This document shows positions 1 to 64,000 of a stretch of DNA of 64,000 nt, piece after piece; position 1 is the first letter of the stretch; the number at the start of each line of letters is the position of its first letter. The notes under the pieces are model-generated. The model was not told where the DNA came from. It was given only the letters and a program-made list of their open reading frames with translations, and did not search any database. The stretch is taken from contig NZ_JAQNDL010000005.1 in NCBI RefSeq assembly GCF_028368995.1, positions 448,001 to 512,000 on the forward strand. Reading direction: 5' to 3'. The DNA is from Nannocystis bainbridge (GTDB lineage: Bacteria; Myxococcota_A; Polyangia; Nannocystales; Nannocystaceae). A program made the translations under genes and the position numbers.

Positions 1-697
<697 letters not shown>

Positions 698-789
698 CGA
701 GGGCCTCCCCGGGCGTGCAGGTCATGCGTCCGAGCCCGCTCGACCCCATCGATCGACGCGCCACCGGAATATCCCGCAAGGTAGAGGGT

Positions 790-895
790 CGATTATTTTT
801 TTACAACACATTAAAAAATTCGACGAGATGTGGCCTTCATGACCCAATGAACCAAAGACGCCTCGAAATTTTGAACAGGTTTTAAAAATTTTTCC
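790..895. promoter_or_regulatory. AT-rich divergent promoter region with an imperfect inverted repeat
   Basis: Strongly AT-rich island in GC-rich DNA between divergent genes; AAATTTTGAA (866-875)-N6-TTAAAAATTT (882-891), one mismatch. Confidence 0.5.
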
Positions 896-1319
896 CCGAG
901 CCTGTGCGAGCCGACCAGGCACGGCGGAGCCCGCTCGACAGCGTCGACCGCCGAGCTGCGAGGCCATGACGACCGCTTCGGGCTCGGGACCCGGGCGTCT
1001 CGTGCACCCCGAGCCGTCGGCGCGTCCTCGCCGGCGCGACGGGCCATGAGTCAGCGTTCGATGGCACGACGGGCGCGGCCCCCGAAGCTCGCAGGCCGGT
1101 GCCAGCGGGCGCCGCGGCGGCCTCACGAGCCGCGCTCTGCCCCGCGGCCTCGGGGTCGGGCGTGGCGCCGACGCTGCTCGGCGTCACCGACATCCGAGCG
1201 CGGCCGGATACTTCCACGCGCGCGGACGACGGCGTGTGGCCGCGCCCACGTTCGTGCGGGGCGCCAGGTTGCCGGTCTGGAAGGACCGTACACCCTCCCA
1301 GGATTCGGGAGGTGTGTTC

Positions 1320-2636
1320 ATGCGAGTGGCGAGGCGAGCGCTGATCATCGCGGCAATCATGGGAGCGTGCGGCGACGACCGCTCCGCGCGTGAATCCATG
1401 GAGCTGCGCAGCTGGGACGCGGAGATCGAGGTTCACCGCAGCGATTTGTTCGTGCGCGGCCAGGCGATCTTCCGCGACGACACGATGGGCAGCGAGAGCT
1501 TCTGGGGCGGCAAGCTGCGGCTCCACCACGCGATCGCGGGCGAGCTCCACGGCGGCGTCGGCCCGGGGCTGACGGCGGCGCTGGCGGTCAAGAGCGGCCT
1601 GAAGGTCGACCGCGACCGACTCTGGCCGATGATCGTCCAGGGCATCCAGGACGATGCGCTCGACCTCGAAAGCGTCGACACCACCCTCGATCTACTGCGG
1701 CGAGACGCGATCGTCGGCCTGCGCGCGACCTTCGCCGGCGAACAGCTGACATCGCTCGGCATCACCTGCGCGCTGTGCCATTCGACGGTCGACGACTCGC
1801 TGGCCGAGGGCATCGGCCGCCGCCTCGACGGCTGGCCCAACCGCGACCTCGACGTCGGCGCGATCGTGGCGATGGCCCCCGACCTGGGGCCCCTGGTCGA
1901 CATCCTCGGGCTCGACGCCGCGGCGATCCGCAGCGTGCTGCGCAGCTGGGGCCCCGGCAAGTACGACGCCGAGCTCCTACTCGACGGCAAGGCCTTCCGC
2001 CCCGACAAGCGCTCGGCCGCGACGCTGATCCCTGCCGCCTACGGGCTCGCGGGGCAGAACCTCCACACGTACACGGGCTGGGGCTCGGTGCCGTACTGGA
2101 ACGCGTACGTCGCCAACACCCAGATGCACGGCCAGGGCACGTTCCGCGACCCTCGCCTGGCCGACCCCGCCAAGTTCCCCCTGGTGGCCAAGACCGGCTG
2201 GGACGACAAGCGCGACGCGGTCGACAAGATCACGCCGACGCTCGAGGCGCTGCATTATTATCAACTGTCGATCCCGCCGCCGACCCCGCCCGAAGGCTCG
2301 TACTCGGCCGAGGCGGCGGAGCGCGGCGCTGCGCTGTTCGCAGGCAAGGCGAATTGCGCAAGGTGCCACGTGCCGCCGCTGTTCTCGGAGCCGGGCTGGG
2401 CGATGCACACCGGCGCGGAGATCGGGATCGACGAGTTCCAGGCGCTGCGCTCGCCGGACGAGCGCTACCGGACGACCCCGCTGCGCGGCCTGTGGGCGCG
2501 CATGAAGGGCGGCTTCTACCACGATGGCCGATTCGCGGACCTCGGCGCGGTCATCGATCATTACGAACCAGTGCTCGGGTTCGTCTTGACGCTCGACGAG
2601 CGGGCCGATCTGATCGAGTACCTGAAGTCGATCTAG
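1320..2636 (+). CDS. Di-heme c-type cytochrome lipoprotein (CcpA/MauG-like superfamily)
   Basis: GGAGG upstream of ATG 1320; lipobox IMGAC; two CxxCH motifs (CALCH, CARCH); C-terminal YRTTPLRGLW...FYHDGRF...DLIEYLKSI. Confidence 0.8.
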   Translation: MRVARRALIIAAIMGACGDDRSARESMELRSWDAEIEVHRSDLFVRGQAIFRDDTMGSESFWGGKLRLHHAIAGELHGGVGPGLTAALAVKSGLKVDRDRLWPMIVQGIQDDALDLESVDTTLDLLRRDAIVGLRATFAGEQLTSLGITCALCHSTVDDSLAEGIGRRLDGWPNRDLDVGAIVAMAPDLGPLVDILGLDAAAIRSVLRSWGPGKYDAELLLDGKAFRPDKRSAATLIPAAYGLAGQNLHTYTGWGSVPYWNAYVANTQMHGQGTFRDPRLADPAKFPLVAKTGWDDKRDAVDKITPTLEALHYYQLSIPPPTPPEGSYSAEAAERGAALFAGKANCARCHVPPLFSEPGWAMHTGAEIGIDEFQALRSPDERYRTTPLRGLWARMKGGFYHDGRFADLGAVIDHYEPVLGFVLTLDERADLIEYLKSI

Positions 2637-2739
2637 CGCGAGCGCCGGCGGCAAGGGATAAAGACGCGCCGACGACGGCGCGAATGTCGACGGCCTACCG
2701 TTTGAGAAGCGGCATACCGTGACGCTTCTTCACATTCCA

Positions 2740-4863
2740 TCATTCGCCATTGCCGTCGTCGCTGTTGAACATATCGAAGAAACCGACCCCGCCGTCCTCC
2801 CGCTCTCTCTGCGCGTTCTCTCTCGCGCGCCGCTCTCTCGCTCGAATCCTCTCCCTGACGGCTTCCTCGTTCTCCTCGATCCGCTGGTAGTACTGCTTGA
2901 CGAATTTGCTCTGCTTGAAGAAGATCGGAAACTTCGCGGGAGAATCCTTGAAGAGGTGTTCGTAGTACGGCTGGATCTCGCCGATGAACCAGAGCATCAT
3001 CGTGAACAGCGCCGCTTCCGAATCGCTCAGCCCGCTGACGATTGCGAACTTGTTCTGCTCGAGCTCCATCCAGTGCAGAAAGTTCTTGATCTTGAGGTGC
3101 CCGGTGAAGTCGTTGAACTCCTCGCGGCTGATCTTCGCGCGCGCGAGCAGGACGTTGCTCCTCTTCTCCTCCCGGGAGTTCGGGAACATCGCGTACTTAA
3201 GGGCGCCGGTGTCCGTGTTCTCGATGTGGAAGAAGAGGGGGTACCCGCCCGACAGCGGCTCCTTGTCGCTGACCCTCTTGATAACGTCCACGCAGTAGTC
3301 GAGGAGCTGCGGCGTAGACCTCTTCTTGAAGCTGCAGAGGTCGAGGATCCGCGAGTCGCCCACCGGGTTCATCAACCCCTCGACGATCTCCGTCCGGTCG
3401 AAATAGATCGTGGGCACCCCGAGGTACATGAGCCGCTCCATCGAGCCACTCCGCATGCCCACCTGGATGACCTTGTAATTCAAGGCGAACTGCAGCAGGA
3501 AGTTGATCTGCGCGCCCATCGGCTTGTCCTTGAAGGTCGTGCGACGGAAGAAATTGATCAGGTTGTTCTCCTTCGACCCCTTCACGTAGCCATACTCTGT
3601 GGAGTCGATCGCTAGATCTTTGAGCTCATCGCCGATCGGCACGAAGAGGTAGGGCCGTCCCGTCGCCTCGGCGGTCCGGCGCACGAGCTCGCGCACGTAC
3701 TTGTAAAGACCCACGTTGGTGTGGTGCTGCGGTTTACCGACGTTGGTACCTTCGACCTTGAAGATCGCGTCACGTTCGCTGTCCTTGGCGCCACGGATCC
3801 AAAAGAGCACGACGATGAAGTCCTCCTTCGGGGCCTCGATCTTTGGCACCGAGCCTTGCTGGAGTCTCTGCTTCTTCACGAGGTACTTGCCGAAGACCTC
3901 CCCCATGAAATCCCCGAGGAACACCTCGTTCTCCCTGGTGTACTCGCGGGTCGCCCCCAGGATCGCCCCTCGCAGGTGGCCCGCGACCTTGACGGCCCCG
4001 ACCTCATTGACGCACCGCAGGACGTAGCTCGTCGAATAGCTGATGTAGCCGAATCTCACGATCGGCCTCAGAAGCCTCCGCTCCCCGATGAGCGCGGGGC
4101 GCAGGCACTCGATGAACGCGGACCGCGCCTGCTGCTGTGCCTCCTTCGCGTCCTCCGCGATGAGCCCGAGGATCTTGTCGCTGTCCCGTTGCCCCTTCTT
4201 TCCCGGGTCGTTTTCGACACCTGTGAGGAAGATCGACACCTTGCGCGTGTTCTTGCCGAAGATCTGGCTGTTCGCAAAGATGACGACGCCGTCCCTGTCG
4301 GGCTCGAACTTCATGACCTTGACTTTGTCGGTAAAGACGCACTTGGCGAGCTTGATCAGACCTCGTTCGCGCAGGCGGAACGAATCGAAATACCCCATTC
4401 TTCGGTCGATCTTGCCCTGGTAGCCGTCCCTGTTCGCGCTGTAATCGTCGTCGTCGACGAAGAAGAGCCCGCACAGATTGATGTCGCTCACATGGAAGGC
4501 CTCGTTCACGAGAAGGGAATAGATGAGGCCGTAGGTGTCGCCCTCCTGGATCAGGTGGTGGGTGATGCATACGAACTCCTCGATCTCCTCGGGCCTCGGC
4601 TTCAGTTTCAGCTTCAGCTTGGGTTCCTCGAGGATGAGGGGGAATTCGTGGATCTCGGGGAAATCCGTCCGCAGGACCAGCCTGCCCCCGCCGCACAGGC
4701 ACTGCATGCCTGAGACGATGTCTACCTCGGTGTATCTGGAGCCGCACCCCTGCCCCACACATTCGTACTTGAACCTGCGCCCTGGCTTACAGCCGCACAG
4801 ACCTCCACCTCGAGGAATCCCTGAATTGTAAGAGCACTTCCCCCTGCACACGTATCTTGCCAT
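2740..4863 (-). CDS. Orphan 707-aa protein with a Cys-rich N-terminus and a possible GT-B glycosyltransferase domain; candidate T6SS cargo
   Basis: Long ORF rich in Lys/Ile/Phe with lower GC than its flanks; N-terminal Cys cluster; VGMRSGSMERLMYLGVPTIYF resembles the GT9/GT-B motif; lies downstream of the T6SS left arm on the same strand. Confidence 0.6.
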   Translation of the reverse strand: MARYVCRGKCSYNSGIPRGGGLCGCKPGRRFKYECVGQGCGSRYTEVDIVSGMQCLCGGGRLVLRTDFPEIHEFPLILEEPKLKLKLKPRPEEIEEFVCITHHLIQEGDTYGLIYSLLVNEAFHVSDINLCGLFFVDDDDYSANRDGYQGKIDRRMGYFDSFRLRERGLIKLAKCVFTDKVKVMKFEPDRDGVVIFANSQIFGKNTRKVSIFLTGVENDPGKKGQRDSDKILGLIAEDAKEAQQQARSAFIECLRPALIGERRLLRPIVRFGYISYSTSYVLRCVNEVGAVKVAGHLRGAILGATREYTRENEVFLGDFMGEVFGKYLVKKQRLQQGSVPKIEAPKEDFIVVLFWIRGAKDSERDAIFKVEGTNVGKPQHHTNVGLYKYVRELVRRTAEATGRPYLFVPIGDELKDLAIDSTEYGYVKGSKENNLINFFRRTTFKDKPMGAQINFLLQFALNYKVIQVGMRSGSMERLMYLGVPTIYFDRTEIVEGLMNPVGDSRILDLCSFKKRSTPQLLDYCVDVIKRVSDKEPLSGGYPLFFHIENTDTGALKYAMFPNSREEKRSNVLLARAKISREEFNDFTGHLKIKNFLHWMELEQNKFAIVSGLSDSEAALFTMMLWFIGEIQPYYEHLFKDSPAKFPIFFKQSKFVKQYYQRIEENEEAVRERIRARERRARENAQREREDGGVGFFDMFNSDDGNGE

Positions 4864-5162
4864 GGCGCTTATGATTAAAAGAGCATGGGCCGATCGGCCC
4901 TGTCAAGGATATGGACCGGCTGCTCCAAACCACGGAACTGCTGTATCCGCGTCAGGCCCTCCCAGGCGATGCAGACGAATAGCCGGTGCCCACGTCGCTC
5001 GCTCCGGCGTCGGGCATCGATGTTCACGCCCCGCGCGGGAGGTAGGATCACCATGGGCAGCAAGCTGCGTCAGCAATTACGCCGTCAGGCTCCGCAATAT
5101 GGCGATGGTGCTGGTACGTGGTGTTCGAAACCTCCACCCGCGTGTTCCTGGGCCACGTCGCT

Positions 5163-5648
5163 CTAATTTCTCGCTTTCGAAATATCGCGCACCCGCACAT
5201 CGGACCGCTCGAAGGCCGACTCGCCGGTGATGACCGCAATCGCCGCCGGCCGCTCGGCGAGCAGCTTCCACGACTCGCCCTTGCTGCTGCTGAACAGCCC
5301 GTACACCGCGATCGCCTCCGGAGCTTTGGCGAACGTCAGCGGGATCACCGATTCCTGGCCGGGCAGCACCACCAGCGTCTGGACCACCGTCTCGTCGGGC
5401 TGGACCACCAGGCGGGCCACCGTCGAGTAATCATCCTCGACGAAGCTCTTGCGCGTCGCCGTGCGCACGACCACCTGCAGGGGTCGGCCGTTGTTGCTGT
5501 TCTTCGCGGCGCGAACCGTCAGCGTCACCGTCGGTTCCTTCGGCGTCTTCGGCGGCGCCTCGGCCTTGCAGCCCGGGAGCGCCGACGCGAGCGCCACCAG
5601 CATCGCGGCCAGCAGCGATCGGCGGGTCATGGTCGTTCGCGCCATCAT
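5163..5648 (-). CDS. T6SS outer-membrane lipoprotein, IglE/TssJ-like
   Basis: Lipobox ALPGC; start overlaps the tssM stop; NNGRPLQVVVR...FVEDDYSTVARLV...YGLF...ESWKLL resembles IglE/TssJ. Confidence 0.75.
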   Translation of the reverse strand: MMARTTMTRRSLLAAMLVALASALPGCKAEAPPKTPKEPTVTLTVRAAKNSNNGRPLQVVVRTATRKSFVEDDYSTVARLVVQPDETVVQTLVVLPGQESVIPLTFAKAPEAIAVYGLFSSSKGESWKLLAERPAAIAVITGESAFERSDVRVRDISKARN

Positions 5649-8600
5649 CCGCCGCAGTCCCTGACGGCGAAGGGGAGCCAGGGGTCGCTCTCGAGGACCA
5701 CGCTGACATCGCGGGTCGTCGGCGCCACCTCGCCGACGGTCACGCGCCAGCGCACGGGCAGCCGCTTGCCGGCGCTGGCCTGGGTCTGGCTGCATCGCGT
5801 CGCGCGGCCGATGGCCGCCGCCGTCAGCGTGAGGCGCCGCTCGGAGGTCCGCTCGTTCTCGCCGCGATCGAGCAGCCGATAGAAGCTGAACGGACCGTCC
5901 TCCTCGATCGTGTAGGTACGCGGGCCCGCGCCCGGGACCGCGGAGCGCATCTCCAGCGAGACCACCGAGCTGCCCTGATTCCACCACTGGAGCGCCAGGG
6001 TCTGCGGCTCCGGCCGCTGATTGAAGCCATACACCGCCGCGCCGCCGCTGCGCACGTAAGACATCGCGGCGAATCGCTCCTCGTGCGGCTCCTTGGGCAG
6101 CAGCTTCGGCTTCAGCACCACCTTGAGCGGCACGGGATTGCCGTCGGCGTCCCACAGCTTCCGGCTCGTCCGCTCGAGGTCGCTCGTCATCGCCAGCATG
6201 CCGGTCGGTCCCTGCAGATCGGCGAGCATCGTGCGCTGGCCCGAATCGAGCTTCGTCGCCGGCGCGAGCAGCCGGTCGAAGGCCGCCCAGAACGAGCCGC
6301 GCTCCTTCCCCTGGGCCCGCACCACCGCCTCGAGCTCGGCGACGTCGACGTCGACCTCGGCCGAGGGGCTGAAGGGATAGGCCTGGAGGAGCGGGCGCAC
6401 CAGCGGCCGGACCTCGTCCTTCCAGGCCCGCCGCACCTCGGATTCGATGTCGTCGATCCCGAGCGCGCGCACCTCCTGCACCGGCGCGAGGAAGGGCGCG
6501 TGCCAATCGTCGCTCAGCCCGGCGCCGTTCAACCATTCGGCGACCTGCTCCGCGGGGTCGTCCCCGGGGCTCTGCAGCGCGTGCAGGGTGAAGAGCCCCA
6601 GCGGCGTGAGACGCTCGTGGAGCTGGAGCCCGTCGCGCGCCGCGGGAGCGCCGCCCAGGGCGGGCTCCAGCCCGGCCAGGAGCTTTTGATAGGGACCGAG
6701 CCCGGGGTTCGTGCCGTCCTTGGTGGCGAGCAGCGCGACGAGCGGCTCGAACACCTCGAGGGCCGTGGCGAGCGGCTGGACATACGGGTCGTCCTCACTC
6801 AGCTCGAGCGACGCGTTTGCGGTGACCACCGAGAGGTACTCGACGAACCATCCCGACGGCCGCGAGAACCCCTGCAGGACGAAGGGCAGCGTCATCTCGG
6901 TCGCCGGGTCCAGCTCCATGCTCCAATAGTAATCGAGCAGCTCGCGCTTGTAGGTGACCGCATACCGCTGCGTGCACTCCCGGATCGCGCGATCGAGGCG
7001 CTGCGCCTCGGCGATCGTCATGCCGAGGGCCGCCAGCGCGGCGCCCTCGGGCTCGCGGATCGCCGGGCCGAGACGCTCGGCCGCGAACTCCAGCACGGGC
7101 TCGATCCGCTGCTGATACGCGGCCTTGGTGTAGGTCCCGCGGATGAATCGGCTCGGCCCGCCGCCGTAGCCGCTGACGATGCCGACACGGGGCCGCTCCT
7201 CGGTCTCGTCGAAGAACGCGGTCCCATCGTTCATCCGCGACTCCGGGATGTCCGCCAGGACCTGCTGAATGAGCACTTTGGACATGCTGCGCTTGAACAG
7301 GGCCGCCAGCGCCGAACCCTTCAATTCCACCGTCTTGCCGTCGAACGCGATCGTGAAATCACGGGGGATCGCAGGCGGCCTTCGCTCGAGCGCGGAGACC
7401 AGCGTCCCGAGCCCCCAGCCCTCCGTCCGGCTCGCGTCCGTGGCACCTCCCTCGCGCGGCAGGTGCGTCCGCAGGGCCTCCGCGAGCGCCGTCAGGGTCG
7501 CGTACTGCTCCTCGGTCCACAGGTCGATCGGCTCGTCCACCAACAACCGGCGGAACCGACCCTCGAGCAGATCGGGGCGGTCGAAGGCCTTCCGGATCGC
7601 CGCCAGCACCTTGTAATCGGACGGGCTGAGCAGGGCGGGGATCTTCGCCAGCGCCTCGGCCTCCTCCAGATCGATCGTCGGTTGGCCGACCTTCTCCTGC
7701 AGCGCCACGAGGTACCGCGACCACTCGCGCCCGACGTTGTCATACTTCTCGCGCGCCGCGGGATCCGCGGGCTCCGGCGGCTCCGGCGGCTTGACGCTCC
7801 CCATCTCCGGAGAGCTCGCCTCGACGTAGTGCTTGATGACCTCGCCCGAGAGACCGAGCGCGTGCTCCCACAGCGAGCGATGCTCGCGGATGATCGCCCC
7901 GAGCTCGTTGGCGTGACTCGAGTAGATCAGCGCCATGAGGTAGTGCAGCTGCAGTCGATCGCTGCAGGGGATCTTCGGGTAGAGGTAGCCCTTGCGGAAC
8001 GTCTCCTCGAACCGCTCCTCGATGTCGCGCTTGCGGGCGACGAAGGTGCGCGCGAACCACAGCCGCTCCGATTGCTTGACGGCTTGGAGCGCCGCGGCCT
8101 CTGCTTTGGGCGGTTCCATCTTCGCCCCCGCGCCCTGGTGTTTGCAAACCTCCGGATCCTTCACAGGGCCGACGTCGCGCTCGAACTTGTCGATCCGCGC
8201 CTCGGCCTCCACGATCGACGCCCGGTGCCAGCCCATGAGCGACGCGATCAACGCGGCGCCACCCACCCCGACGGCCAGCGCGCCTCGCAGCCCGCGCTGG
8301 TGATGGCGGCCGAGGCTCGTCGAGATCAGATCGCGGGAGATCTGGAATGGCAGGCCCACGTGGGTGCGGGGCGCCAGCGAGCCGAGGTAGAGGCCGCCGA
8401 CGCTCAGCGGCATCGCGTGGGGCTCGTGCCGCCCCTGCAGCGTCTCCAGGAGCGGCCGCAGGCCGTCCAGCAGCGCCCGCAACGACTTGTAGAAGCGGAC
8501 CAGGCGGTCGAACTCCTCGCCGCTGCGGCTCGTCAGCGCGTACGCCAGGTGCCCGTCGAAGGTGGCGACCAGGCGCGCGGCCTGGTTCGGCTCGGTGAGG

Positions 8601-9316
8601 GACTCGAGCTCGAGAGGTTCGTGATCGGGCCCGACCACCGCGGCGAACGCCTCGAAGCCGTCGACCTGATCGAGGTGGCTGAGCAGCACGCGGACCTCGA
8701 GCGACGCCCGGCATCGCCGCGGGAACAGGCCGATCTTGCCGCGGACGAGCTGCGCCAGCTCGTGCAGCGCCGCCGGCGGCGTGGTCAGCAGCGAGCGCGC
8801 GTCGAGCACGAGGACCACCGTCGCGCTCGGGCCCATGTGCCACCACATGCGCCATAGGGCCTGGCGGGCGCCGCGGCTGACGTCGCGCAACAGCGGCGCC
8901 GACAGCTCGTGGACGACGACGTCGGGGCCGAGGTAGAGCTGCAACGCGGCGTCGTGGGCGACGCTACCGCGGAACTGATTGGCCTGACCGCGCCAGTCGA
9001 CGTGGCTCGAGATCGCGTGCGTCTTGCCGACCCCCGCGGCGCCCATCACGACGACCGTCGGAAAGTGGAGCGCGCGGGTCGGGATCCGGCGGTAGAACGG
9101 GCGCCACAGCCCGGCCAGGCGCGACGCGAGCAGCGGCCCGGCCGGCCTCGGCGGCGCCGCGGCCGCTCGCTTGCGCCGCCACACGACGACCGCCCACACC
9201 ACGGCCGCCAGGACTACTACCAGTAACAGGCCGAGGAGCGCCCACTGCCACCAGGAGAACATCTCCGGCGCCATGGCGCTCGCTCCTTCGGCTTCGTCCG
9301 TCGTCATCGTCAACAT
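5645..9316 (-). CDS. tssM: T6SS membrane complex TssM/IcmF (PdpB-like)
   Basis: 1223 aa; N-terminal TM, Walker A GAAGVGKT, LSHLDQVDGFEAF, second TM, large periplasmic region with YPF and GPFSFYRLLD; start codon uncertain. Confidence 0.85.
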   Translation of the reverse strand: MLTMTTDEAEGASAMAPEMFSWWQWALLGLLLVVVLAAVVWAVVVWRRKRAAAAPPRPAGPLLASRLAGLWRPFYRRIPTRALHFPTVVVMGAAGVGKTHAISSHVDWRGQANQFRGSVAHDAALQLYLGPDVVVHELSAPLLRDVSRGARQALWRMWWHMGPSATVVLVLDARSLLTTPPAALHELAQLVRGKIGLFPRRCRASLEVRVLLSHLDQVDGFEAFAAVVGPDHEPLELESLTEPNQAARLVATFDGHLAYALTSRSGEEFDRLVRFYKSLRALLDGLRPLLETLQGRHEPHAMPLSVGGLYLGSLAPRTHVGLPFQISRDLISTSLGRHHQRGLRGALAVGVGGAALIASLMGWHRASIVEAEARIDKFERDVGPVKDPEVCKHQGAGAKMEPPKAEAAALQAVKQSERLWFARTFVARKRDIEERFEETFRKGYLYPKIPCSDRLQLHYLMALIYSSHANELGAIIREHRSLWEHALGLSGEVIKHYVEASSPEMGSVKPPEPPEPADPAAREKYDNVGREWSRYLVALQEKVGQPTIDLEEAEALAKIPALLSPSDYKVLAAIRKAFDRPDLLEGRFRRLLVDEPIDLWTEEQYATLTALAEALRTHLPREGGATDASRTEGWGLGTLVSALERRPPAIPRDFTIAFDGKTVELKGSALAALFKRSMSKVLIQQVLADIPESRMNDGTAFFDETEERPRVGIVSGYGGGPSRFIRGTYTKAAYQQRIEPVLEFAAERLGPAIREPEGAALAALGMTIAEAQRLDRAIRECTQRYAVTYKRELLDYYWSMELDPATEMTLPFVLQGFSRPSGWFVEYLSVVTANASLELSEDDPYVQPLATALEVFEPLVALLATKDGTNPGLGPYQKLLAGLEPALGGAPAARDGLQLHERLTPLGLFTLHALQSPGDDPAEQVAEWLNGAGLSDDWHAPFLAPVQEVRALGIDDIESEVRRAWKDEVRPLVRPLLQAYPFSPSAEVDVDVAELEAVVRAQGKERGSFWAAFDRLLAPATKLDSGQRTMLADLQGPTGMLAMTSDLERTSRKLWDADGNPVPLKVVLKPKLLPKEPHEERFAAMSYVRSGGAAVYGFNQRPEPQTLALQWWNQGSSVVSLEMRSAVPGAGPRTYTIEEDGPFSFYRLLDRGENERTSERRLTLTAAAIGRATRCSQTQASAGKRLPVRWRVTVGEVAPTTRDVSVVLESDPWLPFAVRDCGG

Positions 9317-9328
9317 CGTCGCGCCTCG

Positions 9329-9553
9329 TCATCTGCCGACAGCGGGCCAACCTCGGGTCCGCAGGCGGGCCTCGAGCAGATCCTCGAGCAGGTCGAGCCG
9401 CGGCCCGACATCGACCGGAGCGTCGCCCGTCGCCGCGAGCATTCGCCGCAGCTCGTCCAGCGGTCCGGCCAGCGCAGAGAACGCCTCTCCATCGGCCGGG
9501 AACAACCGCTCGACCTCTCGCACGAGCGCCTCCAGGGCCGCGAGCAGGGTCAC
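9329..9553 (-). CDS. Small helical hypothetical protein (74 aa) between dotU and tssM
   Basis: GTG start overlaps the dotU TGA (GTGA), with GGGAGG upstream; MTLLAALEALVREVERLFP...LDLLEDLLEARL is amphipathic and fills the gap. Confidence 0.65.
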   Translation of the reverse strand: MTLLAALEALVREVERLFPADGEAFSALAGPLDELRRMLAATGDAPVDVGPRLDLLEDLLEARLRTRGWPAVGR

Positions 9554-10305
9554 AACATCCCTCCCACCGGATGATTCGAGAGCGCGGTCAGCAGCCACGC
9601 GCTCGCCACGACCACCAGCAGCCCCAGCGCATAATATCGCCAGGTGGGCCACGGCTGCGGCAACTCCCCGGGCTCCGGATCGAGCGGCTCCGATACGGCC
9701 GAAGGATGGGGGATGCGCTCGGCGAGCCGCTGCTTGTAGAAGTGAATCTGCCCCGAGTCGGTGGCGAACATGCCCACGAAGCCGTGGCTCAGACAATAAT
9801 AGTAGACCTCGAGCACCAGCGCCGGCGTCCGCGGGTCGTGGAGCGCGTCGTCGATCGCGGTGAAGAACTCGCTGCCGCCGGTGGTCGTGCGCGTGAACTC
9901 CGTCTGCATCAGCGGCCAGCTGAGCCGCAGGTAGTCGGGGAGCAGACGCATGATCCGCTCGTCGAAATGGACCAACAGGGCCCGGCGGATCCGCTCGAAT
10001 CCTGGCTCGCCGGCGAACGCGGCCCACAGCGTCTCCAGGCGCCTGCGAACCGCCTCGCGGAGGCCCCCGAGGCGCTCGTGGTCGCGCTCGTCGAGCCCGT
10101 CGGTCCGCATGGGAGCCGGCACCTCGATGGCGCCCGTCCCGGCGCGAACGTCTCGCCACGCGGTCTCGCGCAGCGGCGTCGCCACGCGCGGCGGCGCCGT
10201 CGTGAGCGGACGGCGGCCAGGGAGGTCCGCGGCCTCGGCCGCCACGAGGGCGTCGATCTCCGCGGAGAGATCGAGGAGCACCGTCCACAGCGCCTGTCGC
10301 GTCAT
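9550..10305 (-). CDS. tssL: T6SS TssL/DotU
   Basis: FDERI...WPLMQTEF...GGSEFF...LEVYYYCLSHGFVG motif and a C-terminal TM helix. Confidence 0.9.
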   Translation of the reverse strand: MTRQALWTVLLDLSAEIDALVAAEAADLPGRRPLTTAPPRVATPLRETAWRDVRAGTGAIEVPAPMRTDGLDERDHERLGGLREAVRRRLETLWAAFAGEPGFERIRRALLVHFDERIMRLLPDYLRLSWPLMQTEFTRTTTGGSEFFTAIDDALHDPRTPALVLEVYYYCLSHGFVGMFATDSGQIHFYKQRLAERIPHPSAVSEPLDPEPGELPQPWPTWRYYALGLLVVVASAWLLTALSNHPVGGML

Positions 10306-11927
10306 CGGCTCGGCCTCGCCTTCTCGCCGCGTCGGCGCGCGCCGGCCTCATGCGTGCGGATCTCGGCCGGGTTGTTGCTCCACGCGTTGATGAGCGCCCC
10401 CAGACAATGCAAGTAGTCCGCGACCAGCCCACGGCGCTCCGCCGCGACGTCGCCGAGGGTCACGTCGTACACGTGCTGCACCCCGCCGCGATTGCCCGCC
10501 GGTTCATCGCGGACATCGACGTGCCGGATCTCGTCCGCGACATCGCCGTGGGGGCCGTGTGCATCGGCGCCGAGCGTCGTCATCAGCATGACGATGTCGC
10601 TGCGGCTCAGGACCCGCTTGGCGCGGCGCGACATCACGTGCAGCATCGCCGTCGAATCGCGCCACAGCGGGCTGCGGCGGTGCGGCGTCATCCGGCCCAG
10701 CACGCGGAACCCGACGCCCTCGAAGTGGCGGTGCTGCAGCGAGGCATCGAGCGCGCCGACGGCCACGGCGTCGAAGCTCGGCTGGAACCAGCGGGCCCGC
10801 ACCAGCACGCTGCGCGGGTGCATCAGGGCGTCGGGCAGCCGCAGCAGCAGGTGCGCCGCGTCCGGTTCGCCGGTGTGGTCGAGCTCCCAGCTCTCCGCCC
10901 CGCCGGCCAGGTGGCCGGGCAGCAGCGGATCGAGGCCGTCGCGGGTCTCCTGCTGGACCTCGACGATCGAGTGGAACGCGACCTCGTGGTCGACGCGCCA
11001 CGGGCGGATCGCGTGGCGGGAGCGCGTCCCGTCGGCCTTGATCGGCTCGGCCAGCTCGGTGAACAGGTTCTCGATCGGCACCACGAACAGGCGGAACATC
11101 TCCGAATTGACGACCTGTCCTTCGGGCCATGCGTCGAAATCGAGGCACAGCCACGCCTGCCGCCACGGCCGCGACGGCCGCGCGAGATCGACGGCGAGCG
11201 TCAGATCCTTGGCCGGGAAGTGGAAGAACTCGCGGATCCGCGCGACCGCGCTGCGCGTCTCGCCAGGCGGCGCGGCCTCGTCGGACTCGCCTGGCGCGCC
11301 GAGCCAGAACCGGCACTCGGCCCCGGGCTCGGTCGGCGACGGCGGCTCGCCGTACACGACCGCGACCCGGCTCAGGTGGAGGCGCAACCACTCGAAGAAT
11401 TCGCGCGACACCGGGTAGTCGCCGAGGTGATCGATCTGGAGGGACAGCGGCTCGGGCACGCCGGCGACCGGGACCCGCGAGCGCAGCCGGAGCAGCACCC
11501 GGTGGCCTGAGCCGCCGAGCAATTGCAGCTCGGCGCGGTCGAGGTCGAGCGGGCGGATCGTCACGTCGCGCATGGTCGAGAAGAACCCCACCTCGCCGTC
11601 GGCGGTCTCGAGGCGGACCCGGCTCCCGCGGGGAATGTGGGCAGGCTCGGCCAGGCGCGGGCTCGGCAGCCCGCGGAGCAGCACGCGGGCCGGCTGCGGC
11701 AGCGCGAACTCGTCGAGCAGCCCGTGCGTGAGCCGGGCGATCGCCCCGCGCAGCTCCGCCGCCGCCGCCTCGTGCGTGCGCGCGGCGAAGAACGCCAGCG
11801 ACTCCATCAAGCGGCGGACATCGGGGTCCTCGGGCTGGATGAAGCCCTCCCCGCCGCGGCGGCGGAGCAGGAACTCGTCGAGGGCCTCCAGCTCGCCGAG
11901 AAAGTCGCGATAAAAGCCCTGGTTCAC
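10302..11927 (-). CDS. tssF: T6SS baseplate TssF (IglH-like)
   Basis: EDPDVRRLMESLAFFAAR, REFFHFP and VPIENLF...EPI are TssF motifs; operon position fits. Confidence 0.85.
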   Translation of the reverse strand: MNQGFYRDFLGELEALDEFLLRRRGGEGFIQPEDPDVRRLMESLAFFAARTHEAAAAELRGAIARLTHGLLDEFALPQPARVLLRGLPSPRLAEPAHIPRGSRVRLETADGEVGFFSTMRDVTIRPLDLDRAELQLLGGSGHRVLLRLRSRVPVAGVPEPLSLQIDHLGDYPVSREFFEWLRLHLSRVAVVYGEPPSPTEPGAECRFWLGAPGESDEAAPPGETRSAVARIREFFHFPAKDLTLAVDLARPSRPWRQAWLCLDFDAWPEGQVVNSEMFRLFVVPIENLFTELAEPIKADGTRSRHAIRPWRVDHEVAFHSIVEVQQETRDGLDPLLPGHLAGGAESWELDHTGEPDAAHLLLRLPDALMHPRSVLVRARWFQPSFDAVAVGALDASLQHRHFEGVGFRVLGRMTPHRRSPLWRDSTAMLHVMSRRAKRVLSRSDIVMLMTTLGADAHGPHGDVADEIRHVDVRDEPAGNRGGVQHVYDVTLGDVAAERRGLVADYLHCLGALINAWSNNPAEIRTHEAGARRRGEKARPSR

Positions 11928-11930
11928 GCC

Positions 11931-12485
11931 TCAGCCCGCCTTGATCAGCGACCCGCCGATCGTCGTCATGCTGCCCTTGAGCGCCGCCATGCCCGAGGAC
12001 TCCAGCGACAGCTGCGCGTCGGCCTTGACCGCCACCTGCATGCCCGCGAGCTCCGCCTGCGTGTTGCCCTTGAGCTTGATCGACTGCGTGCCCGACGCCT
12101 CCACCGTGGCGCCCTCGATCTTGGCCGCGCTCTGGGCCTTGATCGCGACGTTGGCCCCGGAGACCTTGAAGTCGTTCTGGGCCTGCTGCACCACGTCGGC
12201 GCCCGACTTCACGGTCGTATTGCCCTCCTTGGACTCATAGGTGGCCGTCTTCGTGGCCGTGCAGGTGATCGACTCGCGCGCGACCACCTCGAATTGCTTG
12301 CACGAGATCGTCACCTTCTCGGTCGTCTGCGTCAGGGACGTCTCCTCTTGCTCGCCTTTGACCTTCGCCACCAGCGTCGTCCCGTTCATGGTGATCGTCT
12401 GCACGATCTTCCCCTCGGCGTCTTCGACGGTGATCGTCACGCCGCGCTCCTTGCTCATCTCCAGGGTGCAGATCAGCTTCGTCAT
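11931..12485 (-). CDS. vgrG: Short needle-only VgrG (gp5 beta-helix), Francisella-type
   Basis: 184 aa of alternating beta-strand repeats ending ...AALKGSMTTIGGSLIKAG; no gp27 domains; follows a hub-like gene. Confidence 0.7.
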   Translation of the reverse strand: MTKLICTLEMSKERGVTITVEDAEGKIVQTITMNGTTLVAKVKGEQEETSLTQTTEKVTISCKQFEVVARESITCTATKTATYESKEGNTTVKSGADVVQQAQNDFKVSGANVAIKAQSAAKIEGATVEASGTQSIKLKGNTQAELAGMQVAVKADAQLSLESSGMAALKGSMTTIGGSLIKAG

Positions 12486-12491
12486 CGCGCG

Positions 12492-14138
12492 TTATCCCTT
12501 CATCTCCTCCACGCGCAGCACCAGGGTGCCCTCGCTGATGCGGATGAGCCCCGTGTCCTTGTCGCTCGTGCGCGCGACGTTGAGGACCGGCTTGTCGTCC
12601 TCGTAGACGTGGTTGATCGACGTGCTGCTCTTCGGCGACTTGCCGAGCAGGATGTGCTCGCCCTGAACGTCCATCGACAGCGCCGCGCCCTCCCGCCATT
12701 CGAGCAATCGGGCCACCCGGGCGTGATGCAGGTCGAGCGCCAGCAGCACGCGCTCGCCCCGGTACGCCGGCACGTAGACGTTGCCCGACCCGAGGTACGG
12801 GATGAACGGCGCCGTCACCTTCTGCTGGCTCCACGCCGGCACCTCGACCGTGTACTCGTCGAGCGAGCTGTCGTCGTTGCGGTACACCTGGTAGGTCTTG
12901 TCGCTGTCCTCGCCCTTCTCGGACACGACCTTGCCCTCGACATAGCCGGGGTAACGCGGTCGCCGATACTCGGGGTGACAGGCCCGCGTGTCCTCGCCGT
13001 CGACGAGGCGCGCGCGCAGCGAGACCTCGTATTCGGTGCTGGCGAGCTGGAGGTCGTGATCGAGGGACCCGTCGGAAGCGAGCGCGCGCAGCGAGACCTG
13101 CCGCACCCGCCAGATCTTGCCGACCAGCGCGCTGGTCTTGTTCCACCGGTTCGCCGCCGCCATCTGCACGCGATCGCCGGGCAGCAGCCGGATCACCGGC
13201 ATGCGGCCGAACGTCAGCTCCACCTCCAGCTTCGGCAGCCGCAGGCGCTGCTTCTCGAGCGCGACCCGATCGTCGACTTCCTGCGAGATCGAGGTGTGCA
13301 TCAGATGGTCGTGCCGGATCGCGCTCTCCGCGTAGGTCTGTGCGATCGCCTCCGTCCGCGGCCCGTTCGCGTAGGTGTTGCAGACCTCGACCGCGTGGGC
13401 CGGCGTCGGCGGCACGACCATCTCCACCCCGGCGATGTCGTCGCCGAACAGCCCGCGAGGCTCCCCGGCGGCCGGCCATTCGCTCAGCAAATCGAGCTCG
13501 CCGGTGACGTAGTCGTAGGTGAAGAGGCCGCCCCGGTGATCGGCGTACCAGATCAGAAAATCATAGAAGCTGGCCCCGTGTTCGACCGGCAGGTGGAGGA
13601 AGATCAATGGCCGCTCCTGCGCGAGCTCGGCCCAGCCGAATTTCACCTTGATCTTGTCCCCGATCTGGGCCCGGATCACGTCCTCGAGCTTTTGGTGAGT
13701 GTGCAGCCGGCACGGGAAATGCTGCGTCCACAACGCCCGCGCCGGGTCGGTGAACGCGATGCGATAGCGACGAACCAGCAGCGGCCTGTCGGGCAGGCGC
13801 CAGCCCGGCAGCTCGACCACCGAGCGGCGGGTCACCAGCCCCGAGAGCACCAGCGCCTCCGGGCTCTCGGCCGATTCCGCCTGGTCGTACACCACCGCCA
13901 GCGCGACGCGGACATCGAGGGGCTCCTGCGAGAGGAAGCCCTCCCGCAGCTCGTCGGTGAACCCCCCGCCGTGCGCGGCGTCGTCCTGCAGCACGAACTC
14001 GAGCTCCCCCGAGAAGCCGAACGGCTCGAGCTCGAGCTCGACCCGCTTGACCGCGCCGCCGGCGATCTCGTGCTCCTTCCCCGCGATCTTCAGGGTGACG
14101 CCGATCGCCAGTCGCTCGGTGAACGAACCCTCGCGCAT
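12492..14138 (-). CDS. PdpA-like spike hub (gp27-like plus OB fold, no needle)
   Basis: ATG 14138 overlaps the tssE stop; 548 aa; ASFYDFLIWY, YVEGKVVSEKG and YVPAYRGERVLLAL resemble VgrG hub/OB-fold segments. Confidence 0.65.
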   Translation of the reverse strand: MREGSFTERLAIGVTLKIAGKEHEIAGGAVKRVELELEPFGFSGELEFVLQDDAAHGGGFTDELREGFLSQEPLDVRVALAVVYDQAESAESPEALVLSGLVTRRSVVELPGWRLPDRPLLVRRYRIAFTDPARALWTQHFPCRLHTHQKLEDVIRAQIGDKIKVKFGWAELAQERPLIFLHLPVEHGASFYDFLIWYADHRGGLFTYDYVTGELDLLSEWPAAGEPRGLFGDDIAGVEMVVPPTPAHAVEVCNTYANGPRTEAIAQTYAESAIRHDHLMHTSISQEVDDRVALEKQRLRLPKLEVELTFGRMPVIRLLPGDRVQMAAANRWNKTSALVGKIWRVRQVSLRALASDGSLDHDLQLASTEYEVSLRARLVDGEDTRACHPEYRRPRYPGYVEGKVVSEKGEDSDKTYQVYRNDDSSLDEYTVEVPAWSQQKVTAPFIPYLGSGNVYVPAYRGERVLLALDLHHARVARLLEWREGAALSMDVQGEHILLGKSPKSSTSINHVYEDDKPVLNVARTSDKDTGLIRISEGTLVLRVEEMKG

Positions 14139-14521
14139 CACGACTCCCCCACGGTGACGTGGACCTGCCGCGTCGTCGTGTCGATATCGATCCAGAGCAC
14201 CAGCGCCTCGCCGCGGACCTGTCCGCGGACCTCGTAGCGGATCCCGCGATAGCCGTACCCGCCGAGCAGCCGCACCACCGGCGAGCCGAGCCGCGGCTCG
14301 TAGCGCTCGATCGCCGCCTCGAGCTCGTTCCGCAGCAGGATGACGGCCTCGTGGGTCGTCGGCGCGGCCTCGTAATCTCCCAGCCCGAACTCCGCGATCA
14401 CGCTGCCGCAGCCCTTGCGGGTGTTGAGCAGGTGCTCGAGGTTCCGAACGATCACCGCCGGGGTCGCCTCCGCGGGCCCCTGCGCGAGCCGGTGGATGAA
14501 TGAGCCGAACCGACCAGCCAT
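14138..14521 (-). CDS. tssE: T6SS baseplate TssE (gp25-like)
   Basis: IVRNLEHLLNTRKG...FGLGD...AIERYEPRL gp25 signature. Confidence 0.9.
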   Translation of the reverse strand: MAGRFGSFIHRLAQGPAEATPAVIVRNLEHLLNTRKGCGSVIAEFGLGDYEAAPTTHEAVILLRNELEAAIERYEPRLGSPVVRLLGGYGYRGIRYEVRGQVRGEALVLWIDIDTTTRQVHVTVGES

Positions 14522-14524
14522 CGC

Positions 14525-15793
14525 TCACCCCCACACCAGGACGGCCTGGATCCCTTCGAGCGCGTGCCAGGCCGGGAAGCAGAGATCGCGGTCGCGGACG
14601 GCCTGGGCCCACTCCGGGTCGCCCTCGATCTGCAGCTTGTAGAAGGTCGCGTCGTGACCGTAGACGTACGCGAACGAGCTCGACTGGAAGACCGCCAGCG
14701 AGACCCCCGCCAGCGCCCGGGTATGGACCTCCTCGATCCGCCGCGGGCTCGCCAGCTTGACCCCGGCGAAGTCGACCGGCTTGCCAGAGCTCGACTTCAG
14801 GACCAGGTAGACCTCGCGGGACCGGCAGAGATCGTCGGGGAACGGACCCGCGACGAACCAGCTGGCCCGCCGCTCGAAGCCGAGTCGCTTCGCGCTCAGC
14901 GAGCTCGAGCTCAGGCAAGACTCGGTCCGCAGCCGCAGCTCCTCGAAGCAGCCCGCGAGGTCGCCGTGGCGATACCGCAATTGCAGGACGTCGTGCTGGT
15001 CGTCCTCGAGGATCGCCGCCTCCATGTAGAACTCGCGCAATGCGCTGAATAGCAGATACGGGTGCAGCGAGACCTTCTGCTGCGATTCGCCCGCGCCGAG
15101 CCCGTGGTCCGCGAGCACGGCGAGCGCCCGGTGGGCCGCCGAGCGTACGCGACGGAGCTCGGCGCCCTGCTCCGAGCCGAGGAACGAGTCGCGGATCCTG
15201 CGGCTGAGCTGGGCCTCGACCGCGTGCACCGCCCGGACGATCGCCTCGAGCGTGTCGCGCAGCAGCGGCGCCACCTCGACGCCGACTCGCAGCAGCGGCG
15301 GCGCGTAGCGCTCCAGCGACCAGCAGGCGTCGCGGCGCACCAGCCCGAGCAGCTTGACCGACTCGCGCGCGTCGTCCTGGCGAGCCGCGAGCGACAGCTC
15401 GGCGCGATAGATCACCCGGGTGACGCGCCGCGGGTCGTCGCGGTAGCCCTTGAGGTCCGTCGCGTCGGTGACTTCATGACCGATATGGAGATAGATCGCG
15501 GCCACGTTCTCGGCGACGTCGTCGAGGCTGATATTGCCGATCACGGCGTTGCCGGGCACGTCGATCAGCAGACCCGAGGCGAACACGTAGGTCAGCCGCT
15601 CGACGCGCACTGCGCCGGCGGCGAGCAGCGCCTCGTCCACGGCCAGGCGAGCGAGCCCGTGCGCCGGCAGACCCGAGAGGCCGGCGCCGACCCGGTCGTG
15701 AGCGAGCAGCGCCTCCTGCAGCGCGACGAACTGCTCCGGGAGCAGGACCTGCCCCATGCGCCACTCCGGGAGAGCTAATCGGACGCCGCTCAT
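14525..15793 (-). CDS. tssK: T6SS baseplate TssK (IglD-like)
   Basis: WRMGQVLLPEQF, SGLLIDVPGNA, LHPYLLF, YRHGDLAGCF and VKLASP motifs. Confidence 0.85.
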   Translation of the reverse strand: MSGVRLALPEWRMGQVLLPEQFVALQEALLAHDRVGAGLSGLPAHGLARLAVDEALLAAGAVRVERLTYVFASGLLIDVPGNAVIGNISLDDVAENVAAIYLHIGHEVTDATDLKGYRDDPRRVTRVIYRAELSLAARQDDARESVKLLGLVRRDACWSLERYAPPLLRVGVEVAPLLRDTLEAIVRAVHAVEAQLSRRIRDSFLGSEQGAELRRVRSAAHRALAVLADHGLGAGESQQKVSLHPYLLFSALREFYMEAAILEDDQHDVLQLRYRHGDLAGCFEELRLRTESCLSSSSLSAKRLGFERRASWFVAGPFPDDLCRSREVYLVLKSSSGKPVDFAGVKLASPRRIEEVHTRALAGVSLAVFQSSSFAYVYGHDATFYKLQIEGDPEWAQAVRDRDLCFPAWHALEGIQAVLVWG

Positions 15794-15797
15794 CGCG

Positions 15798-16373
15798 TCA
15801 CTTCTCGACCTTGAGACCCCACGCCTTGACGATCTTGACCGAGAACGAGGTGGCGACCGTGATCGTCTGAGCCAACGGCTGCGGCTTGACGCCGATCTGG
15901 AACGCGTAGTTCTCGGGGGACTGCACCTCGGTCGAGGCGTCGTCGGAGGTGTCGATGTTCAGGTCGCCGCCTCGCTTCTCCAGCAGCCCGTCGAGCGCCT
16001 TGTCGGTCGGCAGCAGGCACTTGAAGTACTTCTTCTCGAGCGGGTCGTACTCGTAGATGCTGAAGTTGTAGGAGACATCGACCTTGGACAGGTCCTTGTA
16101 GGCGAGCTGCTTGATCTGCTGCTTGTTGAACACCGAGATCTGGCCGGAGAAGTAGAGCCCGTCGGTGACCCCGAGCTCCCACAACACCCCGCTGAGGACG
16201 GTGACGACCGCGAGATCGGTCTCGGGCGCCATGGGGTCCTTGCAGGTCTGGTCGGCCTTGAGCGTGACGTCGCCGATCTTGAGCTCGGTCAGGAATCCGA
16301 CCGGGGTCTGGACGTCCTTCTTGAAGTTGTAACCCTGGTAAATGTCGCAGTGCTTCTGGAATGTGGCAGGCAT
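15798..16373 (-). CDS. Candidate tube protein (IglC/Hcp positional equivalent)
   Basis: 191-aa beta-rich protein between the sheath gene and tssK (iglB-iglC-iglD order); strong GGAG RBS; lacks classic Hcp motifs. Confidence 0.6.
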   Translation of the reverse strand: MPATFQKHCDIYQGYNFKKDVQTPVGFLTELKIGDVTLKADQTCKDPMAPETDLAVVTVLSGVLWELGVTDGLYFSGQISVFNKQQIKQLAYKDLSKVDVSYNFSIYEYDPLEKKYFKCLLPTDKALDGLLEKRGGDLNIDTSDDASTEVQSPENYAFQIGVKPQPLAQTITVATSFSVKIVKAWGLKVEK

Positions 16374-16397
16374 CGCTTGTCTCCTCGCTGTTTGCTA

Positions 16398-18851
16398 TCA
16401 GGCCCCGCCGAGCGCCGCTTCCAGCCGCAGCTCGACGTCCATGCCCTGGAACTGGATGTGCGGCAGCACCGCGACCTTGCAGCTGTACCAGCCGAACGGC
16501 CCCGGCTTCGGCTCGACGCTGACCGACATGGCCTTGAACGGGTAGTAGAGCAGCGTCAAATCGTCCGGGTTGACCGCCGTCGTCACGTACTCGACCAGCC
16601 AGGCCTCGAGCATCGACTGGATGTATGGCGCGTCGGCCGTCGAGCCGATGTAATCCCGCACCATCCGCTTGACGTAGTGGGCGATGCGCGTGATCGACAG
16701 CGTATACGCCAGGTTGCAGATCAGGTCGGCGTTCTTGGTGTCGAGGTCGTCCTCGAACTCGATCGCCCGCTTGACCGCGCGCGCGCTGAAGAACGTCACG
16801 TCCGCCGTGCCCTTGCAATGGACCAGAGGGATGAAGCCGGCGTTGGCCAGCTGCAGCTCGCGATAGTCCGGGATCGCCACCTCGACCGGCGGCTGCAGCT
16901 CCTCCTGCCCGTGGTGGAGCACCATGTGCACCGGCAGGCCCTTGATCAGCCCGCCGCCGAGCGGCCCCGCGATGTGCTGACACCAACCCGACGCCTGGAA
17001 CGAGCGCACCATGTTGCGGGCGAACAGCACCGCCGCGTTGCCCCACAAGTAGTCGCCCGGCCCGCCGATCTTCTCCTCGAAATCGACCGCCTGCTGCTTG
17101 CCGGCCTGGCGCACGTAGGGCGCGCGCAGCATGTAGCGCGGCATGGTCAGGCCGATGTAGGCCGCCCCGTGCGTCTCGCGGAAGGCCGCCCACCGCCCGT
17201 ACTGCGGCAGCGCCATCAGCTCCTCGATGTCCGGCTTGCGATCGAGCTCCTCCCAGGTCTCGCTGGAGAAGAAGCGCGGGCTGACCGCCGCGACGAACGG
17301 GCAGTGCGCCGCGGCGCTGATCTTCGACACTGTCTGCAGCCAGTCGATGTCCTCGTCGCTGTTGTCGAACTCGTAGAGCCCGATCATCACGCCGATCGGC
17401 CGCCCGCCGTAGCGATCGTACTCGTCGATGTAGACCTTGCGGAACAGCGCGCTGTTGAGGATGTAGCTCGAGTGGTCCTCGAAGTCCGCGCGCAGCACCT
17501 CCTTGTCCGCGTCGAGGAAATCGATGATGACCTCGTTCGAGTTCACCTCGCGGCACAGATCGTCGAGCGACCGCCAGCTCGTCTCGAGCGCGCGCAGGCT
17601 CGGGCTCTGGACCACCCCGGCCAGCCGCTTCTGCACCAGCCCGTCGAGCTCGTGCAGCAGCGTGTCGATGGCGATCATCATGGTGCGGATCGAGTCGACC
17701 CGGCGCCCCTCGAGGAACGGGTCGATGTTGACCAGCAGCACCGCCAGGATGTTGGCGAAGCGGTCCGCGAGGGTGAAGCTCGTGTCGCGGTCGTGGAACG
17801 CCAGGTTGGCGCTGCCCGGTCGTTCGACCAGCGCGCGCTGCTTGTTCTCGGACGGGTTCATGCCCGCGCTGCTGATCAGCCGCTCGAGCAGCGCCTTGGC
17901 GTCGGGCTCGGGCTCGTCCGGCGCCGCATCCACGGGGGCCGCAGCGGCGTCCGGGCGGGCCTCTGCCACCAGCAGCGGATACCTCCGGCGGAAGTACCCG
18001 CGCAGCTGCCCGAACGCCGACTTCTCGCCCTCGGCGACCGGCACCTCGCGCAGCTGCACGAGCTCGGCCTTGAGCGCCTCCCGCAGCTCCGGGAAGCTCG
18101 AGATGTGATTGCGCGCCTCGAGCACCAGCCGATGCAGCAGCACGATCCGCCGGATCTCCGGCACGCTCATCGCCACGTGCAACGGCTTGAAGTCGTTGAT
18201 CGAGCGCAGCGGGATCGTCAGATCGACCGGCACCTTCTCGGCGCTGACCTGGCTCTTGAGCCCGCCCGTCAGCTCCGTCGCGGCGCTGTCGTTGGGGCCG
18301 ACCGTGACCTCGAATTCCCCGTGGACATCGCCCGTGAGCCCGATCTCGGCGCCCGGCGGCGGCTCGACCTTGCCGTGAACCGAGAGCTTCACCGGGGTGC
18401 CACCATCGGGGATCGCCAGCTCTCCGTTCGCGAACGGCAGCATCGCCTCTCCGCTGATCTCGACCTCGCCGGCGAAGCTCCCGAGCCGGTTGGCCCGGAA
18501 GTCGCCCTTCACCGTGGCCGTGCCGCGGATCTTGACCTTGGCCTCCGTCGCCCCGGCGGCGGGCTCACCGACCAATGTTCCGGTGACCGACCCGGCGAGC
18601 GCCCCGGCCAGCACCTCGCGCAGCTCGGCGTCTTCGATCGGCGCCGTCACCTTCATCTCGTCCATGAAGCTGGCCAGCTTCATGCCCGGCAAGATCGAGT
18701 GGATCGGACGCTCCCCAAGCAGGCGCCGGTTGGCCCCCGTGAAGTCTCCGAGCACCAAGAAACGCATCGGCAACTTGGCCTTCTTCGGTTTGCCGTCGAT
18801 CTTGGTCCGATAGCTGATGTTGAGACGCGAACGAGGGACTGGCTTACTCAT
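16398..18851 (-). CDS. tssBC: Fused contractile sheath TssB-TssC (IglA-IglB-like), 817 aa
   Basis: N-terminal PRSRLNISYRTKIDG...LPMRFLVLGD and SINDFKP...VPEIR (IglA/TssB); C-terminal LETSWRSL, EYDRYGGRP, YLWGNAA and GWYSCKVAVLPHIQFQGM (IglB/TssC); no internal stop. Confidence 0.9.
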   Translation of the reverse strand: MSKPVPRSRLNISYRTKIDGKPKKAKLPMRFLVLGDFTGANRRLLGERPIHSILPGMKLASFMDEMKVTAPIEDAELREVLAGALAGSVTGTLVGEPAAGATEAKVKIRGTATVKGDFRANRLGSFAGEVEISGEAMLPFANGELAIPDGGTPVKLSVHGKVEPPPGAEIGLTGDVHGEFEVTVGPNDSAATELTGGLKSQVSAEKVPVDLTIPLRSINDFKPLHVAMSVPEIRRIVLLHRLVLEARNHISSFPELREALKAELVQLREVPVAEGEKSAFGQLRGYFRRRYPLLVAEARPDAAAAPVDAAPDEPEPDAKALLERLISSAGMNPSENKQRALVERPGSANLAFHDRDTSFTLADRFANILAVLLVNIDPFLEGRRVDSIRTMMIAIDTLLHELDGLVQKRLAGVVQSPSLRALETSWRSLDDLCREVNSNEVIIDFLDADKEVLRADFEDHSSYILNSALFRKVYIDEYDRYGGRPIGVMIGLYEFDNSDEDIDWLQTVSKISAAAHCPFVAAVSPRFFSSETWEELDRKPDIEELMALPQYGRWAAFRETHGAAYIGLTMPRYMLRAPYVRQAGKQQAVDFEEKIGGPGDYLWGNAAVLFARNMVRSFQASGWCQHIAGPLGGGLIKGLPVHMVLHHGQEELQPPVEVAIPDYRELQLANAGFIPLVHCKGTADVTFFSARAVKRAIEFEDDLDTKNADLICNLAYTLSITRIAHYVKRMVRDYIGSTADAPYIQSMLEAWLVEYVTTAVNPDDLTLLYYPFKAMSVSVEPKPGPFGWYSCKVAVLPHIQFQGMDVELRLEAALGGA

Positions 18852-18894
18852 GTGATCTTCCCGTACACAGCGACTAATCATGGGAACAGCGGTG

Positions 18895-18961
18895 GCACCA
18901 AAAAAGGTGCGAGCTGTGTTTTTCGGCGCTGAAAAGCCGGCACATGTTTCCGATCGGAAAC
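18895..18961. promoter_or_regulatory. Palindrome cluster in the divergent T6SS promoter
   Basis: GCACC-A6-GGTGC (18895-18910), TTTC-N6-GAAA (18921-18934) and a perfect GTTTCCGATCGGAAAC (18946-18961). Confidence 0.5.
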
Positions 18962-19067
18962 GACGAAGCGCAAGGCCGCGCATCGGCCAGATCGGCGCAT
19001 GGCGACGGCGTCTGGCAGATATCGTATGCGCTTTACTGGATCGCGCGTCCGTGTATCATGCCCTCCT

Positions 19068-19787
19068 ATGTTGGAGTTATTGCCGCCGACCTCCCCCTGT
19101 CCCCCCCACGCCGACCCCCGGCTCGAGCGGACCACGACGAGGATCCGGGACCTGGTGGCCGGGACGCACCTCCAGATGGCGCTCTCCATCGGTCGAATCG
19201 TGGTCGAGGAGATTTATGACGGAGACCTCAAGAGCTGGCGCCGCCGCGGCCCGAAGGACCCTTCTCTGCGCCGGCTAGCCGCCGATCCCCGGCTCACGAT
19301 CAGCGCCTCTGCGTTATATCGCGCGCTCGGAATCTTCGAGCTCAAGGTGCGGTTCGCGGATCATCCGATGTGGGATATGCTCACGGCCTGCCACCTTCGG
19401 GCGGTGCTGGGGCTGCCGGAGTCGGAGCAATGCCGCCTGCTCGATCTGGCGACCACCAGCGCCTGGACCTCCCAGACCCTCGAGCACGCGGCGGCCATCA
19501 GCCGCGACAACCACAAGACCTCGCGCGGCGGCCGTTCGCGCAAGTCCCCGGTCGTGCGTGCGATCGAGACCGCCGAGCGAGCGCTGGCCGGCGACCAGGA
19601 CGTGGACGTGGCGTCCCCCGCCGTGCTCGTCGAATTGCCGGCGGAGCAGCGCGACGACCTCCTGCGCCGCCTCAGCCTGATCCGCGAGCGCTGCGCCTCG
19701 CTCGCCACGGCGCTGGAGGGCCAGCTCCCCGAGTCGCACGCGCGATCGGAGTCGAAGCCCGGCGTCTCCTCGTACGCCCCCCATTGA
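19068..19787 (+). CDS. Putative DNA-binding protein (ParB-HTH-like region)
   Basis: SLRRLAA...ISASALYRAL and LTACHLRAVLGLPESEQ..L.....WTSQTLE recall ParB/KorB central helices; basic GGRSRK; start uncertain (18999 or 19068). Confidence 0.5.
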   Translation: MLELLPPTSPCPPHADPRLERTTTRIRDLVAGTHLQMALSIGRIVVEEIYDGDLKSWRRRGPKDPSLRRLAADPRLTISASALYRALGIFELKVRFADHPMWDMLTACHLRAVLGLPESEQCRLLDLATTSAWTSQTLEHAAAISRDNHKTSRGGRSRKSPVVRAIETAERALAGDQDVDVASPAVLVELPAEQRDDLLRRLSLIRERCASLATALEGQLPESHARSESKPGVSSYAPH

Positions 19788-19867
19788 GCGCGATCGCCCG
19801 GCCCCATTTCGCGAATGGTTATTCGCGAGCAACGTAAAATTTGGACCCCCTCTCGCCAGGCCCCAAG

Positions 19868-21622
19868 ATGGCAGACGAGCTCGGGACAGTGTTCGCGGAT
19901 CACATCATCGCCGCATGCTCGCTCATCGCCCCTTCCTCGGGCCGGACCGGCGATCTGGACTGGCTGCGCGCCACCCACCGAATGCCGGGGGCGTTCTGGG
20001 AATCGCTGTTCCGCGTGCTCGACGACGGCAGGGGCCCGCCGCTCAAGAGCCGGCCCAGCGAGGGCTTCGACCCCTATCACGATATGGTGGTCCGGCATCT
20101 CGGTGCCGATCGAACTGCGCTCCAGATCCACGATCCACGGCTCCCTGAGGGACACCGCTGGCAGTCGTTCTCATTCGACGACCTCCACGCTCGGTGCACG
20201 CTTCGCGCCGCCTCATGGGCCGCCCAGGGCGTCGAACCCGGAGCGATTGTCTGCGTCGTGCTGCCATTCGGTGTCGAATGTGCGATATCGCTGCTGACCG
20301 CGTTGCGCATCGGCGCCCTCGTATCACTGCTCGAGCCCGGGGGCCCCGACCTCCTCGGACGGCGCCTCGAAGCGCTCGCACCCCGGCACATCGCCACCGA
20401 CGCCTTCTATCGACCGTTGCTCGGCCTATTCGCCGATCTGACCCTCGAGCCAGCCGCGAGTCCCCCGCTGTTCGGCGCGCCATCGCGCTGGTATCGCCCC
20501 GGTGAGCCCTGCGCCGCGCTGTTCTCCCCGCTGCGCCGGCCGCCCCACCTGCCGGTCCCGCTCCGCTGCGACGAGCTGTACCTCGGCGCGCTCCGGGACG
20601 GCGCCATGACCTTCGCGTTGCGCCCCGGCGACCGCCTCGCCGCGCCCGGCTTCGATGCGCTGCAGCACCAACCCGCCCTGCTGTTCGCGGCGCTGCTGGC
20701 GGGTGCCACCTATGTGCATATCGAGGCCGAGGAGGCGCTCCGCGACCCCCGGCTTTTGGACGCCTTTCCGCTGCGCAGCCTCGGGCTCGGCGCGCGCATA
20801 TGCGAGCACCTGTTGGGCACGCGCGCCATCGCTCGTCCGCAGTGGTCGCACGTGTTTCGCAACCCCGAGGAGCCGACCGACTGGGAGTCCTGGCGCGAGC
20901 TGATCGACGCGCTGGGCCTGCACGAGACCGCCATGTCCAATGTCGTGCTCGAAGCGGCCGCCGGCGGCTCTCTGCTCGGTTCGCCGCGCCGGCCGGGCAA
21001 GGCCCACCTGGGCGCCCTCATGAACCTCGTCCCCGCCGCCGGTCGGCCGTGGAAGCTGCTGGACTTCACCGGCAGCGGCCAGCCGGCCGTCGGCGACGTC
21101 GGCGTCTTCGCCCCGCTCGCCACGATCGACGCCGACGCCGACACCGACCCGCTCGACCCCCACGTCGTGCTCGGCCTGAGACACGGCGGCGAGTTCCTGT
21201 ACGGCGGCGCCACCGAGCCCCGCCGCAGCGGCCGCGTCTACCCTGTCGACGAGGTGCTCGCAGCCCTCGACGATTGCCCGTTCCTTCACGGCGCCAGCCT
21301 CGTCGCCGTCCCTGCTGGCGGCCCGACCCTCGCGCATCGCTTCGTCCTGCTCGGCTTCACCGGCGACGAGCCGATCGCCAGCTTCGAGGCCCTCCGCACC
21401 GCCCGCATCGACGAGCTGAAGCGGGTGCTGAGCACGCGCCTCACCCCCGACTTCTTGCCCGACGCGATCGAGCTGTTCCCCTGCTTCGCCCGCCTCGCCG
21501 ACGGCGCGGTCGATCACCGGTGGTGCCAATTTCAATTCCATAGCGGGGCCCTGCACGCCAGAGTGCGGACCCCCGTATTTCAGCGGCTGACGGCCCTTCG
21601 CGGCGCACTCGGCCGCGCGTGA
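19868..21622 (+). CDS. Degenerate AMP-binding (acyl-CoA synthetase-fold) protein in the iglF position
   Basis: YHDMVVRHLGADRTAL...SFDDLHAR...QGVEPGAIVCVVLP...LLTALRIGA matches the ACS N-terminal pattern; SGRVYPVDEV near the C-terminus; no YTSGTTG loop. Confidence 0.65.
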   Translation: MADELGTVFADHIIAACSLIAPSSGRTGDLDWLRATHRMPGAFWESLFRVLDDGRGPPLKSRPSEGFDPYHDMVVRHLGADRTALQIHDPRLPEGHRWQSFSFDDLHARCTLRAASWAAQGVEPGAIVCVVLPFGVECAISLLTALRIGALVSLLEPGGPDLLGRRLEALAPRHIATDAFYRPLLGLFADLTLEPAASPPLFGAPSRWYRPGEPCAALFSPLRRPPHLPVPLRCDELYLGALRDGAMTFALRPGDRLAAPGFDALQHQPALLFAALLAGATYVHIEAEEALRDPRLLDAFPLRSLGLGARICEHLLGTRAIARPQWSHVFRNPEEPTDWESWRELIDALGLHETAMSNVVLEAAAGGSLLGSPRRPGKAHLGALMNLVPAAGRPWKLLDFTGSGQPAVGDVGVFAPLATIDADADTDPLDPHVVLGLRHGGEFLYGGATEPRRSGRVYPVDEVLAALDDCPFLHGASLVAVPAGGPTLAHRFVLLGFTGDEPIASFEALRTARIDELKRVLSTRLTPDFLPDAIELFPCFARLADGAVDHRWCQFQFHSGALHARVRTPVFQRLTALRGALGRA

Positions 21623-21644
21623 GCGCGAGGAGGAGGAGGAGACC

Positions 21645-22034
21645 ATGGCCATCGCAGTGTGCATGGGAGCCACCATGATGTGCAGCTTCGGCGTCGCGCC
21701 GGCGAGCCTCGTCGTCCTGCCGACCGGCTCGATGGTGACGCCCGCCGTCCCCTCCGCCAACATCTCCGCCTTCGCCCCGGTCGCCAACGTCCCCCCGTTC
21801 GGCGCCTGCACCTCGATGGCCAACCCCACCGTCGCCGCCGCGACCGCGGCCGCCCTCGGCGTGCTCACGCCGATGCCCTGCGTGCCCATGACCACCTCGC
21901 CGTGGATCCCCGGCACGCCGACCACAATCAACGGGGCCATGCCTGCCGTCGACGCCAGCTGCAAGCTCATGTGCAACTGGGGCGGCTGCATCTCCGTCCT
22001 CAACCCCGGTCAGACGACCCTGATGGTCCAATGA
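21645..22034 (+). CDS. PAAR-like DUF4280 protein (IglG-like spike tip)
   Basis: GATMMCSFG...PFGAC...PCVP...W.PG...LMCNWGGCI....GQ is the DUF4280 pattern with four conserved Cys; GGAGGAG RBS. Confidence 0.9.
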   Translation: MAIAVCMGATMMCSFGVAPASLVVLPTGSMVTPAVPSANISAFAPVANVPPFGACTSMANPTVAAATAAALGVLTPMPCVPMTTSPWIPGTPTTINGAMPAVDASCKLMCNWGGCISVLNPGQTTLMVQ

Positions 22035-23242
22035 TCGAGCCGCTGCCCTCCCCCGGCGAATTGCTGCGCGGCCGGCACTCCGGCGCCGCGACCGTCCGCA
22101 GCGACGCGAACGGCGTCGTCCACAAGCTGCTCGACCTGGCCGACCGCGGCAATTACCTCGAGGCCGCCGCGCAAGCCGCCGAGCTGCTGCAGGGCGCCTC
22201 CGACGACGTGCGCCTCGTCGCCGTCTACTTGGCCGGCCTGTTCGTCGAGCGCGGCGTCCCGGCGCTGCCCGAGCTCCTCGAGGTGGTGGAGAAACTGGGC
22301 GACGAGCCCTCGCGTCCCCTCGCCTCCGCCCTCGAGTGGCTGTTCCGCGCCGTCGTCGAGCGCGTCGCCTTTCACACCACGCAACGCGACGCCACCTGGG
22401 AGTCCTGGCTCCGTGAACTCGACCCCGCCCAGGTCGACGCGCTCGCTACCCGCTGCGATGCCCTCGCCGCCCGCTTCGCCACGGGAGCCGCCGCGCTGCA
22501 GAAGCTCGCGCGCTGGGCCCGCGAGAAGCTGATGCCGGCGGTCGCCCGCGCCAGGAAGAGAGCGCCCCCCGAGCCCGCTCCGGCCGCCCTGCAACCCGCC
22601 CTCGATCCCGAGCCCGAGCGAGGCCCTGCCTGGGACGCCGCCGAGCCCGAGCCCGCAGACGACGAATCCGAGGACGACGAGCACGACGACGCGCTCGAGC
22701 ACGACGAGCACGACGACGAGCACGAGCACGACGACGACGATCCGAGACGCGAGCACGACGAGCGAACCGTGGATCTCGACGAACCTCGCTTCGAGCGAAG
22801 GCGCGGCGAGCGGCCCGTGGCGTCGGACGAAGCTCGCTTCGCGCGGCGACGCGGCGAGCGAGCCATGGAGCTCGACGAGCACAGCCGCGAGCATCGACGC
22901 GGCGAGCGAATCACGGAGTTCGACGAGGCCCGGCGTCCCGAGCGAGCCGTCGTGCTCGACTCACCCGCCCTGCTCGAGCTGCGCGACAAGCTGCACGCGT
23001 TCGAGGTCGTCCTGGCCCGCGGCGAGCTCGACAAGGCCGCCGTGATCGCCCACGACGTCCAGTCGATCCTCGGCAACTTCGATCCCGTCTTCTACTTGCC
23101 CGCGCTGTTCGGCCGCTACTCCGAGCTCCTCCACCACGCCTTCCCCGAGCTCGAAGCGCGCTGGAGCGACACCGCCGACCCGCGGTGGCGGATCCTCGTC
23201 CAGTTCTACCGCACCAACCTCGCCGGCTTCGTCGGCGAGTGA
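22031..23242 (+). CDS. IglI/TssA-like T6SS protein with an acidic repeat-rich linker
   Basis: ATGA overlap with the DUF4280 gene; DVRLVAVYL N-terminal domain; C-terminal KLHAFEVVL...KAAVIAHDV..IL.NFDPVFYLPALF. Confidence 0.65.
   Translation: MIEPLPSPGELLRGRHSGAATVRSDANGVVHKLLDLADRGNYLEAAAQAAELLQGASDDVRLVAVYLAGLFVERGVPALPELLEVVEKLGDEPSRPLASALEWLFRAVVERVAFHTTQRDATWESWLRELDPAQVDALATRCDALAARFATGAAALQKLARWAREKLMPAVARARKRAPPEPAPAALQPALDPEPERGPAWDAAEPEPADDESEDDEHDDALEHDEHDDEHEHDDDDPRREHDERTVDLDEPRFERRRGERPVASDEARFARRRGERAMELDEHSREHRRGERITEFDEARRPERAVVLDSPALLELRDKLHAFEVVLARGELDKAAVIAHDVQSILGNFDPVFYLPALFGRYSELLHHAFPELEARWSDTADPRWRILVQFYRTNLAGFVGE
22660..22950 (+). repeat. Asp/Glu/His tract and ~48-bp degenerate coding repeats inside the IglI-like gene
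   Basis: DDEHDDALEHDEHDDEHEHDDDD followed by about four ER....DE.R..RRRG units. Confidence 0.7.
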
Positions 23243-24474
23243 CGCCGGTTCGCATGCCGCCCGCCGCTCCGACCGCGACCGACCGACTCGCCGCCATCGA
23301 GCAGCGCGTGGTCGCCAGGATCCACGACTTCGAGGTCGGGGCGCTGCTCGATCTGCTGGCGTCGATCGGCTACGGCCCCGGCGAGCTCGAGTTCCGCGCC
23401 CACCCCTCGAACGGCCCCCAGCCCGCGCTGCTGCACGCGATCGCCTTCCCCGACCCGCACGCGCGCGCTCTCGGCCGCGCGCGCGTCGTCATCACCGTCA
23501 ACCTCGGCCTGCTCAGCTGTCGCTCGCCGCTGCCGACCTACTTCCGCCGCCTCTTGCAGGACATGGAAACGCGGGATCCCGTACTCGAGCTGATCGGCGT
23601 GCTCGATCGCTCGCTCCTGCACACCCGCCTCACCAGCGATCGACCGGAGCGCATGCTCGCCGGCTGGGACCGGGTCCGCCGCGACCTCGTGCAGGTCTTC
23701 GGCCTCGACTCCCCGATCGGCCTGACCTGGCTGTTTCGCCAGATCTTCCCGGAGCTCGCGCTGCACGTGCGACGGATCTTCGACGAGCACCCGATCCCCT
23801 ACGACGGCGCCGTGCTCGGCACCTCCGAGCTCGGCGAGTGCTCCTTCGGCGAGTACGCCCGCGTCGGCGTGCACGACATGGAGGTCACCCTGTTCTGCGA
23901 GGACGCGCTCTACCGCGAGCGCATCCCGTGGATCCACGAAGGCGACCGACGATTGCGCAGCTCGGTGTTTCCGCTGCTCGACGAGGTCTGCCTGACCCTG
24001 ACCGTCGTGTTCGTCCTGCTGCGCCACGGTGAGGGCGCCCGCCTCGGTCCCCCCGGCCGCGCCGGCCACAATCCCATGTGGCGCCCCGGCACCGCCCCCG
24101 CGCTGCCGCCCAGCCGCGTCGAGGTCTATCGCGGCACCCTCCCTCGCAACGAACCCGACACCGACCACCTCGAGCGCATCCTCGCCGACGAACTCCCCGC
24201 TTCGCTCACCGTCCTCCCCGCGCCGTCCCCCGCGCATGAAACTCTCGGTCATGCCATCGCCCTTTCGCTGGTCCACCGCGCCCCCGGCGAGCGCCCGCAC
24301 ACCTATCACGTGACTGTGCGCTGGGGCTCGCGCGCGTGGGACCTCGACGAACCGCACGCGATCGACCTGCGCTGCGACGACGTGCCCAAGACGCCCCTGT
24401 CCCGCATCGCTCACCCGCGCCTGTGGGCCAAGCTCCGCGACGCGGCCCGCGCCTCGATCCCCCGAGACATCTAG
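23239..24474 (+). CDS. tssG: T6SS baseplate TssG (IglJ-like) with C-terminal extension
   Basis: GTGA overlap; ITVNLGLLSCRSPLPTYF parallels the TssG GL.G..SPLP.Y motif; SPIGL..LFRQIF. Confidence 0.7.
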   Translation: MTPVRMPPAAPTATDRLAAIEQRVVARIHDFEVGALLDLLASIGYGPGELEFRAHPSNGPQPALLHAIAFPDPHARALGRARVVITVNLGLLSCRSPLPTYFRRLLQDMETRDPVLELIGVLDRSLLHTRLTSDRPERMLAGWDRVRRDLVQVFGLDSPIGLTWLFRQIFPELALHVRRIFDEHPIPYDGAVLGTSELGECSFGEYARVGVHDMEVTLFCEDALYRERIPWIHEGDRRLRSSVFPLLDEVCLTLTVVFVLLRHGEGARLGPPGRAGHNPMWRPGTAPALPPSRVEVYRGTLPRNEPDTDHLERILADELPASLTVLPAPSPAHETLGHAIALSLVHRAPGERPHTYHVTVRWGSRAWDLDEPHAIDLRCDDVPKTPLSRIAHPRLWAKLRDAARASIPRDI

Positions 24475-24475
24475 C

Positions 24476-25879
24476 ATGCGCAACTTTGCGACCTGGCTGC
24501 TGGCCAACGGCCTCTACCATCGGCGACTTCACGCCGCGGACAGGGTCCGCGAGGCGTGGAATCTTTATGTCCATTGGGCCACGGGCGGCGACAAAGCAGC
24601 GATCCAGGCGCTCTCGAAGCTCGCCGAGAGCTTGCTACGCGACTGCACCGACGACAATACAATTTCCACCGTCCACCAGCTCGACCTCGTGTCCTTGAGC
24701 TTCGCCAGCGGCCATCGCGACGTCAAGCCGAAGCACCCCATCGACCAGCTCACCCGAAACAAGGCACGAAAACCCACTCCCGGTACGTTCCAGCTGCAAT
24801 CGTTCAACCCATACGCCTTCAACCGGTGGAGTCCCAAGCGAACTTTCAACCTCGTGTTCGACGTCCGCCATGCGATCGCCGATCCCGATGACATGAAGAA
24901 GGTCATCGAGCTCACCGGAAAGGCCCAGTACGCCTCTCCGACATTGATCCTGCCTCAGAAGGTCGGAGACTGTTTTTCTCTGTGCAACATGATCCTCTCG
25001 CATCGTATGCGGAGCATCGTGTCCCGTGCACCGGTCTTCGGCCAGCTCGCCCTCGCACCATCCAAGCAGGCCCCGATTTACGTGGTCTCGTCCAACCGCT
25101 CGAAGTGGCTCACTGTCAACTTCAAGCCCAAGACCTTTTATGGCAAACTGATCGGCTCACGCCCGATCATCTTCGTCGTCGACGCCGACGAGGGCGAGAG
25201 CTACCTGGACATCCTGAAGGTCTCGGGCCAAGGTGTCGCCCAGAACGTCCACGTCCTGACCTGCGGCGGTGGTTTCGGCATGGGCTGGAACAGGCACTGT
25301 GCGCTGCTCCATGCCAAGCAACTTCGCTTCGAGAAGATCTGGATGTTGGACGACAACGTCGAGCAGATCAAGCAAGGCGGGAAGCCGATCGTCGATCTCG
25401 ATGATCGCTGGATCGGCGACGAGCTCGTCATGCCCCTGTATCCGGGCATCATGCAGCAGGCGCTCGGGTTCAACATCCCGCGCCTCGGGTCGCTCAACTT
25501 CTGCCCGCTCTTCGCCTACTCCAAAGAGGATCTCAGCATGTCTTTCCTGCTCGAGCAACTGCTCGACTGGGCCGCGTACATGAACCCGCCGACGAGCGTG
25601 ATCAAGCTGGACAAGACGCAGATCAAGCCCGACGTCCCGGGAACGCTCCCAAAGAGAATCACCCCGATGGGCATTGTCGCGGCGTTGGGAATGTGGCGAG
25701 ACAAGGACCAGCGGCCCCTCGACCTGAGCGCCAAGAACCTCGGCAGCTACCATATCATGAAGTTCCAGGAGCAAGTGCTCTACGACTGTCTCATATGCCT
25801 GCGCGAGGAGCCCCATGCACTACACGCCATCCTGAACACGTGGTTCGTCGATCTCACGGAGTGGCAGGATTTCCGGTGA
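24476..25879 (+). CDS. Orphan 467-aa protein with a GT-A glycosyltransferase-like domain (TAGT/GREB1-like); candidate effector
   Basis: Starts 1 nt after the tssG stop; lower GC, Lys/Asn-rich; PIYVVSSNRS...IIFVVDADE..SY...GMGWNR...IWMLDDN...KEDL. Confidence 0.6.
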   Translation: MRNFATWLLANGLYHRRLHAADRVREAWNLYVHWATGGDKAAIQALSKLAESLLRDCTDDNTISTVHQLDLVSLSFASGHRDVKPKHPIDQLTRNKARKPTPGTFQLQSFNPYAFNRWSPKRTFNLVFDVRHAIADPDDMKKVIELTGKAQYASPTLILPQKVGDCFSLCNMILSHRMRSIVSRAPVFGQLALAPSKQAPIYVVSSNRSKWLTVNFKPKTFYGKLIGSRPIIFVVDADEGESYLDILKVSGQGVAQNVHVLTCGGGFGMGWNRHCALLHAKQLRFEKIWMLDDNVEQIKQGGKPIVDLDDRWIGDELVMPLYPGIMQQALGFNIPRLGSLNFCPLFAYSKEDLSMSFLLEQLLDWAAYMNPPTSVIKLDKTQIKPDVPGTLPKRITPMGIVAALGMWRDKDQRPLDLSAKNLGSYHIMKFQEQVLYDCLICLREEPHALHAILNTWFVDLTEWQDFR

Positions 25880-26113
25880 TCTCCGGGTCAGGGGGCCAGC
25901 ACGTCCTTGCTGCGGCCCACCGACCTCGCGCTGCTGGTGGATCCGGGGCTGCCCTTTGCCCGCGCCGGCGAGGCAGCTCAGGCAGATCCGGACCCGAGCA
26001 GCCCGACGGATATGCGCGAAGCCGGGCGGCGGTACCCGGAATTTTTTTCTTCACCGATTCGTGTGATCGAGGCGGGCCAGCGCGACTCGACCTGCTATTA
26101 AAAGACGCGAACC

Positions 26114-26710
26114 ATGCATTCCAAGAATCTTCTTACCCTATTGACCTCCATCCTCGTGCTCGGCGTCCCTGCCGTCGTGTTGGCCGCCGTGAGCTGGACC
26201 GCGTACGTCTCCGAGGAGAACGGTGGGCCCTGGGCCTACTGCGGGCCCTCCAGCCAGGCCGCGAGCGGTTTTCAGTGCAGCGGCAGCTACTGCGACAACG
26301 TCCGGCTCCGCTGCGAGACGCTGCCCTTCGGCATCACCGTGACGGGGTACAACGTTTCGAACGCGTTCTCCGAGGAGGACGACGGTCTCGGCACCGTGAC
26401 CTCGGAGGGCTGGTACCGTTACGACGGCGACAATTACCACGTGTGTAATTTCTCGGGCGCGGCCGGCATCCTCACCGGCATCCGCTGCCAGGGGAGTTAC
26501 TGCAACAACATCACGCTCGAGTGCGCGACCCCGACCACGTCGCTCGGCCAGCCCGCCACGCTCACCAGCTGTGAATGGACCGACTACTACTCCGAGGAGG
26601 ACGGCGCGCTGTCGTATCCGGAGGGCGCCAACCGCTTCGTCACCGGGGTCCGCTGCCACGGGAGCTATTGCGACGACAAGAGCTTCTACGTGTGCAGCCT
26701 CGGCACATGA
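26114..26710 (+). CDS. Secreted Cys-rich protein with three internal repeats
   Basis: Signal peptide; three SEE.G...G..C.GSYC(D/N) units. Confidence 0.75.
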   Translation: MHSKNLLTLLTSILVLGVPAVVLAAVSWTAYVSEENGGPWAYCGPSSQAASGFQCSGSYCDNVRLRCETLPFGITVTGYNVSNAFSEEDDGLGTVTSEGWYRYDGDNYHVCNFSGAAGILTGIRCQGSYCNNITLECATPTTSLGQPATLTSCEWTDYYSEEDGALSYPEGANRFVTGVRCHGSYCDDKSFYVCSLGT

Positions 26711-27090
26711 GCAGGACCGCCGGGGTCCGCGCCCGCATCGAGGACGCGGACCTCGTTCGGCGAGCGCGACGGCGCGGCGGTGGCCTGCCTCAATGCGTCT
26801 CTTCCTCCGGAACTCCGGCTCTTGCGAGCCACTGGCAGCCGCGCGCTCCGGAGCGCCGCGCGAGGAACGTCGTCGCACAATCGATCTGCGCCCCGAACCG
26901 GGCGATCTCCCGCTCCGAAATGCTCCCGAAGCTGCGAGACACAGCCGGCTCGGGCGGGCGCTGCCCGACGACGTGGCAGCTCACGCGCTGAGCCGACAGC
27001 GCGGCCTCGGGGGGACTCGAAGGCACCTCTGGATCGGTCATACGCAGCCACGGATCCTCGCACGCTCCGGCCGCCGGAGAAAGCGCCCGG

Positions 27091-28689
27091 TCACGGGCCG
27101 ATCAGATACTTCGTCGCCACCCAGCCCGTGTGCCCGGGCACCTCGACCTCCGACCAGTCGAGCCCGTCGGCCGCCTGCGTGCGGCCCGTGACTCGCACCG
27201 TCGTTCCCGGGGCCAGGCGCTGCCGCTCGCTCGCGCGGGACGGCGCCGCCCGGAGGAACACCCCTCCGCCGCGCGTATTGCCGATCGTCGCCGAGGCCTC
27301 GCCTCTGACCACCGCCGGCACCTGCACCGGCGCCGCGGCCACCGGGCTCGCCGCGGGCGCCGCGGTGGCCAGCCACGCCGACGCCCCCGCGATCGCCAGC
27401 ACCGGCACCGCACCGAGAGCCACGCGCCTCCCCAGCCCGGCCCAGCGCGCCCCGGCGGCCGTCTCGGCGACGACCTGGCCCACGCGCGCGCGCCCGAAGC
27501 CCAGCGCCGCCCCCGTCTTCTCGAGCCACGCCCGCTCGGCCGGCGTCACCGCTCCTGCCACCAATCGCCCGCGCACGTGCCGGCGCAGCCATCGCAGCCG
27601 CAGCGCCTCCGGGCTGCTCTCTCCGGCGACCCCGGCGATCCCTCGCTGCCAGCCTTGACCGGCGACGAACAGATCGATCCCCGTCCGCGCCCGCCGCTCG
27701 CACCACGGGCAGCGCGCGAGCCCGGCGGCGAATGTGTGCACATGTCTCTCGGGACACCTCACCATCGCCCTGCACGCCCGCTCCAGCGCCCGCGCCCACT
27801 CGGCCGCGCTCGGCCGCTCGGACGGCCGCGCGTGCCCCGGCCCGAAGCAGCGGACCAGCAGCGCCCGCAATTCCTCCGGCAGCAATTCGAATGGCAGCGC
27901 CCCGCCGGCCGGCCGGATGCCTGCGACCCCCGGCACCCGCGGGCACATGCCGCGGCGGATCCGGCCCGGGATCCGCTCCACGCTGGCCCCGCCACGGCTC
28001 GATACCAGCTCGCCCTCGAACGGATGGGCGCCGCCGAGGAGCAGCTGGTGAATCAATACCGCCAGCGCGAACCCATCCGAGGCCTGGGTGCGATCGACAT
28101 GCGCGGGATCGCGGCCGAGCAGCTCCGGCGCCGTGTACTCCGGCGTGACGACCTGCGAGCGATGCGTCATGCCAACGCGCGGATCGTGGATCTGAAACGA
28201 ATCCGTATCGATCAGCGTGACCCGCCCCGAGGTCGGCCGTATCAAGATATTCTGCGGCTTGAGATCGCCGATGCAGTGCCCGGTGCGATGGACCCCGGCG
28301 ACGATCCTCGCCAGCCGCGCCGCGACGGCGCACAGATCGCGCTGCGTCAGCCAGCCGGCGACTTGCATCCGCTCGTCCGGCACGATCAGCTGGAACAGCT
28401 CGATCGCCCCGCGCTGCGCCGGCATCACGAACCCCGCGAACGCTCCGTCGCGCGTGTGGAGCGTCGTCACCGGCCACGCCAGCGCGCGGCAGACCAGCCA
28501 CGACGGACGGCCGGCCAGCATCGCTTGCACCTTCTGCGCGCGCGCGGCGGCCTTCTCGGGCCGGTAGATCTTCGCGCACAGCTGCGGACGATCGCGGATC
28601 GCAAACACCGACCCCTCCCCGCCGGCACCGAGCTCTTCACCGAGCTCGACCGGCTCGCCGCGCTCGTCGCAATAGACCGGCGAGGTCAT
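27091..28689 (-). CDS. YegI-like Ser/Thr kinase (TerY-P triad) with C-terminal TM and SH3b-like domain
   Basis: LGAGGEGSVF, AKIY, IGDLKPQNILI, IDTDSFQ, YTAPEL, HPF; C..H.H...CPWC; ends LRAAPS...GTTVRV...W..V...GWVATKYL. Confidence 0.85.
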   Translation of the reverse strand: MTSPVYCDERGEPVELGEELGAGGEGSVFAIRDRPQLCAKIYRPEKAAARAQKVQAMLAGRPSWLVCRALAWPVTTLHTRDGAFAGFVMPAQRGAIELFQLIVPDERMQVAGWLTQRDLCAVAARLARIVAGVHRTGHCIGDLKPQNILIRPTSGRVTLIDTDSFQIHDPRVGMTHRSQVVTPEYTAPELLGRDPAHVDRTQASDGFALAVLIHQLLLGGAHPFEGELVSSRGGASVERIPGRIRRGMCPRVPGVAGIRPAGGALPFELLPEELRALLVRCFGPGHARPSERPSAAEWARALERACRAMVRCPERHVHTFAAGLARCPWCERRARTGIDLFVAGQGWQRGIAGVAGESSPEALRLRWLRRHVRGRLVAGAVTPAERAWLEKTGAALGFGRARVGQVVAETAAGARWAGLGRRVALGAVPVLAIAGASAWLATAAPAASPVAAAPVQVPAVVRGEASATIGNTRGGGVFLRAAPSRASERQRLAPGTTVRVTGRTQAADGLDWSEVEVPGHTGWVATKYLIGP

Positions 28690-29435
28690 GGCACCGGCCG
28701 CCAGGCCAGCGCCAGCGTCTTGTCATCGCCCGAGCTCTTGCGCATCGCCGCGCCGTCGAGCAATTGCACGACCTCCGCGCTGGCCGCCGCGCCGTCGGTG
28801 ACCTCGGCCGCGAATGCGAACAGCGGCGCGAAGAACGGCGAGTACGGCGAAACCTCCGCGCCGCGCACCAGCGCCGCCTCCTGACAGCCGTCGGTGAGCG
28901 CACAGACCCCCGCGATGCCCTCGTGCACCGCGATTCGCAGGCGGGCCTGCCACGCGTCCGACGTCACGAACCATGTCTCGTTGAAGTATTCGCCGCGATC
29001 GGGCGCGCTGAGCACAACGAGCTCACCGCTATCGGCGCGCCGGCCGACCGCCACCCCGTCGCCGAGATGCGCAATCGCCACCCGCTCATCCGAACACACC
29101 ACTGCCACCAGCGTGCACGCCAGCGCCGCCGGAGCGACCCCGATTTCGGCGGCCTCGCGCAGCAGCGCCGCTCGCCCGGCAGTGCACGCGCCCCGCAGCG
29201 CCTCGACCAGCGCCTCGGGTCCGCTCGCCGTCCCGGTCAATGCTGCGACCACCGCCTCCGCCACCACCCGCGCCCCGACCTCCGCATGCGACGCCGAGCC
29301 CGCGCCGTCGCACAGGCACAGGCACGCCCCGTGCGCCCCGAACGGCCCCTGCGCCCACGCGTCCTGGCCGGGCGAGCCCTCGCGTTCGTGCTCCGGGCCC
29401 CGCACCGACGCGCCGACCACCTGCCACGAGATCAC
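28686..29435 (-). CDS. PP2C-like phosphatase (YegK-like)
   Basis: GASVRGPEH...GQD, CDGAGSA, ACTL, HLGDG, GEYFNETWF, TDG and DDKTL; GTG start overlaps the vWA stop. Confidence 0.88.
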   Translation of the reverse strand: MISWQVVGASVRGPEHEREGSPGQDAWAQGPFGAHGACLCLCDGAGSASHAEVGARVVAEAVVAALTGTASGPEALVEALRGACTAGRAALLREAAEIGVAPAALACTLVAVVCSDERVAIAHLGDGVAVGRRADSGELVVLSAPDRGEYFNETWFVTSDAWQARLRIAVHEGIAGVCALTDGCQEAALVRGAEVSPYSPFFAPLFAFAAEVTDGAAASAEVVQLLDGAAMRKSSGDDKTLALAWRPVP

Positions 29436-30112
29436 GACGGCAGCGCTCCCCACCCGCGCGGCCCGGTCGGATCTTCGAGCGGCACCTCCTCGCCCGGCCG
29501 CGAGCGGCTGCGGGCCTGCAGGCTGCGGCTGAGCCACTGGAACATGGTCTCCCACTGCGCCTCCTTGAGCCGCAGCGGCACCCGATCGGGGCACAGCTCG
29601 CCGAGCCTGGCGAACCCTGCCGTCTGCGTCCCGACCGCCAGCAGCACCAGCTTGCGCTCGCGCTCGGCCTCGCGGACGCGGCGCACCGCCTCCGGCCAGC
29701 GCGACAGGTCGGTCGGCTCGCCGTCGGTCAGCAGGAACAGCAGCGGGCGGTAATAATCGAGCCCGCTGCGCCTGTACGCCTGCTTCTTGGCCTCGAGCAG
29801 ATCGAGCGCCTGCGTCAGCGCCGAGGCCATCGGCGTATCGCCGGACGCGCTCAGCGGCGGCGGCTCGAACAGCGCCGCCTCGCCGAAATCGCCGTGCACC
29901 GTGACCTGCCCGCCGAACGTGACGACCACCAGCTCGACCCGGTTGCGGGCCACCGGGTCGCGGGCCAGCGCGCCACGCAGCCCGTCGAGCCCGGCGGCCA
30001 CGTCGGCCAGGTCATCGGCCATCGAGCTGGAGGTGTCGACGAGCAACACGAGCGGCTGGCGCGGCTCGCGGTTGTTGTCGTTGACGCGGACACGGTCGAC
30101 CAGGGCGCTCAT
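29432..30112 (-). CDS. TerY/YegL-like vWA protein
   Basis: NREPRQPLVLLVDTSSSM (MIDAS), GDTPM, YYRPLLFLLTDGEPTD, FQWLSRS. Confidence 0.88.
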   Translation of the reverse strand: MSALVDRVRVNDNNREPRQPLVLLVDTSSSMADDLADVAAGLDGLRGALARDPVARNRVELVVVTFGGQVTVHGDFGEAALFEPPPLSASGDTPMASALTQALDLLEAKKQAYRRSGLDYYRPLLFLLTDGEPTDLSRWPEAVRRVREAERERKLVLLAVGTQTAGFARLGELCPDRVPLRLKEAQWETMFQWLSRSLQARSRSRPGEEVPLEDPTGPRGWGALPS

Positions 30113-30585
30113 GGCCAGGAGGGGACCACGGGACGCCGTGGCGAGCAAAAAACTCTCTGTGGGCGTCTGGCGCCGCGGCGAGGGGCCGGAGCAGGCAACC
30201 TCGGCGCCCGCGAACCGTCGGTCACGAACGCGCAAGAATGCGCAATCGCGCCTGACCGGCGCCCGTGAGCCCCGAAGCTGGCCCACTCGAACCAGTCCAG
30301 TCGTGGCTAGCGACGCCATCGCCGTCGTCTTGCTCGTGACTCTCGGCCGCCAGCGGAACCACCCGCCGCGCGAGACCCGGTGATTCTCGGCAGGCGCGGC
30401 GCCTCGTGACGGTCGGCCCTCGATCACCGCGTCGCGCGCGCGGCTCGGCAGCACCAAGGTCTGGCACGTGGTCTTGACCGAGGTCTCGCTCCGCCCGAAG
30501 CGATGAGAGCGCGGCGCCAGCGAACGCATGGTGCGATGGGAAGCGGTGGCACGCGCTGCCGGCGAGCCCCCGCGGCGCGCGACCG

Positions 30586-31713
30586 CTACAGCGACGTCAT
30601 CACGGCGTAGATGTCGGCCAGGCCGTCCTTCCAGATCTGATGGGCGAGGCCGGGGATCCGGCATGTGGCGACCTCGGCCCCGGCGTCGCAGCCCGTGAAG
30701 CCCAGGCAGGGCGCCGGCGCCACTGGCTCCTGGGCCCCGCTGCACCCCTGGCGCGCGGCGAAGCCGGCCAACGTCGCCTCCTCGTCGGCGTGGCGCGTGA
30801 CATCGTCCTCGCCCATGACGCTCATCACCATGACGGCGCCGTCGCACTGGTTCGCCACGTCGTTGTAGGGGTCGCAGACGCCGGGCCCGTAGGAGAAGCA
30901 GCGCCCGCCGAACGGGAACACCGCGCGCACGCGGTCGCTCCGCAAGCAGCCGAGGTGGAACGCCATCTGCCCGCCGTTGCTCATGCCGATCACGAACACG
31001 CGGTTGAGGTCGATGCAATAGTCCCCGGCGAGCTTGTCCAGCACCTGCTCGAACACCACGAGGCTCGCGTCGAGGTTGAATGGCACGAAGTGCTTCTGGT
31101 TCCACTCCGGGGCCGTCCACCCCTGCGGCGCCACGTTGATCGAAAAGCCCGCGTTCTCGGTGCTCAGGGTGTCGAGCTGGAACTGGTTGGTGTTCGCGGT
31201 CCCGTCCACGCCGTGGTAGCTGAAGATCAAAGCGTGCGGCTTGGCGGCGTCGTACGGGGTCGGCACGAACATGTCGTAGAAGCGCTCGACGCCGTCGACC
31301 GTCGTCTTCTGTTCGTCGAGGTGTCCGGTCGGCGCTCCGCCCAGTCCGCAGCCCGGGCTCGGGAGCACTGGCACATCGACCTCCATGTCGCCGGTGCTGG
31401 AGCTGCTGCCGGTGCTGGTGCTGCCGCTCGTCGTCTCGGGGGCCGCGCCCGTCGTCGTGCCGGTCACGGTCCCGCCGGTCGAGCTCGACGTGCTGGCCGT
31501 TCCAGTGGTCCCGTCGCTGCCCGTGATCGGCGCGTCGCTCGTCGGTGCACCCGTCGTCGGGCTCGCGCCGGTGCTCGTGCTCGTGACCGCCGTGGTGGCC
31601 TCGGAGCCGGTCGTCTGCGTGCTGCTGCTGCCGCCGCCCCCGCACGCGGCCGACCCCGTCGCCATGGCCAACAGGACGCCGGAGACGATACTTTGGCGCG
31701 GACTCAGGAGCAT
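30586..31713 (-). CDS. Lipoprotein alpha/beta hydrolase (feruloyl esterase/PHB depolymerase-like)
   Basis: Lipobox SAAC, Thr/Ser linker, PSPGCG, YCIDLNRVFVIGMSNGG nucleophile elbow, C-terminal His. Confidence 0.8.
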   Translation of the reverse strand: MLLSPRQSIVSGVLLAMATGSAACGGGGSSSTQTTGSEATTAVTSTSTGASPTTGAPTSDAPITGSDGTTGTASTSSSTGGTVTGTTTGAAPETTSGSTSTGSSSSTGDMEVDVPVLPSPGCGLGGAPTGHLDEQKTTVDGVERFYDMFVPTPYDAAKPHALIFSYHGVDGTANTNQFQLDTLSTENAGFSINVAPQGWTAPEWNQKHFVPFNLDASLVVFEQVLDKLAGDYCIDLNRVFVIGMSNGGQMAFHLGCLRSDRVRAVFPFGGRCFSYGPGVCDPYNDVANQCDGAVMVMSVMGEDDVTRHADEEATLAGFAARQGCSGAQEPVAPAPCLGFTGCDAGAEVATCRIPGLAHQIWKDGLADIYAVMTSL

Positions 31714-31843
31714 CCGGTCAGGCTATCATCGGCGCCGACGAGGAGGCAATCCATCCCCGAAACTCCGCCCCGATCGGACATATCGACGACCATCGCGCAT
31801 ACCCTGTCCAAAGCCGCCTGACCCTGGGTTATCTTCGCTGTGG

Positions 31844-32839
31844 GTGTTTACCCTCACCAACCGGACGTCCTGCCAGGTCCACACGCAACTGCTGCTCGAC
31901 GCCAATGGCGAAGAGCGCCTGCTGGTCCTCGCCAAGGCGAGCTTCCGCATCGAGGCCGGGAAGCTCGTGAGCGCCGACGCCGAGCTGGTGCTCGCCGATC
32001 GCTATCGCGGGGACCCCACCGCCTCGAGCCTCGTCGCGGCCGGCGAGGTCGTGCTCGCCAAGCCGCTCCCGGATCTGCTCCTGTCGGGCAACGCCTACCC
32101 CTCCGAGCCCGGCGGCACCATGGGACACGTCAGCTTTCGCGTCGGTGCCTGGTCCAAGGATGCGCTGGTCTTCGGCGACCGCACATGGACGCGCGGCGTC
32201 ACCGGGCTCCGTCCTGCTGCTCCGCAGCCGTTCGAGACGATGCCGCTGATCTACGAGCGCGCGTTCGGTGGCGCCGACCTCGACGCACGGCCGCCGCTGG
32301 AGTGCGCCGAGAACCCGGTCGGCGTCGGTCTCGTCGGTTGCCAGGCCGGAGCGCCGTTGCCCAACCTCGAACACCCGCATCACCGCCTCGAGGCGCCCGG
32401 CGATCGCCCACCGCCGCGAGCCTTCGGCCCGATCGCCCCGCACTGGCAGCCGCGGCGGAGCCTCCACGGCACCTTCGATGCGGCGTGGCAGCGCACGCGT
32501 CTGCCGCTGCCCCCGCTCGATGGCGATCCGCGCGCGGCCCAGGTCGCGCCGCCCGATCAGGTCTACCCGACGATGTTGCGGGGCGACGAGGAGGTCGAGA
32601 TCCGCGGAGCCCAGCCAGGCGGCGCGTGGTTGACGTTTCGCCTGCCTTCGATGCACGTGCAGGTGATCGTCCACGACGGAAAACACCGGCGCGCCTTGCC
32701 GACCGCCCTCGACACCCTGCACGTCGACGCCGAGGCGCGCCGCCTCGACCTGACGTGGCGCGCGAGTTTGTCGGTGCACGAGCGATTCGACGAGCTCGCC
32801 TGGGTGCTTGTCGACTCCGCGGGAGGACCGAGTGTCTGA
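31844..32839 (+). CDS. DUF2169 T6SS adaptor
   Basis: LAKASF, KP.PDLLLSGNAY, VFGDRTW, PFETMPLIYERAFGG, ENPVGVG, FGPIAPHWQPR, DTLHVD...TWR; GTG start inferred. Confidence 0.9.
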   Translation: MFTLTNRTSCQVHTQLLLDANGEERLLVLAKASFRIEAGKLVSADAELVLADRYRGDPTASSLVAAGEVVLAKPLPDLLLSGNAYPSEPGGTMGHVSFRVGAWSKDALVFGDRTWTRGVTGLRPAAPQPFETMPLIYERAFGGADLDARPPLECAENPVGVGLVGCQAGAPLPNLEHPHHRLEAPGDRPPPRAFGPIAPHWQPRRSLHGTFDAAWQRTRLPLPPLDGDPRAAQVAPPDQVYPTMLRGDEEVEIRGAQPGGAWLTFRLPSMHVQVIVHDGKHRRALPTALDTLHVDAEARRLDLTWRASLSVHERFDELAWVLVDSAGGPSV

Positions 32840-33881
32840 CGAACGCCTGGTCGTGACCGGGGCGGGCATGCGCACGCCGGTGGGGACCAACGCGCCCGGC
32901 ACGTGTGGGGCGCTCCGGGCCGGCATCTCGCGCCTGGCAGCCTGGCCGCACTTCGGCTTCGCCGGCGAGCCCCTGAACGTCGGGGCCGTCGCCGCCGAGC
33001 GGAAGGACGCGCCGTGGGTCGAGAAGGCGGTCCCGATCGTCTCACCGGCGATCCACGAGGCGCTCTGGCAGGCTGGGCTTTATGCGTATACGTGGCACCG
33101 GCGCCGCGTGGGGCTGTTCTTCTCGACGCCGTCGCCGACCCGCCCCGGGGTATTGCCCGAACGACTCGCCAACTTTCGCGCGTATGTCGGCGACCTCTGG
33201 GCCGAGCTCGCGGGCAACGACCTCGTTCACTACGTCGAGCAGGCGCACGTCGGCGGCGCGCTCGCGTTGGCCCACGCGTCCGAGGCCGTGGCGAAGGGCG
33301 AACTCGACGCCGCGGTGGTCGCCGGCTTCGAGTCGTATTTGGACAGCGTCTACCTCGACGAACTCCTGGGCGACGGCCGCCTGCTCACCGCCGATCGCTC
33401 CAGCGGCATCATCCCGGGCGAGGCCGCCGCAGCGCTGGTGATCGAGACGGCGGAGACCGCCCGTCGCCGTCAGGCTCCCGCGCTCGCCACGATCGCCGCC
33501 CTGGCGCTCGAGCAGGAGCCGACCGGCTGGACGCCCATGCGCCCCTCGCAGGCCGAGGCGCTCGCACGCGCGCTGCAGGGCGCCCTCGCGGCGGACCCGG
33601 GCGCCGCGTATCACACGATCATCGTCGACCACACGGGCGAGCGCTGGCGGCCGCGCGAGTGGGCCCTCGTCGAGCCCCGGGCGCTCGGCTCGCTGCCGGA
33701 GGATTGGGCGCTCTGGCACCCCGTCGAGGGCATCGGCGACGTCGGCGCGGCCTTCGTCCCCCTCGCGGTCGGGTGGGCGACCCAGGCGTTCGCCCGCCGC
33801 TACGCCGGCCCGGGAGGTATCCTGGTCGGCGCCATGAACGACACCGGCGAGCGGGCCATCGTCGCGCTCATGCCCCCCTGA
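32832..33881 (+). CDS. Ketoacyl-synthase-like T6SS co-chaperone (PRK06147 type)
   Basis: GMRTPVG...ALRAGISR, GIIPGEAAAALV, D.TGE.WR.REW, IGDVGAA; sits between DUF2169 and PAAR-like genes. Confidence 0.85.
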   Translation: MSDERLVVTGAGMRTPVGTNAPGTCGALRAGISRLAAWPHFGFAGEPLNVGAVAAERKDAPWVEKAVPIVSPAIHEALWQAGLYAYTWHRRRVGLFFSTPSPTRPGVLPERLANFRAYVGDLWAELAGNDLVHYVEQAHVGGALALAHASEAVAKGELDAAVVAGFESYLDSVYLDELLGDGRLLTADRSSGIIPGEAAAALVIETAETARRRQAPALATIAALALEQEPTGWTPMRPSQAEALARALQGALAADPGAAYHTIIVDHTGERWRPREWALVEPRALGSLPEDWALWHPVEGIGDVGAAFVPLAVGWATQAFARRYAGPGGILVGAMNDTGERAIVALMPP

Positions 33882-33890
33882 GAACCACGC

Positions 33891-35309
33891 ATGCCCGCCA
33901 CGGTCATCATCAACAACCTCACCGTCGTTCACAAGCAGAGCGGCGGGACGAGCGTCGCGGCGCCCGACGTGTGCAAGACGCCGACGCCGAGCGGGCCGGT
34001 GCCGCTGCCGTATGCCAACACCGCGCTCTCCCGCGACGTGGCGAAGGGCGGCAAGCGGACCCGCATCGACGGTCAGCCGCCCGCGCTCAAGTCGAGCACG
34101 TTCTCGAGCAGCGCCGGCAACGAGCCGGGCTCGCTCGGCGGAATCATCTCGGGCAAGACGAAGGGCCGGGCGAAGCCGCGGAGCTACTCGCTCGACGTCA
34201 AGGTCGAGAACCAGCCGGTGGTCCGCTTCACCGACGTGATGGTCCAGAACGCCGGCGCCGCTCCGAACGCGACCGGCATCATCAGCCAGCCGAGCGGCGC
34301 GGCGACCGGCCTCGATCCCGACAAGGTCGAGGTCGTCGAGTTGCGCTGGTCCACGACGAAGCTGTGCTGCGGAGACCCCGTCACGCTGCACGTGGCGACC
34401 CAGAACGCCAAGGACGGCCAGCCCGTCCAGGTCTGGGCGCGACGCACCGATCCGAGCCGATGGACGACGATGGAGGGGCTCGCCGTCGAGGTCCACGGCA
34501 ACAAGGCCGAGGTGCCGTGGATCTCGCGCTGGCGCTTCAAGTTCCGCGAGAACATCCCGGCGGTCGCGGCCCAGGAGACGCTCAAGGGCGCGCAGAAGAG
34601 CAGCAACGCCCTGGAATTCCAGAACCCTCCCGCGCAGGCGAAGCAGACGATCCACGCAGCCACGCATTGGGCGTGGAAGTTCGTCTTCGACGACACGCTC
34701 CAGAAGTGGATCAAGAATGGCGAACACTACGCGTGGGAGGTCGCCTTCGACATCGCTATCGCCGACGGCTGGATGATCGTGCGCCGCGAGCTGGACTTCA
34801 ACCTCCGCTCGGGACAGGCGCCGGTAAGTCCGCTGACATGGCGCGCGTGGGCGCAGGAGATCGAGGCGGTGTGGGACCGCAAGTTCTACTTTCACCGCGT
34901 CGACTGCAAGCGAGAGCACCGCTGCGACTGCAGCCTCATAGGCTGCTGCAAGTATCCGCTGCGGATCTTCGCCAAGCAGGGCGCGGCCCACGGCGAGGTC
35001 GATCTGTTCGAGGGCGCGCCGCGGGCGAAGAATTGGGGCAAGCCGGATCTCTGGTGGTACTCGCACACGTGGTGGACGGAGCTCGGCGAAGCCAACGGCT
35101 ACGTGCGAGCGCACGAGTTCGGTCACCTCATCGGCTGCTACGATGAATACAAGGGCGGCGCCTGCCAGACCGGCGGTCATTGGGTCGGGGCCCCCAACAG
35201 CATCATGAACGACGGCAGGACCGTGTTCCCGCGGCACGTGGAGACCTTCCGCAAGATGTTCTCGGCGGCGAGCCCCGTCGTCGGCGCGGTGCGCACGGTA
35301 CGGGTTTAA
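33891..35309 (+). CDS. PAAR-like (DUF4150) effector with C-terminal zinc metallopeptidase
   Basis: PDVCKTPTPSGPVPLPYAN...GNEPG..GG..SG...S.DVKVE..PVVR..D; C-terminal AHEFGHLIGCYDEY and NSIM Met-turn. Confidence 0.88.
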   Translation: MPATVIINNLTVVHKQSGGTSVAAPDVCKTPTPSGPVPLPYANTALSRDVAKGGKRTRIDGQPPALKSSTFSSSAGNEPGSLGGIISGKTKGRAKPRSYSLDVKVENQPVVRFTDVMVQNAGAAPNATGIISQPSGAATGLDPDKVEVVELRWSTTKLCCGDPVTLHVATQNAKDGQPVQVWARRTDPSRWTTMEGLAVEVHGNKAEVPWISRWRFKFRENIPAVAAQETLKGAQKSSNALEFQNPPAQAKQTIHAATHWAWKFVFDDTLQKWIKNGEHYAWEVAFDIAIADGWMIVRRELDFNLRSGQAPVSPLTWRAWAQEIEAVWDRKFYFHRVDCKREHRCDCSLIGCCKYPLRIFAKQGAAHGEVDLFEGAPRAKNWGKPDLWWYSHTWWTELGEANGYVRAHEFGHLIGCYDEYKGGACQTGGHWVGAPNSIMNDGRTVFPRHVETFRKMFSAASPVVGAVRTVRV

Positions 35310-35321
35310 AAGGGTATCCCC

Positions 35322-36170
35322 ATGACCGATCTCCTCTGGCCTTTCAAACTTCACCAATCGATCCCCAGCTACTCGCGCGGCGAGCTCGGCGCATCGCTCG
35401 ACGCCGACGGCAGCTTCCATTTCTGGACGCCGGGTGTGATCCGCGGCCGCCCCGAGATCGGCTCCTACGTCCACGAGTTCCCTCCCCAGCGAGCGCTCGA
35501 CTTCCGCGCCATGGTCGAGCAGGCTGGGGTCTGGGACTTGCCGCGGCTCAAGGCCCTGCGGCCGGAGCAGCCGCACGTGTTCATGATGGCAGGCGCTTGG
35601 GAAGGCCCCAAGCGCTCGGTGATGTGGGCGATCGACGCAGTGCCCACCGAGGTCCTGCCGATCATGGACGCGTTTCACAAAATGGTCGACGAGGCGTTCT
35701 CCAGCCCACTCAAGGTGCTCGCGGGCGCCGCTCGCTGGACAGCGCCGAGCTTCTCGGCCCGCGACTTGTTCCAGCTCGAGCTCACCCTGAGCAACAAGGG
35801 GACCCAGCAAATCTCGCTGCAGGACCCGATGGGGCTCGATGCCCGCGGCTCGCTGCTGACCCTGCTCATCTCGCAGGTGCCGACCCGGGAGTTCCCGTCG
35901 CCGACACCGAACCGCGTCACCATCACGCCCCCGATGCTCTCCCGACCCGACCAGGCCCAGCCCCACGCCAAAAAGCCGCCAGGTTCGCGCCTCACGCTCG
36001 CGCCAGGCGAGTCGGTGCGGTTCGCCGTCTCGACCTCGGCTTTCCTGTCGCCAGCCGAGCACCGGGCGGTCCTGCTCCTCGACACGGGGGACAACGCGCA
36101 GACCCCGAAGGACCATGTGCGCGGCGTCCTCGCCATGGACATGCCGTCCGTCCACATTGTCCATCCGTGA
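35322..36170 (+). CDS. Putative immunity protein
   Basis: Immediately follows the PAAR-toxin on the same strand; no recognisable domain. Confidence 0.5.
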   Translation: MTDLLWPFKLHQSIPSYSRGELGASLDADGSFHFWTPGVIRGRPEIGSYVHEFPPQRALDFRAMVEQAGVWDLPRLKALRPEQPHVFMMAGAWEGPKRSVMWAIDAVPTEVLPIMDAFHKMVDEAFSSPLKVLAGAARWTAPSFSARDLFQLELTLSNKGTQQISLQDPMGLDARGSLLTLLISQVPTREFPSPTPNRVTITPPMLSRPDQAQPHAKKPPGSRLTLAPGESVRFAVSTSAFLSPAEHRAVLLLDTGDNAQTPKDHVRGVLAMDMPSVHIVHP

Positions 36171-36572
36171 GAATGCACGGACGCCCGTTCTCCACGACAG
36201 GTGCCCGCGTGGCGGAGAACTCCATCGGGTGAATCGAAATGCTCCGATCGCGGTGGGAGTGGCCCCTTCACGGGCGATTTCGTTCCCCTTGTGTACTGAA
36301 TGTCTCAAAGGACATGTGTCTCCCGCGACCTCGGCGCCGCGCACACGGCCACGCGCTGCGACCGCCTGTCTCGCTCGTGGAAGTCGCGCATCCGCGACAT
36401 CCGGGGATCGCGCGTCCGCTGACGCGTGGACAGAGGTCCGCCTCGCGCGCTCCGATCCCGATCGTCGGCGCTCGCCTTGTTGAGCGCGGACGCGCTTGCT
36501 AGGGTGGCGCCCGGGCCTCCTCGGCGACGAGGACGGGGGGATGCGGTGGAATCAGAGCTGCTGGTAGCGAAG

Positions 36573-38720
36573 ATGATCGGGGGCAACTCGGCCCGCTTCG
36601 AGGTCGAGGGCTCGGTGAACCAGTACTTCGTGATCCGCTTCTCCGGCGTCGAGGCGGTCTCGGAGCTGTACGAGTTCCAGATCGAGGTCACCTCGCGCTT
36701 CGTCAGCGTCGACGAGTTGGTCGGCTCGCTCGCGCGGCTGCGGCTGGCCGGCATCGACCGCGCCCCGCGTGAGCTCCACGGCCTGATCTGCCGCGCCGAA
36801 TACGTCGGCGAGATGCCGCCGCGCTCGCTGTACAGAGTCACCCTCGTCCCCGAGCTGTGGCGCCTCAAGCTGCGCACCAACAGCCGGATCTTCCAGCACA
36901 TGTCGACCCCGGAGATCGTGACGGCGATCCTCGACGAATCGGGCATCCAGCACCAGCCACGCCTCGCGGCCTCGTACGCGCCGCGCGACTTCTGCGTGCA
37001 ATACCGCGAGAGCGACCTCGCCTTCGTCCGCCGTTTGATGGAGGAGGACGGGATCGCCTTCTACTTCGAGCACGGCGCCGAGAACCACACCCTCGTGCTG
37101 TCGGACATCCACACCGGTCACGCCAAGATCGAGGGCGACCCGAAGCTGCCCTTCCGCATCGACGAGCAGGTCCGCGGCGGCGAGCACGTCCGCAAGTTCT
37201 CGCTCGGCCAGCAGATCACCTCCGACGCCACGGCCGTCCGCGACTACGATCTGCACGCCTCGCAGGACATCGAGGCGCGCCAGGGCGCCGGCCGGCTCGA
37301 GCTGTACGACGCCCCGATCGGCGCGCGCGCGCCGGCCCACGCGACGGCGCAGGCGAAGATCCGCCTCGAAGAGGCGCGCGTGCCCGGGGTCGTCGCCACC
37401 GGCACCAGCGACTGCCCGCGGCTCGTCCCCGGCCACGCCTTCACGCTCGAGGGCCACCTCCGCGGCGAGCTCGACGGCGAGTACCACGTCCTGCGCGCGG
37501 TCCACCGCGGCGAGCAGCCGCGGATCGTCTATGCCGACGCCGAGCTGGTGTACGACAACGACTTCGTGGCGGTCCCGGTGGCCACGCCGTACCGCCCGCC
37601 GCGTCTCACGCCGCGGCCGACGATCCGCGGCGTGCAGGTCGCCACCGTCGTCGGCCCCGCCGGCGAGGAGATCTACGTCGACCCGCAAGGCCGCGTGAAG
37701 GTGCAGTTTCACTGGGACCGCAGCGGCCGGTACAGCGAGCTGAGCTCGTGCTGGGTGCGCGTCAGCCAGGCGTGGGCCGGCCCCGCCTACGGCTCGATGT
37801 TCATCCCGCGGATCGGTCACGAGGTGTTGGTCGAGTTCATCGAGGGCGACCCCGATCGACCGATCATCACCGGACGGATCTACGACGGCACCCGCGGCCC
37901 GCCGTACCCGCTGCCGGACGAGAAGACCAAGAGCACGATCAAGTCGGACTCGAGCCCCGGCGGCGGCGGCTTCAACGAGCTGCGCTTCGAGGACGCCAAG
38001 GGCGCCGAGGAGATCTACGTCCACGCCCAGCTCGACATGAACACCGACGTCCTGCGCGACGCCACCCGCGATGTCGGCCGCGACGACCACCTGACCGTCG
38101 CCAACAATCAAACCGAGGCCGTCGGCGTCGACCGCACCGCGTCCGTCGGCAACAACGAGACGATGACGGTCGGCCAGCACCAGACCACCACGATCGGCGG
38201 CGACCAGACCACCGTCATCGACGCCAACCAGACCACCACCGTCACCGGCGGCCAGGACACCGTCGTCGGCGGCGACCAGACCATCAGCGTGTACGGCCAC
38301 ATCCTGACCGCCGCAGCCGCCGACAACGCGCTGGCCGTCGGCGGCGACCAGCACGTGCAGATCCAGGGCCTGCGCACCCTCGAGGTCGGCCTCGACCAGC
38401 GCACCACCGTGCTCGGCAACATCACCTGCGACGTCGGCATGAGCGTCCAGGCCACGATCGGCACCGACGCGGTCGTCAACGTCGGGGCCAACCACTACCT
38501 GATCGTCGGCGGCGAGCGCTATGCAGCCGTCGGCGGCAACGACTCGGTGATCGCCGCCGGCGCCGTGACGATCTCGGCGGCGACCATCACCCTGACCGCC
38601 GGCGGCTCGGCGATCACCCTCTACCCCGGCGGCATCGACATCTCCACCGGGGGCACCGTCTCCATCAACGGCTCACTCGTCACCGTCAACATGGCGGCGA
38701 TGGGTGGCGGCCTGTTCTGA
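36573..38720 (+). CDS. vgrG: Canonical full-length VgrG
   Basis: FSGVEAVSELYEF, CVQYRESDLAFVRRLMEEDGI, GRVKVQFHWDR, WVRVSQAWAG, IPRIGHEVLVEF.EGDPDRP, NELRFED, gp5 repeats; alternative GTG start at 36546. Confidence 0.95.
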   Translation: MIGGNSARFEVEGSVNQYFVIRFSGVEAVSELYEFQIEVTSRFVSVDELVGSLARLRLAGIDRAPRELHGLICRAEYVGEMPPRSLYRVTLVPELWRLKLRTNSRIFQHMSTPEIVTAILDESGIQHQPRLAASYAPRDFCVQYRESDLAFVRRLMEEDGIAFYFEHGAENHTLVLSDIHTGHAKIEGDPKLPFRIDEQVRGGEHVRKFSLGQQITSDATAVRDYDLHASQDIEARQGAGRLELYDAPIGARAPAHATAQAKIRLEEARVPGVVATGTSDCPRLVPGHAFTLEGHLRGELDGEYHVLRAVHRGEQPRIVYADAELVYDNDFVAVPVATPYRPPRLTPRPTIRGVQVATVVGPAGEEIYVDPQGRVKVQFHWDRSGRYSELSSCWVRVSQAWAGPAYGSMFIPRIGHEVLVEFIEGDPDRPIITGRIYDGTRGPPYPLPDEKTKSTIKSDSSPGGGGFNELRFEDAKGAEEIYVHAQLDMNTDVLRDATRDVGRDDHLTVANNQTEAVGVDRTASVGNNETMTVGQHQTTTIGGDQTTVIDANQTTTVTGGQDTVVGGDQTISVYGHILTAAAADNALAVGGDQHVQIQGLRTLEVGLDQRTTVLGNITCDVGMSVQATIGTDAVVNVGANHYLIVGGERYAAVGGNDSVIAAGAVTISAATITLTAGGSAITLYPGGIDISTGGTVSINGSLVTVNMAAMGGGLF

Positions 38721-38738
38721 GCATCGACCGGAGGACCC

Positions 38739-40856
38739 GTGCCCAGCAGAATCGACACCTCGGTCAACACCTCCTCCTCCACGGTCGTCGTCGACGTCCC
38801 CAGCACCGACATCCCGACCCGCCCGCGCGCGTCGTCGATGTCCGCGTTCGACCCCAACCGCCCCCCGCCGACGCAACCGCTCGGCGCGCCGACCTCCTCG
38901 CCGTCGCTCGCGCCTCCGCCCGGCGGCGGAACCCTGCCCCCGCTGGTCGGCGCCGGGACGACCGTCACCGTCCCCGCCGGCCCTCCGGCCCCCCGCGCTC
39001 GCGCCCAGAGCTGGTCGATGGGACAGACGGTGGGAGGCGGCGGTGCGCTGATCACCTTCGCGCGAACCCCCGCCCCCAGCGCGACCACCACGAGCTCCAG
39101 CTCCAACTCGACGACGAGCACCTCCAGCTCCTCGAACTCGAACCCCAGTTCGGCCTCGAACACCTCGAGCCCCACGGATTCCAACTCCACGACGAGCAGC
39201 TCCGACTCCACGACCTCCAGCTCGGCGACTACCACGTCCCCCGACCCGACCGTCGACGGTTCGAATCCATCACGACAGCCCCCGACCGTCCTCCTCCCCA
39301 CCACCACCACCACCACCACCACATCCGACCCGCTCCTCGGCGACCCATCGCAGCAGGCCCCGACGGTCGTCGACCCGCTCCCGCCCCCGCCGCAAAAGCT
39401 CCCGCCGAAGCCGTGGCCGAACCCCGACCGCCCGGACAAGCGCCACATCCGGCTGGCGACCGCGGGCATCAATACAAAGGCGAAAGGCGAGGGAACGGCT
39501 CACCGCAACGAGCTCGTCACGAACGCCCTCCAGGACCCCGACGACGTCACCGGACCGACGCGGAGCGACCTCGACTTCGTCGCCACGTCTTTCGAGGTGA
39601 TGCCGAGCCTCAACCTCAGAATGCGCACGGGCGTGCTCGCGGAGGCCCACCAGCGCCTCTTCAAGATCCGCGAAGCCCTGCACGGAAGGCGGCCGATCTC
39701 GGGGCTGGAGGACCTGCATGGATCGACCCTGAAGTGGGCCGACGGCGCGCTCGCCGAGGCCGACGCCACCAAGGATGTCGACCAGCGACTGGCGCAGCTC
39801 CGAGAGGCCTATCACTCGCTCCGCGAAGCCCACGCCCTCACCTTGCACGGAGAAGACCCCGACGCGGTGTGCGACTACCTCGACAAGTGCCTCGCCGAAG
39901 CCGAAGCCGACGCGGCGGCCGACCGCGCCCACTTCTCCGCGGTGTCGAGCAACCAGTCGGTGCAGAAGCTGTACGTCGCGCCCGAGTGGATGTTCCGCCG
40001 CAGCGCCGGCGCCCCCTACTCGACGGCGGAGTTCAAGCGCATCGCCGCGCGGGTCACGGCGATCAGCAACAAGTACCCCGACTGGCTGATCATCCCCGGC
40101 ACCGTCTATTACGGCGAGCCCATCGGCGACGGGAAGTTCTTCGTCCGCAACGAGGCGCTGGTCGCCCACGCCGGGGACCTGCGCGTGGTCAGCAAGCAGC
40201 ACGAGCAGGACGCCATGGCTGCGAACGAGGTGTGGTACCCGCGGCCGAACGAGTCGACGCGCTTCAAGGCCGGCGGCCACACGTACGCCGTCGAGATCTG
40301 CCGCGATCACTACAAGGCCATCGCGGCCGAGGAGTCCGACGACCTCGTCGATTTTCACGTGATCACCTCGAACGGGGTCGCCGTGGCGCCCCACGCGGTC
40401 GCCGCCCGCGACGGCGGCCTCGTCGTGCACGTCGACGGCCAATTCGGCGCGACGACCGTCTATCGCGTCCAGTGGCGCGAGAACCCGAACGCCGGCGAGG
40501 CCAAGGAATTCAGAGAGCGGGCCAGAGCAATGCGGCGAGAGATCACCGCGCTGGACATCGAGTGGACGGCCGGCAACGCCGAGGCGAGCAAGCTCCAGGC
40601 GCAGATCTCGCAGCGGAAGGCGAAGATGCGGCAGCAGGGCAAGTTCAACAAGGACGATGCCACGCTCAAACGGCTGGAGAAGCAACGCGAGGAGCTCGAC
40701 GACGCGGGCTGCAACATCATGCTGCGGCAGAAGGCGGTCAGCAACAAGCTCAACGCGGAGGCCGCGAAGTTCCTCGAGCTCGCGCCTATCTCCGGCGGCG
40801 ACGGGATCCAGATCCCCGAGAATCTCCTCGAGCTGGATCGGGACCGGTACGCCTAG
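38739..40856 (+). CDS. VgrG-linked putative effector: Pro/Ser/Thr-rich N-terminus, nitrilase-like domain, coiled-coil tail
   Basis: YVAPEWMF (Glu), LIIPGT, VRNEA, VSKQ (Lys) and VEICRDH (Cys) in carbon-nitrogen hydrolase order. Confidence 0.65.
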   Translation: MPSRIDTSVNTSSSTVVVDVPSTDIPTRPRASSMSAFDPNRPPPTQPLGAPTSSPSLAPPPGGGTLPPLVGAGTTVTVPAGPPAPRARAQSWSMGQTVGGGGALITFARTPAPSATTTSSSSNSTTSTSSSSNSNPSSASNTSSPTDSNSTTSSSDSTTSSSATTTSPDPTVDGSNPSRQPPTVLLPTTTTTTTTSDPLLGDPSQQAPTVVDPLPPPPQKLPPKPWPNPDRPDKRHIRLATAGINTKAKGEGTAHRNELVTNALQDPDDVTGPTRSDLDFVATSFEVMPSLNLRMRTGVLAEAHQRLFKIREALHGRRPISGLEDLHGSTLKWADGALAEADATKDVDQRLAQLREAYHSLREAHALTLHGEDPDAVCDYLDKCLAEAEADAAADRAHFSAVSSNQSVQKLYVAPEWMFRRSAGAPYSTAEFKRIAARVTAISNKYPDWLIIPGTVYYGEPIGDGKFFVRNEALVAHAGDLRVVSKQHEQDAMAANEVWYPRPNESTRFKAGGHTYAVEICRDHYKAIAAEESDDLVDFHVITSNGVAVAPHAVAARDGGLVVHVDGQFGATTVYRVQWRENPNAGEAKEFRERARAMRREITALDIEWTAGNAEASKLQAQISQRKAKMRQQGKFNKDDATLKRLEKQREELDDAGCNIMLRQKAVSNKLNAEAAKFLELAPISGGDGIQIPENLLELDRDRYA

Positions 40857-40866
40857 TCATCCGGCG

Positions 40867-41838
40867 ATGAGGCTCTTCAACTACACGCCGTACCCGGCCC
40901 ACCTGCACCGCGGCTGCATCGAGGAGCGGCGCATGCTCGCCTGCGCCATGCTGCGCGTCACCTACGACGTCGTCGACGGCCGCCTGCGCCCCGCGGCCGA
41001 GCAGACCTGGCCGGTCTCGCCTGGCCCATGGGACAGCCCGTATGGTCCGCTGCCGGGCGACCAGCGGTACGTCCGCGGCGGCGTCGACGTCATGGTCTTC
41101 GGGTCCGCCCGCGCCGCCGGCGGCCGACCGGTGCCGAGCATCGACGTCGCCGTCGAGGTCGGCCCGCAGTGGCGCGCCCGGCTGGTCGCCTATGGGCCGC
41201 GCGTGTGGCAGCCCGGCCGCGCCGGCCTCGTCCCCGGCGCCCCCGAGCCGGTGCGCGAGGTCCCGCTGACGCTCGCGCGCGCGTATGGCGGCAAGGACAG
41301 GTGGGACGGCCTCGAAGTCCCGTACGTCGACAACCCCGACGGCAAGGGCTTCTACCTCGAGGAGTCGCGCGCCCGCGGCGGCCCGCTGCCCGAGCTCGAG
41401 GACCCCGACTCCCCGATCCGCGCGTGGGACGACCGCCCCGAGCCGGTCGGCGCCGGCGCGTGCCCGCAGCACTTCGGCCCGCGGGTGCGTCGCGGCGTCG
41501 AGCTCGACGACGAGGGCCGGCAGATCCGCCGGCTCCGGCCCGAATTCTTCAACGACGCCTTCCCCAGGATGATCGCGCCGCGCGCCGTGCCCGGCGACCG
41601 CGTCGTGATCACCGGCGTGCGCGAGGACGGCCCGCTCGCGTTCGTGCTCCCCGCCAACGACCTCCGCGTGCGCGTCGAGGTCGGCGACGACATCGGCGAG
41701 CGCACCCCCGCGATCGACCAGATCGGCGTCGAGGCCGACGCCCGCCGCGTCTTCGTCACCTACCGCTATTCCTTCGCCTACCGGCTGACGCCCCACCAGC
41801 GGCGCAGCTGCATGCTCGGGCTGGTCGAACCCGAGTGA
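40867..41838 (+). CDS. DUF2169 T6SS adaptor
   Basis: DVMVFGSA, YGPRVW, VPL..ARAYGG, NPDGKGF, LPELED, FFNDA. Confidence 0.85.
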   Translation: MRLFNYTPYPAHLHRGCIEERRMLACAMLRVTYDVVDGRLRPAAEQTWPVSPGPWDSPYGPLPGDQRYVRGGVDVMVFGSARAAGGRPVPSIDVAVEVGPQWRARLVAYGPRVWQPGRAGLVPGAPEPVREVPLTLARAYGGKDRWDGLEVPYVDNPDGKGFYLEESRARGGPLPELEDPDSPIRAWDDRPEPVGAGACPQHFGPRVRRGVELDDEGRQIRRLRPEFFNDAFPRMIAPRAVPGDRVVITGVREDGPLAFVLPANDLRVRVEVGDDIGERTPAIDQIGVEADARRVFVTYRYSFAYRLTPHQRRSCMLGLVEPE

Positions 41839-41848
41839 GGAGCGCGCC

Positions 41849-42910
41849 GTGTTCGCTGTGATGAAGCACTTCGACGTGATGCTCGGCATCGACCTGCACA
41901 TCTGCTGGCCGCCGCCCGCGCCCAAGCCGATCGGCCCCAAGCCGTACCTCACGATCATGCTGCTGCACGGCCTCCAGCCGCTGACGCCGATGATGGCGCC
42001 CTCGTGCCTGACCCTGGCCGGCATGACGATGCAGCGCGGCACCGACATCGGCCCGGGGATCCCGCACATCGGCCCGGCGAGCAAGCTGACCCCGATCGAC
42101 GTGCTGTTCAGCTCGTCGATCTCGTACTTCGGCCCGTCGACGTACGCCGCCGAGGCGATGCCGGTCGCGGCCGCGCTGGCGATGGGGATCAACATCAACG
42201 CCAACTGCTGGCACGTCGGCCCGATCCCCTCCGGGATCGTGATCTGCCCGACGACCCACTTCACAGGCATGACGCCCTTGGACATCCTGTTCGGCGTCGT
42301 CAGCTACGGCGTCGACTTCGCCTTCGAGGCCGCGACCGACAAGCTCGCCGATGTCCTCGGCCCCGCGCTCAGAAAACACGTCATCGGTCCGATCAGCGAC
42401 AAGCTGACGGCCAAGCTGGCCTCGAAGTCCGCCGCCGACGTCGCCGGCGGCGCGTCGGCGAAGACCGCGAGCGAGGCCGCCGGCAAGGCCTCCCCGCAGC
42501 TCGGCGCCCAGCGCCGCACCGGCCCCGCGGCGGGCCCGGCCACAGGCCCACGGCCCCCCGGCAAGACGCCCATGGCACGCCCCGCCGGCGCCCCGACGCT
42601 CGCCGCGCACCGCTCCCCGCCGGCGCGCCCGCGGACGCCTGCGGGGCCGAGCAGGCCGCCTCCGCACGTCTGGAAGCCCGGCAAGCCGAACCCGCAGCAG
42701 CGCCCGACGGGCCGCCCGACGCTCGGCGACCACCGCGTCCCCGACAAGGGCCCGAGCCTGTGGGAGATCTACCGCGACGTCGGCTACGACGCCCTGATCG
42801 AGCTGCTGCTCGAGGTGCCGATGGCGATCCCGCAGCAGTTCGTGGCGGACCTCTTGCCCTTGAGCGGCATCGAGGAGTTCGGCGCCCCGCGCGACGAGCA
42901 GGACGGCTGA
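41849..42910 (+). CDS. PAAR-like protein with Pro-rich extension
   Basis: KHFDVMLGIDLH...PP.P and D.GPGIPH...SSS...FG...N.NC pattern of myxobacterial PAAR-like tips; flanked by DUF2169 genes. Confidence 0.6.
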   Translation: MFAVMKHFDVMLGIDLHICWPPPAPKPIGPKPYLTIMLLHGLQPLTPMMAPSCLTLAGMTMQRGTDIGPGIPHIGPASKLTPIDVLFSSSISYFGPSTYAAEAMPVAAALAMGININANCWHVGPIPSGIVICPTTHFTGMTPLDILFGVVSYGVDFAFEAATDKLADVLGPALRKHVIGPISDKLTAKLASKSAADVAGGASAKTASEAAGKASPQLGAQRRTGPAAGPATGPRPPGKTPMARPAGAPTLAAHRSPPARPRTPAGPSRPPPHVWKPGKPNPQQRPTGRPTLGDHRVPDKGPSLWEIYRDVGYDALIELLLEVPMAIPQQFVADLLPLSGIEEFGAPRDEQDG

Positions 42911-42913
42911 CCG

Positions 42914-44080
42914 ATGGGACATGTGCTTTCCGCCCCCTGCGACACCGCCGTCCAGCTGTCGGCGCCGCGCCCTGACGGCGAGTGGACGCTGACGCTCCTC
43001 GCCCGGCGCACCTACGAGGTCGACGGCGCCGGCCGTCTCGCGCCCGCGCCCGCGCAGCCCGGCCTGCGACCGACGCCCGAGTGGGACCCCGCCGACCCCG
43101 AGCGGCTGGTCGCCGACATGGACCTCTTCACCCACAAGCTGCGCACCGACCTCGTCGTACGCGGCCACGTCCACGGCGATGGCAAGGCCACGCGGCTGAC
43201 CGCCGAGGTGACGGTCGCCGGCCGCTCGCACCGCCTCTCGGTGTTCGGCGAGCGCCGCTGCACCCTCGACCGCACCGGGCGGATCGTCGTCTCCGAGCCG
43301 ACGCCGATCGAGCGCGTCCCGCTGCGTTACACCCACGCCTACGGCGGGCGCGACGCCACCTACGAGGCGACCCACGGCAACCCGCTGCGCCACGACCCGC
43401 GCTGGGCCGGCATGACCGCGCCGCAGATCGACGCCGCCTCGCCGTACCTGTACCCGCGCAACCCGTGCGGCCGCGGCTACCTGATCGAGGCCACGCGCGA
43501 CGCCGTCGACCGGCTCGCGCTGCCGCAGCTCGAGGATCCCACCGACCTGTTGAGCCCGACTCGCCTCACCGTCGGCGACTTCAAGGCGTGGTACCGCATG
43601 CCGCTGCCCCAGGGCACCGACTGGATCGACTACGGCTGGTACCCGCGCTGCGCCTTCTTCGGCGTGGTCCCGATCTGCAAGCGCTTCACGTCGCCGCCGG
43701 CCGAGGTCGTCCGCCAGCTCGTCCCGCCCGAGCTCGCCCCCGGCGACGGCAAGACGCTGGCGAACTTCCCCTTCGAGGCCGCGAGCGGCGCCTCGCTCCC
43801 CTTGCAGCTGCCGCACCTGCGCGGCGGCGAGCCGGTGGCGCTCGTGCACATCCACCCGCAGCGGCCGCGCTGGGAGCTCACGGTCCCGTTCGCACCCGCG
43901 CTCGCGGTCGACGCTCGTGACGGCACGGTCAGCCCGGTCGAGCCGGTCCTGCACACCCTGGTCCTCGAGCCCGACGTCGGCCGACTGACCGTCATATGGC
44001 GCGGCTCGGCCCCGGCGCTGCGCCGCTACCTGCCGCAAGAGCTGGCCACGATGCCGATGCGCGTCGCCTGGCGCGACTGA
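42914..44080 (+). CDS. DUF2169 T6SS adaptor
   Basis: K.RTDLVVRGH, VFGER, VPLRY.HAYGG, YPRNPCGRGY, LPQLEDP, W.PR, LRGGE, LHTLVLEPD...WRG. Confidence 0.88.
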   Translation: MGHVLSAPCDTAVQLSAPRPDGEWTLTLLARRTYEVDGAGRLAPAPAQPGLRPTPEWDPADPERLVADMDLFTHKLRTDLVVRGHVHGDGKATRLTAEVTVAGRSHRLSVFGERRCTLDRTGRIVVSEPTPIERVPLRYTHAYGGRDATYEATHGNPLRHDPRWAGMTAPQIDAASPYLYPRNPCGRGYLIEATRDAVDRLALPQLEDPTDLLSPTRLTVGDFKAWYRMPLPQGTDWIDYGWYPRCAFFGVVPICKRFTSPPAEVVRQLVPPELAPGDGKTLANFPFEAASGASLPLQLPHLRGGEPVALVHIHPQRPRWELTVPFAPALAVDARDGTVSPVEPVLHTLVLEPDVGRLTVIWRGSAPALRRYLPQELATMPMRVAWRD

Positions 44081-44145
44081 CCGCCAGCGCGACGCGGGAG
44101 CCCGACGATGCGTCGTGGTCGCGACGGCGATATCGACTGCGATGA

Positions 44146-44604
44146 TTACTGTGCAGCGAGCTCGGCCTGACGCGCCAGGTCCGGGATCGCCTCGAGGTGG
44201 GTCACGCGGTGGCGGCGGTCGAGGAACCACAGGTAATGCGAATAGAAGAGCCCCTGGTAATGCGGCGAGTGCAGGTGGCGGCTGGTGTCGGCGTTGCGGT
44301 GGTGGCGGCGGTGCGTCTCGGCCCACCAGATCACCCCGCCTGCAGGGTCGTGCTGCCGAGCAGCGCCAGCAGGAACTGGAACGGCCGCGACGTCTTGAAC
44401 GCGCGGTGGGCGAAGTAGCGGTGGAACTGACCGTCAGCGCGAACATCCGCGCCGCGAAGCAGGCGGCGAACAGCGCGAACGCCGGCCACGACAGCCCGGT
44501 GACGACCACCCCGAGGCACAGCGCGTGGACCAGCAGGTAGAAGCCCGCCGCCGACCACGAGAGCTGCGCCAGCGCAGCGAACCCTTGCCCCGGTCGTCTC
44601 GCAT
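44146..44604 (-). pseudogene. Acyl-CoA delta-9 desaturase fragment, frameshifted and truncated
   Basis: HRYFAHRAFKTSR.FQFLLA and WWAETHRRHH..AD...LHSP..GLFYSH.LW His boxes split across frames; C-terminal half missing. Confidence 0.8.
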
Positions 44605-44691
44605 CACCTCAGCTCCCGGCCGCCTCGAGCGGCCCCGCGTCGCCCGGGCGCACCGCCGGCAGCGGCGCCCCCGGCCGCCACTTGCGGTCGT

Positions 44692-44987
44692 GGCGTTCGC
44701 CAGCCCCCGCAAGGTGCTCGCGGGCGCCGCTCGCTGGACAGCGCCGAGCTTCTCGGCCCGCGACTTGTTCCGGCTCGAGCTCACCCTGAGCAACAAGGGG
44801 ACCCAGCAAATCTCGCTGCAGGACCCGATGGGGCTCAATGCCCGCGACTCGCTGCTGACCCTGCTCATCTCGCAGGTCCCGACTCGGGAGGTCCCGTCGC
44901 CGGCACCGAACCGCGTCACCATCACGCCCCCGATGCTCTCCCGCCCCGACCAGGCCCAGCCCCACGCCAAAAAGCCGCCAGGCTCGC
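44692..44987 (+). repeat. Partial duplicate of the putative immunity gene (about 35693-35988)
   Basis: Near-identical ~295 bp encoding KVLAGAARWTAPSFSARDLF...PHAKKPPGS. Confidence 0.9.
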
Positions 44988-45611
44988 TCAGCGCGCGGGC
45001 AGCGAGGCCACGAGCTCCTGTGTCGTGACGATCGCGTGGGCGTACGTCGGCCCGTTGATCTCGTGGGCCGCGCGCATCGCCTCCTCGGACATCGCCGCGG
45101 TCGCGTCCTTGACGAGGGTCACGTGGTAGCCGAGCTCGACCGCGAACCGGCTCGTGCATTCGATGCACGTGTTGGCGATGAGGCCGACCGCGATCACCCG
45201 CGCGATGCCGTGCTGCTTCAGCAGCATGTCGAGGTCGGTGTTGGCGAACCCGCTCGAGCCCCAGTGCTCCTTGACGACGATGTCGCCCGGCTGCGGCGCG
45301 AAGTCGGGGTGCCACTCGCCGCCCCAGCTGCCCCTGGCGAACACCTGCGTGCGGGCGGCGTTCTGCTGGTACGGGTTCGCGCGCTGCCAGCTCTCGAGGT
45401 CGCCCGGCTCCCAGCGGCGGTGCGGGACGATGAAAACGCGGATCTTCGCGGCACGGACCGCCGCGACCACCGCCCGCAAATTGTCGAGCAGGCCGACCTT
45501 CTCGGCCACGTCGCGGAGACGCGGCCAGACCTTCCCGCCCTCCGAGAGGAAGTCGTTGTACGGATCGACGAACAGGAGCGCGGTTCTTTCGGCGGGGTAC
45601 GAGTCGGTCAT
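44988..45611 (-). CDS. Isochorismatase-family cysteine hydrolase
   Basis: TALLFVDPYNDF, KEHWGSSGFANTDL, ANTCIECTSR.A.ELGY.V.LVKDA. Confidence 0.92.
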   Translation of the reverse strand: MTDSYPAERTALLFVDPYNDFLSEGGKVWPRLRDVAEKVGLLDNLRAVVAAVRAAKIRVFIVPHRRWEPGDLESWQRANPYQQNAARTQVFARGSWGGEWHPDFAPQPGDIVVKEHWGSSGFANTDLDMLLKQHGIARVIAVGLIANTCIECTSRFAVELGYHVTLVKDATAAMSEEAMRAAHEINGPTYAHAIVTTQELVASLPAR

Positions 45612-45612
45612 G

Positions 45613-46138
45613 TTATTTCTCTTTCGTGCGGGACACTGTCGGCGCGACGGTCCCGGCCGCGCAGCTCCTCAGGTATGGCGCAGCTCCGCAGCGAAGAAAA
45701 CCCGACCAACGTCGGGGCCGGGCGATTTCCACATGTTCACTGCGGCTTGAAAGCGACGTTGCCGCTGTACGCGTCGACAGGTCCGCCGACAGCAGGCGCC
45801 TCGATCTCGATGTCACGTTCAGCCTGGCTCGCTGTCCTTCAGGACAAGTTCCGAACGCCATGTTCTTCGCATCATGTGTTTCCTCGATCCCGCGCGCACC
45901 GAGCACCTCCGCGGTGACCTCGGTCGCGTCACCCCGGAGCCTGCCGACGCCGTCGCTTGCGGGAAGACCCTGATGCGTCACTCTCCGCCGCCGGCCTTCG
46001 CGGTACCGCCGCTGCCGCTCCGCGTGCCGCCTCGCGCCCACGGCGGATTGTTGGTAGCGGCGTCCCGCGAGCCGAAGCGACGCCCTCCGCTGCTCCCGTG
46101 CGCACTCCGGCCCGCAGTACAGCGGGCCGAGGCCCAGC
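45613..46138 (-). mobile_element. Remnant of an IS-associated accessory ORF (type often seen beside IS21 transposases)
   Basis: Reads [14 protein letters not shown]...RRYQQS..G.RRHAERQRRYR...VTHQG; its 5' end is cut where the epoxide hydrolase begins. Confidence 0.5.
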
Positions 46139-47215
46139 TGGCCCGACGCCCTGCCCGACGTCGGTTGGTCCCTCGGCCCTCCGCCGGAGTACCTGCGCGG
46201 GCTGGCGACCTACTGGCGCACCACCTACGACTGGCGCCGGCACGAGGCGCGGCTCAACGCGCACCCGCAGTACACCACCACCATCGACGGCCAGACGATC
46301 CACTTCCTGCACGTGCGCTCGCCCGAGCCGGACGCGCTGCCGCTGATCGTCACCCACGGCTGGCCGAGCAACGTCGTCGAGTACCTCGAAGTCATCGGCC
46401 CGCTCACTGACCCTCGCGCCCATGGCGGCGATCCAGGGGACGCGTTCCACCTCGTCATCCCCTCGCTGCCGGGCTATGGCCTGTCCGGCCCGACGCACGA
46501 GCCCGGGTGGGGCGCCGTCCGGATCGCTCGCGCCTGGTCCGAGCTGATGCGACGCCTCGGCTACGCGCGCTACGGCGCCCAGGGCGGCGACTGGGGCACG
46601 TGGATCTCCCGCGAGCTCGGCCTCCTCGACCCCGCCGTCGTCGGCCTGCACGCCAACGGCTTCATCACCTGGCCGTCGGGTGACCCGGCCGAGCTCGAGG
46701 GCCTCTCGCCCGCCGAGCAGCGGCGGCTCGCCGGCGCCGACTACTACCTGCGCGAGCTCTACGGCTACAAGAAGATCCAGTCGACTCGCCCACAGTCGCT
46801 CGCGTACGCGCTCGCGGACTCGCCGGTCGGCCTGCTCGTCTGGATCGTCGGCGTGCTCAAGGAGTGGACCGACTGCCGCGACTCACCCGAGGACGCGATC
46901 GACCGCGACGCGATCCTGACCAACGTCACGCTGTACTGGCTGACCAACACCGCGGGCTCCGCGGCGCGCTCGTTCCTCGAGACCCCCGACACCCCCGACG
47001 ACGCCGACCTCTCGGCCGTGCAGCGGGCGACGCTGCCAATCGGCGTCGCCGTGTTCCCGCGCGACATCATCGCTCCGATCCGCCGCTTCGCCGAGCGCGA
47101 CAACCACGTCGTGCACTGGACCGAGTTCGAGCGCGGCGGCACCTTCGCCGCGCTCGAGCAGCCCGACCTTTACGTCGCCGACGTGCGCGCGTTCTTCCGC
47201 CGCGTGCGCGCCTGA
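46139..47215 (+). pseudogene. Epoxide hydrolase (EHN family), 5'-truncated
   Basis: In frame from 46139: [10 protein letters not shown]...[11 protein letters not shown]...IHFLH, HGWP, PSLPGYG.S, QGGDWG; no start codon after the in-frame TAG at about 46055; the C-terminal GGHF motif reads GGTF. Confidence 0.75.
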
Positions 47216-47255
47216 TCGAAAACACGTCCACGAACCCGCCCACCGACGCCTGGCT
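47215..47255 (+). repeat. 41-bp direct repeat, copy 1
   Basis: ATCGAAAACACGTCCACGAACCCGCCCACCGACGCCTGGCT; three mismatches to 51514-51554. Confidence 0.85.
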
Positions 47256-47329
47256 GATGTCTCGGGGGGTCCCTCGTCGCCGGGTGGTTACGCCGCGACG
47301 CCCGGACCCACGGGATCGAGGCGTGGCCT

Positions 47330-47500
47330 TTGCGAGTGCACAAATAGAAGCTGCAGCGAGATCGATGTACCCGATGTCGACGTGCCAGTGTCGGCGCAGG
47401 CGGTCGGGCTGCCGGGAACTGACCGCTTTTGAGAGGCTCGTAGGTCTGCGATGCTGGGGCTTCACTGGATGTTGCGGCCCGCGTTCTTGCTCCCTCCGCA
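47330..47500 (-). mobile_element. Degenerate DDE (IS3-like) transposase remnant
   Basis: QPDRLRRHWHVDIGYIDL, then FYLCT after a frameshift, resembles the rve core QP....HWH.D.SY....FYYLCS. Confidence 0.45.
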
Positions 47501-47603
47501 GAGGCTCTTGACGCCCGCTCGGGCCGCGGCGATTTCTCGCCGCGCCTGGGGCCTGCGACCGGCCGCGACGGCGCCATCGCCCGCGTCCCCGCGCGGCAGC
47601 GCT

Positions 47604-50600
47604 TCAAACGGCGCGACGGCGCCGGCGCAACGCCAGGAGGGGCAGTGCCAGCCCCGCGAGCCAGCCGCCGCGGGGATCGGCGACGCAGCCGCAGCCGGTC
47701 TCCGCGCCCGCGCTCATGCCTCCGGAGTCGGACTCGTCGCTCGAAGTACCGGTCGGCTCGTCGGGGCCGGTGGTCGGGTCGGCGGGACCGCCCGTCGTGG
47801 GCTCGTCCGGATTGGGCATGCAGACGGCGGCATCGTCGACCCACCGCGGGAAGGGAGCGTCGACGATCCCCTCGAAGCGGAAGTTGTCGAGCGTCCACCC
47901 GGGGGCGCTGAGGACCGTATCGGTGGCGAGCCGGAAGCGAATGCGCATGGTCAGGCCGGCCAGCATCGTGCCGAAGTCGAGGACGACGGGGTTCATCTTC
48001 GGGTAATCCGGGCTGGTCTTGACGAAGGCGTAGCGCTTCACGAGCGGATTATCGCTGGCGACGATCGTGCCGTTGTATCCGATGTCGCCGACGACCTTGG
48101 TAGCGTCTTGCCAGGTCTCGCCGTCGTCGTCGGACAGCTCGATGACGCCGCCGTCCCATGCGTAGCCGCCGTAGGCGTCGAAGGCGTACGCGTGGTCGAA
48201 GGCCAGTGTGAAGTCCTGGTCTTCGGCGACGGTGAAGGCCGGCGAGACGAGGGCGGCGTCGGTCGGCGCGCCGCGGTCCCTGCCGTGCCAGACGTGGCTG
48301 TCGGGCCCGGACTCGCGTGCCCACACCAGCGAGCCGTCGTCGCCGGTGAGCGTCCAGGCAGCGGCTACCTCGACGTCGTCCTCGCTCGCGCCGGTGAGCG
48401 CTGCGTCGGCCTGCACCGTCGCATGCAAGAGCTGCTCGGCCGGCGACTCGCACCCGCCGGGCGTCGTCAGTCGCACGCGCAGCGCCACGGGCGTGGGCTC
48501 GGTCATGCCGGCGTCCAGCGCCACGGGGATCGCCCCCGTGCCGGCCTGCTGCGGCCCGAGCTCGGGCAGGGCGAACACGGGCCCGTCGGGGAACACCAGG
48601 CCCGGCGGCGGATCGACGATCTCGACCGTCGCGCCGGCGAGCGGGACGGTGCCGCCGTTGTAGACCTCGAACGCGAGGCGACCGATCTCGCCGTCGTCGA
48701 GGATGCCGTCCTCGTCGCACGAGAGGATGCTGTCGTCGAGGGTCGCGCCGAGCAGCACGCCGCGGCCGCGCAGCTCGTAGTCCTCGACCACGTGCTCGAG
48801 GGTCGTCGAGAACTTGGGCGGTGACTCGGCGCAGCTGCCCGCGCCGCGGTCGGCGAAGGCCGCGGCGACGGCGAGCATGTCGGCCTCGCTGGTGGCGGCG
48901 ATCGCCATGAGAATCGCGTCTCGCTGCTCGGTGAAGGTCGGCTCGAACGGCGCGAGCATCATGCCGGCGACGACGTAGTCCGACATCCTGCGTCGGACGG
49001 CCTCGAAGCCGAGGTCGTCGGCGTGGAGCTCCTGCAGCGCGACGTAGCTGTCCCACAGCATCTCCGCCCACACCTGCCCGGCGTTGTGCTGCTGACTGTT
49101 GGGGTAGCCGTTCGGGCTGAACAGCGGACCCTCGGGCAGGAGCACGTCGTCGCCGATGTGGCGGAACGTCAGCGGGTTGATGGCGAAGTCGGTCGAATAG
49201 ACGTACTGGCGCCCGTTGAAGAACTGGGTCGGGTCGATCGAGGCCCAGGGCGCGTAGTTGAGGGTCCCGTGGAGGTCGTCGCCCTCGCGGACGCTCATCA
49301 ACATCGCGTTGAAGTCGCCCCAACCCTCGCTCTCGGCCAGGCAGGTCCGGCTGCCGCACTCGACGAGGCGAACATGCAAGAAGTGGCCGAACTCGTGCGC
49401 GATCATCAGCGAATCGAGGCCGGCATCGCGGGTGGGGCCCTGCTCCGCGGCCATGTGCACGGTGAGCTCGGGGCCCGCGAGCGCAGCCTTGAGGGCGTCA
49501 CCGTCGGCGAGGGTGATGCCGACGGTCGGGATGGTGGGGTTCATGATCGAGGGATCTTCGATGGGCACCAGCGGCTCGGCGGCCGCGACGTCGTCGGCGA
49601 TCAGCACCCCGACCGCGCCGGCGGTCCGGGCGCGATGGACCTGGGTCTCGAAGGCGCACTCGCCCCGGTCGACGAGGACGATCTTGCCCTTCACGTCGTT
49701 GACCGGCGCCTCGCAGCCGTCGCTGGTGCTCGCGCCGACACCATCGTCGCAGAGGACCAGCGGCGCGGTGAGGTCGTAGGCCACGGGCCCGAACTCGGCG
49801 ACCTGCCCGTCGAGCGCCAGGCCCAGCGGCTCCACCGACAAATCGCCGAGCGTGCTGAGCCCCTCGAACAGGCGCAGCCGCAAGCGCGGCGACACGCCGT
49901 CGAGCGTGAACGACATGCTGGCGTTGTTGCGCAGGCCGCTCTGCCACCCGTTCAGGTTCTCGACCAGCATCGGATCGCCGTCCTCGCCGCCGCGCCCGTA
50001 GTTGTCGAGCTGCGCGTTGCCGGTCGCCTCGACCAGGCCCGAGTCGTACCACCAGTCGTGCTGCCAATTGGTGACGTAGAAGGCGTGCGTCAGCGCGGCC
50101 ATGAGCTGATCCTCGCTGGCCGTGGCCGCCTGCGTGAAGTCATAGGTGCGATCGAACACGCCTGGGTCCGTGACGGTGGCACGAAAGCGGTTCTCGACCG
50201 GGTCCGGGTCCAGGGAATCGGTGTAGGCGTCGACGTTGTTGCCGACGGTCTGGGTCGCGTTCGCGGGCAGCCACGGATCGGGGACGCCCTCGGGGTTGGT
50301 GTTGAGGCCCTCGACCATGACGAGCGCGGCGTCCGAGTAGCCGTCCGGGACGACGCCGGGGACACCGGTCGGGTGGGGGTTGAAATCGGCGAGCGGACCG
50401 TCGAGCGGCCGACGATCGCCGGGATCGGCGTACACTCGATACTGATGGGCGTGATGGGTGCCGTCGTGGCGCATCAACAGCCGGTCGTCGTCGGCGGCGA
50501 CGACGTATTGAAAGACATCGTCGCGGGCCCCGAGCCGGGTCTGCAGCTCGACGAGGTAGGCGGCGACGAGGACCTCGCCGAGCGGGAAATAGACCGGCCG

Positions 50601-51260
50601 CGCTCGCGCTGGCGCGAGGAATCGCAGGCCCTGGCCCGCGGCGGACTCAGGTTTGCTCGCCGCCGCGAAGCTTCGCCACGGGTGCCGCCCCTCGATCTCG
50701 ACGAGCGGCACGGCGACGCCCTCGCCGTGCAGGTCGCGCAACGCGACAGCGATCGCTGCCGCGGGCGTGGACCCGAACGGGCGCGCCGCGCCAGGGTGCG
50801 CACCGGGGTGCAGCGCCCCGGAGATGGCCACGAGGCGCCGCTCGCGGTCGAGCAGCAGCTTGACGTCCCCGTGGTACAGGTCGACGCCGGCGACGGTCTG
50901 CCGCAGGGCGACGATGATGCCGCCGCGGCCGGTGTCGTGGACGAAGAGGGTCCGTGCCCCGGCGATCACGTGCGGCGTCGCCCCATACGCATCGGCGTGG
51001 CGCCCCAGCTGCGCGCGCGCGGCAGCCTCCGGCGAGCGCGACGCCGGCTGCGGCTCCCCGCGCGGTACCCACATCAAGGAAGGCGCGCCCCGCCCGGGCA
51101 CTCGAGCGACCGCGACGCCACCCTGGACGAGCGTGGGCGCCACCTGGGGTTCGAGCGCCGATGCGTCGAAATTCAACCTCGGACCCGCCGCGTCGACGGC
51201 AGCGACCAGCGCGACGAGCGTGGAGAGCGTGGAGAAGGTAGAAGCCAGGAATAAAGACAT
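47604..51260 (-). CDS. M36 fungalysin metallopeptidase with PA domain and MYXO-CTERM
   Basis: Propeptide, T.GNNVDAY, PA domain IVLVDRGEC.F, AHEFGH, SEGWGDF, HNAGQVW; ends GCGC...LALPLLALRRRR. Confidence 0.93.
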   Translation of the reverse strand: MSLFLASTFSTLSTLVALVAAVDAAGPRLNFDASALEPQVAPTLVQGGVAVARVPGRGAPSLMWVPRGEPQPASRSPEAAARAQLGRHADAYGATPHVIAGARTLFVHDTGRGGIIVALRQTVAGVDLYHGDVKLLLDRERRLVAISGALHPGAHPGAARPFGSTPAAAIAVALRDLHGEGVAVPLVEIEGRHPWRSFAAASKPESAAGQGLRFLAPARARPVYFPLGEVLVAAYLVELQTRLGARDDVFQYVVAADDDRLLMRHDGTHHAHQYRVYADPGDRRPLDGPLADFNPHPTGVPGVVPDGYSDAALVMVEGLNTNPEGVPDPWLPANATQTVGNNVDAYTDSLDPDPVENRFRATVTDPGVFDRTYDFTQAATASEDQLMAALTHAFYVTNWQHDWWYDSGLVEATGNAQLDNYGRGGEDGDPMLVENLNGWQSGLRNNASMSFTLDGVSPRLRLRLFEGLSTLGDLSVEPLGLALDGQVAEFGPVAYDLTAPLVLCDDGVGASTSDGCEAPVNDVKGKIVLVDRGECAFETQVHRARTAGAVGVLIADDVAAAEPLVPIEDPSIMNPTIPTVGITLADGDALKAALAGPELTVHMAAEQGPTRDAGLDSLMIAHEFGHFLHVRLVECGSRTCLAESEGWGDFNAMLMSVREGDDLHGTLNYAPWASIDPTQFFNGRQYVYSTDFAINPLTFRHIGDDVLLPEGPLFSPNGYPNSQQHNAGQVWAEMLWDSYVALQELHADDLGFEAVRRRMSDYVVAGMMLAPFEPTFTEQRDAILMAIAATSEADMLAVAAAFADRGAGSCAESPPKFSTTLEHVVEDYELRGRGVLLGATLDDSILSCDEDGILDDGEIGRLAFEVYNGGTVPLAGATVEIVDPPPGLVFPDGPVFALPELGPQQAGTGAIPVALDAGMTEPTPVALRVRLTTPGGCESPAEQLLHATVQADAALTGASEDDVEVAAAWTLTGDDGSLVWARESGPDSHVWHGRDRGAPTDAALVSPAFTVAEDQDFTLAFDHAYAFDAYGGYAWDGGVIELSDDDGETWQDATKVVGDIGYNGTIVASDNPLVKRYAFVKTSPDYPKMNPVVLDFGTMLAGLTMRIRFRLATDTVLSAPGWTLDNFRFEGIVDAPFPRWVDDAAVCMPNPDEPTTGGPADPTTGPDEPTGTSSDESDSGGMSAGAETGCGCVADPRGGWLAGLALPLLALRRRRRAV

Positions 51261-51513
51261 GCGCAGCAAGCTATCCGCTGGGGCGCGTCGCAGCCGATCG
51301 TCCCCGACCCATTCACGGCTTCACTGCAGTGACTTGAGGATTCGCGCGCAGGCAACGATTTCTCCGCATCGTGGATAGCGGGCACCTGGACAGCCGCTCC
51401 TCGAATTACGAGCGAACACGCCGCCGGCGCGCGCGGCCCGCACCGGTCGTCGGTGCGACGGGGCGGTCATCGCACGAGCCTGTGTTTGCCCACATGTGGG
51501 TGAAGCCCACGCA

Positions 51514-51554
51514 ATCGAAAACGCGTCTACGAACCCGCCCACCGACCCCTGGCT
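51514..51554 (+). repeat. 41-bp direct repeat, copy 2
   Basis: ATCGAAAACGCGTCTACGAACCCGCCCACCGACCCCTGGCT. Confidence 0.85.
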
Positions 51555-51866
51555 CGGTGCTCACGCGCAGTAGCCGGGCGGAAGCTCGGGCGTGGACCGT
51601 CCTTGCCGTAGACGAAGCGATGGAACACGCCGCGGACCATCGACGCCTGCAGCTCGCAGTAGAGGTGCTGCTCGAGCTCCGCGGCGCTGAACAGCCCGCG
51701 CGCGCGGCTCGTAGAAGAGATTGATCCTGTGGCGCGATTCGCCGGGGACGGCGGCGGGTGGAGCGGGGCGACTGCTCCCATCTTCGCGAGAGCAGGATCG
51801 GCGCGCAACCTCGCAACGCCACCTGAATAGGCGCACCATTCGGTCGCGAGAGGCAGACGCGAGGCG

Positions 51867-52850
51867 CTACAGCGGGAACGCGCTGTAGTCGTCGAAGTCA
51901 CGCCAGTTGCAGGCTTCGAGCGGGTCGATCCGGCTGGCCAGCTGGGAAGCGCGCAGACGCGTCGCTACGCGGCAGTTACGCTTCCACGGCGTGGGCCACA
52001 GGCATAGCCGCCGCAGCGCGACGAGCTCCGCGGCGCTGCCGAGAGCGTTCACGGTCGCATCGTCCCAGATGAGGGCTTCCTCGCACCGATCCGAGAGCTG
52101 TCGCGGGGTGCGGGTCTCGTAGCCGAGGTGCAGCTCCGTGAGTCGTGGCAGCTCCGCGCGGGTCAGCGACTGCACGGAGGGCGGCGCCGCACCCATGCGC
52201 GCATCGAGAATGCGCAGAGCAGGGTGGAATGCGGCGACGAAGTAGGGGCAACGAATGCCGAGCCGCTCCAGGCGGGGACACCCCCTGGCCAGCGGCAGCA
52301 GCGAGCCGCAACTGCGCAGGACGAACGACGCGTCGCTGTGCGGATCGGGCAGTCCGCCGATGCACAGCGCGCGCAGGGCCGCGAGCGGCTCCGCCGAAAG
52401 CGCCTCGACGAGCGGCGCGAAGTCCTCCCTGTCGTCCTGCATGTACTGCACGGAGAGTGAGACCAGAAGCCGCGCCGATGGATGCGCGAGGACCAGCCGG
52501 AGCACCTCGGGAGGCCCTGCAAAACGCAGGGTCCGGAAGAAGCCGCCGCGGTAGACCACCTCGCAGCGCGCCGCGGGCTCGGCGTCACGCAGCGAAGCAA
52601 GAGCGCCGGTGAGCTCCGCTGCGTGCGTCGCAAGGAGGGCTCGCTCTTGCTCGCGTAGCGCAGCGTCCTCGTTTTCTTCGAGGGCGAGCTGGACGAGACC
52701 CAGCTCGCCCCGCGGGTCACCTTGGGATCGCAGCCGCTCGGCGTAGGCGACCCATGCTCGGCGCTCGTCGGGGCGGTCGATGATGTCTCGCTCGAGTTGC
52801 AAATTCTCGGGATCGGCTCGCACCGCGACATCGTATCCTCGGCAGACCAC
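51867..52850 (-). CDS. TIGR02996-like N-terminal domain plus leucine-rich repeat protein
   Basis: PDERRAWVAYAERL..QGDPRGEL..VQLALE, RGGF, then L..L.L repeats. Confidence 0.75.
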   Translation of the reverse strand: MVCRGYDVAVRADPENLQLERDIIDRPDERRAWVAYAERLRSQGDPRGELGLVQLALEENEDAALREQERALLATHAAELTGALASLRDAEPAARCEVVYRGGFFRTLRFAGPPEVLRLVLAHPSARLLVSLSVQYMQDDREDFAPLVEALSAEPLAALRALCIGGLPDPHSDASFVLRSCGSLLPLARGCPRLERLGIRCPYFVAAFHPALRILDARMGAAPPSVQSLTRAELPRLTELHLGYETRTPRQLSDRCEEALIWDDATVNALGSAAELVALRRLCLWPTPWKRNCRVATRLRASQLASRIDPLEACNWRDFDDYSAFPL

Positions 52851-53079
52851 GCGCCACCTGAAAAGGTGGATTCGCCGGGCCCCGGCGAGGCGGACACGCT
52901 CTACCGCGCACCACGGAGGTTTACCTGCACGGCAGCAAGCGCGGCGCGACGCGATCGCCGAGCTGGTCGCTCACCGAACAAACCTCGCCACCGAGAGTGA
53001 CACAAATCTGACACAGCCCGGGGCGACGCGAGGCGGCCGTGACAAAGGCGCCGCCGGCCTCGCGTCATCACGACGCATT

Positions 53080-53586
53080 TCAGCCGTTGCCGTGCTCGGC
53101 GAGCCACTTGTGCATAAACGGCACGCTCGCCTCCCAGCCCTCGCGCAGCTGCTTCTCGAGCGAGCTCTCGATCAGGCCGCCCACCCCGAACACCTTGGCT
53201 TCGACGACGAGGTCGGCGATTCGGCGCACCTTGTTGTCACCGATCGGCTCGATCCGCAGCGAGCCCTCGTTGCGGACCTTGTCGGCCATCGAGCTCGGGG
53301 TGACCTTCCACGTCCAGAGCTTGCTCGCGCGGTCGAGCTTGCCGTCCTCGACGTAGCTGAAGTTCGCGCCGACGAGCTTGGCGATCGGCCCGGGCAGGTT
53401 CATCTTCGGCGCGCCCTTGACCTTGCGCGTCACCGTCGTGTCGGTCTCGTGCTGCTCGAGGATGTCGTAGGCGTTGAACCCGAGCCCCTCGAGGTAGAGC
53501 TTCTTGTTGTACTCCTGGTCGAGGAACACTCGCCAGAAGGTGTCAGCGTCGCAATTGATCTCGTGGACTAGCGTGAACTTGGACAT
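53080..53586 (-). CDS. DUF2505 (SRPBCC-like) protein
   Basis: F..VHEI.CD.DTFW...KVFGVGGLIE...pattern. Confidence 0.75.
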   Translation of the reverse strand: MSKFTLVHEINCDADTFWRVFLDQEYNKKLYLEGLGFNAYDILEQHETDTTVTRKVKGAPKMNLPGPIAKLVGANFSYVEDGKLDRASKLWTWKVTPSSMADKVRNEGSLRIEPIGDNKVRRIADLVVEAKVFGVGGLIESSLEKQLREGWEASVPFMHKWLAEHGNG

Positions 53587-53652
53587 GACGCGCGGACTCT
53601 AGCAGCGCCACGGCCGGGCGGGAAGCGCAGAACGCCGCCAAGTCGAGCGGTC

Positions 53653-56600
53653 TCACGGCTGCGAACGACGGATGAACAGCACTCCGCCGCGCACGCCGAC
53701 GACGTCGGGGCGATCGTCACCGTCGACGTCGGGGAACGCGACCAGGTCGAGCGACTCGTCGGCCAGGGTCACGCGTGCCACACCTTCGTCGCTGCGCAGC
53801 CACACGTACGTGCCCGCGAGGTCGGCGACCGCGAGGTCGTTGTGGCCGTCGCGGTCGACGTCGGCGACGCCCTTCAAGAGGCTCTGCTGCAGCGAGTCGC
53901 TGCGCAGGAGCAGCGACTTGCGGTCGGGCGCGCCGCGGTCGTGGCGGTAGATCGCCGTGCCGTCCTGCGTCACCAGATCGACGCGACCGCGGGCGTCGGG
54001 CGGGCCGAACATCGCCGCGGTGCCCGGCAGGTCGGTCGCCGACCAACTGCCGCCCGCCTCGGCGAGCACCAGCGTGCTGACGCCCGCGTCATGCGATCGC
54101 ACGAGGATGTCGAGGTCGCCGTCGCCGTCGACGTCGCCGAGCTCGAGCGTCGAGCGGGCGGTGGCGGACACCTCGGCGATCGCGACGAGCGACGCGAACT
54201 GCCGCGGCCCGGTCCCGCGGGCCAGCGACACCTTCGCCCCGCCGTCGAGCCGCAGCGCCACGAGGTCCGGGCGCGTTTCACCGTCGAGCTCGCCGACCGC
54301 GAGCGCGCGCACGCCCCCCCCTTCGAACTCGGCGATCACGATCGGCGGATCGCGGCCGTCGGGGCGAAACGGGAACACCGCGACCTCGCCCGACCATTTG
54401 GCGGCGAGGACCTCGGGCGGGCCGTCGCCGTCGATGTCGCCGACGGCCAGCGCGTAGCGGGACGACCCGTCGCTGTGCGACCGCCCGCGCGCGAGCGCGT
54501 CGACCTCCGCGCCCCACAACACCCCGACCCCGCCGACGCTCCCCTGCGACGCGGTCGCCACGTCGTCGTGGCCGTCGGCGTCGAGGTCGGCCACGACCAG
54601 CCCGTCGACCAGCCCGTGGAACGGGCGGATGCTGGTGAGCTGCGGCAGCATCACCGGGCGCACCAGATAGGTGGCGATGCCCAGGCGCCCGAGCGTCACC
54701 ACGTCGAACTGCGCGCCCTGTTCGGCGGCGAACGCCCCGGCAGTGGCGTCGACGAACCGGTAAGACGACCACTGCGGCGCGAACGTCCCGTCGCCGTGGC
54801 CGCGGTGGTACTGATACGCCCCCAGGGCGGAGATCGCCGTGACCGCGTCGACACGACCGTCACCGTCGAGATCGCGGAGCGACCGCGGCGGCAGCACCCC
54901 GGGGCTCGGCACCACCGCCGGCGTCCCGTCGACCAGCCCGAACACGCTCAGGACTCCCGGCATCGTCGCCACCACCACGTCGAGCGCGCCGTCGCCGTCG
55001 AGGTCGCCGACCGCGAAGCCGTCGGCGAGGAACTGCCCGCTCGTCAGCCCCGTCGCCGCGCCGAGGTCGACCGTCGCGGCGGCGACGAAGCCCGAGCCCT
55101 CGGGCACCAGGTACGAGACGAAGCCGGTCTGCTTGTCGCGCCCGTACATCACCAGCTCGTCGACCCCGTCGCCGTCGAGGTCGACCGGCGCCAGCCCGAG
55201 CACGAAGTGCTCCGCTCCGATCACGACCTCCTCGGCGACGCTGCCGTCGGCCGCGAAGCGCAGCAGCGCCGCCCCCGGGCCGTTGTACGCGCCGCCGGTC
55301 TCCTGCGCCGAGATCGCCGCGATCGTCGCCGGCTGGCCGGGCCCGGTCCGCAGCGGCTGCAGCTTGAACGGCAGCGCCGCGGCCTCGTACGGCGGCTGCA
55401 GCTCGAACGACCCGTCCTCGGCCGCGCGCGCCAGCCACACCCGGCTCGCGTCGGACACGAGGATGTCGCCCAGCCCGTCGCCGGTGACGTCGGCGATCGC
55501 CATCCCGCGCGGCTCGACCTCGAGGTCGAGCCCGGCGATCGGCTCGAGGCTGCGATCGGCCCGGCCGCGAAACACCAGCAGCCGATTGTCGGACACCACC
55601 GCGACATCGAGCAGCGGATCGGCGTCGAGGCGCCCCGTCGTCACCGCGCTCTCGTAAAGGCTGCTCTGCAGCGACGGGTCGCGCCAGATCTCCACCGCCG
55701 CCGTGATCGCCTCGTGCACGTGCAGACGTACGAACCCCTCGCCGCCGACCAGCAGGTCGCCGTCCGCGCTCGCCCCGACCCAGCTGCCCGTGCTCGCCAT
55801 CGCCTGCTCGATGCGACCGAGCCACGTCGAGCCCTTACCGAACCACGTCGTGAAGCCGAGGTCGCTCGGCACGCTGACGCCGACCAGGCCGCTCGCCGCC
55901 ACCGGTCCTGCCACCAGCCCCGCGCCGTCGGCCGGCGCCGCGAACGGCAGCGCGATCGGGCTCGAGAACCGGCCGACGCCGTCGTTGCGATGGACCAGCA
56001 CCTGCTCGCGCCCGGCCCGGGTCAGCGCGTCGAGGTCGCCGTCGCCGTCGTGATCGGCGAGGGTCAGCCATTGCATGCGCGCCGCCGCCGGGCTCGCCGC
56101 GCCGGCCCGCAGCGCGCCGTCACCTGTCCCGAGGAACAGCCGCAGCGCCCGCCGGGCGTCGACCACCACCACGTCGAGGTCGGCGTCGCCGTCGACGTCG
56201 CCGACGGCGAGCTGCAGCGGCCGACGGCCGGCCTCGTGCTCCTGCATGGTCGCCTTCGGCGGATCGATCACCGCGAGCAGACCGGCCTCGGGGATCGTGA
56301 CCAGCAGCTCGGGCGCCCCGTCGCCGGCCAGGTCGGCGGCCACCAGCCCCACCGGCGCGTCGCGCAGGAACACCTGGCGGCGGCGCTCGAGCCGGCCGGA
56401 GGCGTCGACGCCGAACATCGCCACCTGCGGCGGTTTCGCCAGCGCCACCCCCACCTCGCCCGCCAGCGCCGCGATCGCCACGGGCCGCTCGTCCAGCAGG
56501 AACTGGACCGATCGCTGACCCTCGGGCCAGGCGACGGCGAGCTGCCCGCCGCTGGCGTCGAGCACCACCATCTCGCGCGCCCCGTCGCCGTCGAGGTCGA

Positions 56601-56793
56601 CCTCCACGACCTGCTCGCCGCGCGGCGTCAGGCTGCGCCACTCGCCGTCCTGCGCGCACAGCCGCGCCAGCGGGCCGCAGCGCCCCTCGTCGCCGCCGCA
56701 CGCGAACATGGTCGCGCCCACCAACGCCGCCGCCACCGAGCCCGCCACGCGCGCGCCGCTGGGGGCCGAAGCAGGTCGAGAGCGCCGCCGCAT
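53653..56793 (-). CDS. FG-GAP/VCBS repeat lipoprotein
   Basis: Many GD.DGDG..D motifs; lipobox MFAC; start uncertain. Confidence 0.85.
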   Translation of the reverse strand: MRRRSRPASAPSGARVAGSVAAALVGATMFACGGDEGRCGPLARLCAQDGEWRSLTPRGEQVVEVDLDGDGAREMVVLDASGGQLAVAWPEGQRSVQFLLDERPVAIAALAGEVGVALAKPPQVAMFGVDASGRLERRRQVFLRDAPVGLVAADLAGDGAPELLVTIPEAGLLAVIDPPKATMQEHEAGRRPLQLAVGDVDGDADLDVVVVDARRALRLFLGTGDGALRAGAASPAAARMQWLTLADHDGDGDLDALTRAGREQVLVHRNDGVGRFSSPIALPFAAPADGAGLVAGPVAASGLVGVSVPSDLGFTTWFGKGSTWLGRIEQAMASTGSWVGASADGDLLVGGEGFVRLHVHEAITAAVEIWRDPSLQSSLYESAVTTGRLDADPLLDVAVVSDNRLLVFRGRADRSLEPIAGLDLEVEPRGMAIADVTGDGLGDILVSDASRVWLARAAEDGSFELQPPYEAAALPFKLQPLRTGPGQPATIAAISAQETGGAYNGPGAALLRFAADGSVAEEVVIGAEHFVLGLAPVDLDGDGVDELVMYGRDKQTGFVSYLVPEGSGFVAAATVDLGAATGLTSGQFLADGFAVGDLDGDGALDVVVATMPGVLSVFGLVDGTPAVVPSPGVLPPRSLRDLDGDGRVDAVTAISALGAYQYHRGHGDGTFAPQWSSYRFVDATAGAFAAEQGAQFDVVTLGRLGIATYLVRPVMLPQLTSIRPFHGLVDGLVVADLDADGHDDVATASQGSVGGVGVLWGAEVDALARGRSHSDGSSRYALAVGDIDGDGPPEVLAAKWSGEVAVFPFRPDGRDPPIVIAEFEGGGVRALAVGELDGETRPDLVALRLDGGAKVSLARGTGPRQFASLVAIAEVSATARSTLELGDVDGDGDLDILVRSHDAGVSTLVLAEAGGSWSATDLPGTAAMFGPPDARGRVDLVTQDGTAIYRHDRGAPDRKSLLLRSDSLQQSLLKGVADVDRDGHNDLAVADLAGTYVWLRSDEGVARVTLADESLDLVAFPDVDGDDRPDVVGVRGGVLFIRRSQP

Positions 56794-57105
56794 GCGGGCC
56801 CCAGCGTACACCCGCGTCGCCGGACCCGTCGCCTGCGCACGCGCCGCTCGCAGCGAGCGCACGGCAGACCCCCGCCAGCGAGCCCCCGTGCCGCCCAGCC
56901 ACATCGCCCCGACCACCCGCCACATGCTCGCTCGCCCGCCCCCACAATCACTGCCCGCCCGACCTCGTGCCCGCATCGCCGCGACGGCCGGACCCCGCGG
57001 CCATCACGAGCCCCGATCTAACCGGTACTTTCGGACATGCCCCTCGGGACAGCTCATTCCTGATTTTGACCGCGCCCGCCGCGGGCGGTACGCTCGCGCC
57101 CCCGC

Positions 57106-58233
57106 ATGACCGAACCGAACCTGCCCCCCGGACACCGCGTCGTCGTCACCGAGCTGGCCGAGGACCCGGCGACGGCGATCGAGCATCACATGTCCCTGGA
57201 GCCCGTCGACCCGCCCGACCCGCGGCTGCTCGGCGCCACCGACGTGATCGTGCGGATCCGCAGCGCCGCGGTCGGCTGGGTCGACCTGCTCATGACGAGC
57301 GGCCAATATCAACACCAGCCGCCCCTGCCCTACACCCCGGGGCTCGAGTACGCCGGCGAGGTCGCGTGGCTCGGCGCCGAGGTCCCCCCCGAGCAATTGC
57401 GCCTCGGCGATCCGGTGCTCGTCGACGGCCTGCTCAGCGGCCCGCGCTCGGTCGGCGCCTACCAGGCCTACGGCGGCTTCGCCGATTACGCGGTCGCCCC
57501 CGCCGGCGCGGTGCGACGATTGCCGCCCGGCCTCGACTTCGATCAGGCCTGCAACCTGCTCGGCAATTACGAGACCGCCTATCATTGCCTCGTCACCTGC
57601 GGTCAGGTCCAGCCCGGCGAGACCGTGCTGATCCACGGCGCCTCCGGCTCGACCGGCCTGGCCGCCGTGCACGTCGCCAAGCTGCTCGGCGCCACCGTCA
57701 TCGCCACCGGCCGCTCCGACGACAAGCTGGCCGAGGTCCGGGCCCAGGGCGCCGACTACGTGGTCAACACCCGGACCCTCGACGGCAGCCCCGGCGTGCG
57801 CCGCTTCCGGGACGAGGTCAAGGCGCTTACCCGCGGCGCGGGCGTCGACGTCGTCCACGACGGCGTCGGCGGCGACGTCTCGCTCGAGAGCCTGCGCTGC
57901 GTGAAGTTCGGCGCCCGCTTCCTCATCGTCGGCTGGGCCGCCACGCCCGCGGTCGCCCGCGGCAAGGGCCTGCGCGGGGCGCCCAACGCCAACACCCTGC
58001 CGACCAATCTGATCATGATGAAGGGCCTCACCGTGCGCGGCTGCCCGACCGTGCTCTCGACGCTGCACGACCCCTCGATCCGGGCCCCGCGCCTGGCCCG
58101 GATCCTCCAGTGGGTGGACGAGGGCAAGATCCGCCCGCACGTGTCGCGGGTGTTCCCGCTGACCGCGTTCAAGGAGGCCATGCAGGCCAAGTGGCGCGGC
58201 GAGATCGTCGGCGGCTGCGTGCTGCGGCCCTGA
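57106..58233 (+). CDS. NADPH:quinone oxidoreductase (MDR family)
   Basis: GQYQ..PPLPYTPGLEYAGEV, HGASGSTG, GVDVV.D.VGG. Confidence 0.92.
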   Translation: MTEPNLPPGHRVVVTELAEDPATAIEHHMSLEPVDPPDPRLLGATDVIVRIRSAAVGWVDLLMTSGQYQHQPPLPYTPGLEYAGEVAWLGAEVPPEQLRLGDPVLVDGLLSGPRSVGAYQAYGGFADYAVAPAGAVRRLPPGLDFDQACNLLGNYETAYHCLVTCGQVQPGETVLIHGASGSTGLAAVHVAKLLGATVIATGRSDDKLAEVRAQGADYVVNTRTLDGSPGVRRFRDEVKALTRGAGVDVVHDGVGGDVSLESLRCVKFGARFLIVGWAATPAVARGKGLRGAPNANTLPTNLIMMKGLTVRGCPTVLSTLHDPSIRAPRLARILQWVDEGKIRPHVSRVFPLTAFKEAMQAKWRGEIVGGCVLRP

Positions 58234-58648
58234 TCGCGCAAGGCCCGCGACGGACACGACCATCCCGTCGTCGTAGTACCAGCGACCTCGACCGTGGCGA
58301 GGGCTCCAAACGCAGCCTGAGCCGCGAATCGGCCGGCCCTCGCGGCTTGCGCGGGATGACCGCGCTGCTACCGTGGAGCCTGAATCATCGCTGTGAATAG
58401 TGGGGGTCGGTGAATCCCCTGGCCTCGCCACATTGGCGCCCGCGCCGCCAGACCGCGTTCTGCGGGCCCGGCCGTGGCTTTGGCGGCTCGTGTGCGCGCG
58501 CGCCGACCGGTCTCGACCGGGCAAATGTGAATCGCTGCGCTTGCACTTCCGGGGATGCGGTGCATGCCCTCAGCGCCGCTTGCCGTGGCGAACCGCCGGG
58601 CGAGCAACGAAAACAAACGCATCACCCGAGAGATACAGGGAGATACCC

Positions 58649-59509
58649 ATGCGACGAGACAAGAATGCCCAAGGTTTGGCCATTGCGGGTGCGGCGCTGA
58701 TCGCCGTGGTCGCCACGAGCGCCTGCAGCAGCGAGCGCGAGCGTGCGGCCGATCGTGCGGCGCAGCAGGCCCCCATGCCGCTTCCGACCGCCAAGGTCGA
58801 CGAGGTCAAGGAGCACCCGGCCTGGTACTACGACAAGGCCGTCCGCGTCACGGGCGCGATCGACGAGGTCTACAGCGACCAGGCGTTCCGCCTCGAGGGC
58901 ACCGGCTGGGCGTTCGACGACGACATCACGGTCCTGCTGAAGAAGCCGGTCGACGCCGGCGCCTCGACCACCTTCGCCAAGGACGACGAGCTGATCGTCA
59001 GCGGCACCGTGCGCCGCTTCGTGGTCGCCGACGTCGAGCGCGACCTCGGCTGGGACCTCAGCCCCGAGATCGAGGTCAAGCTCAAGGAGCGCCCGGTCCT
59101 GATCGCCGACGCCGTCCGCAAGATCACCCCCGAGCAGGCCAAGAACGCCAACGAGGTCGCCAAGGGCGACGTCGAGACCGTCGCTCAGTTGGTCGCCGTC
59201 ACCGACCAGAAGTCGCTCGAGGGCAAGAAGATCGACCTCGACCGCGAGAAGGTCCAGCTGATCGTCGGCAAGGGCATGTGGATCGGCTCCTCCACCACCG
59301 AGAAGGTGTTCGTGGTCCCGAAGGAGATGCCCAAGGAGGTCGTCGCGGGTGATTTCGTGACCGTCTCCGGCACGATGCAGGAGATCCCGGCCAACGCGGT
59401 CGAGAAGTGGGACCTGCCCAAGGAGATGACGAACGAGCTCGGCACCGTCGTGTTCGTCGATGACGCCAAGGTCCGCGAGCTCGACGACGACGACCAGCGC
59501 CGCAACTGA
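58649..59509 (+). CDS. Lipoprotein with two OB-fold-like repeats
   Basis: Lipobox TSAC; V.V.G.I.EV....AF and GD.V.VSGT units occur twice. Confidence 0.7.
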   Translation: MRRDKNAQGLAIAGAALIAVVATSACSSERERAADRAAQQAPMPLPTAKVDEVKEHPAWYYDKAVRVTGAIDEVYSDQAFRLEGTGWAFDDDITVLLKKPVDAGASTTFAKDDELIVSGTVRRFVVADVERDLGWDLSPEIEVKLKERPVLIADAVRKITPEQAKNANEVAKGDVETVAQLVAVTDQKSLEGKKIDLDREKVQLIVGKGMWIGSSTTEKVFVVPKEMPKEVVAGDFVTVSGTMQEIPANAVEKWDLPKEMTNELGTVVFVDDAKVRELDDDDQRRN

Positions 59510-59517
59510 GGCCGCCC

Positions 59518-59898
59518 ATGGCGCGCCGCGATTCGCCGCCGCTGCACACCCCCGACGGACGATACATCGTCGTCCGCGGCCGGTTGTGGCGCGCGGCGAA
59601 TCCTTTTTTGGCCGAAGGCGCGCGGGCCGAGCTGGTGCGCGCGCTGATGACGGCCCGCCGCGACGTCCGCCGCGCGGGCGCCGAGGGCGACGACGAGGCG
59701 CTGCGGGCCGCCCGGTCGCGGGTCCACGCCGCCAAGGTCGGCCTCGGCGAGCGCGGGCCCGTGTGGTGGAAGGACGGCGCGCCCGACCTCGGGCGGCGGA
59801 TGATCCAAAATACAGCGTATGCTCAATGGTATCGTGAACGATTATCGTCGCTTGCACGATCGAAAGACCCGCCTATTACTTCGGCAGGAGTCACGTAA
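59518..59898 (+). CDS. Conserved hypothetical protein
   Basis: TPDGRYIVVRGRLWRAANP...AKVGLGERGPVWW.DGAPD is a recognisable small family. Confidence 0.75.
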   Translation: MARRDSPPLHTPDGRYIVVRGRLWRAANPFLAEGARAELVRALMTARRDVRRAGAEGDDEALRAARSRVHAAKVGLGERGPVWWKDGAPDLGRRMIQNTAYAQWYRERLSSLARSKDPPITSAGVT

Positions 59899-59904
59899 AA
59901 CACC

Positions 59905-60228
59905 ATGAGCAACGTCCTTCACCGTTCCTTCCTCGCGTTCGCCTTCCTCTTCGGCCTCGGCCTGGCCGCCTGCGGCGACGACAGCAGCGGCGCCACCAAC
60001 CTCGAGATCAGCGCCAGCTGCAAGTCGTACTGCGACAAGGCCCGCGAGTGTGACGAAGACGTCTCGGTCGACGAGTGCGTCAACGACTGCAAGGACAAGA
60101 TCGGCAACTGCATGGCCGACGAGCAGCGGGAGACGCTGGACGACCTCGACTCCTGCGCCTCGGACGCCTGCGGCGAGTTCGGGGCCTGCACCATCGGAGC
60201 GGGGCTGCAATGCACGTTCGGTCTGTGA
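59905..60228 (+). CDS. Cys-rich small lipoprotein
   Basis: GGAG RBS, lipobox LAAC, regular Cys spacing. Confidence 0.75.
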   Translation: MSNVLHRSFLAFAFLFGLGLAACGDDSSGATNLEISASCKSYCDKARECDEDVSVDECVNDCKDKIGNCMADEQRETLDDLDSCASDACGEFGACTIGAGLQCTFGL

Positions 60229-60521
60229 GCCCGGGCCCCGGCCCCATCGACCCTGCGGATCCGGGGCTGACCCCGCCTGACCCGCAGGGCCCGCCGGGCC
60301 AGCCGACCCCGCGCGAGGCCCCGCCCCAGCCGGACCCGCGAGGGCCGCGCGAGGACCCGACTCCGCCGCCTCAGCGGGACCCCGAACCGACCCCGCCGCC
60401 GCGCGAGGACCCGACCCCGCCGAGCCCGCCCGAGATCGATCCGCCGCCGAACGAGCCGCCGCGCATCGACCCACCGCCGGGCGACCCGCCGGGCCAGGAA
60501 CCTCCACCCATCATCGCCTGA
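60225..60521 (+). CDS. Pro-rich small protein
   Basis: GTGA overlap; repeated DP.PPP/EPP units. Confidence 0.45.
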   Translation: MSPGPGPIDPADPGLTPPDPQGPPGQPTPREAPPQPDPRGPREDPTPPPQRDPEPTPPPREDPTPPSPPEIDPPPNEPPRIDPPPGDPPGQEPPPIIA

Positions 60522-60531
60522 GGCGACCGAC

Positions 60532-60723
60532 ATGACCGTGCCCGCGCCACCCGACCCTCATGACCCGCTCGCGCCCCGAATCGACGATCCGGGGTTCTAT
60601 CGGCGAGGGTGGTGGCGCGGCGCGCCGCGTTCGGCCTTCCGCCGGCCGCTGCGGCTGACCGCGGCGATGCTGCTGCTCGCCGCGGTCGCGCTCGGAGTCG
60701 TAGTATTGCTGCGGTCGTTGTGA
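60532..60723 (+). CDS. Small membrane protein
   Basis: GAGG upstream; C-terminal TM helix. Confidence 0.5.
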   Translation: MTVPAPPDPHDPLAPRIDDPGFYRRGWWRGAPRSAFRRPLRLTAAMLLLAAVALGVVVLLRSL

Positions 60724-60795
60724 TTCGTCGGGCGCCGCGGGCGCTGTTCATAATTGCGCGTGCGGGTGTCACCGAACGGTGACATTCCAGTGCGC

Positions 60796-61686
60796 ATGAC
60801 TCGAGACGATTCCGTCACCGCCGTGGGCCCAATGCCCACACCCACGCGCACCGGCGTCTGTTGGGGCTCGATCTTCGCGGGCACCATGATCGCCGTCGGC
60901 GCGTGGCTCCTCCTCCACCTGCTCGGAATGGGGATCGGCCTCACGGCCATCCATCCCCATCATCCGGGCTCGCTGCGCAGCTTCAGCATCGGCGCGGGGG
61001 TCTGGACGCTCGTCGCCCCGATCCTCGCGCTGTTCGTCGGCGGCCTCGTCGTGGGCAAATTGTCGGGTCCGAGCGACCGCCTCGGCGGCCTCGTTCACGG
61101 CGCCGTGGTGTGGGCGCTCGCCACGGTGGCCTCGATCACCCTGCTCTCGATGGCGCTCACCGCGGTCCTCGGCGGCGCCGTCTCGGCGGGCGCCAGCGTG
61201 GCCACGGCGGCCACCGGCGGCGCCGTCGCGGCCCTCGGTGGGGCCGTCGAGGTCGCCCCGGAGTCGCTGGGCCTGTCGACCGACGACCTGCTGGCGCCGA
61301 TCAATCGCCGCCTGCAGAGCGAGGGCAAGCCGGCGATCACCGGCGAACAAATCATGGCAGCCGCGAAGAAGGCCCTGCGCACTTCGGTGCGCGAGGGCCG
61401 GATCGACCGTCAATCGGCCGTGAACGCCCTGGCCGAGGACACCGCGCTGTCGCCGGCCGAGGCGGCCGACCTCGCCGGGCAGATCGAGCGCGGCTACGAC
61501 GCCCGCGTGCACGAGCTCGCCGAGACGGCCCGGACCCACGCGCTCGAGGCCGCCGAGGGGGCCGGCAAGGCGCTGCTGGGCCTGTCGCTGGCGATGCTGC
61601 TCGGCCTCGCCGCGGCCGTCAGCGGCGCGCTGGTCGGCGTCCACCGCCCGCAGTCCGGCCGGCGCATGCACACGCGGGACGACTGA
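60796..61686 (+). CDS. Multi-pass membrane protein
   Basis: WGSIFAG...LG.GIGL, GGLVHG.VVWAL and a final TM helix. Confidence 0.8.
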   Translation: MTRDDSVTAVGPMPTPTRTGVCWGSIFAGTMIAVGAWLLLHLLGMGIGLTAIHPHHPGSLRSFSIGAGVWTLVAPILALFVGGLVVGKLSGPSDRLGGLVHGAVVWALATVASITLLSMALTAVLGGAVSAGASVATAATGGAVAALGGAVEVAPESLGLSTDDLLAPINRRLQSEGKPAITGEQIMAAAKKALRTSVREGRIDRQSAVNALAEDTALSPAEAADLAGQIERGYDARVHELAETARTHALEAAEGAGKALLGLSLAMLLGLAAAVSGALVGVHRPQSGRRMHTRDD

Positions 61687-61711
61687 CGGCGATCGCGGCG
61701 TGAACCAACGC

Positions 61712-61747
61712 GAAAATCACCGATCGGTCGCCCGATCGGTGATTTTC
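61712..61747. terminator. Bidirectional hairpin terminator
   Basis: Perfect 16-bp stem GAAAATCACCGATCGG-TCGC-CCGATCGGTGATTTTC between convergent genes. Confidence 0.75.
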
Positions 61748-61777
61748 ATGGTGATTGGTACGAGTCGCTAGCGCCCC

Positions 61778-62038
61778 TCACGGAGGGGTCGGTGCCGGCG
61801 GCGGCGTCGGGCTCGGCGACGGATTGGGGCCCTTCGGCTTGGGCGGCTTCGGCTCCGGGGTCGGCTGCGGCTTGGGCTCCGGGGCCGGCGGGGCCGTCGG
61901 CTCGTCGGGCGTCGGCTGGGCGATCTTCTCGGTGGTCTTGCCCTTGTCTCCGGCCGCCGAGGCCTGCGCGGTGGCGACGGTCGTCGTCATCATGGCGATC
62001 CCGAGCAGCGAAGCGAAGATGCGAGTTCGGTGGTGCAT
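61778..62038 (-). CDS. Small secreted Pro-rich protein
   Basis: Signal peptide ending AQA; PK/PEP-rich tail. Confidence 0.6.
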   Translation of the reverse strand: MHHRTRIFASLLGIAMMTTTVATAQASAAGDKGKTTEKIAQPTPDEPTAPPAPEPKPQPTPEPKPPKPKGPNPSPSPTPPPAPTPP

Positions 62039-62186
62039 GAATGCCCTTTCTCGCCGACGAGCTTAACCGTGACCGGGCAGCGCGCAAACGCGGCGGACCC
62101 GTCTGGAGGGCGAGCCCCCGCCGATCGCGGGGGCTCTGTGCTCGACCTCGCAAGCGGCGGCGACGCCCGAGCGCTGCGGCGGATCG

Positions 62187-62909
62187 CTACGGCACGGCGC
62201 TGCGGCACACGTTGTCGAGGCACACCGCGACGATGCTGCCGTTGTCGGCGGTCGCCTCGCCGTCCTCGGCGTCGGTCTCCTCCGCCACGCAGTCGCAGAA
62301 CGGCTCGAACGTGCACGGCGCCGCCGCCTCGGCGTAGGCCCCCGCCGACGCCTCGCTGATGCCGTACGCGTCGACGGTGCCGCAGCAGTCGGTCATGTGG
62401 AACACGACGATGCAATCCTGATCGACCTCGCACGCGCGCTCGACCCCGGGCGCGTCGAGCGGCGGGTCCTCGCACACCTGGCCGCCGCCGGTCTCGAACC
62501 CGCTGGTGCTCGAGGTGCTGGACACGTCGGTGTCGCTCTCGGCCTCGCTGGTGCTCGAGCTGGAGGCGTCCGTATCGGGCCCAGTCGCGCTGGTCGTGCT
62601 CGAGCTGGAGGCGTCGGTGTCCGGCCCGGTCGCGCTCGAAGTGCTCGAGCTGGAGGCGTCGGTGTCCGGCCCGGTCGCGGTCGCGCTCGAGCTGCTCGAG
62701 GTCGACTCGGGGTCGGTCGCGCTCGAGGTGCTCGAGGTGCTCGAGGCGGATTCGTTCGAGGTCGCCGATTGACCCGAGGTGCTCGAGGTGCTGTCGTCCT
62801 CGCCGTCGGTCGCCGAGTCGTACGGCTCACCGAGCAATTTGGCGTTGAGGGTGCAACCGCCGAGAGTCGTCGCCAGCAGGGGAAGGATAGTCAGAATCTT
62901 CAATGTCAT
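62187..62909 (-). CDS. Lipoprotein with Ser/Thr tandem repeats and Cys-rich C-terminal domain
   Basis: GAGG RBS, lipobox LGGC, three ATGPDTDASSSST units, C..D.DC...DCCG. Confidence 0.8.
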   Translation of the reverse strand: MTLKILTILPLLATTLGGCTLNAKLLGEPYDSATDGEDDSTSSTSGQSATSNESASSTSSTSSATDPESTSSSSSATATGPDTDASSSSTSSATGPDTDASSSSTTSATGPDTDASSSSTSEAESDTDVSSTSSTSGFETGGGQVCEDPPLDAPGVERACEVDQDCIVVFHMTDCCGTVDAYGISEASAGAYAEAAAPCTFEPFCDCVAEETDAEDGEATADNGSIVAVCLDNVCRSAVP

Positions 62910-62997
62910 GTCGTCCTCAGTGCCCGGTGAATGTCCGGCCCCGCTGGTTTTCGTCGGCCGCTCGCAGCGAATGGACATGTCCCTCCGGACATGTCCT

Positions 62998-64000
62998 TCA
63001 GCGCACGCCGCAGGCCCGGCGCACCCGCTCGGCCGACAGCGAGCCGGGGTGCGCGCCGAGGAACGCCGTCGCCGCGGCCGCGCCATCCTCCCGCCCCGCC
63101 GCGCACAGGGCCACCGCCCGCAGGGCGGCCGCCTCCTCGCGCAGGGCCCCGCCGGGGAAGCGCTGCTGGTAGTCGGCGAGCCGCGTCAACGCCTGCTCGG
63201 GGCTGCCGCCGGCGAGCGCGTCGTTGACGGCCCGCACGAGCGCCAGCTCCTGCGCGAGGCCGTCGGCCCCGGCGACTTCGGCGGCACCACCATGGGGATC
63301 GCCCGTCGCGACGGATTCGTCGCGGCGTCGCCCGCTCGCGGCGCCGCTCTTCGGATTCGCGGGAGCGGGCGAGCCCTCCGCGGAGGCCCGGCCCGCCGCG
63401 CCGTCGCTCGCGGACCGACCGACGCTGCCCACATTCACGGCCGCCCCGGCGCGGCCCACATTACCGATGCTGCCCACATTGACCACCGTGCCGGCGCTGT
63501 CCGCATTTCCGGCGTTGCCCACATCGCCCGCCGCAACGGCGCTGCCCACATTTCGCGCGACGCCGGCGCTTTCCGCATCCGCCGTGCCGGCGCTACCCAC
63601 ATTCCCTGCAACGCCCGCGCCGCCCGCATTCGCATCGGCCGCGCCGCCGTCGCTGTCCTCCGCGCCCGCGCCCCGCAGCGGCGCCCGGCCGCCTGCGCGC
63701 CGCGTCGTCACCGACTCGCTCGTCGTCGCCTCGGCGCCCTGCAGCGCGGCCGCCGAGCGAGCCGCCTCGGCCTCGGCGTCGAGCCGGCGCGGCGCCACCT
63801 GGATGGCCAGCGCCACCGCGGCGGCCACCAGCCCGACGATCGCCACGCCGACCCATTGCGGCGAGACCCGCCGCCGCAGCGGCAGCACCTGCGCCTCCGG
63901 GGCCCCGGCGGCGCTGCGGCGCACCGACGCCAGCAGGCGCTCGGTCGCGGCGGACGACGGCCCGGCGTCGCGGCGATAAGCGGTCAACAGGGCGCGAGCG
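62998..64000 (-). CDS. Putative ECF anti-sigma membrane protein with TPR-like tail (5' end off the window)
   Basis: Single TM, low-complexity linker, LAQELALV...FPGG.L.EEA.ALR..ALC...FL..HP.S. Confidence 0.65.
   Translation of the reverse strand, partial: ARALLTAYRRDAGPSSAATERLLASVRRSAAGAPEAQVLPLRRRVSPQWVGVAIVGLVAAAVALAIQVAPRRLDAEAEAARSAAALQGAEATTSESVTTRRAGGRAPLRGAGAEDSDGGAADANAGGAGVAGNVGSAGTADAESAGVARNVGSAVAAGDVGNAGNADSAGTVVNVGSIGNVGRAGAAVNVGSVGRSASDGAAGRASAEGSPAPANPKSGAASGRRRDESVATGDPHGGAAEVAGADGLAQELALVRAVNDALAGGSPEQALTRLADYQQRFPGGALREEAAALRAVALCAAGREDGAAAATAFLGAHPGSLSAERVRRACGVR

Follow-up and report, generated by a model that had tools for sequence, protein, structure and literature searches.

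To our knowledge, descriptions of the unusual T6SS of the tularemia bacterium have restricted it to Francisella. The 64-kb window of Nannocystis bainbridge DNA analyzed here (contig NZ_JAQNDL010000005.1) carries, at positions 5163–24474, two divergent, translationally coupled operons for one complete T6SS. Judged from its genes, this locus likely encodes a complete, probably working system of a distinct family, sister to the Francisella pathogenicity island (FPI, or T6SS-ii) and to the Francisella novicida island (FNI). The latter is listed by Rigard et al. 2016 (PMC5014421) as a putative T6SS, FTN_0037-0054.

Gene content and layout of the locus

Gene calling was guided by GC3, and domains were assigned by Pfam and NCBIfam scans (Table 1). 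Matches above the curated cut-offs were to TssC, TssK, TssE, and IglI_fam in NCBIfam and to VipB, DotU, TssF, GPW_gp25, IglE_N, and DUF4280 in Pfam, while the NCBIfam matches to IglE, TssI_Fran, and IglG stayed under theirs. Every gene shows strong coding periodicity and an intact frame (GC3 0.85–0.96), and no frameshifts or internal stops were seen in the locus genes. Neighboring genes overlap at their start and stop codons, by 4 nt in the pairs TssM/lipoprotein, TssF/DotU, DotU/74-aa ORF (where the start is GTG), DUF4280/IglI, and IglI/TssG, and by a single nucleotide in TssE/hub, bearing out the two divergent operons with overlapping codons described in the initial annotation. The components it listed were all found, although it had omitted the 74-aa ORF and the ANL-like protein; the iglA-B-C-D order it proposed holds for the succession of sheath, tube, and TssK, except that the sheath is a single fused ORF. 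Its statement that ClpV and canonical Hcp are absent also stands: Pfam and NCBIfam scans gave no match to either family within the window. Elsewhere in the genome lie its only ClpV above cut-off (C2:1015899) and both of its Hcp genes (C1:4095017 and C2:1015273), the ClpV and one Hcp adjoining a canonical T6SS. The one consensus promoter-like site found, at 19032–19059, falls within orf262.

Two side observations concern the surroundings. A toxin island with canonical VgrG, DUF2169, and PAAR-like components lies in the same window, 7–20 kb from the locus, and could serve this machine or another. The host RpoB is 84–86% identical to that of three Nannocystaceae genomes, compared with 69–70% for Sorangium and Myxococcus.

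Table 1. Features of the T6SS locus, in window coordinates.
Feature	Position	Strand	Evidence
Lipoprotein, IglE/TssJ-type, 161 aa	5163..5648	-	lipobox cysteine; Pfam IglE_N
TssM, 1223 aa	5645..9316	-	Pfam IcmF-related_N and IcmF_C
Small 74-aa ORF between DotU and TssM	9329..9553	-	tblastn conservation
DotU/TssL, 251 aa	9550..10305	-	Pfam DotU, 65.8 bits
TssF, 541 aa	10302..11927	-	Pfam T6SS_TssF, 102.8 bits
Short VgrG, needle-only, 184 aa	11931..12485	-	NCBIfam T6SS_TssI_Fran; profile A4
Spike hub, PdpA-like, 548 aa	12492..14138	-	profile A1; Foldseek
TssE, gp25-like sheath initiator, 127 aa	14138..14521	-	TIGR03357; Pfam GPW_gp25
TssK baseplate protein, 422 aa	14525..15793	-	TIGR03353; Pfam T6SS_VasE
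Inner tube protein, IglC-like, 191 aa	15798..16373	-	AF2 model; fold match
Sheath, fused TssB-TssC, 817 aa	16398..18851	-	Pfam VipA, VipB, VipB_2; TIGR03355
Divergent intergenic region between both arms, 147 bp	18852..18998		gene coordinates
orf262, possible regulator	18999..19787	+	faint LmbU-family match
ANL superfamily-like (adenylate-forming) protein, 593 aa, without P-loop	19841..21622	+	Pfam AMP-binding; profile A3
DUF4280 PAAR-like cap, 129 aa	21645..22034	+	Pfam DUF4280, 105.5 bits
IglI-family protein, 403 aa	22031..23242	+	NCBIfam IglI_fam
TssG, IglJ position, 411 aa	23239..24474	+	Pfam T6SS_TssG; profile A5
orf467, candidate cargo gene	24476..25879	+	starts 1 nt after TssG

Sheath, tube, and spike

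The sheath chain consists of an N-terminal part of TssB (residues ~4–70), an insert of ~120 aa, a C-terminal part of TssB (~194–264), and TssC (about 390–817), and scores 412 bits against the NCBIfam model TIGR03355; the same fusion occurs in five metagenomic relatives at 81–87% identity. Among 14 solved sheath sequences, the best match was IglB (3j9o_B, 340.9 bits; next, 282.4). Phylogenetic analysis united the TssC part with IglB (FastTree, 157 rows, support 1.0) and joined it to FPI-type IglB and the FNI-like sheath (IQ-TREE, 56 rows, SH-aLRT 100). A 50-row tree gave a superclade of 30 rows (support 100) that includes both of these, the locus's own family (23 rows, support 90) being separate from the FPI-type group (support 93). 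The genome's two other TssCs, only 30–34% identical to that of the window, sit among T6SS-i rows, in another clade. The trees are unrooted, have quick-search support values only, and leave out T6SS-iii and T6SS-iv outgroups; the branching order inside the superclade is not fixed by the 56-row and 50-row trees. TssC groups with FPI- and FNI-type sheaths instead of nesting inside a T6SS-i clade, the outcome that the initial annotation had set against its own reading.

The tube sequence has no match in Pfam, NCBIfam, or the PDB. Its AF2 model (pLDDT 90.8) found a single clear match by Foldseek, IglC (2qwu, E = 1.7e-5, TM 0.70), and in VIA-align IglC reached Z = 15.2 (rmsd 3.0, 178 aligned), whereas the highest-scoring Hcp reached 8.8. 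On this model, kinship with IglC is at the level of the fold only, and sequence profiles see nothing of it. The hub likewise has no Pfam or NCBIfam match. In the PDB, its profile A1 (37 sequences) matched PdpA alone (6u9e, E = 1.3e-6), and the top three Foldseek matches of its AF2 model (pLDDT 84.5) were PdpA entries (E = 1.6e-26; next, 2.6e-20). The spike of PdpA plus needle-only VgrG that had been recognized from the sequence is upheld by the profile and fold of the hub and the needle-only build of VgrG. For the needle, T6SS_TssI_Fran was the only NCBIfam match at E ≤ 0.01 (E = 7e-8, under cut-off), and profile A4 matched a canonical VgrG needle (8gra, E = 3.4e-7) better than Francisella VgrG (6u9e_B, E = 2e-4); its likeness to the FPI, as read from sequence, is one of needle-only architecture and of the NCBIfam match. 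Closer matches of hub, needle, and IglI-like genes to canonical components had been named as evidence against an FPI-like system: hub, tube, and IglI are closer to the FPI, whereas the needle profile favors canonical VgrG.

Baseplate, membrane complex, and plus-strand arm

Baseplate proteins were recognized by canonical models, i.e., TssK by TIGR03353 (275.5 bits, cut-off 100), TssE by TIGR03357 (58 bits, cut-off 53.2), TssF by TIGR03359 (101 bits, under its cut-off), and TssG by Pfam T6SS_TssG (E = 0.0035). Profile A5 also matches solved TssG structures (6n38_G, E = 2.4e-4; 6giy_C, E = 3e-4), and TssG bears a C-terminal extension, its relatives having 282–320 aa. TssM carries Walker A at residue 92, a pattern present in all 63 related loci whose TssM match spans that region. 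The lipoprotein scores 64.8 bits with Pfam IglE_N (cut-off 26) versus 31 bits with T6SS-SciN, and matches NCBIfam T6SS_IglE at E = 4.3e-13, under cut-off. The 74-aa ORF recurs at the same position in nine Nannocystaceae-type loci (tblastn E ≤ 0.005, best 1.4e-11).

On the opposite arm, the assignment of an IglI-like protein was confirmed by IglI_fam (162.3 bits, cut-off 100), and a faint TssA-like signal was seen (Pfam ImpA_N, E = 0.004). The proposed IglG tip is partly sustained: the DUF4280 cap, with four invariant cysteines, matches NCBIfam T6SS_IglG (E = 1.8e-14, below cut-off) over model positions 54–168 only, and lacks IglG's N-terminal extension. The ANL-like protein matches Pfam AMP-binding in its N-terminal part only (30.1 bits), its profile A3 retrieves adenylation domains from the PDB (E = 7e-19), and the P-loop is missing in 22/22 family members. 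Found in 52 of 54 full loci, this putative pseudoenzyme is a previously unreported, near-constant member of the family. Complex prediction with the cap scored 0.71 (best of three controls, 0.00). Of 80 solved complexes, 58 attained this mark, as did 2 of 110 mismatched pairs; the runs agree in no fewer than 90% of contacts, with a partner pLDDT of at least 83. These models support the predicted docking of the ANL-like protein on the DUF4280 cap.

Kinship, distribution, and proposed assembly

We found 188 relatives in one-per-species genomes, mostly Myxococcota, along with methanotrophs, sulfate-reducer relatives, and others, and gene order is conserved among them. Full flanks are available for 54 loci; in these, DUF4280 is present in 40 and each of the other genes in 46–54, and 24 of them share one co-linear order of 14 genes. 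The same gene set and order persist across 79 loci at 25–80% identity, which implies purifying selection; carriage by methanotrophs and sulfate-reducer relatives means that predation is no shared context. The family is widespread and apparently undescribed so far. It is highly improbable that the locus has decayed or fallen silent and serves no present function, given this conservation and the intact frames, coding periodicity, and start/stop overlaps, even if the genome is already equipped with another T6SS, of canonical type, that has ClpV and Hcp.

The FPI itself shares with the locus an IglB-lineage sheath, an IglC-type tube replacing Hcp, a spike split into PdpA-type hub and short VgrG, a DUF4280 cap, an IglI-family protein, and a lipoprotein of IglE_N type, the gene order sheath, tube, TssK, and the absence of ClpV. 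In genome G667, family profiles recognize IglD (E = 1.4e-16), IglI, DotU, PdpA, and VgrG within the FPI-like locus, with E-values that apply to 88 and 315 frames only. The shared features would suit T6SS-ii proper, i.e., an FPI orthologue that was transferred to or from Francisella relatives and works exactly as the FPI does, yet we disfavor this reading as very improbable. The locus keeps canonical TssE and TssK and the Walker A motif, whereas the family TssE profile finds nothing in the FPI- and FNI-like loci of G667, both TssM-position ORFs there lack Walker A, and PMC9600919 states that no TssE was found in Francisella. TssB and TssC form one chain with an insert, the hub has 548 aa against 820 aa in a PdpA chain, the cap has no IglG N-terminal helix region, the hosts are high-G+C environmental bacteria, and the TssC tree sets the family apart. 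No counterparts of IglF or PdpC/D were detected: hhalign gave the near-constant ANL-like protein a probability of 0.1% against the IglF-position ORF, i.e., no detectable relationship, and no window protein matched the PdpC/PdpD-position ORFs. The initial inference of a T6SS-ii relative therefore survives in the sheath, hub, and tube, as a sister family and not as T6SS-ii proper. The FNI comparison, which rests on the single genome G667, shows a TssC identity of 42–45% (38% for FPI) and a DUF4280 protein that also lacks the N-terminal extension, 42% identical to the 129-aa window protein. That FNI-like locus likewise has IglI-like, DotU, IglE_N-like lipoprotein, and short VgrG genes; it differs in having no TssE, ANL-like protein, or Walker A, and Pfam detects its TssK only faintly.

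It is very unlikely that the locus is instead a divergent T6SS-i subgroup whose FPI-like matches arose through long-branch attraction or common rapid evolution rather than kinship. With the T6SS-i of Myxococcus xanthus, EAEC, and Vibrio cholerae, and with the ClpV-linked locus on contig C2 of the genome, it shares a TssE, TssF, TssG, TssK baseplate, a TssJ, TssL, TssM membrane complex with Walker A, and a contractile TssB/TssC sheath; canonical models recognize TssC, TssK, TssE, and TssF, our TssC trees are unrooted, and a published one (PMC13098142) puts T6SS-ii itself within the wider T6SS-i radiation. However, sheath, hub, tube, IglI, and lipoprotein independently point to the FPI, and the family branches are short: the window row ends in a branch of 0.15–0.16 (median 0.41–0.5), and the uniting branch of 0.46–0.5 has SH-aLRT 100 under a site-heterogeneous model. 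In four genomes, Cysteiniphilum IglB and family TssC share 41–44% identity; for a canonical TssC, compared in one of these four, the figure is 34%. Unlike T6SS-i, the locus has no Hcp-family tube, full-length VgrG, or ClpV, encodes hub and needle separately, and has an IglI-family protein in place of a typical TssA.

For the sister family, homology to solved T6SS parts suggests how the machine would assemble. A membrane complex of IglE-type lipoprotein, DotU, and P-loop-bearing TssM, perhaps with the 74-aa protein, would dock a TssE-TssF-TssG-TssK baseplate enclosing a two-piece spike, i.e., a PdpA-like hub trimer and a separate VgrG needle under the PAAR-like DUF4280 cap. The tube would polymerize within the fused sheath, with its surface insert, aided by the TssA-like IglI-family protein, and contraction would fire tube, spike, and riders at a presumed target, which is eukaryotic only by conjecture of the initial annotation. 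The ANL-like pseudoenzyme may be a tip-loaded passenger or a loading factor, taking, by analogy, the place held by IglF beside IglG in Francisella. Sheath recycling could, as in Francisella, fall to ClpB or another general unfoldase, or else to the ClpV that accompanies the canonical T6SS.

Two further plus-strand genes are restricted in distribution. orf262 (no Pfam match; faint LmbU-family match, E = 0.045) occurs in 6 of 79 related loci and is possibly a lineage-restricted regulator. orf467, a candidate cargo gene found in 0 of 79, has a weak TAGT glycosyltransferase match (E = 4.8e-4, under cut-off) and lies where G+C is lower, at 64% for 24001–26000.

Gene content of the divergent locus

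Genes of the locus (5163-24474 of the window), which codes for a type VI secretion system (T6SS) similar to that on Francisella's pathogenicity island (FPI, T6SS-ii), were chosen by third-position G+C and frame plots, as the ~70% G+C of the window crowds raw ORF lists. The minus strand carries 10 named genes and one small ORF, from the sheath gene to the lipoprotein gene; the plus strand carries five genes, the first located 147 bp from the sheath gene and the last, TssG, ending at 24474. Junctions overlap by 4 nt in five cases and by 1 nt in one, and, together with the gene calls and the Pfam/NCBIfam assignments, they bear out the two divergent T6SS operons with overlapping starts and stops read in the initial annotation. 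Scanning the intergenic region between the arms for consensus promoters and terminators was uninformative.

T6SS parts were identified by Pfam/NCBIfam, by profile comparison with the PDB, or by fold. Besides the tabulated families, DotU, TssF, and TssM domains were recognized by Pfam/NCBIfam, and the profile of the TssG-like protein matches solved TssG entries (E 2.4e-4 and 3e-4). Sheath, tube, gp27/gp5-type spike, TssEFGK, and TssJLM thus occur together in one locus, which places it among T6SSs of any subtype. Three features extend the gene list first drawn up: the one-chain sheath, a 593-aa product resembling adenylate-forming enzymes (ANL-like protein) encoded before DUF4280, and the 74-aa ORF. 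The IglI-like protein and the lipoprotein listed at the outset score above the cut-offs of IglI_fam and Pfam IglE_N, respectively, the lipoprotein falling below that of the NCBIfam IglE equivalog. NCBI types the IglI_fam model as a 'subfamily', from which we take it that its curators saw IglI relatives more widely. At residues ~240-345, the IglI-family protein has an acidic, His-rich insert in which a short Arg-rich motif occurs three or four times, and the tblastn matches of its relatives break there.

Features of the locus and its surroundings
Feature	Position in the window	Strand	Remarks
orf707	2740-4863	-	~300 bp beyond the lipoprotein gene; GT-B-like leads
Lipoprotein gene	5163-5648	-	Pfam IglE_N 64.8 bits (cut-off 26) vs general TssJ family 31 bits
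74-aa ORF	9329-9553	-	occupies the DotU-TssM gap; position kept in related loci
Fused TssB-TssC sheath, 817 aa	16398-18851	-	single gene
TssC			TIGR03355, 412 bits (NCBIfam)
TssK			TIGR03353, 275.5 bits (NCBIfam)
TssE			TIGR03357, 58 bits (NCBIfam)
ANL-like protein, 593 aa	19841-21622	+	
DUF4280 protein (PAAR-like cap)	21645-22034	+	Pfam DUF4280, 105.5 bits
IglI-family protein	22031-23242	+	IglI_fam 162.3 bits (cut-off 100)
orf467	24476-25879	+	1 nt after TssG; TAGT/GT-A-like leads
Ser/Thr kinase, PP2C phosphatase, vWA protein	27091-31645	-	kinase with SH3_3 domain
DUF2169 adaptor gene	31385-32839	+	
Tox-PAAR-like protein	33891-35309	+	
Full-length canonical VgrG	36426-38720	+	outside the locus
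DUF2169 adaptor gene	40657-41838	+	
DUF2169 adaptor gene	42914-44080	+	
M36 fungalysin-type metalloprotease, 1221 aa	47604-51269	-	with PA domain
FG-GAP repeat protein, 1107 aa	53653-56976	-	

The candidate cargo comprises the ANL-like protein, orf467, and orf707. The latter two lie in stretches of lower G+C (63-64%), are present in 0 of 79 related loci, and are possible lineage-specific effectors. The TAGT-type signals in orf467 are weak, and the glycosyltransferase-like atlas leads of both ORFs fall below the bar for naming.

Sheath, hub, tube, and needle

Among solved sheaths, IglB is the best match to the window's sheath at 340.9 bits, followed by 282.4 for the next. A full HMMER scan of 1.84 billion representatives gave 150 matches, among which the first named outsider beneath members of the family (the relatives of the locus) is the IglB of Cysteiniphilum (P0205, 352 bits). 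Leaving out 16 fragmentary or multi-domain rows and adding the TssCs of 22 loci produced an alignment of 157 rows, in which FastTree joined the family with P0205 and P0206 (support 1.0); in IQ-TREE (LG+C20 PMSF, quick search), 56 chosen rows returned that union with SH-aLRT 100. A 50-row tree, which adds the FPI-like and Francisella novicida island (FNI)-like sheaths of the Francisella-like comparison genome G667, sets a superclade of 30 rows (support 100) against 20 T6SS-i rows, the latter including the host genome's two other TssCs. Within the superclade lie the family (23 rows), a group of FPI type (support 93), and the FNI-like sheath. Both smaller sets were hand-picked across FastTree clades, and the trees are unrooted, with no outgroup from T6SS-iii or T6SS-iv; in this frame, the window's TssC lies outside the T6SS-i rows. 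The sheath is thus of the IglB lineage, as first annotated, given its best solved match and its superclade with FPI-type IglB (SH-aLRT 100), in which its family forms a separate branch beside FPI-type IglB (support 90).

In five related loci (L008, L006, L011, L014, and L015; sheath region ~5000-7700), one tblastn match spans TssB and TssC, and the stop-to-stop frame holding TssC measures only ~500-540 aa. TssB and TssC would then share one frame with a stop between them, and the sheath fusion could arise by stop loss; besides the window, Sorangium (L016) has a fused sheath, as does a MAG from Polyangia (L021). Elsewhere, TssCs from gammaproteobacterial genomes of 3.0-3.3 Mb (L083 and L088 in G546, L084 in G713) group with FPI-type IglB (support 93), with the two copies in G546 located 11 kb apart. 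Judging by these TssC sequences, T6SS-ii proper may extend beyond Francisella relatives.

The initial annotation had also proposed a PdpA-type hub with a needle-only VgrG. As a single sequence, the hub (548 aa) finds PdpA as its sole near-significant match in the PDB (E 0.023), and a profile of 37 homologues finds PdpA alone (E 1.3e-6). Its AlphaFold model (pLDDT 84.5) has PdpA-VgrG entries as the top three fold matches (E 1.6e-26 to 6.7e-26), ahead of contractile-injection spikes (2.6e-20) and canonical VgrG1 (8.5e-18). No hub homologue has a Pfam domain, and wherever a function is described the entry reads 'hypothetical protein', except for one UniRef 'Lipoprotein' label. Sequence methods (Pfam, NCBIfam, PDB) detect no relative of the 191-aa tube protein. 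In its model (pLDDT 90.8), IglC is the only Foldseek match at E <=0.001 (E 1.7e-5, TM 0.70), and VIA-align, which is independent of Foldseek, scores IglC at Z 15.2 (rmsd 3.0, 178 aligned) and Hcp proteins at Z 8.8 to 6.8. The predicted likeness to IglC is at the level of fold only: hhalign gives the pair a probability of 0.8%, and the tube profile returns noise only from the PDB. The short VgrG (184 aa) has a sole NCBIfam match at E <=0.01, T6SS_TssI_Fran (E 7e-8, below cut-off), and its profile matches the beta-helical needles of canonical VgrG (E 3.4e-7) as well as Francisella VgrG (E 2e-4), so that it is FPI-like in its needle-only architecture and not specifically in sequence. The proposed split spike therefore stands on the hub profile and fold and the 184-aa VgrG matches; hub and tube are closest to FPI components, as expected, whereas the needle profile favors canonical VgrG.

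The wider family and its ANL-like protein

Scanning 185,579 species, each represented by a single genome, with the hub profile gave 254 pattern matches, of which 188 encode a relative, and 79 distinct related loci were kept. Going by record titles, 69 are from Myxococcota or a 'delta proteobacterium'; the other 10 are from Methylococcales or Methylobacter (six), Desulfurivibrionaceae, Syntrophobacter, a Planctomycetota MAG, and a 'Proteobacteria' MAG. Gene conservation was counted by tblastn with window proteins (at least 40 bits) across the 54 loci that come with 10 kb of flank on each side: hub, VgrG, TssK, and IglI are found in all 54; sheath, tube, and TssF in 53; the ANL-like protein in 52; TssG and DotU in 51; TssE and TssM in 50; the lipoprotein in 46; and DUF4280 in 40. 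A single co-linear 14-gene order is common to 24 of the 54; inversion of the first four genes gives the divergent arm of the window's relatives. When the host's phylum was sampled evenly, the hub occurred in 10 of 401 genomes and 7 of 255 genera; the system is therefore patchy. Host RpoB is 84-86% identical to that of the genomes with three Nannocystaceae loci (Paraliomyxa, Enhygromyxa, and Nannocystaceae bacterium ST9), and 69-70% identical to that of Sorangium and Myxococcus.

ANL enzymes are marked by an ATP-binding P-loop, a Ser/Thr/Gly-rich motif ending in PKG, and by a C-terminal catalytic lysine. The N-terminal subdomain of the ANL-like protein shows clear homology with adenylation domains (E 7e-19 by profile), with an alignment that ends short of the P-loop. 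Each of 22 family members has a proline-rich segment in place of the P-loop stretch, and conservation is lacking at the lysine position; we read the protein as a pseudoenzyme. Its gene adjoins that of DUF4280 in most loci, and the pair was modeled for this reason. The predicted complex scored 0.71 (best of three controls, 0.00), a mark that 58 of 80 solved complexes attained, as did 2 of 110 mismatched pairs; runs share at least 90% of contacts, partner pLDDT is at least 83, and the interface falls on ANL-like residues 346-568. The model supports binding of the ANL-like protein to the DUF4280 cap, short of proof. The apparently inactivated adenylate-forming enzyme, a predicted spike-cap binder, is an unexpected conserved component of the family. 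In Francisella, iglF adjoins iglG, and the ANL-like gene occupies the same place beside DUF4280. At the level of sequence, an identification with IglF is rejected: against the G667 ORF in the iglF position, hhalign gives a probability of 0.1% and hmmsearch no match.

Placement among T6SSs and the host genome

The T6SS is real, complete, and conserved. Its family is closer to the Francisella systems than any other known one, yet distinct from them. A T6SS-i locus has Hcp, full-length VgrG, ClpV with the locus, and a TssC in T6SS-i clades, unlike this locus, which has none of these. No ClpV or Hcp family matches anywhere in the window, so the absence of both noted at the outset holds there; genome-wide matches all lie elsewhere, with the sole ClpV above cut-off (TIGR03345) at C2:1015899 beside a canonical T6SS, and Hcp encoded twice, at C2:1015273 and C1:4095017 (C1 and C2, host contigs).

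The FPI comparison was made with G667 (2.05 Mb, 31-33% G+C), in which locus B carries the gene set of the FPI and locus A resembles the FNI, as Cysteiniphilum IglB had no close relative in a sample of 401 genomes from a Methylobacter carrier's class (best 44% identity). With T6SS-ii, the locus shares an IglB-lineage sheath, an IglC-type tube, a split spike, IglI and IglE family members, and the lack of ClpV. Family profiles match the G667 counterparts of PdpA, VgrG, IglD (E 1.4e-16), IglI, DotU, and IglE in small search spaces; the TssF profile scores IglH-position ORFs too weakly to count (E about 0.03). The FPI, however, has no recognizable TssE and a highly divergent TssK (IglD), whereas TssE and TssK of the locus exceed canonical cut-offs; among 315 frames, the family profile found no TssE counterpart in either G667 island (best E 0.057, a 60-aa frame outside them). 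Francisella PdpB is not known to carry a Walker A motif, which TssM retains in the window and 63 of 63 relatives and which is absent from both G667 TssM-position ORFs. IglG is a DUF4280 cap whose Francisella-specific N-terminal extension binds IglF; the window's protein, aligning to positions 54-168 of the 173-position model, differs in having no such extension. Likewise, the FNI DUF4280 protein FTN_0054 has none, according to PMC5014421. Blastp of 17 window proteins gave no match (E <=0.01) to the PdpC, PdpD/E, and IglF ORFs of this one genome. Given these differences, the locus joins a baseplate and a membrane complex that are canonical to a tube, spike, cap, IglI, and lipoprotein of FPI type.

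The literature confines T6SS-ii to Francisella, plus Dongshaea, with no TssE identified there (PMC4793230, PMC9600919, PMC5924787, PMC13098142). Abby et al. (2016) place all 30 T6SS-ii systems in 18 Francisella genomes (PMC4793230), a second source calls T6SS-ii 'in a class by itself' (PMC9600919), and another names Dongshaea as the only other carrier (PMC13098142). Full-text searches of literature outside most subscription journals and supplements turned up no FPI-like or T6SS-ii-like system reported from Myxococcota, and as far as the literature could be searched, the family is undescribed. Tentatively, with confidence just short of even, we suggest that Francisella T6SS-ii is a reduced, fast-evolving offshoot of a large undescribed environmental family (Myxococcota, Methylococcales, Desulfobacterota relatives, and a Planctomycetota MAG), which would show the ancestral state (TssE, canonical TssK, and P-loop TssM) plus a new core part, an ANL-derived pseudoenzyme riding on or loading the DUF4280 tip. 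If so, cultivable Enhygromyxa, Corallococcus, Archangium, and Sorangium would serve as models of the assembly of an IglC/PdpA-type machine and of what it shoots, opening it to study in non-pathogenic organisms. A sister family that keeps canonical parts would also be an evolutionary bridge from T6SS-i to T6SS-ii; profile bridging would help to assign uncertain Francisella baseplate parts, as with the TssK profile and IglD, and the missing Francisella TssE would become a sharper question. By homology, the machine would assemble and fire like other T6SSs. By analogy with what is reported for Francisella (PMC5481754, PMC7182274), its sheath may be recycled without ClpV, by ClpB.

The host genome has three TssC loci, and the two on C2 are 30-34% identical to the window's TssC. 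The third, G000:C2:1080483-1081382 (L002), lies within a 1122-aa open frame, groups with T6SS-i rows, and could be a further sheath protein that is extended or fused. The DUF2169, Tox-PAAR-like, and VgrG genes form an auxiliary T6SS cargo island (31385-44080, plus strand) with several unknown ORFs, which may serve either the canonical T6SS on C2 or the neighboring locus. Between the locus and this island, the kinase, PP2C, and vWA genes stand in a row reminiscent of T6SS phospho-regulation modules; no FHA domain was found. Four soil-metagenome runs from one study contain 0.41-0.69 of the stretch's words, which is not independent support for a soil origin because the study may be the source sample. 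Farther along, the minus strand encodes the M36 metalloprotease and the FG-GAP repeat protein.

Follow-up and report, generated by a model that had tools for sequence, protein, structure and literature searches.

A natural single-chain fusion of the TssB and TssC sheath proteins in a type VI secretion gene cluster of Nannocystis bainbridge

A single gene of the soil myxobacterium Nannocystis bainbridge carries both sheath components of a type VI secretion system (T6SS) in one open reading frame. The gene, here called tssBC, occupies positions 16398-18851 on the reverse strand of the 64,000-nt stretch of DNA that was analyzed (the window) and encodes 817 residues, with no internal stop ahead of its stop codon. 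The sheaths of the T6SS are described as TssB/TssC heterodimers, whereas those of phages and eCIS consist of one protein (PMC5924787). The initial annotation had described one uninterrupted frame that fuses TssB to TssC, and this observation is confirmed: three Pfam domains lie in one stop-free chain, and the fusion is not an assembly error. We consider it likely that the product works as the single-chain sheath protomer of a T6SS that lacks ClpV, with a TssC part in an IglB-related branch, and that the gene was made by loss of a stop codon. The frame is open further upstream, to an ATG at 18983 that would give a protein of 861 aa; we place the start at 18851 because the homologues begin at the Met of the motif MSKPxPRSRLN, some of them with stops immediately upstream. 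The GC3 value is 0.92 across the entire ORF.

The chain consists of TssB (PF05591), a linker of Ala, Pro, Asp and Glu, and a complete TssC (PF05943 and PF18945), in that order. The Pfam model T6SS_VipA (PF05591) scores 52.7 bits against a cut-off of 24, in two stretches (residues ~5-69 and ~201-262) that are separated by an insertion, and the NCBIfam model for TssB gives 61 bits, which is under its equivalog cut-off of 97.25. The VipB model (PF05943) scores 323.5 bits over residues 397-693, VipB_2 (PF18945) 112.7 bits over residues 705-814 (profile 3-112 of 112) and the NCBIfam TssC equivalog TIGR03355 412 bits (cut-off 271.5), which bears out the earlier statement that the TssC part is full. 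An AF2 model of the 817-aa protein (pLDDT 81.8, pTM 0.85) was matched by Foldseek to nine solved T6SS sheath chains with E-values from 2.6e-28 to 8.1e-23 and TM-scores (target) of 0.79-0.91, where the chain-by-chain matching covers the TssC part only.

In published descriptions of the T6SS sheath, the N-terminal strand of TssB and the C-terminal strand of TssC form the handshake, and the C-terminal helix of TssB and the N-terminal helices of TssC form the outer domain 3 (PMC5807055, PMC5924787). In tssBC, the N-terminal arm of TssB (the handshake strand) and the first core strand and helix are encoded at 18615-18851 on the reverse strand, as are all parts of the gene (residues 1-79; VipA profile 4-70). 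This region aligns to residues 19-64 of the canonical TssB of the same genome, and residues 1-20 have pLDDT values below 50 in the AF2 monomer. The C-terminal helices of TssB, its contribution to the outer-layer domain 3, are found at 17967-18209 (residues 215-295, helices at 223-290; VipA profile 78-139), followed by the linker at 17901-17966 (residues 296-317), which is the segment quoted in the initial annotation and in which residues 302-310 have pLDDT values below 50. The N-terminal region of TssC comes next (17688-17900, residues 318-388), with a helix modeled by AF2 at residues 316-328 in which we read the motif LLERLI from the sequence. The TssC main domain (PF05943) covers 16773-17687 (residues 389-693), and the gpW/gp25-like handshake domain with the C-terminal arm (PF18945) covers 16401-16772 (residues 694-817). 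Across 44 fused proteins, the C-terminal residues show little or no variation.

The insertion within TssB (18210-18614, residues 80-214) is a beta-meander of six long strands, assigned by DSSP to residues 80-93, 103-116, 125-141, 152-163, 174-184 and 197-214, of which the first and the last correspond to the beta2/beta3 hairpin of canonical TssB. It is modeled as a domain (pLDDT 80.8) of 135 residues, and its length ranges from 132 to 617 aa across the 44 fused proteins, the query included. A Foldseek search of the PDB with the insertion gave no match at E <= 0.001 (best E >= 0.048), and in VIA-align the best Z-score was 5.6 in the wide search, with no chain reaching Z 5 in the whole-model count; neither program matched it to a phage sheath domain. 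We considered the assignment of a known fold and rejected it, since the structural matches reflect a generic beta-meander or barrel resemblance only.

The same fusion, which the initial annotation had suggested seeking in related genomes, is found with all three Pfam domains in 44 of the 120 best database matches, including the isolates Nannocystis sp. SCPEA4 and Sorangium sp. So ce321. These homologues are annotated in the databases only as “sheath large subunit.” The clade of the window protein holds seven proteins at 81-87% identity, all of them fused, and the fused frame has therefore outlasted 13-19% of protein divergence. Furthermore, TssB-like and TssC-like parts follow each other in one chain in 58 of 138 further representatives at 50% identity. 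A search with canonical TssB against longer proteins gave 11 matches with one full TssB and TssC fusion among them, and an exhaustive search found many more. Natural fusions of canonical length (~570-690 aa, and ~640-690 aa for forms such as a Candidatus Solibacter MAG protein) have the same order of TssB and TssC as the window protein but group on the canonical side of the TssC tree, and 8 of the 10 that were looked up are singleton clusters. TssB-TssC fusions are thus common in the databases, a point on which the initial annotation is silent, as it is on the insertion in TssB. In the literature searched, we found no description of natural TssB-TssC fusions; the matches on fused sheaths referred to GFP-tagged TssB or to “fused sheath” in an unrelated botanical sense.

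The anatomy of the junction can be read from nine related loci, seven of which are split, one fused and one (the MAG locus L038) with a broken tssB. The split orthologs in Nannocystaceae bacterium ST9, Enhygromyxa salina SWB007 and Haliangium MAGs (L033, L037, L039-L041) belong to the same T6SS subtype. They are collinear with the window protein across residues 1-816 at 56-74% identity, and they have, like the window protein, a long TssB with a beta insertion and a low-complexity tail, a TssC of 508-516 aa, and the same gene order, with orf191 downstream. In contrast to the window gene, their tssB is closed by a stop codon, and tssC begins at its own start codon after a spacer of 27-35 nt that contains a ribosome-binding site. 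At the six split loci inspected, the stop is followed by a spacer with GAGGA or AAGGAG and then by ATG or GTG. In two of the seven split loci (L033 and L034), a single stop, in frame with tssC, parts the two genes. The linker of the window protein corresponds in position to the former TssB tail, the intergenic spacer and the start region of tssC, and it is variable among the fused relatives, with in-frame indels.

These patterns suggest a simple route to the fused gene. TssB of this myxobacterial lineage is long, with a beta insertion and a disordered tail rich in Pro, Ala, Gly and Ser that stops 27-35 nt before tssC. Loss of the tssB stop with the spacer in frame would have turned the tail and spacer into a flexible tether of 22 residues, joining the C-terminal helices of TssB to the N-terminal helix of TssC, both ends being located in the outer domain 3. 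The polymerizing elements, the N-terminal strand of TssB and the C-terminal strand of TssC, are untouched by the fusion, and for this reason we infer that the chain is still able to build the handshake mesh and to contract. Either a ClpB-like ATPase or the ClpV encoded in the other cluster may recycle it. The fusion would fix the subunit ratio at 1:1 and regain the chain topology of a phage sheath secondarily, and it arose many times, probably because it is easy to make and tolerated.

On the TssC tree, the fused and split states change nine times, and at least seven of these changes are forced by starred branches; the TssC trees were inferred by quick LG+G4 searches, and parsimony counts the changes and not their direction. 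An AU test rejects a single fused clade (delta lnL 893, p-AU 0.0004). Because of the nine changes and the rejection of one fused clade, the sequence comparisons argue that the fusion is secondary and recurrent, and not retained from phage. The initial annotation had offered reversion to or retention of a phage-like architecture as alternatives. With split nearest relatives, scattered fused forms and no single fused clade, the balance is tilted towards secondary fusion.

We also considered the possibility that this lineage has retained an ancestral single chain of the phage type, with secondary fissions in the split relatives. Several deep branches at the base of the myxobacterial clade are fused (P0074, P0063/P0069 and a clade of 11 rows with proteins of ~1100 aa), in a part of the LG+G4 trees where the branching is weakly settled, and the parsimony count gives no direction of change. 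However, TssC is split outside the clade, in the canonical pair of the same genome, in the IglB-like representative (509 aa) and in its neighbors (498-528 aa), and the more distant TssC groups that served as outgroup are split too. Moreover, the fused groups are nested among 18 split rows in the Nannocystaceae-level set of 29 rows (99*). The junction is made of the TssB tail and a former spacer, and at this place the translation signals of tssC (ribosome-binding site and start codon) are preserved in the split relatives. A fission requires three elements to appear jointly (stop, ribosome-binding site and start), whereas a fusion requires one base change, as seen from L033 and L034. An ancestral single chain is thus an improbable explanation, and we favor secondary fusion.

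At the protein level, the fused frame could still yield two products if translation also began internally, at the tssC part, or if the linker were cleaved; the linker is disordered and rich in Pro and Ala and would therefore be accessible to proteases. Neither ATG, GTG or TTG nor a Shine-Dalgarno-like motif is present at the old tssC start, however, and the first in-frame Met (residue 331) comes only after the N-terminal helix and has a conserved internal counterpart in split TssC proteins. No conserved cleavage site is apparent either, as the linkers of different fused clades vary both in sequence and in length (24-62 aa). We thus give little credence to two separate products, and a single polypeptide is the preferred reading.

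The gene is part of a tight operon on the reverse strand with the order tssBC-orf191-tssK-tssE-...-tssF-tssL-tssM. The first gene downstream of the tssC part, at a distance of 24 nt, is orf191 (15798-16373), a conserved neighbor without a sequence match in Pfam, NCBIfam or PDB. Six of the nine related loci have an ORF of 192-198 aa, measured from stop to stop, at this position, and a seventh encodes a comparable C-terminal stretch. Its Atlas neighbors are phage proteins, the nearest named ones being tail tube proteins at 0.85-0.88, and as a first lead we list it as a putative tube protein. The operon continues with tssK (14525-15793; TIGR03353, 275.5 bits), tssE (14138-14521; TIGR03357, 58 bits, cut-off 53.2), an ORF of 548 aa (12492-14138) without a Pfam match, for which the single PDB match is a weak one to Francisella PdpA (E 0.023), an ORF of 184 aa (11931-12485) with no known family assigned, tssF (10302-11927; PF05947, E 2.3e-29), tssL or DotU (9550-10305; PF09850, E 5.4e-18) and an IcmF-like tssM (5645-9316; PF14331 and PF06744). 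On the forward strand are a divergent gene for a DUF4280 PAAR-like protein (21645-22034; PF14107, E 3e-30) and vgrG (36426-38720; Phage_GPD, Gp5_trimer_C and Phage_base_V). For TssJ, TssG and TssA, the window ORFs gave weak matches only, with no clear identification, and the ClpV family had no match among the window ORFs scanned.

The only ClpV above cut-off in the genome belongs to a canonical set on another contig (C2), together with tssB (177 aa) and tssC (497 aa). Likewise, ClpV above cut-off is absent from three of five related genomes, whose completeness is not established. A third TssC locus with an open frame of 1122 aa was examined as a possible second fusion and rejected, since its N-terminal part reads as an out-of-frame overlap with the upstream gene. 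The presence of the canonical tssB/tssC/clpV set elsewhere in the genome could be taken to mean that the fused protein is an accessory, non-polymerizing sheath paralog and not a structural sheath. Against this, tssBC is the sole sheath gene of its operon, with no other TssB or TssC on its contig (C5) and no second, split pair belonging to its cluster in a genome search with the PF05591 and PF05943 profiles. Furthermore, its C-terminal handshake domain is complete, its TssB N-arm is present, and it is orthologous and collinear to the ordinary split tssB-tssC pairs of the relatives. We therefore find a role as a non-polymerizing paralog very unlikely and retain the interpretation as a structural sheath protomer. 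The cluster as a whole is accessory, as it is absent from all 10 other genomes of the same genus that were examined, and it could in principle be idle in this genome.

Metagenome data also cover the gene. We compared the junction with Logan contigs, which are assembled metagenome sequences and not raw reads. A contig of 1124 nt from a soil metagenome spans 17400-18400 with 6 substitutions, no gaps and no stop, and no indels relative to tssBC were listed in any of the four runs compared. Run X3 covered short pieces of the stretch only. Against near-identical contigs, synonymous changes account for 5 of 6 substitutions in run X1, 5 of 5 in X2 and 12 of 21 in X4, and the non-synonymous differences in X4 are conservative or in the linker, with a cluster at residues 306-315. 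The substitution pattern and the absence of indels and stops point to purifying selection on tssBC. An error of sequencing or assembly, for example an overlooked stop or an indel, might be suspected in a GC-rich, low-complexity region with a broken tssB at a related MAG locus (L038), but is hardly credible given six more fused proteins in other assemblies, contigs from two studies that cross the junction without a gap or stop, and the high GC3 throughout.

The persistence of natural single-chain T6SS sheaths over long divergence indicates that assembly does not depend on the split. The purpose of the split could lie in the subunit ratio, the order of assembly or the access of the disassembly ATPase to the N-terminus of TssC, and the fused and split orthologs, which differ by as little as one stop codon, provide a ready-made set for testing it. 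Likewise, the large and variable insertion in TssB points to decoration of the sheath surface, which is unstudied in the T6SS. Although a 2026 review describes T6SS-ii as confined to Francisella (PMC13584744), the clade of the window protein places IglB-related sheaths outside this genus. A far more speculative hypothesis, which we think is probably wrong as a whole, is that the Myxococcota hold a distinct IglB-related, ClpV-independent T6SS branch with a phage-like sheath, in which tethering TssB to TssC is not neutral. If so, these sheaths would be phage-like in two respects: many lineages would build them from one chain, and the TssB hairpin would hold an outer domain able to expand (135 to >600 residues). 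Fused sheaths would then be recycled differently or be single-shot, because the tether buries the free TssC N-terminus used by unfoldases, and lineages would switch between both modes of recycling by one base change.

Among the known systems, the best sequence match of the TssC part to a solved structure is Francisella IglA/IglB (3J9O, T6SS-ii), with 341 bits as compared to at most 282 for other sheaths, although a canonical representative comes close (335 vs 342 bits). The IglB-like representative (P0152, 609 bits to IglB) shares one half of the TssC tree (support 100*) with the window clade but is not its sister, and the IglA/IglB motifs mentioned in the initial annotation have some basis in this grouping of the TssC part. 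The lack of a clpV in the cluster and the DUF4280 PAAR-like gene nearby are also reminiscent of T6SS-ii, a type that has no ClpV in its cluster and relies on ClpB for disassembly. On the other hand, the Francisella sheath is made of two proteins, of which IglA (184 aa, PDB chain) is without the insertion. The TssK, TssE, TssF, TssL and TssM proteins of the window are recognized by ordinary T6SS models; TssE, TssF and TssG of Francisella are listed as unidentified in PMC5924787. The T6SS-ii island-specific components (the IglC tube, PdpA and others) were not recognized, the evidence being the missing PDB match of orf191 and the weak PdpA match mentioned above. According to the description in PMC5924787, IglB lacks the N-terminal ClpV-binding helix that is present in VipB with the motif LLDEIM. 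The TssC part of the window protein keeps a similar helix (LLERLI), like VipB and unlike IglB as described there, and the equivalent motif in the split relatives is LLDKLI or LLKKLI.

The canonical T6SS-i sheaths (VipA/VipB, 3J9G and 5MXN; HsiB1/HsiC1, 5N8N; M. xanthus, 5URW and 5URX) have the same TssC fold, domain families and handshake elements as the window protein. They differ in being made of two chains, with a TssB of ~125-177 aa that has no insertion and a ClpV in the canonical cluster, and the TssC part is 34% identical to the canonical TssC of the same genome. With its TssB and TssC families, the protomer fold of the TssC part, and genes for the baseplate and membrane complex alongside, tssBC nevertheless belongs with the T6SS sheaths. 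The sheaths of phages, R-pyocins and eCIS (T4 gp18, 3J9Q and PVC/AFP) are remote fold matches (8-13% identity, TM-scores (target) of 0.3-0.54), and the closest relatives of tssBC are split T6SS pairs, with polyphyletic fused forms. Like the window protein, however, the phage-type sheaths have both handshake arms in one polypeptide, with TssB described as corresponding to the N-terminal part and TssC to the C-terminal part of gp18 (PMC5924787). Extra outer domains are reported to be inserted into the core of gp18 (PMC5807055), and the window protein resembles gp18, so described, in having an extra outer domain inserted into the core. We conclude that the chain topology of the phage sheath is restored in tssBC by fusion, and not by descent.

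The tssBC gene for the fused TssB-TssC sheath protein of the T6SS (window 16398-18851, minus strand) runs for 817 codons without interruption, as the initial annotation had claimed, and the Pfam domains T6SS_VipA, VipB and VipB_2 are all found in its single chain. Residues 389-814 match the TssC equivalog at 412 bits (NCBIfam), the TssB part stays below the cut-off (61 versus 97 bits), and the C-terminal handshake domain is complete (Pfam). The proposed Ala/Pro/Asp linker was located at residues 296-317 (17901-17966). The frame is open further upstream, to an ATG at 18983; in homologues, the protein starts with the Met of MSKPxPRSRLN, in some cases with stop codons shortly (a few codons) before it, and a GGGAAG motif lies 5' of the ATG at 18851. 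The gene is the sole TssB/TssC gene on its contig and is orthologous to ordinary split tssB/tssC pairs.

Several observations argue that the fusion is not an artefact. The same architecture, also sought in relatives, recurs among the best 120 of 808 matches with E <= 0.001, where 44 proteins carry all three domains, 74 are TssC-only (491-551 aa) and 2 are odd. Six fused homologues from other assemblies share 81-87% identity with the window protein. Soil metagenome contigs from two studies align to 17400-18400, and one of 1124 nt spans this entire segment with 6 substitutions and no gap; no indels across it are listed in four metagenome runs (assembled contigs, not raw reads). Most substitutions in tssBC are synonymous in three of these runs (5 of 6 in X1, 5 of 5 in X2, 12 of 21 in X4) and none introduces a stop codon, while the amino-acid changes in X4 are conservative or fall within linker residues 306-315. 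The junction at 17850-18100 is thus open in DNA, in that assembled contigs, rather than raw reads, cross it without gap or stop.

From the 44 fused proteins, aligned with the query as first row, AlphaFold2 gave a model with a mean pLDDT of 81.8 and a pTM of 0.85. In the model, the first TssB core elements (residues 29-79) are followed by an insertion of six long beta strands (residues 80-214, window 18210-18614), the helices of the TssB C-terminal part (residues 223-290), a linker with pLDDT below 50 (residues 302-310) and a helix with ALLERLISS at the start of the TssC part (residues 316-328). Confidence is low at residues 1-20 and 801-817, as would be expected if these arms are disordered outside the polymer. 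The TssC part superimposes on nine solved T6SS sheath chains with a TM (target) of 0.79-0.91. The canonical TssB of the same genome aligns to residues 6-55 and 189-253, and the insertion therefore expands the canonical beta2/beta3 hairpin. Modelled by itself, it reaches a pLDDT of 80.8, and structural comparison gave no convincing relative or known fold match. It measures 132-206 aa in most fused homologues and 370-617 aa in a clade of proteins of about 1077-1315 aa (P0067-P0083); this expandable domain presumably lies on the sheath surface. One fused clade (P0012-P0018) has a second variable low-complexity insert directly after the TssC N-terminal helix, rich in Ala/Pro/Gly/Thr and more than 100 aa long in P0016.

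A scan with one genome per species yielded nine collinear loci: one fused (L035), seven split and one with a broken tssB (L038). The split TssBs (306-349 aa) have the same insertion as the fused protein, and their C-terminal tails are of low complexity and differ in length; a Haliangium MAG shows (GS)n there. Behind the tail, the six split loci inspected at the junction have a stop and then a spacer of 27-35 nt with GAGGA or AAGGAG, after which tssC starts with ATG or GTG. The tssB stop is in frame with tssC in L033 and L034, so that a single-base change would be enough to join the genes, and a 1-nt spacer deletion in L036 relative to L033 shows that the relative frame of the two genes is fluid. 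The window retains neither a start codon nor a ribosome-binding site where tssC formerly began. In L038 (6001-6663, a MAG), the long tssB goes out of frame after about residue 207, giving a 220-aa product; the gene is either misassembled or a pseudogene. L040 and L041, two contigs from the same Haliangium MAG, carry near-identical copies of the split locus, whose TssBs (345 and 349 aa) have (Gly-Ser)n tails of unequal length.

The history of the two states was traced on a maximum likelihood TssC tree (quick LG+G4 search, C-terminal 470 residues) of 120 rows, 44 fused and 76 split, with the two other TssCs of the same genome as outgroup and without P0049 and P0060. The state changes 9 times, at least 7 of these being forced by starred branches, and the best tree that keeps all fused rows in one group loses 893 log-likelihood units (p-AU 0.0004). 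The window protein belongs to a clade of 7 fused rows (support 100, starred) within a 29-row set that includes 18 split rows (99, starred). Two large all-fused clades, of 11 rows (about 1100-1315 aa) and 10 rows (about 880-925 aa), imply that the fused state persists along long branches. TssC groups outside the myxobacterial clade are split; the base of the clade is poorly resolved in these quick trees, and its ancestor may therefore have had either state.

As far as sequence data can tell, TssB-TssC gene fusion is widespread, and no paper describing it was found in the literature searched. When 1.84 billion representatives were searched exhaustively, 4987 matched, and 58 of the 138 new proteins among the top 150 have a TssB-like followed by a TssC-like part, among them proteins of about 570-690 aa and giants that carry both parts at the C-terminal end. 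Ten canonical-length fusions were checked: 8 are singleton clusters, and the other two belong to clusters of 2 and of 6 members (the 6 all 649 aa long); one fusion is named from a Candidatus Solibacter MAG. On the TssC tree, these fusions belong to the canonical half. P0184, P0201, P0215, P0261 and others (about 640-690 aa) lie on the canonical T6SS branch, and four, including the Solibacter protein and the six-member cluster, group together (support 82).

The operon reads tssBC, orf191, tssK, tssE, a 548-aa ORF, a 184-aa ORF, tssF and tssL, spaced by -4 to 24 nt, and tssM comes 233 nt further on. The conserved orf191 (191 aa, 15798-16373, minus strand) occupies the position expected for hcp; comparison with Pfam, NCBIfam and PDB sequences gave no match, and its protein-atlas neighbours are phage proteins, the nearest named being tail tube families (0.85-0.88), which is a lead only. 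The 548-aa gene (12492-14138, minus strand) has no family assignment, its single weak match being Francisella PdpA (6u9e, E 0.023, 36 residues). The other strand carries one weakly TssG-like and one weakly TssA-like gene (22100-23242; ImpA_N, E 0.0046), the latter encoding a long stretch rich in His/Asp/Glu and repeat units that contain RRRGER, a DUF4280 gene, and an effector-loading region (31385-44080) with three DUF2169 genes, a Tox-PAAR-like toxin gene, vgrG and several ORFs without family. The cluster (5645-18851) is accessory and patchily distributed: it occurs in none of the 10 other same-genus genomes sampled, all 10 of which have a canonical TssC. The other 40 genomes sampled, these 10 included, contain no close tssBC homologue, their matches covering the TssC part only at 27-37% identity.

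No ClpV was found among the ORFs scanned in the window. The single ClpV over cut-off in the genome adjoins canonical tssB (177 aa) and tssC (497 aa) on another contig (C2: 1012882-1018442; L001, L004, L007). A third TssC lies at C2: 1080129-1081391 (L002), where a 1122-aa open frame was rejected as a second fusion because it reads as an out-of-frame overlap with the upstream gene. Among five related genomes, positions can be compared in G041 alone, where the ClpV over cut-off lies far from the locus; in G043 it is on a contig not mapped to the locus, and none over cut-off was found in the other three, which are possibly incomplete.

According to the portions of PMC5807055 and PMC5924787 consulted, TssB is the counterpart of the N-part and TssC of the C-part of phage gp18, the inter-protomer handshake pairs the TssB N-terminal with the TssC C-terminal strand, and outer domain 3 combines the TssB C-terminal helix with the TssC N-terminal helices. 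Given this topology, a tether from the TssB C-terminus to the TssC N-terminus joins two outer-layer ends and leaves the polymerising arms free, and the fused chain probably assembles and contracts like the split pair. The fusion is probably nearly neutral and made by a single stop-codon loss, which would explain its repeated origin. Contracted sheaths could be recycled by a ClpB-like ATPase or by the other cluster's ClpV, through the LLERLI helix that the fusion has made internal; they might also not be recycled.

Among solved structures, Francisella IglB scores best against the window TssC part (341 bits), and an IglB-like representative (609 bits to IglB) shares with the window's clade one half of the TssC tree (100, starred), apart from the canonical TssCs. 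However, standard models recognise the baseplate genes, and the window protein has an LLDEIM-like helix, which is absent from IglB according to the consulted portion of PMC5924787. For these two reasons, we do not file the system under T6SS-ii.
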